A stretch of DNA of 64,000 nucleotides from Leucoraja ocellata (Eukaryota): assembly GCA_036785375.1 (NCBI GenBank), contig JAWMAR010000231.1:2666001-2730000 (forward strand). Direction: 5' to 3'. The number at the start of each line of letters is the position of its first letter. Positions within the stretch are counted from its first letter, which is position 1. The notes beneath the pieces were generated by a model, which was not told the DNA's origin, searched no databases, and saw only the letters and a list, made by a program, of their open reading frames with translations. The position numbers and the translations under genes are program-made. Below are positions 1 to 64,000 of the stretch, one piece after another.

Positions 1-100
1 GACTGGCCCATTCCAGACTGCGGGAGTACATGCTGAGGGAAGCACTGAAGCTTGATGCAGCCAATGCCAAGACTCATAGGGGGAAGAGCACAGTCTAGGC
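1..100 (+). mobile_element. Tx1/L1-like LINE ORF2 3' end remnant (3' UTR probably resumes at ~466-680)
   Basis: Degenerate translation RLAHSRLREYMLR..LKLDAANAKT..GKSTV* resembles the C-terminus of Tx1-clade ORF2; AT-rich tail downstream. Confidence 0.5.
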
Positions 101-457
101 CAGGCCAGGTCAGGTTGTGGGGAACCTGCGGCCTTCTAAGCCATTAAGTGCGGCCTTTTGAATGAATCCAAATTTTGTAAAACAAATCCTTTTATTTTCA
201 TTAATATGTTTTTGCTCGTCTTTTATTATTTTAATTTTAATCTTAAAATGAACGTATTTAAAATACCAAAGAGTAAAAGAAGATTCAACAAAATAATCCT
301 CCCCGACTGACGGCCACAATTAAAACATTAGTAAGGCTATTTTAACAAAATAATGTACATTTTGAAATAGATCTGATTGAAGTATCTTGGATGCGGCCTT
401 ATTAGATTACAGCTAACTTGATGCGGCATTCCAACATGAAAAGGTTCCCCAACCCTG
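101..457. mobile_element. hAT (Charlie-like) MITE
   Basis: Imperfect TIRs CAGGTTGTGGGGAACC (111-126) / GGTTCCCCAACCCTG (443-457); 8-bp TSD-like gtctaggc (93-100) / gtctagac (458-465); left end has a cagg stutter. Confidence 0.65.
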
Positions 458-789
458 GTCTAGACTCTTTCTGCTGTTGGACATTGAGGAGCTAAGTGGG
501 GGTACCAAATAATCAATGGAAGAAATACCACCCCTGGGGGCCATGTGAGTGACAATGGTGCTATGAGCACAGAAAAAGAGAGGTGCTAACACTACTGGGT
601 AGAACAGTAGCAATATTGAATGTATTGAATGTATTGTGAATTTTGCACTCTTTTTGTTTAATATGTATTTTTCTATTAAGAACAATGATTGTTTTTGAAA
701 TATAATAAAATTGGACAAAAACCTAGGGAGGTTTATGGGGACGTGCAAGATCATGGATGCTCTTTGGACAAAGAAATAAAAAGGTAGAA

Positions 790-1505
790 TATACTGTAAA
801 TGAATGGAGTTCAGTGGGATCTGGAGTACAGAGGCATTCTTGTGTATGATCACCAAATGTTAGCAGGAAGGTCCAATATGTAGCAAAGAAGGCAATTGAC
901 CCGTTTTTGCAAATATCTGGAGTTTAATAATAGGGAAGTTATGTCATAATTGTATAGGGTGTTGGTGAGACAATGCTTGGAATAATGAACAGTTTTGGTC
1001 CCCTTACCTAAATAAGGATATGGTAGCATTGAGGGCAGACCAATTCACGAGGGTAAATCCTTGGTTGTCCTACCAGGGGAGGTAGGCAATATAGGTCTTT
1101 TTTCTTTGGAGTTTCGACAATTGAGGGGGTGGCCTTATTGAGACATGTATGACCTTGAAGGGTTATGACAGAATTGATATTGAAGTGTTTTTACCAGTGG
1201 GAGAGTCTCAAATGAGAACACATTGTTAAAAGGTAATGAGCAGTTAATTAAAAATGGAGGTGTATAGAGATTTATTTTTTACATAATGTGGAGAGTCTAT
1301 GCAATTCTCTACCGCCAACAGCTGTGGAAGCTAGATCATTAGAAGTATCCAAGGTGAAGGTAGATACATTTTTGAAAAACTGGGGAATTCTGGACCATGA
1401 GGAACTACCACAGAAGAGGAGCTGAGGTCAACATGGATCAGCCACAATCATGTCCAATAGTGGGACAGGGTTGAGAGGCATGGCTAACGTACTCATGCTC
1501 CTGTT
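790..1505 (+). mobile_element. Old degenerate CR1 LINE 3' fragment
   Basis: Diverged but colinear with the CR1 3' region at 5150-6025. Confidence 0.7.
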
Positions 1506-1726
1506 ATCCAGTGTGTCATGATCAGGACTTCAGGGGGGGAGGTAAGAACATCACATTTAAAGCATCCTTTCCTTATTTTGATGGGCTATCCACACTATCA
1601 AATGTGGCAATGACATATTTATTGCATTGCATTACATCCATGGCACAAATAACGAAGAACAAACATATACGAACTGTGAACTTTCAAAAAAGAATTCATT
1701 CATTTCCAACGTCTGCATAAACTTAC

Positions 1727-1764
1727 CCTTCACCTTCTAGTTCATCTGGTCCAAGAGGGAAACC
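1727..1764 (-). CDS. GRHL1: GRHL1 exon 12 (38 nt), [13 protein letters not shown]
   Basis: Acceptor tttcacag|GGT; donor GAA GG|gtaagt; resembles recalled human VLPIASEELEGEG. Confidence 0.9.
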
Positions 1765-4700
1765 CTGTGAAAAGTCATGGAATTCAATAATAGTTCATCT
1801 TGTAAAATTCCTGCACTTAGTACTGTAAAAAAAAAAGCTTTCTCACTTCAATCACTGGTATCAATATCAGTGTCCTCTCATCCATATTCAAAATTAACTA
1901 ACCGAACGTTCTGGTAATTTTGATTCATTTGAGGAACAAGATCTTGATTGCCCACTGCCATCCAAGTACGCTTGTAAGAAAATGGGAATTTATGGTAACC
2001 CAAATACCATCTCTGAAAATCACCTATTAATCCAGCATTATAAGAAAGGGGTGGATAGTTAACCAAAGTGCCCAGCCACTCAGTTTGAGCTATGCTTCCT
2101 GATAAATACAAAGTGCTAGTGGAACTCCACGGGTCAGGCAGCATCGGGGGAGGGGATGAACAGACATCATTTCCCGGTTGGGACCCTTCTTCAGACTGAT
2201 TCATAATAAAATAAAATAATAAATATGATAACGGTTAATTATACAGTAATTTCTTATATCACAAATAAAGGGGTAATGTAAGAATTCATTCTTTTCTTTA
2301 AAATAACAAATCCTGCAGCATTACCAGACCATGCAATATCTTATGGCTATGCTAAAATAGAAACCAGCTACATCACAAACCACTTGCAACAAGCCTTTCT
2401 ATGTTACAGGTAAAGATATTGTACATACATGCGCACTACGTTGCTGGATGTCGGGAATGAAGAGCACAGGCTGGGTGGCATGATCGTCAATGGATTTAAA
2501 GACAGTGGCTTCCATCTGCTTGTGGTTGGGGATCATGGGTATCTTTGAGTCGTGGACTGAAATTAGAAATTACAACATGAGACGATGAGAACAGATTATA
2601 CAATGATGGCTAGTGTTAGCCGGGAATCATGTAAAATTGTAACGCGCAGAAGACACTTAGAGTAACCAATACAATATCTCCTGGAACATTCCTGGCTTTG
2701 TAACTGTTGCATTTGTCTACTCACATGCATTGAGATGGGAACCACCATCGCTGGATTTGGACTTTTTACGGGATTGCTTGCGTTCCTCATCACGTATCTT
2801 CCGTTCTGCACCCTGTTCATCAGGAATCAGGCATGGGGAAAGGAAAGACATTTTACTCATCTTACAGCCATTTCCAATCATTTTCTGCTGTGTTAAAGTT
2901 GGAAAGGACATTGAGCAGCCACCGCACCAACATGGCGTTATTGTTGCTTATTTATTCTGCTCCTTTGATGTTTACCAAATTTATTCTGTGCAAAATATTC
3001 TGTGTAAAACACTTTAGTTTACAAAGCACCATGATGGCTTCACAATATCTAAACACAGTTTATAGGGATTGTAATTGCAGGTTTTGTACAAATGTTATGA
3101 AGTCCTGCCACTGGCAGATATTACAAGGGCCGATGTGTGGTGTTAGGCCGTTAAAAGATACAAAATAAAATGTTTTAGTTGAAATGTTTTAGTTAAAATG
3201 ACATTAGTTTGGAGGATGTGGAATCGGTATGGGTAGAGCTGCACAACACTAAGGGGCAGAAAACGCTGGTGGGTGTTGTGTACAGGCCACCTAACAGTAG
3301 TAGTGAAGTTGGAGATGGTATCAAACAGGAAATTAGAAATGCGTGCGACAAAGGCAAAACGGTTATAATGGGTGACTTCAATCTACATATAGATTGGGTG
3401 AATCAAATTGGCAGGGGTGCTGAGGAAGAGGATTTCTTGGAATGTATGCGGGATAGTTATCTAAATCAACATGTAGAGGAACCAACGAGAGAGCAGGCTA
3501 TTTTAGACTGGGTATTGAGTAATGAGGAAGGGTTAGTTAGCAATCTTGTTGTACGTGCCCCCTTGGGCAAGAGTGACCATAATATGGTTGAGTTCTTCAT
3601 TAGGATGGAGAGTGACATTGTTAATTCAGAAACAATGGTTCTGAACTTAAAGAAAGGTAACTTTGAGGGTATGAGACGTGAATTGGCCAAGATTGACTGG
3701 CAATTAATTCTAAAAGGGTTGACGGTGGATATGCAATGGAAGACATTTAAAGACTGCATGGATGAACTACAAAAATTGTTCATCCCAGTTTGGCAAAAGA
3801 ATAAATCAGGGAAGGTAGTACATCCATGGATAACAAGGGAAATCAGGGATAGTATCAAAGCGAAGGATGATGCGTACAAATTAGCCAGAAAAAGCAGCAT
3901 ACCGGAGGACTGGGAGAAATTCAAAGACCAGCAGAGGAGGACAAAGGGCTTAATTAGGAAAGGAAAAATAGATTATGAAAGAAAACTGGCAGGGAACATA
4001 AAAACTGACTGCAAAAGTTTTTATAGATATGTGAAAAGAAAGAGATTAGTTAAAACAAATGTAGGTCCCTTGCAGTCAGAAACAGGGGAGTTGATCATGG
4101 GGAACAAGGATATGGCGGACCAATTGAATAACTACTTTGGTTCCGTCTTCACTAAGGAAGACATAAATAATTTGCCGGAAATAGCAGGGGACCGCGGGTC
4201 AAAGGAGTTGGAGGAATTGAGTGAAATCCAGGTTAGCCGGGAAGTGGTGTTGGGTAAATTGAATGGATTAAAGGCCAATAAATCCCGAGGGCCAGATAGG
4301 CTGCATCCCAGAGTACTTAAGGAAGTAGCTCCAGAAATAGTGGATGCATTAGTAATAATCTTTCAAAACTCTTTAGATTCTGGAGTAGTTCCTGAAGATT
4401 GGCGGGTAGCAAACGTAACCCCACTTTTTAAGAAGGGAGGGAGAGAGAAAATGGGGAATTACAGACCAGTTAGTCTAACATCGGTAGTGGGGAAACTGCT
4501 AGAGTCAGTTATTAAAGATGGGATAGCAGCACATTTGGAAAGTGGTGAAATCATTGGACAAAGTCAGCATGGATTTACGAAAGGTAAATCATGTCTGACG
4601 AATCTTATAGAATTTTTCGAGGATGTAACTAGTAGCGTGGATAGGGGAGAACCAGTGGATGTGGTGTATCTGGACTTCCAGAAGGCTTTCGACAAGGTCC

Positions 4701-7700
4701 CACATAAGAAATTAGTATACAAACTTAAAGCACAAGGCATTGGGGGTTCAGTATTGATGTGGATAGAGAACTGGCTGGCAAACAGGAAGCAAAGAGTAGG
4801 AGTAAACGGGTCCTTTTCACAATGGCAGGCAGTGACTAGTGGGGTACCCCAAGGCTCAGTACTGGGACCCCAGCTATTTACAATATATATTAATGATCTG
4901 GATGAGGGAATTGAAGGCAATATCTCCAAGTTTGCGGATGACACTAAGCTGGGGGGGCAGTGTTAGCTGTGAGGAGGATGCTAGGAGACTGCAGGGTGAC
5001 TTGGATAGGCTGGGTGAGTGGGCAAATGTTTGGCAGATGCAGTATAATGTGGATAAATGTGAGGTTATCCATTTTGGTGGCAAAAACAGGAAAGCAGACT
5101 ATTATCTAAATGGTGGCCGATTGGGAAAGGGGGAGATGCAGCGAGACCTGGGTGTCATGGTACACCAGTCATTGAAGGTAGGCATGCAGGTGCAGCAGGC
5201 AGTAAAGAAAGCGAATGGTATGTTAGCTTTCATTGCAAAAGGATTTGAGTATAGGAGCAGAGAGGTTCTACTGCAGTTGTACAGGGTCTTGGTGAGACCA
5301 AGATACCTTGGTAAAATTGTTACGGAGGCAGGCGCGGGCACACCGCGACGCCCTGTGTCTCCCTTTCAAGGGAGATGCTAAAAATGCATTTCGTTGTCTC
5401 TGTACTGTACACTGACAATGACAATAAATTGAATCATTTCATTTTTTCATTTTTTTCACCACACCTGGAGTATTGCGTACAGTTTTGGTCTCCAAATCTG
5501 AGGAAGGACATTATTGCCATAGAGGGAGTGCAGAGACGGTTCACCAGACTGATTCCTGGGATGTCAGGACTGTCTTATGAAGAAAGACTGGATAGTCTTG
5601 GTTTATACTCTCTAGAATTTAGAAGATTGAGAGGGGATCTTATAGAAACTTACAAAATTCTTAAGGGGTTGGACAGGCTAGATGCAGGAAGATTGTTCCC
5701 GATGTTAGGGAAGTCCAGGACAAGGGGTCACAGCTTAAGGATAAAGGGGAAATCCTTTAAAACCGAGATGAGAAGAACTTTTTTCACGCAGAGAGTGGTG
5801 AATCTCTGGAACTCTCTGCCACAGAGGGTAGTTGAGGCCACTTCATTGGCTATATTTAAGAGGGAGTTAGATGTGGCCCTTGTGGCTAAGGGGATCAGGG
5901 GGTATGGAGAGAAGGCAGGTACGGGATACTGAGTTGGATGATCAGCCATGATCATATTGAATGGCGGTGCAGGCTCGAAGGGCCGAATGGCCTACTCCTG
6001 CACCTAATTTCTATGTTTCTATGTCTCCTTTCCTTGGTCCATTAGTCCCAGAGAGAAGAGGAGCTTGGAAGTAACCCCGAGGCTGAACATCACATGTAAT
6101 CATCTCAAGCACAAATCATTAAACATTGGAGGAAGCAATACGCCATGAACAATATAATGAACTATTGTTTAAGAAAGAACTGCAGATGTTGGTAAAATCG
6201 AAGGTAGACACAAAATGCTGGAGAAACTTAGCGGGTGAGGCAGCATTTATGGAGAGCAGTCTGAAGAAGGGTCTCGACCTAAAACTTCGCCAATTCCTTC
6301 TCTTCATAGATGCTGCCTCACCCGCTGAGTTTCTCCAGCATTTTGTGTCTACCTTCAATATAATTAACTAATTGTACACAAGAAATAAAACAGAAGTGGA
6401 CCATACACTCCTTCCAGTTTGCTCAGTCTTTCAATAACATTAGGGCTGAATCTGTTGCGTACATTCACTTTTCTACCTGACACTTTTGCTGTTCTATTCA
6501 TTTCAGAAATATATTCAGCAACTGAACATCCATGGCCCTCTGGTAGTGAATTCCAGAAATTCACAATAACACATAAAAAAAACTTCCTCATTTCATCCCT
6601 GAATAACCCCTTATCCCTACACTGTATTCCCGACTTTGGGCTTTCCAACCAAAATAAATGGTTAGGCCTACACCCTGTGACACCCCTCTCAATGGGATCA
6701 CCTCTAGGTCTTATAAAGTGCAGTGAGAATAGGCCAAGCGCTCCCTATACACTTTTCAGCCCCCTCAACCAAAAACTCATTCTTGGGGTCAGTGCAACAT
6801 AAGTTTACAAGGCCAGTACATCCTTCTTCCAATATGTTGACCAAAGTGGCACACAGAGGTTTTGCCAAAGCCCTGTACAAAACAACAAGGTTTTTGTACA
6901 TTAATACCAATAAGGTTGCAAATTGCCTTTCAATTACTCGTTTTACCTGCATACTTATTTTCTACATTTTCCAAATCCACACACCATTCGTCCTGTAGAT
7001 CAAAGCTCATCGTTTTTTTTAAATTGTTTTTATTTACAAATTACACCCCAGAATGTTTTCTTATACTGAATTTGCTGTGCCACCTACTGGACCACTTGCT
7101 GGATGTCTAAGTCCTGGTGCCAAGTTCCAGTCCTCTCCACAGCTCACTTGCCCACTTTGTATCCTCAGCAAACTTGAACGCATCATCAAAGTCACTCATA
7201 TGTGAAGTGCTGAGGACTCGCGCTAATCTCTCTGGCACCCTACCACTGACAGTCTGCCAACACAAACAAGAGATTCATTCTTGCTCTTGCTGGTTAAAGG
7301 AACTCCTCCGTGCACTGATATGTCATCCCCAATCACATGGACCCTTGTTTAACCCAATGCCATTTGATGCAGTTCCCTGTCAACCACCTTTTGAAAATTT
7401 GGATTTACTGCGTTCACTGGCTGTCCTTTATCTGCTCTGCAAGCAATATTATTGGAAAAAAATCACATTAAAACATACTAGACATGGTTTAGCTTTCACA
7501 ATATCATGCCTACTCTATCCAATCATAAGTTTTGATTTTCCTAGTGTCCTATCACTGTCTCCCTTTCATGATGGATTCCAACATTTCTCCACAAGCTGAC
7601 GACAGGCTAACTGGTCTATTGATTCTTGTCTCTCCTGTCTTAAATGGTGTTGACGTATTTGCAACACTTCCAATCTGTTGAGACTATTTCTGAATCTAAA

Positions 7701-10700
7701 GAACTTTGAACCATCACTAATATATGCACCTTGTTCAGAATCTCTTTGATGGGGTTCCAGTCCACATACGTTTGTCCAATACTCCCTCCTTAAGATATAA
7801 ATACTCCCTCGTTAAGATGCTACAATCTTCTATTATTAGTACAGAGCTCGCTGCAACTGAGCACTGTATGCAAATTGAACGGTCAATATGCAGTCAAATG
7901 GTAATAGCAGACTAAAAGGAAAAAGTTAGGTTTTTATTCCAACAACGTACCTTGTCACAGAACACTTTAATCTGGCAGTGTGCCCTGTGGACAGGCTTGT
8001 TGCTTCGAGTGTTGTAGCTGTAAGTATCGATCTGTATGTTCAGTGGTAGCCCTTTGACCCCTTTCTGAGAAGAGAAATCTGTGCTGAGACAGTTGACTGC
8101 GATGAAAATCTGAAATGGAAAGCAGGAATCTTAAGTTTAGCAAGTTAGCTATAAAGTGACAAAGCAAATACTTATACATTTAATGAATACAGTACATTTT
8201 GGCTTGTATTTAGCTTTAATTCCATAATGTAAGAGACAGACACACATTTTGTAAAGTCCTATTTCTAATACAGTCCTTCACAAGTAGCAACGAGTGAAGA
8301 TTGTGGTTGTGATTTTACAGCCATGCACATCATCAATATATCAATATCAATATCAACCTTTATTGTCATCTTGCAAGCAACAGTTGTACAGTGCAAAATG
8401 AAAAGACGTTTCCCAGTGAATAGCGGAGCATCGCACATGAAATTTAAAACACTTCACACATAATAACACTAAAAAAACAATCCAGTCCCTGATGGAACAG
8501 TATAAATAGTTAAAAGCAGGTAAAAAACACAATGTTAAAATACAGTAAACCAATCATAAAAAATGTCCGGGGCCGCTGATTTGAGTGGCCAGTGCCAGTT
8601 ATTAAAGTGTCCGTGCCAGCCGCAGAGTCAAAGGACTTGGAGTCCTTTGGAGTCAGAGTCATCCGTGTACCATGAGCATTGCATGGGACACTTGGGATCA
8701 AGGATGACCTACATGCACTCCAGTTCTCTGTGTTTCTGAGGTGGTTGATGAGGATAAAGTGGGGTCTATAGACTTGTCTACAGGTGGGGCAGAGGGCTGC
8801 CTGAAGCAGGCCGAGTGGACAGGTAATTCGGGAGACGTTGTGCTCCTTCCGCTATCTCTGATGAGCTTCCATGTGCCCTCGACACGAGGTTCTCAGCACC
8901 GCCCCAAATTTTCCTTTTCTACTTCGAACAGACATGGGCCAGGTATTCCCAAGATCAGTGGGGACTGCACTTCTTAAGGAAGGCTTTCTCTGTCTGCCTG
9001 GTAATCCCTACCCATGACAGTGCTCAGATGGAGCGACTGTGTCAGGATGCTGACACTGCACAGGTGATTCACACATCTGTCCAGCTGACGGTGGGGAGGT
9101 TGGAGAAGACCCTGGTCAACTCATCATTGAAGGATTTTGTGGAGATAATATTCATGTTGCCTCTCCAGTGCCTTGAGATGCCTGCTCTGGATAGTCCATA
9201 ACTCAGAAACACACAAGGCAGGGATCACTGCTACCCAGTAGACCATGAGCTTTGGGTCAGGTTCATGGTTTTGACCTTCAAACATCCTTTTCCTCGGTCA
9301 AACTAGGGTTCAAAGTTATGCTTTACAAAATGTGAATGAACCTAGATCAATATGTCAATGGGTGACTTTACACTGTGAAGATTCAACAACTGTATCGATC
9401 TGGCCCCACAACAAGTAAGACTGAAATATATCATGAAGGAAGGCAAAGTTTCATTGACTAAAAAACTCCATTTAGTGGGACAGAGTTATGGAGGGTGCAA
9501 TAGATGTGGAATTTTTGTTCAACATTTGCTACAGAGTCATCTCCTACACATATTAAAATTGCTGACATGCCATGACAGAAATCCTGTCATTGAGGGAAAA
9601 TCGTTTGAAAAATAATTAGAATAATTATGGAAAGTGTTATTACAACCACCGCTACTTTGCCAGCAGGTGCAACTTGTAGCTACTAAAAGCCTGGCTCACT
9701 TCACTTCACTGAAAGTTTTACATTTCAAATCTTAAAAACATTTAGATTTATGGATTATTTCCTTAGCCTCGGAATATCCCAAACCACATCACAGTCAATG
9801 AATTACTTTTAATATGTTACCAAAGTGACTATTAAAGCAGATAAGACAGCAAGTTAGTCACGCTAATGATAAAAATAAATTATTGTTAAAGGGACTGTCC
9901 CACTTGGGTGACCTAATTGGCGAGTTTAGAAGAGTTTAAAAAAATGACATGTTGAAGACCTCCTTCGACTATGTAGAAGACCTGTTTTGACCTCCTTCAA
10001 CTATGTTGAAGACTAGCTTCAACTAGCTACCACTAACTTCTGGAAAATTGGACACCGAATAGTGGAGAGTGCAGACGACCTCCTTCGATCTCCTTTGACC
10101 TTCCTTCAACTATGATGGACTATCTATGACTACCTTCGACTACCTTCAATTACCTACAACTAACATGCCGACCTGACCTACTACGACCTACTACTACGAC
10201 CTACTACTAAACCTACTAGTAAAAAAAGTATTGATTTTTGCTATGGCAACCTTTTTTTTTACTCCAGGCATTTTCTAACATATTGAAAAAAACGACGCGA
10301 CCTAGCCGAGGCCTCAAGTGCGCAGAGACCACTCTCGAGCATGAAGGAGAGTTACGAAGATCTCCTACGACGTTGTGTCGACCATGCTGCGAGTACGAGT
10401 CGAGGGCAAACTCGCCAGAACTCGCGGATTAGGTCGCCCAAGTGGGACAGGCCCTTAAGCATTGGTTGTTCAAGTAATGCCAGTAACCTGTGGTGGGCTC
10501 ATCCTTCTTCCAATTTTAAGAATTTCTTCCTTCCCCAATTATAATTTCAAATGAGAGATTATCTTCAACTATTGGTGAGTGGTGTTAATAATGCAGCATT
10601 CTCTCCTGGCATTGAAATGACGGTGCAGATTATTTGATTAAAATGTGATGGTAATCATGAACCTTCCGACTTTCTGACTTAGAAAATGACAAAATTGGAC

Positions 10701-13700
10701 ACACTTGTGGCAAGAACAAAACATAACACCCTTCTACCAAACGCAAAGATTTCTGCTTGTCCGTCAGTTATCCCCATCTCAGGAAATCAATCCGACATTT
10801 TCACAGAGATCAACTCCAGCTTCCCTTAATCAATAGGAACAGATTTAGGAATACCTTCCCACTATGGGTGGTGTGGGAAAACCTTTGAGTATGACCAGAA
10901 CATGTATAACGATACAGTTGCCTATTTTAGGGCAGATGTGGTTCAGAAATGCTGAAAAAGTAACATAAAATGGAAGGGAAAACAAGCCAACAATCTATCT
11001 GCTTCCAATGTTACCATTTCAGCTGTTAAACTTAGGCTGGCGTACAAACTGAAAGCACCAATAAGATTTTTTTTTTTTAAAGCCAATGAAAATAAAACTA
11101 TGTGCTAAAAATCTGAAATAAAAATAGAAAATCTCAGCAGGTCGGGCAGCATCTGTCAAAAGAAAAGCAGTCTATGATTTAGGATAGCGACCATTCATCA
11201 GAATAGTTCTAACAAAGGATCACAGAATGCTGGCCTTTTCTCTTTCCACAGATGCTGCCCGACATGCTGTGTTTTTACAGCATTTTCTGTTAAAAAACAA
11301 AAAGGCTTTACTTTCAATATATTTAGAATAAATAGACAATAGGTGCAGGAGTAGGCCATTTGGCCCTTCGAGCCAGTATCACCATTTACTGTGATCATGG
11401 CTGATCATCCACAATCAGTACCCCGTTCCTGCCTTCTCCCCATATCCCTTGGATGATCAGCCATGATCATATTGAATGGCGGTGCAGGCTCGAAGGGCCG
11501 AATAGCCTACGCCTGCACCTAATTTCTATGTTTCTATGACTCCGCTTTCTTTGAGAGCGAAATCTAACTCTCCCTTTAAAGCATCCAGAGAATTGGCCTC
11601 CCCTGCCTTCTGAGGCAGAGAATTCCACAGATTCACAACTCGCTGTGAGAAAAAGTTTGTCCTCATCTCTGTTCTAAATGGCCTACCCCTTATTCTTAAA
11701 CTGTGGCCCCTGGTTCTGGACTCCCCCAACATCGGGAACACATTTCCTGCCTCTAGCGTGTCCAATCCCTTAATAATCTTATAGGTTTCAATAAGATCCT
11801 CTCTCATCCTCCTAAATTCCAGTGTATATAAGCCCAGTCGCTCCATTCTTTCAACTTATAACAGTCCCGCCATCCTGGAATTAACTTCGTGAACCTATGA
11901 TGGCAAGAATGTCATTCCTCAAATTTGGAGACCAAAACTGCACACGATAGTCCAGGTGTGGTCTCACTAGGGCCGTGTACAACTGTAGGAGGACCTCTTT
12001 GCTCCTATACTCAACTCCTCTTGTTGTGAAGGCCAACATGCCATTAGCTTTCTTCACTGCCTGCTATACCTGCATGCTTACTTTCAGTAAAAACTAAATT
12101 TTGTTAGCCCTTGCTGTCTCCTCCCCTTCCTTAGCCCTCGAGCTGTCTCCTCCCATCCCCCAGCCCTCGGGCTCCTCCTCCTCCTTTTTCCTTCCTTCTC
12201 CCCGCCATCCCCTATCAGTCTGAAGAAGGGCTTCGGCCCGAAACGTTACCTATTTCCTTCGCTCCATAGATGCTGCTGCACCCGCTGAGTTTCTCCTGCA
12301 TTTTTGTGTACCTGCTTACTTTCAGTAACTGATGAACAAGGACACCCAGATCCCGTTGTACTTCCCCTTTTCCTAACATGACACCATTCAGATAATAATC
12401 TGCCTTTCTGTTCTTGCCACCAAAGTGGATAACCTCACATTTATCCACACTAAACTGCATCTACCATGCATTTGCCCACTCACCCAACCTGTCCAAGTCA
12501 CCCTGCATCCTCATAGCATCCTCCTCACAGTTCACACTGTCACCCAGCTTTGTGACATCTGCAAATTTGCTAATATTACTCTTAACCCCTTCATCTAAAT
12601 CATTAATGTATATTGTAAATAGCTGCGGTCCCAGTACCGAGCCTGGCGGTACCCCACTAGTCACTGCCTACCATTCTGTAAGGGATCTGTTAATCCCTAC
12701 TCTTTGTTTCCTGTCGGCCAACCAATTTTCCATCCATGTCAGTACCTTACCCCCAATACCATGTGCTCTAATTTTGCCCACTAATCTCCTATGTGGGGCC
12801 AATCGATCCAAAGGATCCAAAGAAATCCAAAGGATTTCTGAAAGTCCAGGTACACTACATCCACTGGCTCTCCCTTGTCCATTTTTCTAGTTACATCCTC
12901 AAATAATTCCAGAAGATTAGTCAAGCATGATTTCCCCTTCGTAAATCCATGCTAACTCGGACCGATCCTGTTGTCCAAATGTGCCGCTATTTAATCTTTT
13001 GTAACTGACTCCAGCATCTTCCCCATCACCGATGTCAGGCTAACTGGTCTATAATTCCCTGTTTTCTCTCTCCCTCCTTTCCTAAAAAGTGGGATAACAT
13101 TAGCTACCCTCCAACCCACAGGAAATGATCCTGAATCTGTAGAACATTGGAAAATTATCACCAATGCGTCCACAATTTCTAGAGCCACTTCCTGAAGTAC
13201 CTTGGGATGCAGACCATCAGACCCTGGGGATTTATCAGTCTTCAGTCCCATCTGTCTACCCAGCACCATTTCCTGCCTAATGTAGATTTCCTTCAGTTCC
13301 TCCATCACCCTAGATCCTCGGGCCACTTGTACATCTGAGAGATTGTTTGTGTCTTCCCTAGTGACGACAGATCCAAAGTACCTGTTCAACTCGTCTGCCA
13401 TTTCCTTGTTCTCAATAATAAATTCACCTGTTTCTATCTTCAAGGGACCCATATTTGGCAACTATTGTTTTCCTCTTCACAGACCTAAAGAAGCTTTTAC
13501 TATCCTCCTTTATATTCTTGGCTAGCTTACCTTCGTCCCTCATCTTTTCTCCCCGTATTGCCTTTTTAGTTATTTTCTGTTGCTCTTTAAACGTTTCCCA
13601 AATCCTCTGGTTTGCCGCTCATCTTTGCTATGTTATACTTCTTCTCTTTTATTTTTTATACTGTCCTTGACTTCCCTTGTCAGCCACGGTCACCTCTTAA

Positions 13701-16700
13701 GGGCCTGTCCCATGAACATGCGACCTGCATGCTGCAACCGCGACCTAAAGGTCTGGTCCCACCAGCATGCGCCTACATGCGACCAAACGTGGTCGCTTGA
13801 GCCGTACGGCCTCGCGGGGCCGGTCCCACTTCGATCGCCAGAGCCGTATGGAGTTGTGCGGAGCTGGTCCCGACATCGCGCAGGGCTCTGAAAAACTGAC
13901 CGTGTTTAAAAATTCCACGCGGCAACAGCCTGCCGGCCTGCAGCCGCCTCGATGCCGTGTCACTCACTCGACCTCCGCGCTGCTGCCGCTTCTGGTTTGG
14001 TCACGCTTGCCGCATGCTGTACGGCTCAAGTGACCATGTTAGGTCGCGCTTTCCGCATGCTCGTGGGACAGGCCCTTCACTCCTCTTAGAATCTTTCTTC
14101 CTCTTTGGAATGAACTGATCCTGCATCTTCTGTATTATTCCTAGAAATATCTTCAATTGTTGTTCCACTGTCATCCCAGCTAGGGTCTCTTTCTAGTCAA
14201 TTTTGGCCAGCTCCTCCCTCATGCCTCCATAGTGCCCTTTGCTCAACTGTAATACTGACACTTCCCATTTTCCCTTATCCCTCTCAAATTGCAGATTAAA
14301 ACTTATCATATTATGGTCACTACCTCCTAATAGCTCCTTTACCTTGAGTCCCCTTATCAAATCTGGTTCATTACACAACACTAAATACAGAATTGTCTTC
14401 CCCCTGGTAGGCTCCAGTACAAGCTGCTCTAAGAATCCATCTCGGAGGCACTCCACAAACTGCCTTTCTTGGGGTCCAGTACCAACCTGATTTTCCCAGT
14501 CTATCTGCATGTTAAAATCTCCCATAACAACCGTAGCATTACCTTTGCAACATGCCGATTTTAACTTTTGATTCAACTTGCACCCTATATCTAGGCTACT
14601 GTTTGAGGGCCTGTAGATAACTCCCATTAGGGTCTTTTTACCCTCACAATTCCTCAGTTCTATCTATACTAACTCCACATCTCCTGATTCTATGTCACCC
14701 GTCGCAAGGAACTGAATTTCATTCTTAACCAACAGAGCTACCCCACCCCCTCTGCTCACCTGTCTGTCTTTTCGATAGGACGTATACCCCTGAATATTCA
14801 GTTCCCAGCCCTGGTCCTCTTGCAGCCATTCCCTCAACACCATACCTGCCAATTTCTAACTGAGCCTCAAGCTCATCCACTTTATTTCTTATACAACATT
14901 TAAACTTCAGTATTCACCTCCCTTCTCACACCACTCACTTTCCAGAAGCTCCAGGGGTGTCCCTGACTTCCCACATCCTGCAGGATGCACATTGCACCAA
15001 CTGGCCTGCCATTTCTTCAGTGGACAAAAATCACACATGTTTTATCAAGTGTAGCCTCCTTGCCTCAGCCTCCTTGCCAAAGAGTCACACTTTACCTACC
15101 AAAGCACTTCACCTCAACGAGGCTGCTCCCAACAAGGCCGCTCCGCTACAGCTGCACTTCTTTATCTGATACCTAATCCACTACTTCAGGGCTAATTAGT
15201 AAATTACTTGAACCTGGGCCTTTGGTAAGTATGTTGCAAAGCCTACCTGAAGCATCGCTGAAAATCTGTCGCTGCGGGTGTGCGCGATTTTGGCGTCGTT
15301 TAGAGGGGGGCGGATTTAAAACGCGATTTTTCACTAGGCTGTCCCAATCGAGGATGTTCAGCCTAGTTAATTATTAACGGAAAATGCTGGAATATTCCGT
15401 CGCTTTAGCTATTATTAGTTTTAAAGGCTTTATATAATTGTTGTAGTAGTTTAAAAATTAACCTCTAAACCCGCGACCACCGGCAACCGGCAGGATCTCA
15501 TACAGCAGACAACAGAAGGTAGGCTGTTTATTTTTACATTAAAAAGGGCTTCTTAAGATCCCTTTATACAAAGTTTAATGTTGCGAGTAGCTAATTTTGG
15601 GCCCATTATATCCCACAGTATTTTTCTGGGCATTTGAGGGCACAAATCTAGCGCAATGTGAACGTTCTAAACCAGCGCGTTCACAGGATCCCACTAGAAA
15701 GCTGATTTAAATGGACTTTAATTTACAGCAATTGAACACTAAATTCCTTCCATTTGGCCTATAAATTAATGTAAATGAGATTTAAAAATCATGTTTTATT
15801 GTGAATTATTTGTGAATATTATTTGGACACTTAGGCTATTTAAAAACGTTAATCTTTTATTAAGAAATAGATAGATGTTGAGATCTAGTAATTGAAGTTT
15901 GAAATTAGCTCCAATTGAGTAACTAACTAATTATATGCTTTAATTTCAGGTCATCCAAGTAAGATTGATTTATATTTGTTTCAGAATGCTTCAATCTATA
16001 ATACTGAAAATTTCATTCAGTTCTCTTAATTTTTAAGAAAGCTATGGGCTTTTGACTGTCCACGATCACAGCTTTTTTGTTATGTCCATAGAAAATCAAT
16101 AGGGAACAAGATGCTAATTTCCGAGTATGAAAATGGCCATAACGTTTTAAATACTTGAGATATGAAAGTGAATTAGGTGTCAAATTAAACTTCTTTTTAT
16201 GCTTTATCTGATGGAATAAATTGCAGACTTGATTTTTAAAATCTCAAAATTTTGCAACATTGCTACCTTTGGCCCTCTTCTTAAATCTTCTTTCCCTCAC
16301 CTACTTCCAGCCAATACTAGCTCTCGCTGCTTCTGGCTGCTGCTTCTCTCGGACCTTCACGGAAAAAGTTATCATATGGCTACCATTTTTACCCCTCCCT
16401 TGTGTAATGAGATAAGACCTGTGGTGTTGCTGTCAAAGACCTCCTAATTGTCTATTGTTGCCTGTGATGCACAGTGCCCTCTAGTGTAAAACAGCAGCAA
16501 CAACAGCAGCCTGTTTATCAAGTTTCTACTTAAATAGAAACTTGTCGCCATAAAATAATACTAGTTAATGGATTTTCCTTAACTCAGAAAAGTATTGTTC
16601 TGGATTGATGGATGTTATTCCTATCAATGCTTCTTCAAAGAATTTCACTGTGACATGTCACATGTGATAATAACTTTTACATTATATTTTATTACTTTAA

Positions 16701-19700
16701 TACATTTTTTTAGTTGTTATATGTTTTTCAGTGAAGCAGGTGAGTTTAAAGAAAGTGCAGGGAATGAGGTCCCGGTGAGTTTAAAGGGAGTTTGGCACCG
16801 TGTCCCTTTGAGTTTAATGGGAGTGAGAGAATGGATCCCAATATAAAAGTCACAGGAAATCTGCCCTGGTGAGTTTATAAGGAGTATGGGAACAGGACCC
16901 CAGTCACCATTGCCGATAATGCTTTTTATTTATTTATGGATTTGGTGAACTACTTTTAGATTTGGTGAGATTTGAACTTGTGACCCGTCAGTACCAGGCC
17001 TATGCCACTTGTAAGGGACAACAATACTACACTTTTGTATCAGAAAGGGGACAGGTCACCTCAGCCTAAACAGTGCCCATCAACCCAATGCATGGATCAA
17101 CTAAACATTAACCTATGATTTCCTTATCAACTTGTATTCAAATGTGTTCTGTTTTTTTAATTAAGTGCCTGCATGTTCAGCAAGCCATTCTCCAGTGTTA
17201 AACAAAAATAGGCCAAATAAAAAATGCCACCAACACACAAATCTGTGTGAATAGGATCACTGTTGCTGTCTAGAATGAGATAATATCAGGGCCCTGTCAT
17301 AGATATCATACTCTGTCCATATTTCCATCAATAGGTCCATTATTTTAAGATTGGAAATGACCCAAAAAGAAAACAGTTGACTTAATTCATGAATTAATAC
17401 ACATGGTTAGGCATCATATAATTCAGCATTGGCATTGCTATGACATGTATGTCACACAATTTATCTTTGCAATTATTTACTTTGTCACCTACATTTTGCA
17501 TACTATATCTTAATTTAATTGTATATAAATTAGTAGTAATACTACTGGGTGAACAGTCGATGGAAGGTATTCTCTGGGTGCTTTGTTGCTTAGATAGATA
17601 AATACATTGTAAATAGTGTAGATCTTTGCCAAATAATGTAGTGCCGAAGTGTCGAATGTAGCATTTTTGTTTTAAGAAACAATATAGTTAATACATTCAA
17701 GAAACAATAATTTGCAGATGTTGAAAATCTGCAATAAACACAGAAAATTCTTAGGTCAACAGGTCAAGAAACGTCTATGAAGAGAGAGCTAATTCTCCGA
17801 GTCAATGAAATATCAATAGAACTAGGAAGAGTTAGAAGTCAATTACGTTTTAAGTTGCAGAGATGCGGGCAGAGGTGGACAGGATAAAGTAAATACAGGA
17901 TAGAGGTTATGAGACTAAATGATGCAGGTGGTAATCATGTCTTCTGAAGGAAGGTGCTGAAAGCTATAGTTCATACAATCTGGACAGGAGATTTAAAATA
18001 GAAGATGAACGAGAGTTCATCATAGGATGAGGGCAAAAGGAAACTGAAATAACAAGTCTAACAGGACAGTCTTACCTATGGATCCCAGGTGTAAGTACCT
18101 GTAGAAACTGGCTGTGAAAGGTAGGGGGAACACGGGCCAGAGATTGGAAAAGAATAAAAGGCCAGCGATGTGGTAACCTGAGAATGAGACGCTTTCCGCT
18201 CCTTAAAAGAAACAGAATCAGGAGAGCTACAGTAAAATGTTATAGAATAATCTGACAGGCATAAAAAAGGCAAAAACATTGGAGTAACTCAAAATACAAT
18301 TAAATATCGCACAGGAGAGTTGACACACCAGAGGCTTTTCCTATTGCAATATTTATTTTTGGAGGCACGAGGGGCTGAAGAAGGGTTTCGACCCAAAATG
18401 TCACCTATCCATTTCCTCCACAGATGCTCTCTCACCAGCTGAGTTACTCCAGCACTTTGTGTTTTGTGCAATATTCATGTTATTGTTTGTGCTTTGCAGG
18501 CATTTTAGCTGGCCAGCAGGGGGCAGTCAGTCACTATTATGAGGAATCATGTATATGAAGGAACTGCAGATGCTGGCTTAAATCGAAGATAGACATAAAA
18601 TGCTGGAGTAGGGATCTCCCTCTCCACTGACATCAGTCTGAAGTAGGGTCTCGACCCGAAACGTCACCCATTCCTTCTCTCCAGAGATGCTGCCTGTCCC
18701 GTTTAGTTATTCCAGCATTGTGTGCCTATTTTGACTAATCAGTCTGACTGCCATGGCCATGAAGCCCTCAGGTGCTGAAGTAATTGGGCAATGCAGAAAT
18801 TGGTTCTTATTCATGCAACAATTCACTACAATTCTCTGTAATTCACTACAAGCCATCCAAGAAGAAGCAAACAGCAGCTTTGGGTTTTTTTTTCAAGTAA
18901 AGTCCTGTGAACATTGGCTGTTTCTCCAGCCCTCATAGACTCATTAAAAAATTAGATGTAAATTTAAGCTTTACATTTGGATCTGTTTTAAAAGTCACAG
19001 AATATGTTAGGTATATGACTCTATCTAATGTCCCATTAATGTCTCCGACAACAATTACCTGAAAAGTACTGCACGCAACCAACCGGCCGGCATAAAGCAA
19101 AATAAATTCTACCTAATTTCTGAAACTGATACAAGAGCCATTTAAATTTACATACAACTACATCATTTTAGTAAGTCAACAGGATGTGTTTTATTATTCT
19201 GCACATCAAGTATATATAAATGAGATTTTGATTTAATTTTGAGATGAGAGAGCATCAAGGCAACATTTATTACCCATCCTTCATGTTTGAAATATTTGAA
19301 GAGCATCATCTATTTTCTGAGGTACAATTCCACCTCTTGCCCTGATTGTTCATTGAAAATGAATACAATCATGACAAAGATCACTTCAGCAAAAAATAAA
19401 TTTTACATTTTAACTGAAGTAAAAAAAATATGTTGAGAATGTAGAAACCACCTTATACTGCAGCTATATTTCTAAAAACACTTTAAATACATTGATAATC
19501 TTTTGGATACCCAGCCATTGCTGTATAGTATGAAACGCAACAAATGTGCACAAACAAAGTTGCAGTTTGCTCCAGTCTCCTCCCACATCCCAAAGATGTG
19601 CGGGTTTGTAGGCTAATTGGTCTCTTTAAATTTCCCCTTGTGTGTGAGAGTGTGGGATAACATAGAAAATAGGTGCAGGAGTAGGACATAACACCGCCAT

Positions 19701-22700
19701 TCAATATGATCATGGCTGATCATCCAAAAAGAGTATCTCATTCCTGCTTTCTCCCCATATACCTTGATTCTACTAGCCCTAAGAGCTAAATCTAACTCTC
19801 TCTTAAAAACACAGTGAATTGGCCTCCACTGCCTTTTGTGGCAGCGAATTCCACCGATTCACAACCCTCTAGGTGGAATAGTTTTTCCTCATCTCAGTCC
19901 TAAATAGCCAACCCCTTATTCTTAAACTAGTTCTGGACTCCCCCAACATCGGGAACATTTTTCCTGCATCTAGCCTGTCCAATCCCTTAAGAATTGTATA
20001 TGTTTCTATAAGATCCCCTATTGTCTTTGTAAATTCCAGTGAATATAAGCCCAGTCGATCAATTCTTGGGAACAGCGTGGGTGGGTAATCAATGGTCGGC
20101 GTGGAGTCAGTGAGCCAAAGGGCCTGTTTCCATGCTGTATCACTGAACTAAACTGAATTAATCTAAATTAAACTAAACTAAACAACACACAAAGAGGTGC
20201 TGCAGACAATAATGCGATAAAGCAGATAATCTACTTAGGTGATGTTGTCTTTGAAGGATGTCCAAGACAACAGTAAAAACTCTGCAGTTTTTTTATTTCC
20301 CCACGTTACTTTCCAGCCTCTACCTCCACTCTCCTTCCCCAACCTGCCTCCATCTGCTTTCCCCACCTCTTTCTCCTTATCCACCTGCACCTATCCCCAC
20401 TAACCACCATTTCCCAACTCTATCTCTCCCCCACCTGGCTCCGTCAGCCCATCATCCCCCCTCCTCACCTGGTTCAAGTCAAGTCAAGTTTATTTGTCAC
20501 ATACACATACGAGATGTGCAGTGAAATGAAAGTGGCAATGCTCGCGGACTTTTGTGTAAAAGACAAACAACAAAACAACCAAACAATTTATAAACACAAT
20601 CATAACACACATATTCTTTTACATAATAAATAATGGAAAGAAAAACGTTCAGTAGAGTTAGTCCCTGGTGAGATGTGGCGTTTACAGCCCTCCAGCCCCT
20701 GCCTCATCCCTCCCTCTCACGTCTTTACACTGGCTATCTCCTCTCTACACTCTCAGTTCTGATGCAGGGTCTCAATCTGACATGTTGACCATCCCTCTAC
20801 CTCCACAGATGCTGACTAACCTGCTGAGGTCTTCTAGCCTCCAGATTCCAGCATCTGACGTGTCTTGTATCACCAGAGAAAACCCTGGCTTGGCTACACG
20901 TAATGCAATGGAACAGTTTCTGCCCACCCCCAGAGAGAACAGCCAGGGTCTCCATTTAATATCCTATTTGAGCAACGGCACCTCAGTGATTACAACATAC
21001 CCCCAGTCGTGCAGTGAAGTTTCAGCCTGACATTAAGCTGCTGAAAACAGGAGGCAGAAGGTTAGAACAGCTTGAATCCATTTGAAGAAAAGAAAGACTC
21101 TTCTTCAGTCACAAACTGAATCGTTGCCTATCCATGTCCTCCACAGATGCTGCCTGACCTGCTGAGTTATTCCAGCACTTTGTGCTTTTTTGTAAACCAG
21201 CATCTGCAATCCCTTGTGTTTGAATCCATTGGACATTGTGTGTACTTCACCTTCGCTGTTGTGATAGGAGTTTTGGATAGAAATTGTCACCCTTTTTGTG
21301 GATTTATTTGCATATCGTGTGCATGTGACTGGGATGGCATCTGGCTTTTAGGTTAAAATATAAAAACACAATTCAGTAAGGTCAGAGTTTGCATTACAGG
21401 TACTTCAAAAATACAAAGTCTGTACGAAACAAAATATAGTGCTCAAAGTTGTTGCCAGCTTCACAAATTCTGCTCAATTTCCCTTCACACATTTTTACTA
21501 ATAGTCTGCCTAAAATTGCAGGTTGGCAAAATCCATTTTGCAGAGATGTGGTTGTTTCATATTAAACCACAATTGTACGTAAACCTGTTACTAAGTCTCC
21601 TTCACCACAATCATACTCTCACTAAACGCTTCCCATTAAAATTAATTGCCTGACATTTCCACAGTGATTCTCCATAGGCAATCCTAGGATTTAAAAATGT
21701 TTAAAATAGCCATTTGTATTATTCCTGTCTATCGTGGATATTATGGCAGGGGACAGGACAAGTTCAGTGAATTTTTAATCCATTCAAACCATGTTCCACT
21801 TCACACCAACAGCAACAGCTGTCTGTACAAATATATTTCAATGCTCTGTCGCTGACCATAGCTGACTTCATTCAGAGAACCGTGACTGACAGAAGAGATT
21901 AAACTGGGAAGATATTACACCAGGTTTTATGATGCAAGTCCACCTTCTTAACTCCTTACAAAATCCACATGCTCTATTATGCAAATAAACAGCTACAAAA
22001 CACCTCTGGGCATTCAGCAAGCCTGGACAGATAAGGCTCTGAAAGATTCATGGGAATCTAGGTCTGCAGAACTGTCGAAGCTCCTTCATCCCTGCACTTT
22101 GGGAAGCCGCATATTGGAGCCGACTGATCGGAATCACATGTGTTCCTTTGATGCAGTCACCTGCAACATGCAGCAGGAGCATGTGTTGTTGCGTTGTTGC
22201 TGCTCTCACATTGCTGCAGTGGGTGCAGTTCCTGCAGTTTGACTCAGCCATTATATCTGAAGCTTGGCAGGAAAGGTCCGAAAGACGAATCCTTCCATCC
22301 ACAATGATCCCAAGGCATGATGGCTTCAGTCAAGTCAGCCCCAATTATATTTCTAAACTCCTTGAACTATTCTAGACTATTTTATTGCTACATTTGTGGA
22401 AGAGTGATCTAGAGGTTGAGGTACATAGCTCTCTGAAGGTGGCGACATGGATGAACACAGATGAAGGCATTTGGCAGACTCCGTTGATGTTCTGTGTCCT
22501 ACTGAATGTCTAATCTGCAGTACCCGTCATGCCTGGCCCAGGCAGATGGCTCAGGACCACAACAAGACTTGAATGCTGCCCTGATACCTTCCTCCAATGA
22601 CAAACCCGCACCATGGAAATTCTGGTCCCTAAAAGACTGAAATTCCAGGAGTGTATCTTCTTGTAGTTTTTACTGAAGAGCCATTGGTCCAGTCAACAGT

Positions 22701-25700
22701 TGTTCAAAATCCACTTAAACATGTAAATGGTGGTTCTCTGGAGTTCCGAAAGCACTTTGGAAATTTACTCTCCAAGAGTTAACTACAGTTCTTAAAAAAA
22801 ACTGGGTGTGCTTGCTGTAATATAGACAATCAGGTTGTGCCGGTTTTAGCATCCAGCCACCATAAATTAGTTGCCGAACAGGTCCAGTCATTACACAAGC
22901 ATCCATCACTGGTTTATCCTTTGAGTTTCTGGTATTTTTGTTGTTTGGGAAATCACTCTTATTCTCAGATTAATAACAGATAACACTGGGGTGAGGCAGT
23001 TTTGAGCAGGCTCATACCCTGGGAAAAACTCAAAAGTAGTTTCAAAACATTGGACAAAGAACCCCAGCTAACTCCAACATTCAAATCATTTTAATTTGCC
23101 TTTGGCTGTCACTAGGTCCCAATGAAAGGATGTCACTCAGTTTAAGTTGATAAGTTTCGCCAATTAAATCAGGATGGAATCATTCTCAATCCCTCTCCCT
23201 CTCTCTCTCTCTTGCTCCCTCTCCAAAACCAAGATCAGATTCAGAATCCCTGAGGCAGAGTCACTGGAGAAGAACTGCTCATTGGTTGACAATTTTATGC
23301 CCACCAACTGCTCTAGGGGGCAACTGTTAACCTGTTCAGTGCCACCCACGAGTATACTTGGATCATGGCCATTAATAAAAAACAACTTGGCAGCGAACAG
23401 GTTAAAGATAAGTGGATGACTATTTCTAACCTATATAAAGTTATTTGATTTCTTTAAGGGTTTACAAGTCTTTAAAACTCTGGTCCTGAGAGTGGGATGG
23501 AAGTAGTGACTTACTATATTTATAGCAGAGCTAGATCAGTTCTTGATAAGCAAGGGCTTTGAAAGTTACCACAATGGACAGGATTGTAGAGTTGAGATAA
23601 AAATCACAATCTTATTAAATGGTGAAAAAGGCTTGAGGAGCTAAGTGGTCGATTCCTGCTATGCAATTCATATGCAATATAAAATGTCAGAATACTAGTG
23701 TCTGTTTTCTGTGAAGTTGCTGCTAGATTTTTAATGTCTGTTTACTTTGCAACCTGTAGAATGCAACAGGAAGATGCTGTAATTTGACGTGAATGTCCAT
23801 TGTTTTAGCACCACTTTGTTTTACAAGTACAGTAGATCACAAATTAATGCCCAGAGTTCTTTACAAGAAACTGAACTGATGATCGGACAATAAGAAGACT
23901 GAATGTCAATGAAGAAGATGTCAACTCTGACATCTGGGGCCGAGTACAGAGAGGAAAAGAGAGAATTAAAAAAAAACATGAAATGGAGTTTGAATTTCTA
24001 ATTAAAAGAACTGCCCATCACTTCTTTGTATCAATCAACTCACCCATATAAGAGAGCTTTACTGCTAAGAAACCTGCTTATGTGCACGTTTCCTCATTCC
24101 TTTCAATGTATGGAATCAAGATTAACCACATGGATGTGTACATTTTTATTCATAGGATTTAAAGTAGGAAACTACATTTTCCTCAATCAACATCCTTTTA
24201 ATTAAGAGTTCAGATCGCAGAATTTCAGTTTCCTGGTTAGTAAGCCATTCCTTTACTCACAAAAAGCAGTTTTTCACGGTCTCTCGGTACGTGACAGTAA
24301 TATACCAATGATGATTAAATCAGCTCTCAGCTTTGAATAAAAACATAAGATTTAGTAGGAGGTGAAGGCCCTTCAGCCCTTTGAACCCGTGCCAACTATC
24401 AATTAGATCAAAGTTAACCTTTCACTACTTTCATAAACTGATCCCATACCCTTCAGTCTTATTAAATCTAAAAAGTTATTGGTTTGAATGTTAACACCTT
24501 CAAATGTTTTGCTGATTGGCAATCCTCACATTTTTGTGACTGCAGCTAAAGATCATAAGCTTATAAGTGATAGGGGCAGAATTAGGCCATTCGGCCCATC
24601 AAGTCTACTCCGCCATTCAATCATGGCTGACTTATCTCTCCTAACCTCATTCTCCTGCCTTCTCCTCATAATTTCTGACACCCGTACTAAACCCATACTA
24701 AACCCACAGATTAGACTACAATCTTGCACCATTCTGTTTTACGCTCGTTGTTTTATTTATTGCTATATTTATCATTACACTACATATATGGTTTACTGTG
24801 AGCTTCATGTGAACAAGGAATTTCACTGCACACTGGTGTACATGACAAAAAACAAATCTGAATCTTGTGCCTCAGATGTAGGCTCATCCCACCACAAGGG
24901 GCAATGAAAGGTCAATTTTACAACTACACCTAGATCTCACAGAATTTGGATTAAAAAATCTCCAGTAGTCAATTTTCGTCATTACACCAGTCTCATTGTT
25001 ATGACAACCTCCATTTTGTTAGGGCAGGCACACCCTGTGGTTATCAGGAGAACTATAAACTGTGAGAAACCCTCGAGTTTAAAAAAAAAACATTTAAATA
25101 TACTTAAGTGTAACAGTTTAAACATCCTGTGGAAATTGAGTACAAATCCCAAAATGTGGCATTAATGTTGTCCGTTTATTCCTGTTGTTTTTATTTTTAT
25201 TCACATTTTTTTCATTAATATCTTGTCCACTCTAACTTCTCAGGCAATTCAAACACAGTTAACAGACCCATAGAACGTAAAAACAAAATCTCAAATTTCT
25301 GGATTTGGTCTAATTTTTGATATTGCTAATATCTTAGTAATTCAACTGAATTCTTGCTAGTTTTTTTTCTGTTCCTTTTTGCATAGGTCTTTTAACATAT
25401 TGTGTAGGAAGGAACTCAAGATGCTGGTTTAAACAGAAGACAGACACAAAATGCTGGAGTAAATCAGTGGGACAGGCACCATTTCTGGGGTGAAGGAATG
25501 GGTGTCGTTTTAAGTCGAGACTAGGGTCTCGACACCCATTCCTTCTCCCCAGAGATGCTGTTCCTGTTCCATCTTTCAACATATTGGCGCGACTCGCGTC
25601 GCAGCGGCCTCTGCAGTCCGTCTGTCTTTTTATTATTTTTTGTCTCGTTTGAATGTAGTTTTTATTTTTATTTTTTGTGTATGTGTGTGGGTATGTGTGT

Positions 25701-28700
25701 GGGGGGCGGGGGAAACTTTAAAAATCAATCCCCTGCACGGAGAACCCAACCTTTTCTCTGTCGGGTCTCCGTTGTCGTTGGGGCCTAGCACCATGGAGCG
25801 GCCTCCAGCAGGAACGACCAGGGGCTCCAGTCACGGAGCTGCGGACCTACTCACCATCGTGGAGCTGGCCGAGTTCGGAGCGGGTGGAGCTGTGGTGGCG
25901 CTCGGCTGCGACCTGACCCCGGAGATTCGGAGCTCCAACCACAGGTCTGGTGGACAGTAACACCGGGAGCCCGCGGGTCCCTGCTGGGAGACCGCTTTTC
26001 GGGGCTTCCGCAACGGCGACTTCACCCGCCCGAGTTGCCGGGTTGAAGATGACCTGGAACGGGGCCTTACATCATCGCCCGGTGTGGCTTGGAATGGCTG
26101 TGGGAATTTGATAGCGCATGCCGGGGGCTCCAACAACAAGACCCGGAGCGCGGCCTTGCATCATCCGGCGCGGCGTTAATGGCCGCGGGACAATTACCAT
26201 CGCCCGCCGGGGGCTTTGACTCTGACATCGGGAGGGGAATGGGGAGTGCAGGGGAGAGATAAGTTTTTGCCTTCCATCACAGCGAGGAGGAGATGCGCTG
26301 TGATGGATGTTTGTGTAAATTGTGTTGTGTCTTGGTTCTTTCTGGTGTGTATGACTGCAGAAACAACATTTTGTTTGAACCTCAATGGGGTTCAAATGAC
26401 AACAAATAATTTGTATTGTATTGTATTGCATTGTATTGTATTGGTGAGTTATCTCCAACTGTTACAACTGGAGTTATTGCTGCTGCTATGTCACAATAAT
26501 AAGCTAAGATAGGTTAACCATAAAACAAGTAGTTCTTCAACTGCTGAGGTACAATTAAGGATGACTAGCCTCCACTATGGTTTTGTGGATCCTGAGGTGG
26601 CTGAAGCATCAATATAGGAACACAGATTTTGTTCCACTAATGAGGCACAGTTACCACAAAACAGTTTCTTCCTGGCAATCTTTTTTCATTTCCTTTATGA
26701 ATTTCTTCCTGTTGTGATCTCATCTCTTCTCTCCCGTAGCCATGCAACAACACACGTGACTCCTCCAACTATGACCAGATTGGAGATGTACGGATAGTCG
26801 ACTAAAAACATAATAGGACTATATATTTATTTTATCCCTTTTTGAAAGCCACTAATTTAGCCACGATGTCTGAGGCTTAAACTTTTCCACCCCTTCCTTT
26901 GAAAGTTATAGCTGGTTTAATATACCTGTTGGCTCCAGGAGATGTAATGATCTGTTTGCACATTGACATCACCACATACACCCATGTTTGCCAATAAACC
27001 ATTTTGTTTTGCAACATATTAAAGCCCCATTAAAAACCACATTTGTTATTTCATTATTTACCATTCTCCTGTTACCTTCCACATTTACCAAAGCGTTCTT
27101 TCATTATTCCCAGAACCATAAACCCACACCCATCTTTATTTGGTAATTTGCAACTATTTCAAGTAACAATATTTTTTTAAAGAGGAAAAAAATTATAACA
27201 AAATGAAGGTAACTTTGCAGGTGAATTTGCTAAACTTGCTAAGCACAACACAGCAATGATAGTCAAAAGGTACACAAAAATGCTGGAGAAACTCAGCGGG
27301 TGCAGCAGCATCCATGGAGCGAAGGAAATAGGTAATGTTTCGGGCCGAAACCCTTCTTCTTCTAATGATAGTATTCAGTTATGTCCATCCTCAAGCTGTT
27401 AAGTAATTTGATTTTAACAAATGATAATTATTTTGTTTAGGCAGCTTTGAAAAGTGACAAAATAAGAACGGAGGAAAATGCAGTCCACTGTCTACGATGC
27501 AAGTCCCCGGCAGATACTGTTCTCAAATTACCCAAATCACATCCAAAGCTACATCACAATTTGTCGCCATTCCTATCCGATTACATTGTGGCCTAACAGA
27601 ACATTCTCTCAAGGCAAGTTCCAGTATTTAGCTTAAATTAAACTTGAAAAGTTTTTCTTCAATGAGTAATCTTTGGCTACTGTATAGAAACATAGAAACA
27701 TAGAAAATAGGTGCAGGAGTAGGCCATTCGGCCCTTCGAGCCTGCACCGCCATTCAATATGATCATGGCTGATCATCCAACGCAGTATCCTGTACCTGCC
27801 TTCTCTCCATACCCCCTGATCCCCTTAGCCACAAGGGCCACATCTAACTCCCTCTTAAATATAGCTAATGAACTGGCCTCAACTACCTTCTGTGGCAGAG
27901 AATTCCAGAGATTCCCCACTCTCTGTGTGAAAAATGTTTTCCTCATCTCGGTCCTAAAAGATTTCCCCCTTATCCTTAAACTGTGAGCCCTTGTTCTGGA
28001 CTTCCCCAACATCGGGAACAATCTTCCTGCATCTAGCCTGTCCAACCCCTTAAGAATTTTGTAAGGTCTATAGGATCCCCCCTCAATCTTCTATATTCTA
28101 GCGAGTACAAGCCAAGTCTATCCAGTCTTTCTTCATATGAAAGTCCTGACATCCCAGGAATCAGTCTGGTGAACCTTCTCTGCACTCCCTCAATGGCAAG
28201 AATGTCCTTCCTCAGATTAGGAGACCAAAACTGTACGCAATACTCCAGGTGTGGTCTCACCAAGACCCTGTACAACTGCAGTAGAACCTCCCTGCTCTTA
28301 TACTCAAATCAAATTGTGAACTTTAATTCCAGCCATACCCGAGTTGTTGGTCATTTTGAGTTTTTGTTACCTTGATTGATTAATTTGAATATACAGTTTG
28401 GAAACAGTCCACATTGACCATCAACCAACATTCACACTAGTTCATGTTATTTTGCTATGAATGCTAACATACCATTCGCTTTCTTCACTGCCTGCTGCAC
28501 CTGCATGCCTACTTTTAATGACCGGTGTACCATGACACCCAGGTCTCGTTGCATCTCCCCCCTTTCCTAATCGGCCACCATTTAGATAATAGTCTACTTT
28601 CCGGTTTTTGCCACCAAAGTGGATAACCTCACATTTATCCACATTATACTGCATCTGCCATGCATTTGCCCACTCACCCAGCCTATCCATGTCACCTTGC

Positions 28701-31700
28701 AACCTCCCAGCATCCTCCACACAGCTAACACTGCCCCCCAGCTTTGTGTCGTCCGCAAATTTGGAGTTGTTGCATTCAATTCCCTCGTCCAAATCATTAA
28801 TATATATCGTAAATAGCTGGGGTCTCAGCACTATAGTTTTGGGAAAGAGGGGGATTTCAGTTCAGGAGCCCATTACTCCTTCTTATCCATGTCCCAGAGA
28901 TAATGGAGCAGGTTCTACGGCTTTATTAACTCTCTGCTGTTGTAAAGAACAGTGGGAAAAGTTATCTTAAAAGCAGACCTAAGATTATGTCTTCAATTAG
29001 ACTTCAATTTCAAGAGAGCTAGATTTAGCTCTTAGGGCTAAAGGAATCAAGGGATATGGGAAAAAAGCAAGCCCTTCGAGCCTGCACCGCCATTCAATAT
29101 GATCATGGCTGATCATCCAACTCAGTATCCTGTCCCTGCCTTCTCTCCATACCCCCTGGTCCCTTTAGCCACAAGGGCCACATCTAACTCCCTCTTAAAT
29201 ATAGCCAATGAACTGGCCTCAACTACCTTTTGTGGCAGAGAATTCCAGAGATTCACCACTCTTTGTGTGAAAAATGTTTTTCTCATCTCGGTCCAAAAAG
29301 ATTTCCCCCTTATCCTTAAACTGTAACCCCTTGTTCTGGACATGATACTAAGCTCAATTATTAACTTTTATGGACTGTCTTTGTTTGCACTAAGAACTTT
29401 TATTTTGTACTAGAACTGTGGTTATTAATTTACTGATCTTTTGTTTATTATATATTATCTATGTATATTGCGTTTACTGGCCCATTATGATGCTGCAAGG
29501 AAGAATCTTTGTTCCGTTGTCAGTACATATGACAATTAACCACTCTTGAAGACTCTTGACAAAATATGACAATTTCAAGGCATGAAATGCAGAAAGAACC
29601 AGATAAATGGAAGGATCAAGGACAAAGCAACGCTCAGCATTCAGCTGTCTTTTTTTATTTCAGGTGCTGACAGTTTTGATGTCTAGCAGATTTGATCAGC
29701 AGAATGCAAAGTTTGAATGATTACACCAGCACAATTGAACTCAGTTTAAGGAAATGGAAATAAAATAATGAATTCAGTAAAAATGCCTGCCAGTTTGTTG
29801 TGTCACCTTTCATATTTTTTGTATCACTGCTGGCAAATTCATTTCACTGCACCTTCGGGTATATGTGACGAATAAAATTGACTTTGACATTGACATATTT
29901 CACATGGGTATCTGTATATGACTGCAGGCTATCACCAATGTGATTCATTCTTAACTGCCCTCTTCAGCAGCCTATTGAGGCACTCTATGGCATCAATCTG
30001 CTACTACTGAGAGCCCACCATCACTGTCTCAATACAATGAATGCCAAATCTATTAGTATCTCTCAAGTATCCAAGAACCATCCTATGTTGCAGCACTCCT
30101 ACCATTTTAACATGACCCTGTGGGTAAATTTACTTAACCTCACAGTCTTGGCCAAAGTAAAACAGTACATTTCTTCCGTAAAATCAATAAATATATAGCG
30201 TCACACAATTAACATCATTACAATGTGACAATGAATTTGTACCAAACCCTGACAAGAACATGATAAGTAGAGAGAGACACACAAAATGCTGGAGTAATAG
30301 GACTATTTTTACCCAAAACATCACCCATTCCTTCTCTCCAGAAATGCTGCCTCTCCCGTTGAGTTACTCCAGCATTTTGTGTCTATCTTCAGTGTAAACC
30401 AGAATCTGCAGTTCCTTTCTGCACAAGTAGAGATAGATTTATGGAAGAGGTCTCAACCAAAGCAGCAATCATAGAAACATAGAAAGTTGGTGCCATTCGG
30501 CCCTTCGAGCCAGCACCGCAATTCAATATGATCATGGTTGATCATCCAAAATCAGTACCCAGTTTCTGCTTTCTCCCCATATCCTTTGATTCCATCAGCC
30601 CCAAGATCTAAATCTAACTCTCTTGAATACATCCAGTGAACTGGCCTCCACTGCATTCTGTGATAGAGAATTCCACAGATTCACAACTCTCTGTGTGAAA
30701 AGGTTTTTCCTCACCCGAGTCCTAAATGGCCTACCCCTTATTCTTAATCTGTGATCCCTGGTTCTGGACTCCCTCAACATCAGGAACATTTTTCCTGCAA
30801 CTAGCCTGAAATAGAATATAAAACTCTTAAGGGGTTGGAAAGAATTTGATATTTCTATAAGATCAATCAGTTTCCCCAAACACTGACCAAAGCACTGCTA
30901 AATAATTACCAGTACTTCTTGGCTGAATTGACAATCGAGGATAGGCACAAACTGCAGGAGTAATTTGGCATTGCTGAAGGAATGGGTGACCCTTGACAAT
31001 CAAGGCTTTCAATCAAGGAGCAATCAAGGAATGCCTTCTCTTCTAATTTGACGTATTTTCAACATGTTCTAACGAGTGCATCACCTCTGCAAGTTGGTTG
31101 GGAAGAAACTCCCAAGCAAAACAAAAGAAACAAGGGAGGGAAGGGAAGAAAGAGAAAGTGAAGAGAATTTCCCAGTAAGAACACTTTAAGAATTTGCAGG
31201 TTAATTGGCTTCTGTAAATTGCCCCTAATGTATAGGGAGTGGACGAGAGAGTGGAATAACATGAACTAGTGTGAATGTTGGTTGATGGTCAATGTGGACT
31301 GTTTCCAAACTGTATATTCAAATTAATCAATCAAGGTAACAAAAACTCAAAATGACCAACAACTCAGGTATGGCTGGAATTAAAGTTCACAATTTGATTT
31401 GAGTATAAGAGCAGGGAGGCTCTACTGCAGTTGTACAGGGTCTTGGTGAGACCACACCTGGAGTATTGCGTACAGTTTTGGTCTCCTAATCTGAGGAAAG
31501 ACATTCTTGCCGTACAGGGAGTACAGTGAAGGTTCACCAGACTGATTCCTGGGATGTCAGGACTTTCATATGAAGAAAGACTGGATGGACTCGGCTTGTA
31601 CTCGCTAGATTTAGAAGATTGAGGGGGGATCTTATAGAAACAGGCTAGATGCAGGAAGATTGTTCCCGATGTTGGGGAAGTCCAGAACAAGGTGTCACAG

Positions 31701-34700
31701 TTTAAGGATAAGGGGGAAATCTTTTAGGACTGAGATGAGAAAAACATTTTTCACACAGAGAGTGGTGAATCTCTGGAACTCTCTGCCACAGAAGGTAGTT
31801 GAGACCAGTTTGTTGGCTATATTTAAGAGGGAGTTAGATGTGGCCCTTGTGGCTAAAGGGATCAGGGGGTATGGAGAGAAGGCAGGTACAGGATACTGAG
31901 TTGGATGATCAGCCATGATCATATTGAATTGCGGTGCAGGCTCGAAGGGCCGAATGGCCTACTCCTGCACCTATTTTCTATGTTTCTAATTGTACTTAAC
32001 AACATTAATGAGGATGGTGAAGGGGGATGAGGTATAGATTGTAGCTGTAGACGCAAGGAACGGCAGATGCTGGAATCTTGCAGAGGACACAAAGTGCTAG
32101 AGTAAGTCAGCAAGTGGGGTTGCATCACCGGAGGACGTGGAAAGGCTACGTTTCATATCAGGATTGTTCTTCAGACTGGGTAACTGAGCAGTGCCTGGAA
32201 CACAAAATGCTGCAATGACTCAGCAGCGCGTAGAATGCAGAATGCTCCATGTCTGAAGAAGGGCACCAACCCTAAAAGGTTTATACAGATTGTAGATGGT
32301 CATGTTGATAATTACTGCTGCTCCACACAAGTTTATAAAAGTCGCTATGATTGACCCAATGCCGCAGCATCCATAAGATGGCAGCTATGTTTTCTTCTCC
32401 TCCCTGAAACCACCTGCCAACATTTCTGAAACATCACTGAGTGCAAGGCTGCTAAATGTCAGTCTAACTGCTCCCTTTTGCAGCCAGCATCAGTCAGCAA
32501 AAGCTCCTTTACGTCTAACATCACACAAGTCTGATGATCCATTCCTGGTAGTAATTATACTGTAACACATGGTAATTCACATACTGCATTGAGATTTGCT
32601 GCATGGTGAACATTGAGCAGCAACAGAAAGGAGATATTTGGCCCATTTTAGCATACTAGCCCAGGTTGACAATATGAGTTTATGGATGAAGGCATGGACA
32701 ATGCTAAATGTGGACACTTAGTTCAGTTTAGAGATACAACGTGGAAACAGGCCCTTTGGCCCACCGAGTCCGCACCGACCAACGATCCTCACACATTAAC
32801 ACAAGCCTACACACACTATGGACGATTTACACATACCAAGTATACAAACCCTAGCCAATTAACGTACAAACCTGTACGTCTTTGGATTGTTGGAGGGAAC
32901 CGAAGATCTCGGCGAAAACCCACGCGGTCACCGGGAGAAGGTATAAACTCCGTACAGAGAGCACCCGTAGTCGGGATTGAACCCCGGTCTCTGGCGCTGC
33001 AAGCGCTGTAAGGCAGCAACTCTACCACTGCCCCACGTAACCCAGTTGTCTTCAGAAACCCCGATAAACAGAAGCATGCCACCATGCAGGGAAAGGTCCT
33101 ACCTTTGCTTCATCACTGATGTCCCATGTAAAGGAGATGGCATTGTAAGCGATTTCTTCAATGTTACTAATAGTGTTGAAACTTTCTTTGTAATCAGCTG
33201 CGGAACAATCACAGAAATGAGGAGCAAATTATTATTTCATGCAATTTTTAAAAGTTTTTATAAACCATGTTTTAAAACTGCTTGTGTCTTGCCAAGTTCA
33301 AGTCTTGGGTTCAAACACCGATCTGTACACTGAATCACCATTTTCCCATTAGTCACACCATATGCAAAATAATTAACGTTGCCAGGCAAAGTTTCTGAAC
33401 GTGCTCCCAACATAGAACATTGTGTGCTGAAAGCGCATAAACGTAGGGTGTATGCAGTATGAAGGGTCCTGAACCAAAATGTCATCTCTTCATTCCCTCC
33501 AAAGATGCTGCTGAGATCCCCCAGCATTCGGTGTTTTGCTCAAGATTCCAGTGTCTGCAGTTTCTTCCGTCTCCACACACTAGCTTTTCTTCCTTTCAGA
33601 AGTTGATAGTGCTTTTGTTCAGGCTTACTGCTTACGCAAATTTAATTGCCAGACGTGACGGTTACTGGAGCTTTAACTTTTTCAGAGACTAGGGGGATGA
33701 GTGCAAAAAATGGGTTGTTGTGAAATGCAAAGCTGCCCGTATTATCCTGCTATTATCTAACACTTTACATTGCTGTTCAGATTCGCCTGATTTCATAGTG
33801 GCCTTAAAGCTGCACTAAGCACCTGACAATTGGCACCCTCTGGCAGTCTGGCTGATTGGGGCCATGTGTCTGCATTACCTTATTCCAAATGTGAAGTCTC
33901 AAAGCAGAGGGCCTCGGGGTCAAGACCAAAGCACTGATTTTCCCAGTAGTCTAGGAGAGCTGGAGGGTAAGGAGGAGTTAACTGTCTAAGGTAGACATTA
34001 ACCCGGTGTCAAGAGGGGCTACTAATACTCCCTCAAACAATTAGCAATTTGCATTTCTTAACCAGATTAGACAGTTAATCTGAATGTCCAAATTCTGTAC
34101 TGATGTTCTCAGCCTATCTATTCTTTGCAGCTTCTTCACTAAAATAAATTGCCTCAAAATTCATCCCATGTCAGCAGTCCTAATGAATTGCCATTACCAA
34201 CCAGAGGTAATTTACAGGTGGGAATATCTTCTAAATCAGGTATGCATGGTTTGCACCCGGCTTCCAGGAGACTTGCAGGCTGGGTTGTACAGCGTTCAGC
34301 TTTGCCTTTAATGAAAAGTTCTGTTCAGAAATCAACTCAAGGCCTCACAGGTTAGACTCATGTGTTTGGAATTGCAACAATATGCATTGACGCCTTGCAT
34401 GACAATCAGCTATGACTAACCTATAATTATTTGAACCTTGCTATTGTTGTTAGGTTGCAAGGCAAATCTCTGCGGTCTTTCACAGTTAAAAGTTGAGGAA
34501 AGAAGGGAATTTGCATACGTGTCAGTTTATGACCGACTAAAGATCAGGATTAAATATCATCCTTAAACTCCAAACTCATGATGCTTTCTGAAATAGAATT
34601 ACCCTTGAGCACAATTCCAGTCTTCTGCCAAACATATACCCTCACTGGTGACTTGTGCTGAACTCCTATTCCTCAAGTTTCATTGATCCTCCAGGGGGGG

Positions 34701-37700
34701 GAAAAAATAACCCGATTCAAAAGAGTCATTTCTCACAAAAGCAAAATTTGCGGAATTTATCGAAATAATTTAATTCCTTTTCCTGGCAATCTGCCAACAT
34801 CATTACGATCCAGGATCTTGTGCCGACACAATACGTCCCCTTAAATTCCATGCAATGAGTACACACCTCACCCGACTCAGATGTACTTCCTTGTAATGCT
34901 TAAGGAGACAACCAAAGCAACAAGCAGTGAGTCCTTGGCTAAGTGTAGAAGCGAAACCCAACACCACAGTCAGTTCGCAGAATCAGCCCTCAGACACAAG
35001 ACTCAAACACAATTCAGACCAATGAAACAAAAAACTGTAGAAACAAGAAACTGCAAATGCCGGTCAAAACAAGTGTTGGAGTAACTCAACAGGTCAGGCA
35101 GCATCTCTGGAGAACATGGATATGTGACATTTCGGGTCGAGAAATGTCTTCATCGGACAAAAAACTCCTTGCCATCACATTGTGCCATACTTTTACGTCT
35201 GTGCCCAAACAATGTGATCACCTTATAACTGTAATTAACACTGATTCAATAACAAGTTCCATTTATATTGTGTCTTTAATATACAGATATTCCAAGTGTC
35301 ATTGGGGTTCTCTTCTACACTTAGCCAAAAACTATAAAATCCTTAAGCATTTTAAGGAATTATATATGTTGGGCAAGGTGTGTACTTATTGCATGGAACT
35401 TAAGGGGAGGTATTGTGTAGACACAGGTTCCTGGATCATAATGATGTTGGCAGATTGCCAGGAAAAAGAATCAGATTATTTCTATAAACTCTCTAGATCT
35501 GGCTTTTGTGAGAGCCTGTTAAATAAAAAAAAAATACAAAATCACATGAGATGATGTCAAGACAAACAATCAAAGGATTAGTCAGAGGGTCACAGTTAAA
35601 CAGGCCGAAAACAGACCCTTGGGCTCAACTTGTCCCTTCCAACCAAGTTGCCTTATGAGCTAGTGCTACTTGCGTGCTCTCTGGCCCATAACCCTCCAAA
35701 CCTTTCCTTTCCATGTACCTGTCCGAGTGTCCTTTAAATGTCGTAATTGTACCACTTCCTCTGACAGCCTGTTCCTTATCAGCACCACCCTCTGATTAAA
35801 AAATGTTACCCCCTCCGGTCCATTTTAAATCTTTCCCCTCCCACCAAAGATGTTTATGCAGGGAATTTCTTAGGGAATGTCTGTGGTGGGACGATTAAAT
35901 TCAGGGATCGGCAACAGGGTACAGGCTAGAGGCTTCTTAGAGTGTTGTGGAACAGAAGAAATGCTTCTCTGTTAGTTAGGCAGTTCCTTGGAGTCGAGAT
36001 GAGATTACAGAGATAAAGGGGGGTGAGATTTCAGAGCAGGGGAAAATTTAAAAAATGTGTCTTCATTTTGTAACACAGGAATTGGTAGGCAGACTGTGAA
36101 GGGAATGAGGACACAGGCAACAGTTTAGGTTGATGTCATATTTACGGAGAGTAGATGAATGTGGTACACCAAATCCAGGAGAGAATGTAGTAGCAGCAGC
36201 ACATTAGTAAAAACAGGTGATGTCGCAGATATGACAATGGGCGGACGGGCCAATAATGCAAATGCGTGGCTCAAGGCTTAACTCAAGATCAGATTATATT
36301 AATAAGATTAAAAATATACGGGAAACCGAGAACAACAGCGGCACGGTGGTGCAGCTGACCTGACTTGACTTGACTGTAGCGTTGCTGCCTTATAGTGCCA
36401 CAGATGCGGGTACTCTATTGCCTATGGGTGTTGTTTATATGGAGTTTGTATGTTCTCCCTGTGACCTGCGTGGGTTTTCTCCAGGATCTCCGGTTTCCTC
36501 CCACCATACAGAGATGTACAGGTTTGTAGGTTAATTGGCTTGGTAAAATTGTAAATTGTCCCTAGTGCGTGTAGGATCGTGTAAGTGTGCGGGGATCGCT
36601 AGTCGGCGCAGACTTGGTGGGCCGAAGGGCCTGTTACCACGCTGCATCTCTAAACTAAACTACAACCTAAAAATAACTTCAGATGTATTTACCCACGGAT
36701 GTGGGATAGTATTGTTTACAAGTTGTTTCCCCACAGCATTGTGCATTGGATTCAAATCAAGATCCGCTGAAATTATCATCCCAATGTGACTTGAATCAGA
36801 AGGTGGGGAAGCAAAAGGTTCCACAACATAAGTGGCTCAGCGTCAGTAGCATTTAACAGTTCAGAAGTTGGAAAGTGCATGTTGTTGAGTGTTCCATTTG
36901 GTTAGTTGTCCTCTGGTGATTAGTGAATCTAATTAGTGGGATGGGTGGCGCTCTTTCCATAAACATGTCACAGAAGAGTCGCGACAATCAGGGACATCTA
37001 CAGTAGAGTTCTGTGAGGCTTAGAGAGGCAACCTGCACTCAGATGTTTCATCAATCTAACAGGGACATGCAGGTCTTTCCAAGAATGTCTGAGCATATCA
37101 CATTTCTCAAGACTGGTTTTCTCTGCCCTCAACACCCTCCAGCAAGAAGGTCGGTGTTATTCTGAGGTCAGGGTCTGCCAGAGGCTGTAAAGGTGACCTG
37201 ATCTTTTTCACCTTAAGACTGTTCCCACGTCTCCAAACATTGTTCTGGTTCATCCCAAGGATAGCAAACCTATAAGTGCATCGAAGGAAGGGATACCCAT
37301 ACCATATTTTCCACAGTGAATTATTGTGTATGTGAGGGCAAAGCAAAATATTCAGCCCACAGGGACAACATGGGGATCACAGCACATCACGTGGTCCCAA
37401 ATACATTGTTAATTCCTTTTAAAAAAGTGGTTTGTTTCTGAAGAAAAGCAAGTAATAGTTTTATACCGATGTCAATGCAGCGCTGTTTTGCAGTATGCTG
37501 CCGGGAGTGCCAGTATTTCCAGTGCCTGAGTTGTTCATCACGGATTTTATCATCGCCGAAAACAACCATTATTACGCTCTGAAAATGGGAAGAAATGGTC
37601 ATTGTCACTGTTCATCGCAACAACCACATGGAAACTTTCACCAGTGCTAGTTTGTAAATGGAAATGATATAAATGCTAAGAAATCCCTGGGCTTGTTGGA

Positions 37701-40700
37701 AAGGGCAATAAACATTCATAGTCCGCTACAGATACTTTGATTGAACAAATAATACACTGAAGACACTCAGCAGGTCGAGCAGCACCTGTGAGTGGACAAA
37801 AATAGTCAACGTTTCATAGAAACATGGAAACATAGAAAATAGGTGCAGGAGTAGGCCATTCGGCCCTTCGAGCCGGCACCGCCATTCAATATGATCATGG
37901 CTGATCATCCAACTCATTATCCTGTAACTGCTTTCTCTCCATACCCCCTGATCCCTTTAGCCACAAGGGCCACATCTAACTCCCTCTTAAATATAGCCAA
38001 TGAACTGGCCTCAACTACCTTCTGTGGCAGAGAATTCCACAGATTCACCACTCTCTGTGTAAAAAACGATTTTCTCATCTCGGCCCTAAAAGACTTCCCT
38101 CTTATCCTTAAACTGTGACCCCCTAGTTCTGGACTTCCCCAACATCGGGGAACTTCCCCAACATTCCTCAATAATCTTCCTGCATCTAGCCTGTCCAACC
38201 CCTTAAGGATTTTGTAAGTTTTTATAAGATCCCCCTTCAATCTTCTAAATTCTAGCGAGTACAAGCCGAATCTATCCAGTCTTTCTTCATATGAAAGTTC
38301 TGCCATCCCAGGAATCAGTCTGGTGAACCTTCTCTGTACTCCCTCTATGGCAAGAATGTCTTTCCTCAGATTAGGAGACCAAAACTGTACGCAATACTCC
38401 AGGTGTGGTCTCACCAAGACCCTGGACAACTGTAGTAGAACCTCCCTGCTCTTATACTCAATCCTTTCGGGTCAAGAATCTGCATCAGGCCCTTTATATT
38501 TTGGAAGTGTGCGAGAGATGATGTCTGACCCAGCATCAAGGCAGAGGTCAGCCTGTCAGACTGCACGGCACCTCCTGGTCTGCAGGTCTGATGACGAGGT
38601 TGGAATTGGTGCAAAGTGAACGGAGCATTGCGTGTTCGGAGGGGTGAGGCCAAAATGGATGAGGGGAGTGGAGAAGTCACGCCAGTTGATGTCGCAATGG
38701 CATTTGGAGATGAAATGGTCAAAGAGGGTAAGAGGTCCGATCGGGAAGTCCAGGAGGAAGAGTATTGAAGACTCGAGAAGAGGGGTCCTTGCCAGGAAGA
38801 AGGGTGGAAACAGACGACAGAAGAAGTGATCAACATTTCCATCGTGTTCCTGGTATTGGATTAGCACAGATGTCAGAGGTTATGGGGAGAAGGCACGAGA
38901 ATGTGGTTAGGAGGGAGAGGTAGATCAGCTATGAGTGAATGGTGTAGACTTGATGGGCTGAATGGCCTAATTCTACTACTATTCCTTATGTGTATTGCAA
39001 AAATCAGGAGCATCTAATATTCAGGGAATTGGGTACTTCAAAAGGACATGCTTTTCTAATGCAGGCTGCTCTGTTCCACAAAGTACAGATAATTAATAGA
39101 TACGCCTGAATTGGGCCTCAGGTTGGAGGTGGGGTAGCAGAAAGAATATCAAAAGTCTGATCAGAGCTTGGAAGTCATGGAGTGCTGTGAAGTGCCTTTC
39201 TGGGACAGCGGTTGGGGTGGAGCAGATGTGCAGTGGGCAGAATGGCCGACTCCTGGACCTATTGTCAGTGGGGAGAGCCAGGCGGTCACGGTGGCACAGC
39301 GGTAGAGTTGCTGCCTTACAGCGAATGCAGTGCTGGACACCCAGGTTCAATCCCGACTACGGGTGCTGTCTGTATGGAGTTTGTACGCTCTCCCCATGAT
39401 CTGCGCGGGTTTTCTCCGAGATCTTCGGTTTCGTCCCACACTCCAAAGACATACAGGTTTGTAGGTTAATTGGTTTGGTAAATGTAAAAACTGTCCCTAG
39501 TAGGTGTAGGATACTTCCAGTATAGTCCCTGGTTGACTCTTCGGGAGTGATGACCACAAGACAAGACAAGAATTAATTCTAAGGAATCTACCCCAAGTCA
39601 GGTTCCTGGCATTTGTCTAAGACCTGTTTATATCACATCCCAGGAGTGCATGGCAAATGCACCTTGGAATAGTATGAGTCAATTTGCACCTTGGAATAGC
39701 ATGAGTCAATGCATAGGGAGTCACTCCATTATATTAGATATAACAAGGGAATCATGACATTGGTGGAAGTGGAGTTTGTAAATTCATGAACCCGACTACA
39801 ATTAAACCTGGAAATGATAATAAAGTTGCACTCTACTCTGGAAAGTTTTATTTTTTGGTGTTGAGAAAGAGAAAGGTTCATAAATGGACCCAAGGGTTAA
39901 AATTTGAGTATCTATAAACCTAAAAGTGGGTTTTCACTCCGAGGGACAATGTAAAATGATTTAATCCAAATCAGCAAACTGGATTGGATTGGATTGGATT
40001 CCTTTATTGTCATTTCGGTCTGAACGAAATTTTGTTGCCTGCTGTCATACATATAATAAATAACAAAAAATACAATAAACACAAATTAACATCCACCACA
40101 GTGAGTTCACCAGGCACCTCCTCACTGTGATGGAGGCAAAAGTCTTAAAGTCTCTGTCTCTGGCAGGATAAGAAGTAATTTGTGAATTGTTGTAACCATT
40201 TTTCACTGTCACACAATGTCAAAATCTTCTTCACTGAAAGAGGCCAGAGCTTCAGCTTCACAGTAAAAATATTTACAAAACATTCTTCTTTCAAAGACTG
40301 TCAAGATCTCTTTGCAACTTTGGTTTCTTAAATAAAATTGTGCTGCAGGACAATCAGAGTAACTTATTACTATGAATTTATAGCTGAAATTTCACAAAAC
40401 GTTAACACTTACTCTGAGTTTACTGACCGGGTGATGAATGTCTTTGTTGGCACTCACTTCTTTGAGTATGATGGGATAAAACTGCCCCTTATTGAGGTAT
40501 GTCATTGTCCCATCGCCTGTCTTCTGTTTAAGGGACTTCAAGGCTTCCAATACATATTCAAATGTACTTTATAAAACACAAAATAAAATATCAAATCAAA
40601 TATTCAATCCTAACAATATGACAAAAATTAAGGTAGTACGAAGGTATGTCACCAGCCTAAACAGAATATTAGCCTCTCTGAGGTATTCTTGATTGGTAGC

Positions 40701-42256
40701 TCATCATATTGTCCAGGACACTGACTAACATGCCCAAGAGTCCACCTTTCTCAGGCTTTAAGTGCCATTTTGAAACCCATTCGACAGCCAATGGTCTGCA
40801 CACAGCATTTCTAATTAGATTCTCTCTTCTGCAAAAAGAGATTCCTAAAATAATATACAAATTAAAAAACGGTAATTTGCCCATTAAACCTTGGCACAGT
40901 CTGTATATAATCCTTCTCTCCAGCTACAAGACAAAGTTCTATATAACACATGGTATTGTTGGCTGCATACATTAGATAATGTCCCTAAATCACCATCGTA
41001 ATAGTTAAGGCATGACTGAAATTATTGATATATTTTAAAAACAAATATTGTTAATACATGCGTCTATTCATCTCCCATCACACATATATTATTTCAAGTA
41101 TTTACCTCGTTCGATCAAATTGATATTCCTCTGCATCTAAAGCGGGCATTCGAATGTGAAGATCAGTAGGAAAACCAAACACATGCTGATGAAACAAAAC
41201 AATGAATTTGTGTTTCCATCAGAATTTAAAAGTAGATTGTATTCCATACACAATAAAAACAAATTATCTATTTTTGCAAAATAGATTTCATTACATTATT
41301 AATAGTGTTTTCAGTAGCATTTTAACTAGCTCAAGTTTGGCTTTAAGCCAGAAATAAGGTACTGATGGACAAATCCAAAAAGCCACTTCAACCACTGAAA
41401 GTGCATTAAGTCTCACTCACTACATCATGTAGTGGTCGTAAAATATTATAGGTGGCTATTCCGCAAGTACCTATTTTCAGATGCATCAATGTTCATATTT
41501 AATTATTTCTTGGACAGTAAAGATCATGTGATGCAATTTGAAGAAAATTGGTAGTTCTCCCATCAATATCCTTCTCACCACCAAAATTGATTTGGCTGTT
41601 TTATGTCTGAAGGGTCTCGACCTGAAACATTACCCATTCCTTCTCTTCAGAGATGCTGCCTGTCCCGCTGAGATACTCCAGCTTTTTGTGTATCTTTTGT
41701 GTATCTTTGGCTGTTTTATAACTATGTTGGGTTTTTTTAGAGACTATAGTTGTTGCTTTTGAACATGTTATAGAACAGCAATTGCACTTTAAAGTATTTC
41801 AGTGCATTTGGAGAGCCTTATGTCCAATGTGAAGGGATACGCAGAATCTCATTGCACCTCCCAGTGGTGTAGCTCTGGTTTGTCTATAATTTCTGTTTAC
41901 CATTGACATCATCATATACCTGTAACGATAACATTCTTACATATTCCGGTTGACATTTTTCCCGTCGAGGCCAGGATCATCTTACCTGAACATTTCATCC
42001 TTTATTTATTGACTTATTACAGATTATTGGAAATCGTCAAAAGACTCAGTGCCGTCTCACACACAGAATCTTCCATGTGCTTCCAGTGACGTCACCCCCC
42101 CAGGTTATTCATAGAAACATAGAAATTAGATGCAGTAGGCCATTCGGCCCTTCGAGCCTGCACCGCCTTTCAATATGATCATGGCTGATCATCCAACTCA
42201 GTATCAAAACAGAAACCCAAGCTCCAAAAGGCACCAATCTCCCCTCTCCCTGTCCT

Positions 42257-42289
<33 letters not shown>

Positions 42290-45200
42290 GCCCTCTCTCT
42301 CCCCCCCTCTCTCTCTCTCTACCCCCCTCCCTCGCCCACTCTAGCCGCGCAAGCGCGGTTGGGGCTAAGCGTGAGTGGATAGGGCCGGGGATGGGGTAAA
42401 AGGAGCGAATGAATAATATTAATATAATATCAAGGGGGGAGTTAGTGTGTGTGACGCCGCAGGGAGGGAGGGGGGGGGGGGGGAGGGGAGGGGGTGACTG
42501 ATGTAAGTGTTCCAAGGAATCACAGCTAATGAAAGCCACTGCCCATGGTGAATTTCCATCCCTGTGTTACCAGAAGGGTTCTCAACACCTTGCCAAAACA
42601 ATTTGGTGGGTGACAGAAATCCCAAAGAAACAGCTCAAATGGCTGTTTATGTTGTTTCTCCAATATTTACCAGTGGGACATGCAGCATCTACGGAGAGAA
42701 GGAATGGGTAACATTTCAGGTCGAGACCCTTCTTCAGACCCGAAAAGTCACCCATTCCTTCTTCCTAGAGATGCTGCCTGTCCCGCTGAGTTACTCCAGC
42801 ATTTTGTGTCTATCTTCGGTTTAAACCAACATCTGCTGTTCCTTCCTACACACCTCAATAGACAATAGACAATGTTTATACTGGTTTTCTGTTAAAGTAA
42901 CAATATGAAATCAGAAATTGTAACCTAAACATGTCAGACTACATTTGATGTGCAGAGACGACTGTGTGCATTCAACAAATGAGAAATGTCAGGGCATGCA
43001 GAATGGGTTTTGGCTGCCTAGCATCATGTGTTTACCTGGACTCATGTGCATTTGAAGGTAAAACTGAAAGACAACAGACGATTGCATTTTGGTTTGTGTG
43101 TTTAAAAATATTTAAAGTATGAACATTGCAGACTGTAGATGCTGGAATTTCGAGCAGTAAGCAAGCTGCTGGAGGAACTCAGCAGGTCAGGTAGAAACTG
43201 TAGAGGGAAATTGGACAGACAATGTTTTCAGACTGATGCAGTCTATTCCTTTCCCTCCACTGATGCTGCCTGACCTCCCGAGTTCCTCCAGCAGCTTGCT
43301 TTTTAATAAGTGTTGAATGTGTCAGAGAATCGATGCATCAATGCATAGTTAATCTTAATTTAGTACATTAAGACTAAGTTTAAAACAAGCCTAAAATTGG
43401 GCAAAGATTAAATAATTTCTCTTGCTTCGGAAAGAACTGCAGATGATGGTTTACACCGAAGATAGACACAAAATGCTGGAGTAACTCAGCGGGACAGGCA
43501 GCATCTCTGGAGAGAAGGAATGTGTGACGTTTCGGGTCGAGACCCTGCTTCAGACTGAGAGTAAGCGGAGAGGTAGACACAGAGATAAGGAAGTGTAAGG
43601 TGTGAAAATGACACATCAAAAGAGATGCGGTTCAAGGAAAAGAATAGATCATTGTTAGCTAGGAGAAGGTGACAACGAAGCAGAGATAAAAAAAATTATT
43701 CACGGCGACAGTCAGATTGGTCGGAGAACTAGTAAAGGGGAGGTACACAAAATTGCTGGAGAAACTCAGTGGGTGCAGCAGCATCTATGGAGCGAAGGAA
43801 ATAGGCGACGTTTCGGGCCGAAACCCTTCTTCAGACTGATGTAAAGGGGAGGGATGGAGAAGGAGGGAAACCATGGGTTACTTGAAGTTTGAGAAGTCAA
43901 TATTCATATTGCTGGGGTGTAAGCTACCCAAGCAAAATATGAGGTGATCTTCCTGCAATTTGTGCTGGGCCTCACTCTGACAATGGAGGAGGCCCAAGAC
44001 AGAAAGGTCAGTGTGGGAATGGGAGGGGGAGTTAAAGTGTTCACCAACTTGGAGATCAGGTAGGTGAATATCTCTTTATTGTCAATAACTGAACTGATGC
44101 ATGATGACATAAATGCACAAGATAAAATGTACATCCATATGCAAATTCATGGCTAAATCATTGATTTATTTTCTATTTGGCAGGTTGATGGGTCATGTCT
44201 ATGTATTCCTGGGACAAGAATGAATGGGCCATAGAGTAAGTAAATGCTATATAGTTATTTATTATTGAAGTACATGATTACCGTAACTGGTTGCAGTTGT
44301 ACAGAGCTCTAGTGAGACCACTCCTGGAGTATTGTGTGCAGTTTTGGTCCCCTAATTTGAGGAAGGACATTCTTGCTTTAGAGGAAGTGCAGCGTAGGTT
44401 TACAAGATTAATTCCCGGGATGGCAGGATTGTCATATGCTGAGAGAATGGAGCAGCTGGGCTTGTACACTCTGGAGTTTAGGAGGATGAGAGGGAATCTC
44501 AATGAAACATATAAGATTGTTAAGTGTTTGGACACGCTAGAGGCAGGAAACATGTTCCCGATGTTGGGGGAGTCCAGAACCAGGAGCCACAGTTTAAGAA
44601 TAAGGAGTAAGCCATTTAGAACGGAGACGAGGAAACACCTTTTCTCACAGAGAATGTTGAGTCTGTGGAAATTCTCTGCCTCAGAGGGCGGTGGAGGCAG
44701 GTTCTCTGGATGCCTTCAAGGGAGAACTAGATAAGGCTCTTAAAAATAGCAGAGTCAGGGCATATGGGGAGAACGGGGTACTGATTGGGGATGATCAGCC
44801 ATGATCATATTGAATGGCAGTGCTGGCTTGAAGGGCCAAATGGCCTACTCCTGCACCTATTGTCTATTGGTTGCAAGAGGGGCCCTCATGTAGTCAGACT
44901 AGGAAAGTTCTGGCTAATTATAGCGTTTGAATATTATTGCTACATCTAATGATATAATTGTACCATATTACAAAATCAGAAGTGAATGTCAACCACTGAA
45001 TAATCTTAATCAGACACCACCAACACCAACCATTTGTATTTAAGCCGTGGATCGGCTCAGGAACATCAGCAGGACATAATTTAAAAAAGCCGGGAAACAC
45101 AACGAATAGCCATGTTTCAATGGTTGATTGATGAACAGAAGCTTGGTCACAAGGTATGCTTTAAGGAGCGTCTTAAAGGATGAACTACTGAGGTTGAAGA

Positions 45201-48200
45201 GATTGGGAAGGAATTCCATGTTTTCGGACCTTGCAGTAGAAAGTACAGTTGCCAGTGGTGAAGCAATTAAAACTGGAGATGTGAAAGAGGTGAATTTGGA
45301 CAGAGAGCAGATCTCTCATAGTCATAACTAACACAAAAGTCTCCAGGGATAGCAAGCCAGAAAGCCATGGAATCTTTGGAGAGATCTGAGAATGAATGTA
45401 GAATGGCAGGGATCCAACATAGGACAGTCACCATGTGGGCAAGTAGAACATGGAGCAACTTAAAATGTGGGCAGCAGAGCTTTGGATTGCGGTCGACATA
45501 CACACCAACGTTTGACTTGCCATTTCTGGATTGCATGGTATCGGGTTGCTACCCGAACCAATCCACTTCCAAAGGGTCGAGTCTCTGTACTTTGGCAAGC
45601 CTGGCTGCAACAGAAACTCCTACCCATCTCCTTTCTAAAGGCATGTTCATAATAAAAGGACATCTTTAGAAAGGACATGAGGAGGGATTTTTTTAGTCGG
45701 AGGGTAGTGAATCTGTGGAATTCATTGGCGCAGAAGGCTATGGGGGGGCCAAGTCAATGGATATTTTTAAGACAGAGATTGACATATTCTTGATTAGTGC
45801 AAGTGTCGGAGGTTATGGGGAGAAGGCAGGAGAATGGGGTTGAAAGAGAGATAGATCGGCCATGATTGAATGGCGGAGTAGACTTGATGGGCCGAATGGC
45901 CAAATTCTGCTCATAACTTATGAATTTATGATGCATAGCTGCATGGGCCAGAGCAAGCCTCTCTGCAAATTGGCTGGAAAAGGTTTTGACAGCCAGCTGG
46001 TAAATATTTCAAGACTTTGAATGCTTCTTGATGAAACTACCATTCAGGACCGTTCAAAGCCTATTATAAATTAATTAAACCACTGAAGCATTGAAACATT
46101 TTACTAAGTGGTTTTTAATCACTTAAACAAGAACAATTAAGATTAAATCAAACAATTAATTTAAATGTGTAAATGATCTTTTACATTCCATTGTCGCCTG
46201 CAACATTGCCTCTCCTTTCAAGTAAATAGCACAGCTGTGCCAACGCCAGGGCCTAACCTATCACAGGTTGAGTGGGCAGGTTCCCCAGCCCAACTGCAGG
46301 GAAATTGCCATGAGTTTGTATTCATGAGGATTCTAACGCCAGAGTGCCACAAGCCAGTCACCAGTGGAGCTCAGTCAGCACATTCGCGATTCACCCACAG
46401 TACAGGAGCCCAACTAACAATCCACATGGAGCGAGAGCCACCTACATCTCTCAGTAAATTCTAGTCTGGTGTTCCTCCCGCCATTTTCTTTCCTCAAATG
46501 TGCCAGGCAGAAGTAAACCACAACTCCAATGGTGTGTCTGATGCAGGCACATTGATTAGACTTCATGAAGTCTTGAAGGAACAATGCTCAAACTTTTATT
46601 TTGAGCTATTGGGACATTATCAAATCCAATGGTATCCCCAGTTATTTGTTTTCCCCACAACACATTCAATTAAAAAAAATCAACCCAAGTTATCTTAAAA
46701 GCCACTTTGTTACTTTCGCAAGAGGATTTTATGTTATGAATCACTCAGAAATAAGCAGGTCAGCTATTGCATAAGTGCAACAATTTCTTTCAAGATATAA
46801 ATTAACAATACTAGAGAGTATACACAAAGTGCTGGGTCAGGCAGCATCTGTGGAGGAAAGGAACAGACAATGTTTCCATCAGGGCCCTTCTTCAGACTGA
46901 TATTAGAGTTAATGGCTTCTCCTCCTCATCTTCCTCCTCCTCATCTCCCCCTCCCCTCCCCCCTCCCCCCTCCCCCCTCCCCCCTCCCCCTTCATCTCTC
47001 CCTCACCCCCTCCACCAACCCCTCTCCCCCTCCCCAACTCACTTCAGATTCTCGTCTGGAAGCCTTTTGACATATATAAGAGATATAACTCAATAAGTTA
47101 ACCAACCATTTCAACTGGGACGAGAAGAGGAGTGGTGTTTGGTATGGAACATACACAGTGTATGTAGTAGGCAGACCTAAGCTTCATTGTATTTATCTTG
47201 TTTGCTTTTACTGAACTAATTGGAGCTGTATGCCCAGCTGGGAATTTTGCCTGTATGTTTATCAAACCCACTTGCCAGCAAAAGACTGGTCATTATGATA
47301 AGTGCCATTGGTTCCCCCAAATAAAATTTGCTGTGTCTGCGATGTACCCACACAACAGGCAGAGAAGCAAGACAAGCTGTGCAACATTCCAATGTCTTTA
47401 GACATTTGCAATGAGATAATTATTCAAGTAATTACACAAGGGGAAGCCAGCTGTCCACAAATGGGCAAAAGAATGTAGGTGCAGAGGGGTAAGGAAGAGC
47501 ATATAAGAGGAGGCATCACAATGATCCTGGAGGTACAGTGAGTGAAATTCATCTGAGAAAAGCAGACAATAGAAATTTAGTTGCAAAACCATACAAAGGT
47601 CACAGTGGAATGGAGGCCATTTGGCCCATCAAGTCCTTGTTGGCTTTATACATTTGCAGTTCAGATATTCACACAAGCATGCATTTTATTTTTAGAAATT
47701 TAAAACAAGATTGCAAATGCTTTAAATCTAACAGAAAAACAGAAACTGTTGAAAGAATCAGCTGGTCAGATAGTTTAGTTTATTTAGTTTAGTTCAGTAT
47801 CAGTGGAAAGGGAAAATAAGCTAATGCTTCAGATCAGGGAGAGAGAAAAGAGTTGTTTTTTTCTGTGGTGAAGAGATGGATAGAACAAAGAGGATATCCG
47901 TGAAATCAAATAGCTTAATGTGGTACAAAAACAAGAAATGCTGGAATAAAATCAGCAGCATCTTTGGAAAGAGAAGCAGTTAATGTTTTGGATCTCTAAC
48001 CTTTCCACAGATCTGTCTTTTCTGTTTTTATTTCAGATTTGCAACCATCTGAAGATTGTATTTATTTTTGTGTATTGGTTGTTGTGACAGTTGGAAGCAG
48101 ATTATATTCATTTGTCTGTGCTGTGTGCAGCTAATGGCAGTGATGTGGGACATGCCCAGTAGACCCGCCTGTACAGTTTCTCTCCGTTGTGGTAGAACCA

Positions 48201-51200
48201 GTTCTTTACATCATGTTTCATCATTCTTTGAACCTGTACTGTATTTATAAAGCCCAGGATCCGGTATGCCTTTCCAATCACTTTTAAAACCTGCTTTGAC
48301 ATCTACGCTAATTCATGTGCATAAATTAAATGCAAATTCTTGATCTCATTTACTTACCTTGTAGTTTACTATCCTTTCTAGTTCTGGGTTGTTGGTGCCT
48401 TGTTTTAACATCTCCTTATTTCCAAATTGGTTGCAAATTGTCGGCAGGGCTATGGATTTATTACAGTTTTCCGATGCATCTCCGGTTCTCATTTTTGTTC
48501 CCTTTCCAATAACCCCCTCGCCCTCCATCACCCATTTTTGCCCCCCTTGTTCCATTTACTCACTAACCCCACAGTTTATCCATTAACTCTCCCACTCCCC
48601 CAATCTGGTTCTGGTTCCATCTGCCCTTCACCTCTTTCCCAATGGCTCTCATTATCACCTTCCTTACTTGCCAGATGCAAGCACAGGTGGTCACAACGCA
48701 CTCAGAGCTACCACAATGTTCACCCTCCTGTCGCCTCACCTGGAATCCATCTGTTTTTCATTTCTACTTCCATTTACCATCCACCTGTCTCTGTGTCACA
48801 ACTCCACCCCTCCCCTTCCCCTACCCAAGCTCCATCTGTAGGTCCAGGATATTGAGTTGGATGATCAGCCATGATCATATTGAATGGCAGTGCAGGCTCG
48901 AAGGGCCAAATGGCATACTTCTGCACCTATTTTCTATGTTTCTATCTGCCCATTATTCCTCACCCCCTCTTCAGCCCACAATCACCTACTAGCCACCATC
49001 TCACCACTCACCCTCTCCATTTTATACTGGCTATCCTCCCTCCCCATTCTCAGATCTGATGAAGGATTGTTGGCCCTAAATATTCACAATTTCTTTCCAT
49101 CCTTGGATGCTACATCCAAAAGATTGTTTGTTACTCAAGGGTTTGTTCTTGGTTTTGAACTTCCACCGATGTTGAATTTACCACGTTAAGATTTACTGGT
49201 TCCTAGTTACACCCTGTAAGAAGAATACTTTGGCGGCTTCAAAGAATAGAACTGAAGGTTGTGCGATACACTGGAAAAGGTAGGTTCACTGGATCAGCTC
49301 CTTCCACCCAAGGTAGGGTAGTATCACAGACAAAAACATGTCACTCATACTGCAGGCCCAGAGCAGTATTAACACCACATTTGCTCCCTGCCCTTAAGAC
49401 AACTGGAGTTAAATGTGAGCCACTTTCATGTTCATATGTTATAGGGGCAGAATTAGACCATTCAGCCCATCAAGTCTACTTCATCCTTCAATCATGGCTG
49501 ATCTATCCTTCCCTCTCGACCCCATTCCTTCCATCATAACATCGGGAAAGAAAGTCCTAACGGTTACACATTATTGTACAATAAATAAATGAACATTTTG
49601 ATTACCTCTTGAGATCCTTCCTTGAACGTCTCTGTGTAGGTGGTGTCAGGAGTCCTTCTTTGCGACGATTGTGCGTTTGAGGTGAAGTGGTCAGTGTGCA
49701 TATTCCGGTCATAGATGACGGTGCGCTCAGGATGTTCACCACTATAGGATGCCAGAGGTATTCCCACCGAGTAGTTATTTGGGTGGGATTCCGTCTTGAT
49801 GGAATGGGGTGGTACAGTTGTAACGGAGACCATGACAGTGGTGTCTGGGGCGGTGAAGTGGTTCACTTTCTCGTGTCCAACAGTGTGGTTGGGCAACACC
49901 AAATTGACCGGCAAAACTCTCAGCTGTTGCACTCGGCTGTCTGCTGTGGATATAACCGACTGGTCGGCTGCAGACGACATGGAGTTCCTTGAATGCAAAA
50001 ATATTATTTTTAAGTATATTATGGAGGATTGATGACATTGCAAATCGCCTATCGAAATTAATTGCCAACTCCCTCATCTTATTTATATATATATTTATAT
50101 ATAATTACATCTTCTCCAGCCAACACAGTGTGGCGGCTCCCAAGGGTCGGGCCATCCTAACTGTCAAACCCCTCGGCACGGGAATGGTTCAGTCCGGAGG
50201 CGGCCCTTAACCAGAGGGTTTAATGGCAGGGGATTGGGTGCCATCTTTCTCTCGTGGACTTCCCTACTGCCGGGAGGAACACAAATAAAGGTGCCTCTCG
50301 AAATACCAGCCTCCTCTCTTTCGTTTCGAGACCTACGCACCACAACAGTGCTATTATGGAGGAAAGAAAATAACTTTAAAAGTCTTCGTTAAAGCTTTAG
50401 TTTATAAGATTTATTCACAATTCCAAGTAGTATTAAAGGTCTCCTCATGATTTAGATAACATAGGATGATAACTACAATGCTACTCCCTCTGATTAATCA
50501 ATGTACTGGATGGAATATTGTAATGGAAGACTTAAATATCATATATGTACTTAAATCACGGACTAATTTAACATCAATTTGTCGATCTATTGTCATTCTT
50601 ACAGATTGAGTGTGTTTAACAGGACACAGCTTGGTTCAGTAACACAAGCAGTAGAAAGCAAGAAGTTGCTCAAACAAGTCTCAGCCAAATCTGTTAGACT
50701 TAAGTTTAAGTTTAGTTTAAGTTTAGAGATACAGCGCGAAAACAGGCCCTTGGGCCCACCCAGTCCACGAGGGCCAGCAATCCCCGCACACTAACATCAT
50801 CCAACACACCCAACCGGGACAATTTACAATCTTTTCCGAAGCCAATTAACCAACAAACCTGGACGTCTTTGGATTGTGGGAGGAAACCGGAGATCCCTGA
50901 GAAAACTCACTCGGCTCACGAGGAGAATGTACAAACTCCGTACAGGCAGCACCCATAATCAGGATTGAACCCGGGTGTCTACTGCTGTGCCACCGTGCTG
51001 GTGGGTGAGAATTGTTAGTTCTCAACTAGGCTTCCAGGTGGAGTGTCACAATATGGGAGGCATTGTATATCAGATAAAGGGGGGGGGGGGGGGGTTACAA
51101 AAGCCTAATGTTGTCTGCTCACCCTGTTTGAATTGTGCCTCCTTCTGGACGATCATAAATCATCATTGATATTGGCTGTGAAGGAGGCAGCATGCCAGTT

Positions 51201-54107
51201 CGTACTCCCCTTCTAACACGAGCGGGATGCATGGGAGTGAGCAGTCTTCAACCAGAAAAGCAAAATGGAGAGAAATGGTAAAATATTACAATTTTAAAAA
51301 GACAATGGAATAAAAAAGTCCAAAAGTAAAACTATGCTGGAAGTCGGAAATAACACAGGAAAAGTAGGACAGGCAAGAATCAACGGAGGGAAAATCCGTG
51401 AATGTTCATCAGGTTTACTCTGTTTTCCCTTGCCTGCTGACCATATTCTGTTTTATAACTGGGTAAAAATTGCATCAGGCCTTGTTGCCAGGTATGGATA
51501 ATCATTCATAAATTGTGTTCATCATTTTGTGGCACCGGAGTTCTCAGAAGTGCTGACTAGCCCTTCAAACTTGTTTAGATTGAGAAGAATAATCAATGGG
51601 GATGCAATTTACTGTCACAGGGAGCAAGTCATTTAAATCAATCAAATTAATATGAGCCATTCTCAATCCATTCAAACGTTTGAAAGAAATTAGAAAAACA
51701 TGTTTGTTGGAAAGAGTGCAGAAAATATGTACAGGGATGTTTCCAGGAATGTGGGCATAAGCTAAAGGAAGGTTGGGCGGGCTAAGACTTTAGTCTTTGG
51801 AATACAGGAGGCTGAGAGATGATAGTATAGAGGTGTATAAAATCATGAGGGGAATTGATAGTATCAATGCACAGCGTTTCAGACAGAGCAGGAGAACCAA
51901 GGTTTAAGACATAGGAGTCAAGAGCAGATTCCCTGGTGTAAATGTTGGACAATCTCAGTGAAGGACTCCAGCTACACTGGTGGTAGATCACTGACAGGAG
52001 ATCACCAGCAGAGTTCAGCCAACAACTTATAGGTTGGTGCATTCATGAAGGATTCCCCAACTGGGCAGAGGTTAAGAAAGTAAATGCTGTCAGTTTCATG
52101 TGAAATACTATAAGATCCTAGCTTTCATTGATGTGTGACATGGGAAGAGAGAACGTTATTGGTATATAAACACCTGTTCACCTGGTTTGGGCCAGGGGCA
52201 TGGACTTTGAAAAGGGGAAATGAAATGAAGTGGGACAAGCGTGCTTGCTAATCAGTTGCTCGTGCCTTCTGTTTCATTCAGGTCTTTGTGGATAGTTCTG
52301 AACAACCTGACAGGCAGGTAGAACTGACAGGCATGCATAACTCACTATATGAGTTCACTTGGGCAATTACACGAGACATAGAAACATTGAAAATTATGAA
52401 CAGTTTTGATAAACAAGCAAGGAGGGTTGAGGTTTGGGAGTTGCCATGAGCAGGAGAATGTTTTTTGTTATGGAAACTGAGGGGTTGGATATTTACTTCA
52501 AAAGGAAAGGCAAAAATCAGTATCTTAAGGAAATAGCAGAGCTATGGGAGTAAATATATTGATCATTCAAAAACCCGAGAGGCATAATGGGCTAAAAGAA
52601 GTTTCTTCTGCCATTTTGAACATATCATTCATCATAATACTTCTACCTTTTGTTGTGCTCAGAGTCCATATTAGAACTTTTCTCAGGTGGTATTGTCCTC
52701 TTCTCCCTGGGAACCTAAAGTTTAAAAGATGTTTCAATATTTTGTGAACAGCATTTTTAGAATAAATCATCCACAGGTGTTTTCTACGAATAGTTTCTGT
52801 ACAGTCAGCGAATAAACTCAGTCCTAGCTTGCACTTGCAGTTAAATTACGAGTGCATTTGAAAATTCCTTTAACCATTTCTAAGGTTACAGTTAAAATTA
52901 TTGCCCGGCAGTAGAGAATATTTAAAGGAAGTACAATTATATTATTTAAACAGAATTCTGATCTAATTCAACACTGCTGTCTTCATTTACATTCTGTGTC
53001 ATCTTCACCGAATATGTGATTCTGTTACATTCTGTTTGTAGTTTGTTTGGTTGTTTGTTTGTTTGTCTTTTTGCACAAAGTCCGCGAGCATTGCCACTTT
53101 TCATTTCACTGCTTTTCATTTCACTGCACATCTCGTATGTGTATGTGACAAATAAACTTGACTTGACTTGATGTACTCAGTTTAGTGTGGCTAAATTCCA
53201 ATGCACACTCCCAATTGAACAGTTCTTTAAACTGTCTGAATGGGAGCACAGTCACAAAGAGGAACTACAATATTAAGTTAATTGACAAAACTATGGAAAA
53301 TGGATTGGACCCAAACGAACAGAACTAAATACCAACTCAGTGGCAATCCAAAATTGGGTTCCTATGTATGGATGATTTAGTATCATGGGCAGGTATGTGG
53401 GTCCATTGCCTTCTGCACCCTATCGTAACCAAGGAAATCTGGAAAGGCATGCAGTGGTCATTTTCAGATTCAACTTGAGCTGCGGCACAACAAAGGACAC
53501 AACGAGGCCTTGTCAGCAATCTTGGAGCTAAACTAAGCAAAAAATATATATTTTTCAGACTATTTCTTCTGCTGTTGTTAGTTTTCAAAAACTAATTGAT
53601 AAATATCAAAGGCAGCGCACTCATTCAGAGGTCATTTGCAGTGGACAATGTAGATCAGATTAGATTTGTTTATTGTCATTCAGACCTTTCGGGCTGAACG
53701 AAATTTTGTTTCATCTGCAGTCATACATATAATAAAAAATGACAAAAACACACAATCAACACAAATTTAACATCCATATGAGTAACAAGTGTAATCGGCA
53801 AAGCCAGATCAAACTACAAACTGTCGCAGCCTTGGTGGATGATTTGAACATCACTCGACATTCAAACAGGTTGTTCCTTTCATTCAATATGGAGTATATT
53901 GGACCACCAAATGTGCATACCTTGTAATAATCGTAGAGTAAGCCCAGAGCGGCAGCACTATCATCATCTCCATTGATGCTCATCATGGCCTTAGTGGCAG
54001 CAGTCAAGGGGTTTTCCAGAAAGGATTTCCATGCTTCATCTTCACTGGTATAGGAACGCCGTTGGGGATAAAGTGGCTCATTCTGTAGCACTAAGACCGC
54101 TCTCTTA
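1727..54107 (-). CDS. GRHL1: Grainyhead-like protein 1 (CP2/Grainyhead transcription factor), partial multi-exon gene, exons 2-12: join(54107-53921,52714-52647,49987-49606,41185-41106,40566-40413,37578-37467,33197-33103,8109-7951,2812-2725,2556-2429,1764-1727)
   Basis: Eleven GT-AG-bounded exons splice into one open frame (1491 nt). Peptides match recalled vertebrate GRHL1, e.g. [88 protein letters not shown] and [18 protein letters not shown]. The N-terminal and RCIDI/NAISF residues favour GRHL1 over GRHL2/3. Confidence 0.96.
2092..2200 (-). mobile_element. Penelope-like terminal fragment with degenerate hammerhead motif
   Basis: Minus strand reads cagtCTGAAGAAGGGTCCCAACCGGGAAATGA...gatgctgcctgacc. 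Confidence 0.65.
2429..2556 (-). CDS. GRHL1: GRHL1 exon 11 (128 nt), [43 protein letters not shown]
   Basis: Acceptor atttcag|TC CAC; donor CAT|gtatgt; TQPVLFIPD motif. Confidence 0.93.
2725..2812 (-). CDS. GRHL1: GRHL1 exon 10 (88 nt), [29 protein letters not shown]
   Basis: Within ORF 2717..2911; acceptor gaacag|GGT GCA; donor GCA T|gtgagt; phase 0 to 1. Confidence 0.93.
3195..6025 (+). mobile_element. Young 5'-truncated CR1-clade LINE ORF2 (AP endonuclease C-half + reverse transcriptase), disrupted
   Basis: ORFs 3209..4966, 4839..5381 and 5375..5932 carry [29 protein letters not shown] and FADD motifs; frameshift at G7 run 4951-4957; insertion 5301-5457; (TTCTATGT)n tail. Confidence 0.95.
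5301..5457 (+). mobile_element. Short non-autonomous retroposon or LINE 3' end inserted into CR1 ORF2
   Basis: Interrupts GTGAGACCA/CACCTGGAG with acca duplicated (5297-5300, 5458-5461); ends ACAATAAATTGAA plus TCATTT-like tail. Confidence 0.8.
6170..6357. mobile_element. Fold-back Penelope-like terminal element with hammerhead-like motif in the loop
   Basis: Arms ~6200-6256 and ~6300-6357 are inverted repeats; loop contains CTGAAGAAGGGTCTCGACCTAAAAC. Confidence 0.8.
6385..7720 (-). mobile_element. Old degenerate CR1 LINE fragment
   Basis: Residual peptides VNFWNSLPE and [11 protein letters not shown]; patchy similarity to the young CR1 copies. Confidence 0.7.
7951..8109 (-). CDS. GRHL1: GRHL1 exon 9 (159 nt), [53 protein letters not shown]
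   Basis: Acceptor catttcag|ATT TTC; donor AAG|gtacgt; conserved DNA-binding-domain motif. Confidence 0.97.
8333..8660 (-). mobile_element. Retroposon 3' end with (GATATT)n tail (Rex/Babar-associated type)
   Basis: Minus strand ends GATGACAATAAAGG followed by TTGATA repeats. Confidence 0.55.
8690..9300 (-). mobile_element. RTE-clade LINE fragment
   Basis: Minus strand ~9160-9300 translates roughly to [35 protein letters not shown], like the RTE RT C-terminus (KLMVYRAAVIPALLYASETWT). Confidence 0.7.
9890..10455. mobile_element. PIF/Harbinger-like MITE (566 bp)
   Basis: ~37-bp TIRs AGGGACTGTCCCACTTGGGTGACCTAAT / ATTAGGTCGCCCAAGTGGGACAGGCCCT; TAA TSD (9887-9889, 10456-10458); internal GACCTCCTTCGACTA repeats. 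Confidence 0.85.
11120..11290. mobile_element. Degenerate fold-back Penelope-like terminal element
   Basis: CAGCAGGTCGGGCAGCATCTGT ... ACAGATGCTGCCCGACATGCTG inverted arms. Confidence 0.6.
11449..11537 (+). mobile_element. Very short CR1 3' end inserted in opposite orientation into the 3' end of another CR1
   Basis: TTGGATGATCAGCCATGATCATATTGAATGGCGGTGCAGG...TTCTATGTTTCTA interrupts catatccc/tgactccgc. Confidence 0.85.
12091..12312 (+). mobile_element. Penelope-like terminal fragment with intact minimal hammerhead core, inserted in CR1
   Basis: 16-bp direct repeat TGCTTACTTTCAGTAA at 12075-12090 and 12313-12328; CTGAAGAAGGGCTTCGGCCCGAAACGTT at 12220-12247. Confidence 0.85.
12214..12255 (+). 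ncRNA. Candidate minimal type I hammerhead ribozyme motif (PLE-associated)
   Basis: CUGAAGA-A, stem II GGGC(UUCG)GCCC, GAAA, palindromic ACGU stem III, GUU cleavage triplet; stem I is short. Confidence 0.6.
13700..14076. mobile_element. PIF/Harbinger-like MITE (377 bp, GC-rich) inserted in CR1
   Basis: TIRs AGGGCCTGTCCCA / TGGGACAGGCCCT; TTA/TCA TSD; host CR1 resumes colinearly. Confidence 0.85.
15226..16265. mobile_element. Non-autonomous DNA transposon, ~1040 bp, superfamily unresolved
   Basis: Imperfect TIRs TAAGTATGTTGCAAA / TTTGCAACATTGCTA; flanked by direct repeat CCTTTGG (15219-15225, 16266-16272); no long ORF. Confidence 0.75.
16472..16487 (-). promoter_or_regulatory. Candidate CTCF motif
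   Basis: Minus strand ACACTAGAGGGCACTG, one mismatch to the CCASYAGRKGGCRS core. Confidence 0.35.
16739..16901 (+). repeat. Degenerate minisatellite, 4-5 units of ~28-35 bp
   Basis: Units begin (GG)TGAGTTTA at 16739, 16774, 16807 and 16868 and end in CCC. Confidence 0.7.
18375..18470 (+). mobile_element. Penelope-like terminal fragment with hammerhead-like motif
   Basis: CTGAAGAAGGGTTTCGACCCAAAATGTC...GCTGAGTTACTCCAGCACTTTGTGT. Confidence 0.7.
18495..18528 (+). promoter_or_regulatory. Candidate strong CTCF site (core plus upstream motif)
   Basis: TGCAGGCAT-N6-TGGCCAGCAGGGGGCAGT matches the CTCF core and upstream-module spacing. Confidence 0.5.
18557..18735. mobile_element. Fold-back Penelope-like terminal element with hammerhead-like motif
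   Basis: Inverted copy of the terminus followed by CTGAAGTAGGGTCTCGACCCGAAACGTC (18638-18665). Confidence 0.75.
19575..20185 (+). mobile_element. HE1-like SINE 3' half interrupted by a minus-strand CR1 3' fragment (~19661-20068)
   Basis: CTCCCACATCCCAAAGATGTGCGGGTTTGTAGG...; CR1 tail; resumes GGTCGGCGTGGAGTCAGTGAGCCAAAGGGCCTGTTTCC...(AAACT)n. Confidence 0.75.
20474..20690 (-). mobile_element. Retroposon 3' end with (ACTTG)n tail, same family as 53050-53171
   Basis: Near-identical reverse complement of AGTCCGCGAGCATTGCCACTTT...GTGACAAATAAACTTGACTTGAC. Confidence 0.7.
25403..25570. mobile_element. Fold-back Penelope-like terminal element (interrupted by the following insertion)
   Basis: GGAAGGAACT..AGATGCTGG..GACACAAAATGCTGGAGT... 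with CCCATTCCTTCTCCCCAGAGATGCTG; resumes as GAGTTATCTCCA at ~26446. Confidence 0.65.
25575..26441 (+). mobile_element. ~870-bp GC/CpG-rich non-coding retroposon with (TGTAT)n tail
   Basis: Abrupt CpG-rich block; 3' module TTTTGCCTTCCATCACAGCGAGGAGG shared with 40117-40141; ends ATGACAACAAATAA(TTGTA)n. Confidence 0.7.
27268..27362 (-). mobile_element. Penelope-like terminal fragment, truncated within the hammerhead motif
   Basis: Same subfamily as 12214-12312 and 43741-43840. Confidence 0.75.
27685..28831 (-). mobile_element. 5'-truncated CR1 LINE (RT C-terminal part) with a 141-bp templated insertion at 28311-28451
   Basis: ORFs 28442..28831 (FADD), 28033..28275 and 27773..28045; (TTCTATGT)n tail. 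Confidence 0.93.
29005..29341. mobile_element. Two abutting CR1 3' fragments (+ 29005-29070, - 29071-29341)
   Basis: ORF 29122..29343 matches the CR1 ORF2 C-terminus. Confidence 0.8.
30275..30420. mobile_element. Fold-back Penelope-like terminal element
   Basis: GACACACAAAATGCTGGAGTAA ... TTACTCCAGCATTTTGTGTCTATCTTC inverted arms. Confidence 0.7.
30470..30870 (-). mobile_element. CR1 3' fragment
   Basis: ORF 30595..30879 ([12 protein letters not shown]); ATAGAAAC tail. Confidence 0.85.
31190..31335 (+). mobile_element. HE1-like SINE 3' fragment
   Basis: GCAGGTTAATTGGCTTCTGTAAATTGCCCCTAATG...GGTCAATGTGGACTGTTTCC. Confidence 0.6.
31396..31988 (+). mobile_element. 5'-truncated CR1 3' fragment (inverted relative to 27685-28310)
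   Basis: ORF 31660..31899; TTCTATGTTTCTA tail. Confidence 0.92.
32718..33037 (-). mobile_element. HE1-like tRNA-derived SINE, near full length
   Basis: Minus strand: A-box GTGG..CAGTGGTAGAG, B-box GGGTTCAATCCC, V-SINE-like core, HER1-like tail GGGCCTGTTTCCACG..(AAACT)n. Confidence 0.85.
33103..33197 (-). CDS. GRHL1: GRHL1 exon 8 (95 nt), [32 protein letters not shown]
   Basis: Acceptor ttccgcag|CT GAT TAC; donor AAG|gtagga; phase 1 to 0. Confidence 0.97.
35590..35845 (-). mobile_element. HER1/CR1-like LINE 3' fragment
   Basis: Similar to 55780-56070. Confidence 0.6.
36338..36670 (+). mobile_element. HE1-like SINE
   Basis: GCGGCACGGTGGTGCAGC...GGGCCGAAGGGCCTGTTACCACGCTGCATCTCTAAACTAAAC. 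Confidence 0.85.
37467..37578 (-). CDS. GRHL1: GRHL1 exon 7 (112 nt), [37 protein letters not shown]
   Basis: Within ORF 37387..37608; acceptor ttttcag|AGC; donor ATC G|gtataa. Confidence 0.97.
37815..38467 (-). mobile_element. 5'-truncated CR1 3' fragment
   Basis: ORF 37917..38429 ([13 protein letters not shown]...); ATAGAAAC tail. Confidence 0.92.
38500..38850 (-). mobile_element. Penelope-like element ORF N-terminal fragment, degenerate
   Basis: Frames give HFFCRL.., [20 protein letters not shown] and [14 protein letters not shown], like the PLE region upstream of the PADKG motif. Confidence 0.7.
39281..39515 (+). mobile_element. HE1-like SINE, 3'-truncated
   Basis: GGTGGCACAGCGGTAGAGTTGCTGCCTTACAGC...GGTTCAATCCC... 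Confidence 0.85.
39658..39710 (+). repeat. 27-bp tandem duplication containing TGAGTCA (AP-1 consensus) in each unit
   Basis: TGCACCTTGGAATAGYATGAGTCAAT x2. Confidence 0.8.
39980..40160 (-). mobile_element. Retroposon 3' end with (ATCCA)n tail; related copy at ~53652-53780
   Basis: GGATT repeats followed by CTTTATTGTCAT...CTGAACGAAATTTTGTT shared with 53670-53710. Confidence 0.6.
40413..40566 (-). CDS. GRHL1: GRHL1 exon 6 (154 nt), start of DNA-binding domain, [52 protein letters not shown]
   Basis: Acceptor ttataaag|T ACA; donor AGA|gtaagt; [10 protein letters not shown] Grainyhead motif. Confidence 0.96.
41106..41185 (-). CDS. GRHL1: GRHL1 exon 5 (80 nt), [26 protein letters not shown]
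   Basis: Acceptor ttcatcag|CAT GTG; donor ACG AG|gtaaat; resembles recalled human VFFPSDLSLRMPGMNSEDYVFD; phase 0 to 2. Confidence 0.88.
42110..42205 (-). mobile_element. Short CR1 3' end
   Basis: CATAGAAACATAGAAATTAG...GATCATCCAACTCAGTATC. Confidence 0.8.
42238..42494. repeat. (CT)n/C-rich tract, CpG-rich spacer and poly-G tract
   Basis: Pyrimidine run 42238-42335; G run 42460-42494. Confidence 0.8.
42672..42852. mobile_element. Fold-back Penelope-like terminal element with hammerhead-like motif at the apex
   Basis: Arms 42672-42722 and 42737-42787 inverted; minus strand CTGAAGAAGGGTCTCGACCTGAAATGTT. Confidence 0.8.
43130..43301. mobile_element. Fold-back Penelope-like terminal element, different subfamily
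   Basis: AAGCAAGCTGCTGGAGGAACTC... / ...GAGTTCCTCCAGCAGCTTGCTT. Confidence 0.7.
43744..43840 (-). mobile_element. Second PLE terminal fragment nested in a PLE
   Basis: 12-bp direct repeat GTAAAGGGGAGG at 43732-43743 and 43841-43852. Confidence 0.8.
43800..43840 (-). ncRNA. Candidate minimal type I hammerhead ribozyme motif, sense to GRHL1 pre-mRNA
   Basis: CUGAAGA-A-GGGU(UUCG)GCCC-GAAAC-GUC: intact core, canonical GUC triplet; stem I short. Confidence 0.6.
44290..44868 (+). mobile_element. 5'-truncated CR1 3' fragment
   Basis: ORF 44291..44734; CTATTGTCTATTG tail. Confidence 0.9.
45640..45925 (+). mobile_element. CR1 3' fragment, other subfamily
   Basis: GAGGGTAGTGAATCTGTGGAATTC...GGGAGAAGGCAGGAGAATGGGG...GGCCGAATGGCC. 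Confidence 0.75.
46916..47036. repeat. C/T-rich low-complexity tract (G-quadruplex potential on the minus strand)
   Basis: Runs of CCCCCT. Confidence 0.8.
49606..49987 (-). CDS. GRHL1: GRHL1 exon 4 (382 nt), [11 protein letters not shown]...[22 protein letters not shown]...[19 protein letters not shown]
   Basis: Within ORF 49564..50043; acceptor ttcaag|G AAC TCC; donor GAG|gtaatc; phase 2 to 0. Confidence 0.95.
50701..51000 (-). mobile_element. HE1-like SINE
   Basis: Reverse complement of the SINE head (GCACGGTGGCACAGCAGTAGA, GGGTTCAATCC), core and tail. Confidence 0.8.
52647..52714 (-). CDS. GRHL1: GRHL1 exon 3 (68 nt), [22 protein letters not shown]
   Basis: Acceptor ctttag|GTT CCC AGG; donor AAA AG|gtagaa; phase 0 to 2; resembles recalled human VPRERRSS...DHSKR. 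Confidence 0.9.
53050..53171 (+). mobile_element. Retroposon 3' end with (ACTTG)n tail
   Basis: Matches 20474-20560 in reverse; AATAAA before the tail. Confidence 0.7.
53921..54107 (-). CDS. GRHL1: GRHL1 exon 2 (187 nt), [62 protein letters not shown]
   Basis: Acceptor tttgcag|T AAG AGA; donor AAG|gtatgc; lies mostly within ORF 53756..54091. Confidence 0.97.
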
Positions 54108-54849
54108 CTGCAAAGGAGGCGAAGAAAAGTTGTGAGAGGCTATTTACCCTTTAAGAAAATAAAATCCCCATAAGAGTAAACAATTGAGTTTCGTGCCCCA
54201 AATAAATAAGTATTCAAGCAACGTTAAAAAAAAAAGCAAAACCTGTAGTTCCAGTGTTGTTTCAAAATGGGTAATTTGCACAAACAGGTTTAGCAACAAT
54301 AGTTTGTGACATAATTTCTGCACCATTGTGATTTTTAAAGTTTTGTCTTTACGTATACTGGCTTGCTCCCCAATCAGTCACACAAATGATTCAACCAGTA
54401 TATCAGATTTTAACATCGAAATAAAACTGCATGCAGCTTTGGACCTCCACATAGCAACAATTTTTTAGAAGCTGAAATAAAAATAGGAAATGTTGAGAAT
54501 ACTCAGCAGGTCAGATAGCATCTCTGTTGAGAACAAGAGTGAACATTTCGGATTAAAGACCTTTTATCATAAAGTCAAAAATCAAAAATGTTTTCACTTG
54601 CAGGAGCAGGAATGAATGCCTGTGATAGGGGTGGAGACCAAGATAAACTGAATGACATAGGTGGTGGTGGCGCTGGCAGAAAGAGAGAGTGAGGCTTTTA
54701 AAATCAGAGATGATTTGTTTGAAGGAGATATAAAAATAAAAAATGGAGAGAGCAAAAAAAGGTGGAAGAGAGAGAATTAATAAGTTTTGTTTAGAGATAT
54801 AGTGTGGAAACAGTCCATGCCGACCATCGAGAGAAAAGAGAAATAAACA

Positions 54850-55365
54850 TTAGAAACATAGAAAATAGGTGCAGGAGGAGGCCATTCAGCCCTTCGGGCC
54901 AGCACCGCCATTCATTGTGATCATGGCTGATCGTCCACCATCAATAACCCGTGCCTGCCTTCTCCCCATATCCTTTGACTCCACTAGCCCCCAGAGCGCT
55001 ATCTAACTCTCTCTTAAATCCATCCAGTGATTTGGCCTCCACTTCCCTCTGTGGCAGGGAATTCCACAAACTCACAACTCTCTAGGTGAAAACGTTTTTT
55101 CTCATCTCAGTCTTAAATTACCTCCCCTTTATTCTAAGACTTTGGCCCCTGGTTCTGGACTCGCACAACATTGGGAAATTTTTTCCTGCATCTAGCTTGT
55201 CCAGTCCTTTTATAATTTTATATGTTTCTATAAGATCCCCCCTCCAGTGAATACAAGCCCAGTCTTTTCAATCTTTCCTCATATGACAGTCCCGCCATCC
55301 CAGGGATCAATCTCATGAACCTACGCTGCACTGCTTCAATCACAAGGATGTCCTTCCTCAAATTG
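54850..55365 (-). mobile_element. CR1 3' fragment
   Basis: TAGAAACATAGAAAATAGGTGCAGG... colinear with other CR1 3' ends. Confidence 0.88.
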
Positions 55366-56081
55366 GGTGCTTGAACATGAAATACAAAACACTGCAAATG
55401 CTAGCAACATGAAATAAAATGGAAAGCTGGAGATGCTCAAAATATCAGTGCATGCAAAGAGGGAAACTGAAGTAACATTATGCACAGTTTGATGAACCCT
55501 CATCAGAACTGATTATTTCTGATTCAAACTGGGTAAGCTGATTACCTGAAATTATTGGAATTCGGTGTACATACCAAAGACTGCAAAGTGCCAAGTTGGA
55601 AGATGAAATGCTTGTGCTCACACTTACATTAGGTTACATTAGAATAGTGCAAGAGGCCAAGACAGAGGCCAAGATGGGAGTGGGATGAGGAATTAAAGTG
55701 ACAAGCAACTGGAAGCTCAGCGTTGTCTGTGTGCGCTGAAGGGACAAGTTCTGCAAAGCGGTCACACAAGCCGTGTTTAGAGTCATAGAGTGATACAGTG
55801 TGGAAACAGGCCCTTCGGCCCAACTTGCGCACATTGGCCAACATGTCCCAGCTTTACCAGTCCCACCTGCCAGTCCATATCCCTCCAAACTTGCCCTACC
55901 ATATACCTGTCTAACTGTTTCTTAAATGTTAGGACAGTCCCAGCCTCAACTACATCCACCACCCTTTGTGTGAAAAAGTTACCCCTCAGATACCTATCAA
56001 ATCTTCTCCCCTTCGCCTTAAACCTATATCCTTTGGTCCTCGATTCACCTACTCTGGGCAAGAGACTCTGTGCATCTATCT

Positions 56082-56315
56082 CAGTGGTTCCCAATTTTTT
56101 TTGTCCCGTTTACCCCTAGCAACTGTAATAGCACATAACAATGTTATTTCACTTATTTATGAGCAACTAATGATGAACAGATACCGGTATACCTGAACCG
56201 AACACAATCAGTCAATGAGAAAAGATATGTACAAATCCAGAATCAATAAATTTACCCCTTGGGTCGGCAAAATTTACCCCCTGGGGGTCAATTTACCCCA
56301 GGTTGGGAACCCTTG
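56082..56315. mobile_element. hAT (Charlie-like) MITE, 234 bp
   Basis: TIRs CAGTGGTTCCCAA / TTGGGAACCCTTG; 8-bp TSD ATCTATCT (56074-56081) / ATCTACCT (56316-56323); internal TTTACCCC repeats. Confidence 0.85.
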
Positions 56316-56367
56316 ATCTACCTGATCTATTCCTCTCATGATCTTTCTGAATCAAACTGGGTAATTG

Positions 56368-56685
56368 TGCGGCACGGTGGCGCAGCGGTAGAGTTGCTGC
56401 TTTACAGCGAATCCAGTGCCAGAGACCCGGGTTCGATCCCGACTACAGGAGCTGTTTGTACGAAGTTGGTACGTACTCCCCGTGACCTGCGTGGGCTTTC
56501 TCCGACATCTTCGGTTTCCTCCCACACTCCAAAGACGTACAGGTTTGTAGGTTATTTGACTTGGTAAATGTAAAAAAATGGCCCTAGTGGGTGTAGGATA
56601 ATGTTAATATGCGGGGATCGCTGGTCAGCGCGGACCAGGTGGGCTGAAGGGCCTGTTTCTGCGCTGTATCTCTAAACTAAACTAA
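56368..56685 (+). mobile_element. HE1-like SINE, full length
   Basis: GCGGCACGGTGGCGCAGCGGTAGAG (A box), GGGTTCGATCCC (B box), core, and GGGCCTGTTTCTGCGCTGTATCTCTAAACTAAACTA tail. Confidence 0.9.
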
Positions 56686-57426
56686 TTTTATACACCTCTA
56701 TAAGATCACCCCTCCTCTTGGTTTCTCCAACATAAAGACTAGCCCAATGTGAGCACCAAATGCAGTATAGTTGATTGCAAGTAGTGCCAATAGTGTTTGG
56801 ATCCCTGGATATTGGAAGGGAAAGAGAGAAAAGGGGGTTGCATCTTCTCTGGTTGCCCAGGAAGATGTCATGAAACAGAGTAGGTCCCGGTTGGAAGAAC
56901 AAACAAGGGAGATGGTTGTTTTTTACATTTCTAAGTTCTCTCCATTCTGGTTGAAGATTATCAAACAGGAATATTGACTCTTTCATTCTACATGATATTC
57001 CTTATTACCCACAGCTTTTTCTGTTTTATTTCAGACTTCGTGCAGCTGCAGTATTTATTTCTACTGTGGTTGTTAATCCAAACCCAAATTCCAATGTGGG
57101 AAAAACCCTTGATCTTGGCATTTCTCCCATTCATCAAAAAACAAATATGGGCACTGACACCTGTTAATATAATCCTCTTAATTACTTGCTCATTCTAAAA
57201 TTATTCAAATCATCTCTATGAAGTGATTGTGCCAAGGAAATTCCTGATACATTTATCCACCAACAAACAACTTGAAAGACTTTGCAGCCCTGACATCGTA
57301 ACTATCGTTAGGTTGACCACTCCTTCAGCAAGTTCAGCCAATCCCCATCGAAATGCAAAGCCAATCCCTCCATGCCAATGTTTTGCAATTGTCAAATGGG
57401 GAAATCATCTATGGCATCCGAATGTT

Positions 57427-57550
57427 TAGGAAGTAACTGCAGATGCTGGTTTAAACCAAAGACAGACACAAAAAGCTGGAGTAACTCAGCAGGTCAGGCA
57501 GCATCTCTGGAGAAAAGGAATATGTGACGCTTCAGGTCGAGACTCTTCTG
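57427..57550 (-). mobile_element. Penelope-like terminal fragment
   Basis: AACTGCAGATGCTGGTTTAAACC..GACACAAAAAGCTGGAGTAACTCAGC..GTGACGCTTCAGGTCGAGAC. Confidence 0.7.
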
Positions 57551-58450
57551 TGAATTGTGCCTCTTACACAAAACCCACACAACAGGAAATGACGTTTTGT
57601 TTTCACGCCAAGTGCTTCACGCCACTGAGTTTGACCAGGCAATGAAATGGTGTAGCAGGTCCAATACTTATACACTTATAGCCCATGCATCAGCTGAAGA
57701 AATTTTAGAAAAGGCCACCTTCATCCTGAGGCCAATGCAACCTAAAGCTAAACCACTTTAAAATGCTATGAAGACAATCTGCCTCTACAAAACTACCAGA
57801 AAACAAAGAACAAGGAAACATTATTCATCAAAAATTTAAACACTGCAGGCATCGGTTATCTGATATAAAAACAGAGAAGGTTACGCAATATAAAATGCTG
57901 TGGAGAGAAGCAGAATTAATGCTCCATATCTATCATCTTCCGGCAGAACTGGTTACATATCTATTATTCATCCTTCTAGTGACATTTTATAAAATATATC
58001 TCATATTTGCATATATTTTCCTTTAACGAATGGTTGAGTACTTCTGGTAACAAAAACCCCAGATTAGAGACTGTACTCTCAGAGGATTTTGAGAACAAGC
58101 TCCAGAAATTTGATTAGGTAAGTCAGATTGCCATCTTCCAGCAGGTGCATGCAGGTGGTTTTTATTCATAAAGTAGTGACATTTGCCTGATGTTCAGCTG
58201 TTTATTTATCATATAAGACTACCTGGTCATCTAGTTTTTACAGTAACTACTCTGTCCATTTCCCTACCTGACAGAAAGTGGCCCCATTGCAGAAGCAAAT
58301 GTACTGTGTTTAAAGTATTCTGCTTCTTTCATAGTTCCTCAGCAACATGGTAATCAAAGCCCACATGCACCGAGACCTGAACAATATTCAGACTTATAAG
58401 AATCGATTATTCTGAACAAATTGTGGATTCCATCCATCTTGAGACACTTT

Positions 58451-59161
58451 TAGAAACATAGAAACATAGAAATTAGGTGCAGGAGTAGGCCATTCGGCCC
58501 TTCGAGTCTGCACCGCCATTCAATATGATCATGGCTGATCATCCAACTCAGTATCCCGTACCTGCCTTCTCTCCATACCCTCTGATCCCCTTAGCCACAA
58601 GGGCCACATCTAACTCCCTCTTAAATATAGCCAATGAACTGGCCTCAACTACCCTCTGCGGCAGAGAGTTCCAGAGATTCACCACTCTCTGTGTGAAAAA
58701 AGTTCTTCTCATCTCGGTTTTAAAGGATTTCCCCCTTATCCTTAAGCTGTGACCCCTTGTCCTGGACTTCCCCAACATCGGGAACAATCTTCCTGCATCT
58801 AGCCTGTCCAACCCCTTAAGAATTTTGTAAGTTTCTATAAGATCCCCTCTCAATCTCCTAAATTCTAGAGAGTATAAACCAAGTCTATCCAGTCTTTCTT
58901 CATAAGACAGTCCTGACATCCCAGGAATCAGTCTGGTGAACCTTCTCTGCACTCCCTCTATGGCAATAATGTCCTTCCTCAGATTTGGAGACCAAAACTG
59001 TACGCAATACTCCAGGTGTGGTCTCACCAAGACCCTGTACAACTGCAGTAGAACCTCCCTGCTCCTATACTCAAATCCTTTTGCTATGAAAGCCAACATA
59101 CCATTCGCTTTCTTTACTGCCTGCTGCACCTGCATGCCTACCTTCAATGACTGGTGTACCA
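58451..59161 (-). mobile_element. Young 5'-truncated CR1 3' fragment, nearly identical to the 3' part of 3195-6025
   Basis: Open 214-aa ORF 58548..59192; (TTCTATGT)n tail. Confidence 0.94.
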
Positions 59162-59456
59162 TTTTGAGATAATGCTGGGCTCCATGATGCAACGTGGATT
59201 TCTAATAGTGAATAAAAAGGAATTCAAAAGTTGTAGTTGTGGGTTCAAATCTACCAGAGTCGGCATTCATCTGTTCAGTGAACCAATGTTAGGTTGCACT
59301 GTGGTGTAGTAGGTAGTGCTGCTAACTCACAACTACAGAGAATCATGACCTATCTGTGTGGAGATGGCTCTTTTGAGTATTCCATTGTCCCCAAAGTCAT
59401 GCATCGATAGGTTACATTTTCTCTGCAAACAGCCCCTAGATTCTAAGTGAGTCTAA

Positions 59457-59682
59457 TGACCCTGTCCCACTTACAAAACCTGAATGGAAACCTCTGGAGA
59501 CTTTGCGCCCCACCCAAGGTTTCCGTGCGGTTCCCTGAGGTTGCAGGTGGTTTCCGGAGGTTGCAGGTAGTGGAAGCAGGTAGGGAGACTGACAAAAACC
59601 TCCGGGAACAGCATGGAAACCTTGGGTGGGGCGCAAAGTCTCCAGAGGTTTCCGTTCAGGTTTCCGAAGTGGGACAGGGGCA
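59457..59682. mobile_element. PIF/Harbinger-like MITE with long TIRs (226 bp) inside a degenerate SINE (~59295-59800)
   Basis: ~85-bp inverted arms beginning TGACCCTGTCCCACTT / ending AAGTGGGACAGGGGCA; TAA TSD (59454-59456, 59683-59685). Confidence 0.88.
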
Positions 59683-60046
59683 TAACATTGCAGGTGAGTG
59701 GTAAATAGGAACGTGAGAATAGGATTAGTGTAAATGGTGCTGGAGGGTCGGCATGGACCTGATGGGCTGAAGAGTCTGTTTTATGTTATATGACTCCATA
59801 ATCTTCACCAAACATCAATTCCATGAGAAACGCAGGGAGCAATGTCACCATTACATGAGACTCTTTTCATCCTCACTAACACCTTTATCTCCCTCACTCT
59901 AGAGGGACTGTGGACCCTCCTTCTCAAAATCTCAATGCAAATATTTGTCTCCACAGGGTCAAACAGGGTTACAATTGGCCTTGTTTAGATGCGGCATCTT
60001 GGTCTGCATGGACAACGGGCCTGTTTCCGTGCTGTACGACTCTACG

Positions 60047-60290
60047 ACCTTGATGGTGGGGATCCTTCCTGATAGATGTTGACTTCTGGAGGCAGTGCCT
60101 CATGAAGATACTTTCGATGGAGAGGAGAGCTGTCCTCAAGATGGACTGGGCTGTGTCCATCATTCTCTGCAGCCTCTTCCATTCCTGTGTATTGGGATTG
60201 CTATACCAGGCCATGATACATCCAGTCAGGATACTTTCTGCAGTGCATCTGTAAATATTTGTTTGGGTATTTTATTAGGAAACATATCAA
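60047..60290 (-). mobile_element. Rex1/Babar LINE RT C-terminal fragment
   Basis: YRCTAESILTGCIMAWYSNPNTQEWKRLQRMMDTAQSI...KDPHH (extends ORF 59969..60214). Confidence 0.8.
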
Positions 60291-60297
60291 ATCTCTT

Positions 60298-60715
60298 GTC
60301 AGGAATTGAGGGCCTGAGCTAGAGGAAAAGGTTGAGCCGACACAGGAGACTGAGGTGTGATCTTATGGAGATGTATATAATAATAAGAGGAATAGGTAGG
60401 GTGCTTGCACAGACACCTTTACCCAAGAAAGGGAAATAAAGAACCATAGGTTTAAGATGAATGGGGCAAGATTTAATAGGAACCTAATGGAAAACATTTT
60501 CACTCAGAGAGGGAATAAGGAACAGGTTGGCAAAGGAGGCTGATTTGGCAGATATTATAACAACATTGAATAGACACTTGGACAGGTTCAGGATAGGAAA
60601 GGTTCAGAGGGATGTGGACCAAATGCAGGCACATGGGATTAGCTTTGATGGGGCATCCTCGTTGGCACTGCCATTGGGCCAAAGGGCCTGTTTCCGTGCT
60701 GTATGACTCTATCTT
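60298..60715 (+). mobile_element. HER1/CR1-like LINE 3' fragment
   Basis: Ends GGGCCAAAGGGCCTGTTTCCGTGCTGTATGACTCT, the tail shared with the SINEs. Confidence 0.7.
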
Positions 60716-63700
60716 CTATGTCTCTTGTACGCTGACAGATCCCCATTAATGGTTCAGCCAACTACAGTTGTATTTCGGCACATTTATGGATGGCATTCAA
60801 GCTGCTCTTAGCCCTACCATCATGGGTGTAAAGAAAGTGGAACTGGGGTTAATTGAGATGCAATTGTGTTGATGAAAATATTGCCACAAATCCACATTGA
60901 TTGATGAGAAAGTCAAGGAAAGGAAGATACAAAGCCCCAGGTCTTAGAGCTTGGTGATGAGCTTGGAGGGGATGAAGGGTATTGTATGCCAAGTTGTAGT
61001 CAATGAACAGCAGCCTGACACACGTGTTGCTGTGATCCAGAGCAGAGCGGGGGGCCAGTGTGATAGCATCTTCTGTTGACCACGTATAAAATCATGAGAG
61101 GAATAGACCGGGTAGATGCACAGAGTCCCTTGCCCAGAGTAGGAGAATCGAGAACCAGAGGACACAGGTTTAAGGTGAAGAGAGAAAATAATCTGAGGGG
61201 TAACGTTTTCACACAAAGGGCGAATGTAACTAAGCAAAAACAATTCTAGGAAGATCAGGGATGCTGGACAATTTCAAACTGCAACTACATACAGTATTAA
61301 ACACACAATTCTAGCGGGAATCACAAATCAGCTAGTTGGCGAATTGAAGAGAATTCAGCTTAGGGCAACTAATGCAACTAGCCCAGGACGTAATGAAGAC
61401 TGATCCCGAGGATGTCCAAACCCCCAATCCTGGCAGATTGCTATCTAGCAAGCGGTTGTCCTGAAGGCATTCCCTCTCACCTGCTCCTGGTGTGGTGATA
61501 CCAGCCAACATGACCCCAATTCAACAACTGCAACTCACAATCTGCCTCTGCTCCTGTTGTATCTAATTTGGTCACGGGTACCACTCTCAAAAGAAAATAG
61601 GCAATTCCTCATTCAATAAATAAAAGTGAGATCAGTAAAGTAGCGAGAAATTATACTGTGCTTGTTCCATCAAAGAACAAACCAGAACGTTTTATCTGAC
61701 TTTCTCATTCATACAGTTGTGGTCCAGATCTACAATGAACTACAGAGAAATAGCCAGTAAATAAGAAGATGCAAAATGAGAGACAAATAGATGCATGGAG
61801 ACAGAGAGAGAAAAAAATCAACAATGTCCTGACTCAGGCAAAATAGTGAATTCAAGACAATTCCTTTGATAATCTTTGGAAATATTTTTCAAATTACAAA
61901 AGGAGAGTCATTAAAAAATTGCTTGCTTTATTGTAATATTCCTCAGATTCTTGATAATGCATTAGCTTTTTGCCAATGACAGACTGAATCGTCTGCTTAG
62001 AGTTTAGTTTTTACACTTTATAAGGAATGGTTTAATTTAAGTGACTTTCTTCATCAGCATTTCATATGATCGCCTTTCTCCTTTCAAATTCTAAATCTAA
62101 CTGAAATATTTTAAAAGGCCAATTTCCTTAAGGCATGTGGTAAAGGTCTTTGCATGTAAGACCATAAAATTATTGAGTGTAACTGTTTACAGTAATGACA
62201 TTCCGTGACCACACCTCATCTTAAGTGTGCACCCCTAAGCTGTATCTGATTAATCCTGACACACCTAAGAATTTGCAACACAGCTCTCAGTCAGCTCAGC
62301 TTCACATTGCTGCAAATTAAAATATGTTGCTTATTTTAACCAATTTAGCATCTGAGCTAATATTATGGTTTTGTATCCAAATACTCCACTCACAGTTAAT
62401 AAATGCAGTGGAATTATTCAGTTGCAGTTTGCTCTACCGCGCCTGTCTTCGTCTCATCTCTGAGACATTAAGAAAATATTTACAGATGCTACTCCAACCA
62501 AGTACTTCATCAAAATTGCTGTATTTTTCAGAAATAATGATCCTTCCACAGTGGATTAAGTCACTAACACGAGGCTTTGCCACATGTAAGGTGAAGGAGG
62601 AGAAGCTGTGATAGATTTGAAATGCCTGGGGCATTTGATCATATCCTGTACACAAAGTATCTTCTAACAACCATTTGAAAAGTAAACAGAATAAAGCTCC
62701 ATAGATCTGGAATGAAATTCTGTAGCCTCCAATGTTAAAATGCAGTCCTGAAAAATTTGAAGTTAACATATTCACCAAAATAAATTACATTTATTTAGGA
62801 TTATTTACAGGCATGAATATTGAACATTCTAATTTTGAGCCGCTTAGAAACAATGAAGATCAAGCATGTGATGAATGAGCATTGACTAGTTCAGAAAAAC
62901 ATAACAGGCAGCAAGTATCACCAGATTCTCACAGAATGTTTATGAAAATGAGGCCCACATCTATTGTGCCTCGAAAATCAGGGAGAATGGCTTTGGGATT
63001 AGTCAAATCGAGCTACCAATTATCCAAAGCTGGATTAATGCAGTGGATGTAGTGAAGTTGAATCAAGAAACTATGGTCTGATTGAACATATATAGACAAG
63101 CAATGCGGAATGACAGGAAGGGGAGGTTTCCTATCTGGTTACTAACTGGTTACGGTAGGTAACCTATCGGCACGGACTTGAAGGGCCGAGATGGCCTGTT
63201 TTCCGTGCTGTCATTGTTATATGGTTATATCTTAAAGGCTGTGCTTTGGAAAAGGAGAATGATATTACACTTTTTTTAGGGTACATCTCAATGGGACACA
63301 ATTATATAACAAGTTCTGGGCGATGGGCACAGATATGGCAATGACAGGATATTCATGGTCACAGAAGAATAAATTGAACAAGTTCAATGGGCTTGAGTGT
63401 GGCGTTTCTGAGGACAGAGTAATGACAACAGTTATGAAAGAAGAATAAGATCTCTCTAGCTGCATCAAGTCCACCAAATAAAATGTTTCACTCTTTGCGT
63501 CCAGTATGATTTGTAGGGGTGGGGTAGTTTGCATGTACGTACTTGAATGTTGCATGTCTGCAAGTTCAGAGACACACAGATTTGAGCTATCTTGGTATTG
63601 TTTATCCATGGTAATAAAATCAATTATATTATCTTAAAGCTATTTGTGGGAGCTTCCTGTGCACAATGGACAACTTCATTTCTCTATTTCACAACATGGA

Positions 63701-63774
63701 CTAAAGTTCAAAAGACTGCAATAGCACTTGTGACTTCTTGAGGTTATAGAAGGCACAATATATAGGAGATACTA

Positions 63775-63896
63775 AGAAACTGCAGATGCTGGAATCTTGA
63801 GCAAAACAACACAGTGCTGGATAACTTTATAGGTCAGGCGACATTTTCGGGAGGGAAATGGACAGATGCTTTGGGTCAGGAGCCTTCCTCAGACTA
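63775..63896 (-). mobile_element. Degenerate Penelope-like terminal fragment
   Basis: GAAACTGCAGATGCTGGAATCTTGAGC...CCTTCCTCAGACT. Confidence 0.6.
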
Positions 63897-64000
63897 CGTA
63901 TATATAGCGGGTGTGTTTCTCTTTGAAAGATTCCAGTCATAAAGGCTCTATCAACTTGGGATGTTTAAGTTCATAAACCTCTGCATATAGAGCAATCAAG

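Follow-up and report, generated by a model that had tools for sequence, protein, structure and literature searches.

The short repeats scattered through the window (the whole 64,000-nucleotide stretch of DNA analysed here) are quite probably end-pieces of the pseudo-LTRs (pLTRs) of Penelope-like elements (PLEs), likely Neptune, that carry a known hammerhead ribozyme, with most of the short copies arising by run-off reverse transcription of an uncut RNA over its initial 95-135 bases. Motif and carrier are both already known, and the finding as first written is an ordinary one. The copy ends point to an uncut template and to a start at the ribozyme edge, and with this the role of PLE hammerheads becomes directly testable. 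The scale within a single genome is also far beyond the counts of the 2014 survey by Cervera and De la Pena (PMC4209133): a pattern count finds well over 100,000 intact cores (107,549, against 0 for the reversed pattern), whereas the available portions of that survey give ~4,000 for coelacanth and ~9,000 for Xenopus, with other descriptors and older assemblies. Termini genome-wide number an estimated ~1.3-1.5 million, which would make some 130-200 Mb of stubs if each measures 100-135 bp.

That the termini are PLE pLTR ends with a minimal type I hammerhead, as the preliminary description had proposed, is borne out by a near-complete element, L055. This is a partial tandem (pLTR-ORF-pLTR) whose pLTRs, 1025 bp long and 99.3% identical, both carry the motif, at 6358 and 2385, each time ~120 nt past the endonuclease stop and ~137 nt ahead of the next ATG. 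The matches of its protein to RVT_1 (E 2e-6) and to GIY-YIG (E 1e-3) fall under the Pfam cut-offs, and in L055 and L052 we read KPADKGG (DKG), YIDD and LIYC..C..C..IYIGET, that is, a reverse transcriptase (RT) followed at the C-terminus by an endonuclease of the GIY-YIG type; the L055 linker ahead of the endonuclease, CGRRRCNTC (C-x4-C-x2-C), fits C-x2-5-C-x2-C. Judging from these residues the carrier is likely a Neptune-type PLE, Neptune being favoured over Nematis because the host is a vertebrate. The C-terminal EN+ PLEs of the Neptune clade, as presented in the accessible parts of Craig et al. 2021 (bioRxiv 10.1101/2021.04.23.441226), have the same RT, C-x2-5-C-x2-C linker and C-terminal GIY-YIG with CCHH, and they form the same partial tandems, with an adjoining inverted truncated copy and a one-sided tail; both Neptune and Poseidon are found in vertebrates according to bioRxiv 10.64898/2026.07.22.740005. 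Here L055 is the partial tandem, and L054 and L057 are inverted. In addition, 76 motifs lie within 400 nt past an endonuclease-end signature (loci L002-L070, some of which overlap), and the UTRs upstream of them differ strongly among loci. A frameshift common to the endonuclease of many long copies was considered and dropped, as the shifts fall at differing places and the query is itself shifted.

The motif was compared through the majority sequences of five clean subfamilies. In all of them the CUGANGA and GAAA boxes with their NUH triplet are invariant, an unpaired base follows A9 and G10.1-C11.1 closes stem II, a closing G-C pair that also holds in 13 of 13 hand-picked copies. The two-base-pair stem I and the replacement of stem III by a palindromic ACGU, both described before, are confirmed, with the ACGT palindrome (15.2-16.2, without a monomeric helix III) present in all five majorities. 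The minimal hammerheads (min-HHRs) reported from metazoan PLE pLTRs, among them Xena, Poseidon and Neptune of fishes, have the same type I layout in the available portions of PMC4209133: the same boxes, the bulged base after A9, G10.1-C11.1 and a palindromic 15.2-16.2 without loop 3, occurrence in both pLTRs, mostly as solo copies from truncated PLEs, and weak activity as dimers. Against these, stem II is shorter here (4 bp, compared with 7-8 in Schistosoma and 6 in D. virilis), stem I has 2 bp, and the motif is far more uniform than among the min-HHRs of those portions. No shark or skate was found in those portions or in two supplement files of PMC4209133, and a search of the accessible literature returned no paper on the motif in cartilaginous fish, except for one chondrichthyan in bioRxiv 10.64898/2026.07.22.740005. 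Animal non-LTR retrozymes, as sketched in excerpts of that preprint and of PMC7229834, are likewise non-coding, pLTR-derived and equipped with a type I hammerhead, but they are tandem repeats with a ribozyme per unit, whereas the copies here are solo or head-to-head stubs that start ahead of the ribozyme rather than at its cut site. Viral contigs held 0 related loci; metagenome contigs held 30, most too short for a pLTR, one of them with a clear minimal hammerhead of uncertain membership in the matched element.

Across the five subfamilies, none of the 11 core positions varies, compared with 1 of 8 in stem II (a U-A to U.G change) and 3 of 4 in loop II. The excess conservation that had been anticipated for the core is partial: it holds against the 16 nt just past the cut site, of which 11 vary (p=3.5e-4), and is not significant against the downstream block, where 8 of 39 positions vary (p=0.17), so that part of the constraint could come from promoter function or protein binding. 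Once inserted, copies change at an approximately neutral rate, without clear selection; in 60 long copies anchored downstream, the core shows 52 changes against 66 expected and stem II 67 against 49. An estimate that had the core conserved in inserted copies too (5.4% vs 9.2%) was set aside because it was skewed by the way the copies were found. Nor was the covariation proposed for stem II confirmed as two-sided. The subfamilies are set apart by one-sided U-A to U.G changes only, in stems I and II, and the C-G form GGGC-TTCG-GCCC, with 179 genomic copies against 35,951 of its U.G parent (0.5%), is a rare point variant, rarer than the pair-breaking GGGC-CTCG-ACCC (773 against 21,383 of its parent, 3.6%). 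The 13 hand-picked rows contain three double changes, each in a single sequence, and 8 of 500 shuffles scored as high. The stem II "covariation" appears to be mostly point decay.

The comparison with Rfam suggested at the outset gave 14 matches up to E 10, none of them to a hammerhead family, a silence to be expected because the motif lacks helix III. The hammerhead is also predicted not to be the preferred fold. ViennaRNA favours other pairings: in the youngest subfamily the probability of stem II is close to 0, that of stem I does not exceed 0.01 in any construct, and the program favours the free dimer (-22 to -29 kcal/mol) over the hammerhead-like one (-13 kcal/mol). According to PMC6765202, dimer cleavage is the subject of a study by Lunse et al. 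from 2017. RNA was examined in three raw-read runs and one contig run, in which solo copies within host transcripts swamp the signal; within that limit, molecule starts or ends do not pile up. In RNA reads of a relative, depth is smooth across the cut site, without a break, and homology is lost at -2/-3, as in the genomic copies. The strand bias seen in single-cell RNA is consistent with oligo-dT priming at internal sites and was left out of the evidence.

In 207 copies anchored downstream, 41 of the 5' ends fall 0 to 5 nt before the core (590 at-risk positions, 0.069 per nt), compared with 63 at +5 to +40 (5933 positions, 0.011 per nt), a 7-fold excess (p=3e-17); around the cut site the same copies show no excess (9 in 875, 0.010). 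With 5' ends just before the core and none piled at the cut site, the template was likely an uncut RNA starting at TCAGT. The edge is spread over several bases, with peaks at -2 and -3 and another at -7, and the lone solo copy defined by an empty site starts at -6. Of 62,033 exact cores genome-wide, 49,858 come with GT, 39,686 with AGT and 28,477 with TCAGT. At the other end there are two peaks, ~65 and ~98 nt past the cut site and thus ~33 nt apart. Target duplications, 9-17 bp long where present, flank 9 of 71 short copies, compared with 0.2% of shuffled pairs. Among the L-numbered loci examined, no full-length copy starts at -3 without an upstream pLTR.

From these ends a pathway can be proposed. 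Transcription would start at the A of TCAGT, an initiator-like sequence, 3 nt before C3, so that stem I would be reduced to GU. The element protein would begin cDNA synthesis internally, from one or the other of two sites in the RNA, as in anole Poseidon, and when it uses those in the 5' leader it would come to the RNA end after ~100-135 nt. Selection would maintain the core in master elements, and its cleavage there is likely weak, by dimers formed through ACGU and with protein help, while inserted copies would be dead ends that decay, likely without cutting host RNA. A close precedent is the Anolis carolinensis Poseidon PAc (Frangieh et al. 2024, PMC11167929), for which the available portions of the paper describe a hammerhead at the same pLTR-ORF junction, two internal RT starts that give an optional 30-40-bp tail, an uncleaved template RNA and protein-assisted cleavage. 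In PAc the ORF opens within stem II and contains the RT starts, whereas here the ATG lies ~137 nt past the cut site and is preceded by both RT end sites, and the linker is that of Neptune/Nematis. Those portions map no transcription start to the ribozyme edge, and a search of the accessible literature returned no paper that places the start of a PLE at its ribozyme. More tentatively, the stubs may be a fossil map of the element's 5' end, in which Neptune starts 3 nt before the core, the ribozyme comes ahead of any other structure in a capped RNA and would be a protein-gated decapping switch that removes the first 31 nt, and leader-internal reverse transcription yields strong-stop-like cDNAs that outnumber full-length ones by orders of magnitude and give rise to short direct and inverted pLTRs; we consider this extended version somewhat less likely than not.

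The left edge might instead mark the place where the enzyme stopped or folded back, at an RNA structure bordering the core or at the near-palindrome TCAG-T-CTGA, on cDNAs begun in a downstream pLTR, with transcription starting elsewhere. An upstream inverted arm is present in 36 of 142 anchored copies, some of which turn exactly at TCAG-T-CTGA, such palindromes have been taken as self-priming (PMC3846280), and the scatter of 5' ends over several bases would suit this account as well. We nevertheless regard it as unlikely, since the edge lies 5' of stem II whereas a stalled enzyme would presumably stop 3' of it, since unrelated rather than inverted flanks are seen in most edge copies (70 of 106 non-long ones), and since ViennaRNA predicts no stable fold at the edge. 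Less plausible still is a splicing origin, in which CAG|T is a 3' splice site whose intron reaches to stem I, as it does in Penelope of Drosophila virilis, and the short copies derive from spliced RNA. Long copies do have a pyrimidine tract and CAG right ahead of the core, and PMC4209133 offers the precedent, but a spliced first exon was rejected because none upstream of AGT or GT is common to 70 flanks, and no CAG|T joint occurs among the best 15 of 89 joints.

The very high copy number and the presence of a distinct 97-bp unit flanked by a target duplication could also suggest an independent SINE- or retrozyme-like family, one that spreads by means of a self-cleaving RNA of its own and perhaps cuts introns of the host. 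This account is largely refuted, and we give it very little weight. Long and edge-starting copies occur together within each of the five clean subfamilies, so the short ones are by-products and no separate family; the several PLE subfamilies of the preliminary description are upheld by the majority sequences, while its short non-autonomous subfamilies are not. Moreover, there is no accumulation of 5' ends at the cut site, the inserted copies decay nearly neutrally as set out above, and in the window the copies are solo or head-to-head, with no tandem units running from cut site to cut site, hammerhead to hammerhead.

The gene in which these copies lie holds no special place. The host is identified by CP2 exons on the minus strand (family search) and a best PDB match to GRHL1 (E 1.4e-30); it spans 7951..54110, with exons at ~53920-54110, 40398-40568, 37465-37608, 33100-33333 and 7951-8115, that at ~53920 being presumably the GRHL N-terminus. 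A profile search finds 27 termini in the window at E<=1e-4 and 28 at 1e-3, the same density as the 230-259 per 600 kb in 60 random stretches. Given this and the neutral decay, the spread of motifs across GRHL1 is real without being special to it, and nothing suggests a function of the repeats for the gene.

All eight motifs listed initially are present at their positions and strands, the one given as ~42708 occupying 42710-42737, and a fuzzy search found 10 copies at <=7 mismatches, compared with 0 in each of five Markov-shuffled windows. Many cores are mutated, as claimed: the CUGANGA box is spanned by 12 of the 27 termini and kept by 9, both boxes are kept in 6, and the whole core with ACGU and a 4-bp stem II is found in only 2, at 12220-12247 (+) and 43807-43834 (-). 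Both are in young insertions absent from a duplicate locus on the same contig. The first, ~221 bp at 12091..12312 (+), runs from the endonuclease stop through the PLE 3' UTR, hammerhead and downstream block, is 85% identical to the L055 element end and has the 16-bp target duplication TGCTTACTTTCAGTAA at either side, 237 bp being missing from the duplicate locus; its core, antisense to GRHL1, has a GUU cut triplet and a private U-to-C change that gives a C-G pair in stem II. The second, at 43744..43840 (-), is a solo insertion that belongs to the TTCG/GCCC subfamily and measures 97 bp, made of ATCAGT, hammerhead and 63 nt. A target duplication of 12 bp borders it on the two sides (43732-43743, 43841-43852), and 109 bp are present in the window only; its core, CUGAAGA-A-GGGU(UUCG)GCCC-GAAAC-GUC, is sense to the GRHL1 pre-mRNA. 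It is nested in the 3' UTR, which it splits, of an older, 5'-truncated PLE 3' fragment at 43430..44065 (-) that comprises a GIY-YIG C-terminus, 3' UTR, hammerhead, downstream block and ~33-nt tail. The GIY-YIG C-terminus described for this region is confirmed (43884..44063, -, the last 60 codons, HFNSPSH...LGLLHC...NIDFSNFK stop; tblastn, 72% identity over 60 aa to the intact L055 endonuclease frame, E 1.8e-21), whereas the motif at 43806-43834 is not the terminus of that fragment; the native hammerhead lies at 43526..43553 (-), with A9 changed to C.

The remaining copies are more worn. At 18550..18732 (+) a short inverted 3' arm with a tail adjoins a direct terminus whose hammerhead, 18638-18665, has A9 changed to U, and at 18374..18466 (+) a short terminus begins at the core edge (18375-18402, G12 and C15.2 mutated). 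Head-to-head inverted pairs lie at 6166..6359, with a tail on one arm only (6261-6288, +, G12 and G16.2 mutated), and at 42671..42852 (42710-42737, -, from the GT before C3, C15.2 mutated). An old terminus at 2101..2200 (-) has an additional base and a broken cut triplet in its hammerhead (2167-2194), and a TTCG-subfamily terminus at 27267..27359 (-), truncated within the CUGA box, has a 9-bp target duplication. Decayed termini without a whole core, from the profile search and self-blast, form inverted pairs at 11127-11292, 25437-25571 and 43162-43302; others lie at 20758-20839, 21109-21190, 30310-30390, 33460-33541 and 41608-41695 on the plus strand and at 32086-32178, 35070-35143, 37753-37815, 46819-46901, 54483-54563, 57459-57549 and 63803-63895 on the minus strand.

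The window copies are minimal hammerheads of Penelope-like elements (PLEs) in a cartilaginous fish, and most of them are dead. The repeat landscape suggests that the host is a skate or ray. All eight motif copies named in the preliminary description were found in place; when up to seven mismatches to any of three natural seeds are allowed, ten copies turn up in the window and none in five Markov controls. A profile derived from seven natural copies detects 27 termini there, the truncated end-pieces of the PLE pseudo-LTR (pLTR). The CUGANGA box is spanned by 12 of these 27 and intact in nine; both boxes are intact in six and the whole core in two. Rfam scoring, proposed as a check on the motif, returned no hammerhead match. 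Exact counts over 3.44 Gb of the genome give 107,549 generic intact cores, and none for reversed control patterns, compared with about 4,000 motifs in coelacanth and 9,000 in Xenopus in one report (PMC4209133); a single 28-mer has 21,383 copies and the TTCG form 35,951. Sixty 10-kb stretches at round coordinates contain 230 to 259 termini, which scales to 1.3-1.5 million genome-wide, and because the window has the same density it is typical, not enriched. The host gene, first described as GRHL1, lies on the minus strand, has CP2 exons and is matched best by GRHL1, and there is no sign that the hammerhead copies have a role in it.

That PLE termini carry the motif is borne out by L055, a near-complete copy elsewhere in the genome. 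Using the GIY-YIG C-terminus encoded at 44063-43884 of the window, we searched the same genome (DNA query: 6,096 first-look candidates, 40 scored; protein query: 200,287, 116 scored) and examined 20 stretches around long frames, one being a duplicate of the locus itself. L055 is a partial tandem in which 1025-bp pLTRs of 99.3% identity, both containing the motif, surround a ~4-kb unit, and its frames hold the reverse transcriptase (RT) motifs DKG and YIDD, a C-x4-C-x2-C linker and GIY-YIG, an anatomy that agrees with that given for Neptune and Nematis (bioRxiv 10.1101/2021.04.23.441226). The motif lies ~120 nt past the endonuclease stop, and the next ATG is ~137 nt beyond the cut site. Another long copy, L052:2120-5121, sits within a satellite array of ~30-bp period that continues on both flanks. 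On a metagenome contig, L159:1615 (-) is a similarly laid-out minimal hammerhead whose stem II differs (GGCUAG/CUAGCC), with an AUAU palindrome and a stem I of 4 bp; a PLE-type RT match lies nearby, on the opposite strand. The window also contains decayed PLE coding fragments of more distant subfamilies on the minus strand (38575-38744, 55584-55796 and 56705-56782; one from the N-terminal part of the RT and two from GIY-YIG).

The same contig holds, at a distance of ~200 kb, an inverted duplicate that is 96-99% identical (C231:2870001-2950000); it covers the whole GRHL1 region (window 1-64000), differs in the presence or absence of repeats, and reflects either recent segmental duplication of GRHL1 or a second haplotype that was not purged. 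Paired identical CP2 scores likewise occur on contigs C379/C275 and C1294/C56. A CR1/L2-type LINE at 3197-5932 (+), with a 589-aa open frame containing endonuclease and RT domains, is missing in part (2935-5491) at the aligned position. Among the 27 termini, out of 28, that could be mapped to the duplicate, two are missing there, and these are the ones whose cores are intact. The insertion that holds the motif at 43807 is 97 bp long, has a 12-bp target duplication and lies in the 3' UTR of an older GIY-YIG fragment, so that the link once drawn between this motif and the endonuclease is one of nesting; the fragment's own motif is 43526-43553, which has lost A9. The second insertion measures 221 bp and its target duplication 16 bp. 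Direct repeats of 9-18 bp at both ends occur in nine of 71 short copies, one of the nine being an internal tandem, versus 0.2% of shuffled pairs. As a result of the nesting at 43526-43834 (-), the intact core is followed on the GRHL1 sense strand, 281 nt downstream, by a second motif that retains its GUC site; a cis heterodimer within the intron could in principle form, and has little weight in folding prediction.

Clustering 215 copies on sequence 3' of the cut site gave five clean subfamilies, a mixed class of 12 being excluded. Between the five majorities, variable positions number 0 of 11 in the core, one of eight in stem II (U-A to U.G), three of four in loop II and 11 of 16 past the cut; the cut-site base is C or U, and base 1.1 is A or G, either of which pairs with U2.1. 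Such a pattern is consistent with a hammerhead under constraint in the master elements. The contrast with the sequence past the cut is not unique to the core, because a block further downstream is almost as constrained (8 of 39 positions vary, p=0.17). Inserted copies decay about neutrally: among 60 long copies collected without using the core, protection is not clear (core, 52 changes versus 66 expected; stem II, 67 versus 49). Two-sided covariation of stem II did not hold up, the C-G form numbering 179 versus 35,951 parents and a pair-breaking form 773 versus 21,383. The active form has little weight in folding, as monomer or dimer, in keeping with two papers in which activity is reported as weak or as assisted by protein (PMC4209133, PMC11167929). 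In the youngest subfamily, TTCG/GCCC (e.g. 43807-43834), the inverted repeat GUUUCGG-C-CCGAAAC lets stem II pair with the GAAA box, an arrangement predicted to beat the hammerhead fold; the most recent lineage may have a less active ribozyme.

In 207 downstream-anchored copies, 5' ends are most frequent 2 and 3 nt before C3 (-2 and -3), and their rate is 0.069 per nt over 0 to -5 versus 0.011 over +5 to +40 (p=3e-17), 0.009 over -9 to -60 and 0.010 around the cut site, although older subfamilies absent from the reference set could create false ends at -5 to -8. Whole-genome counts agree: GT precedes 80% of exact cores, AGT 64% and TCAGT, common to all subfamilies, 46%. RNA reads from an organism with close relatives of the element break homology at -2/-3 as the genome copies do, with no pile-up of read starts or ends and smooth depth across the cut site (run X24, three bins: 1662/1639, 1574/1549, 1501/1500), but most of these reads derive from solo copies within host transcripts and have little bearing on the element's own RNA.

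We suggest that the element RNA would start at the A of TCAGT, and that the element protein would prime within the leader and run off the RNA 5' end, which on uncut RNA would yield stubs of 95-135 bp. Such a start would fit the initiator consensus, and would explain why stem I is limited to two pairs. An Inr-like TCACT has been described in a rotifer pLTR (PMC3846280), and D. virilis Penelope has an internal promoter (PMC2377424); our literature search found no paper on the start-site reading itself. As a rival, RT stalling or folding back at the core edge would make the same shared left edge, while a 3' splice site at CAG|T is poorly supported. So is an independent retrozyme-like family: each clean subfamily has both long and edge-starting copies, which argues that autonomous elements produce the stubs as by-products and that these are not the non-autonomous subfamilies originally supposed.

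Among 142 copies, 3' ends have two peaks, 60-74 and 90-104 nt beyond the cut site, corresponding to the optional tail of PLEs, which one study attributes to two internal RT starts (PMC11167929). Just before the first end site, the downstream block (e.g. L055:6270-6312 (-)) has GAG-UUN-CUC, whose loop base varies, enclosed by AUGCUG/CAGCAU, and the tail repeats CAGCAUCU; block and repeat are a candidate RT start signal. Past the cut site, at L055:6309-6330 (-) and in all subfamilies, a variable pyrimidine-rich stretch of 14-16 nt leads to an AG that never varies and precedes ATGCTG (CCATAG, CCAGAG, CCACAG); this arrangement resembles a 3' splice site and would be the second candidate for one.
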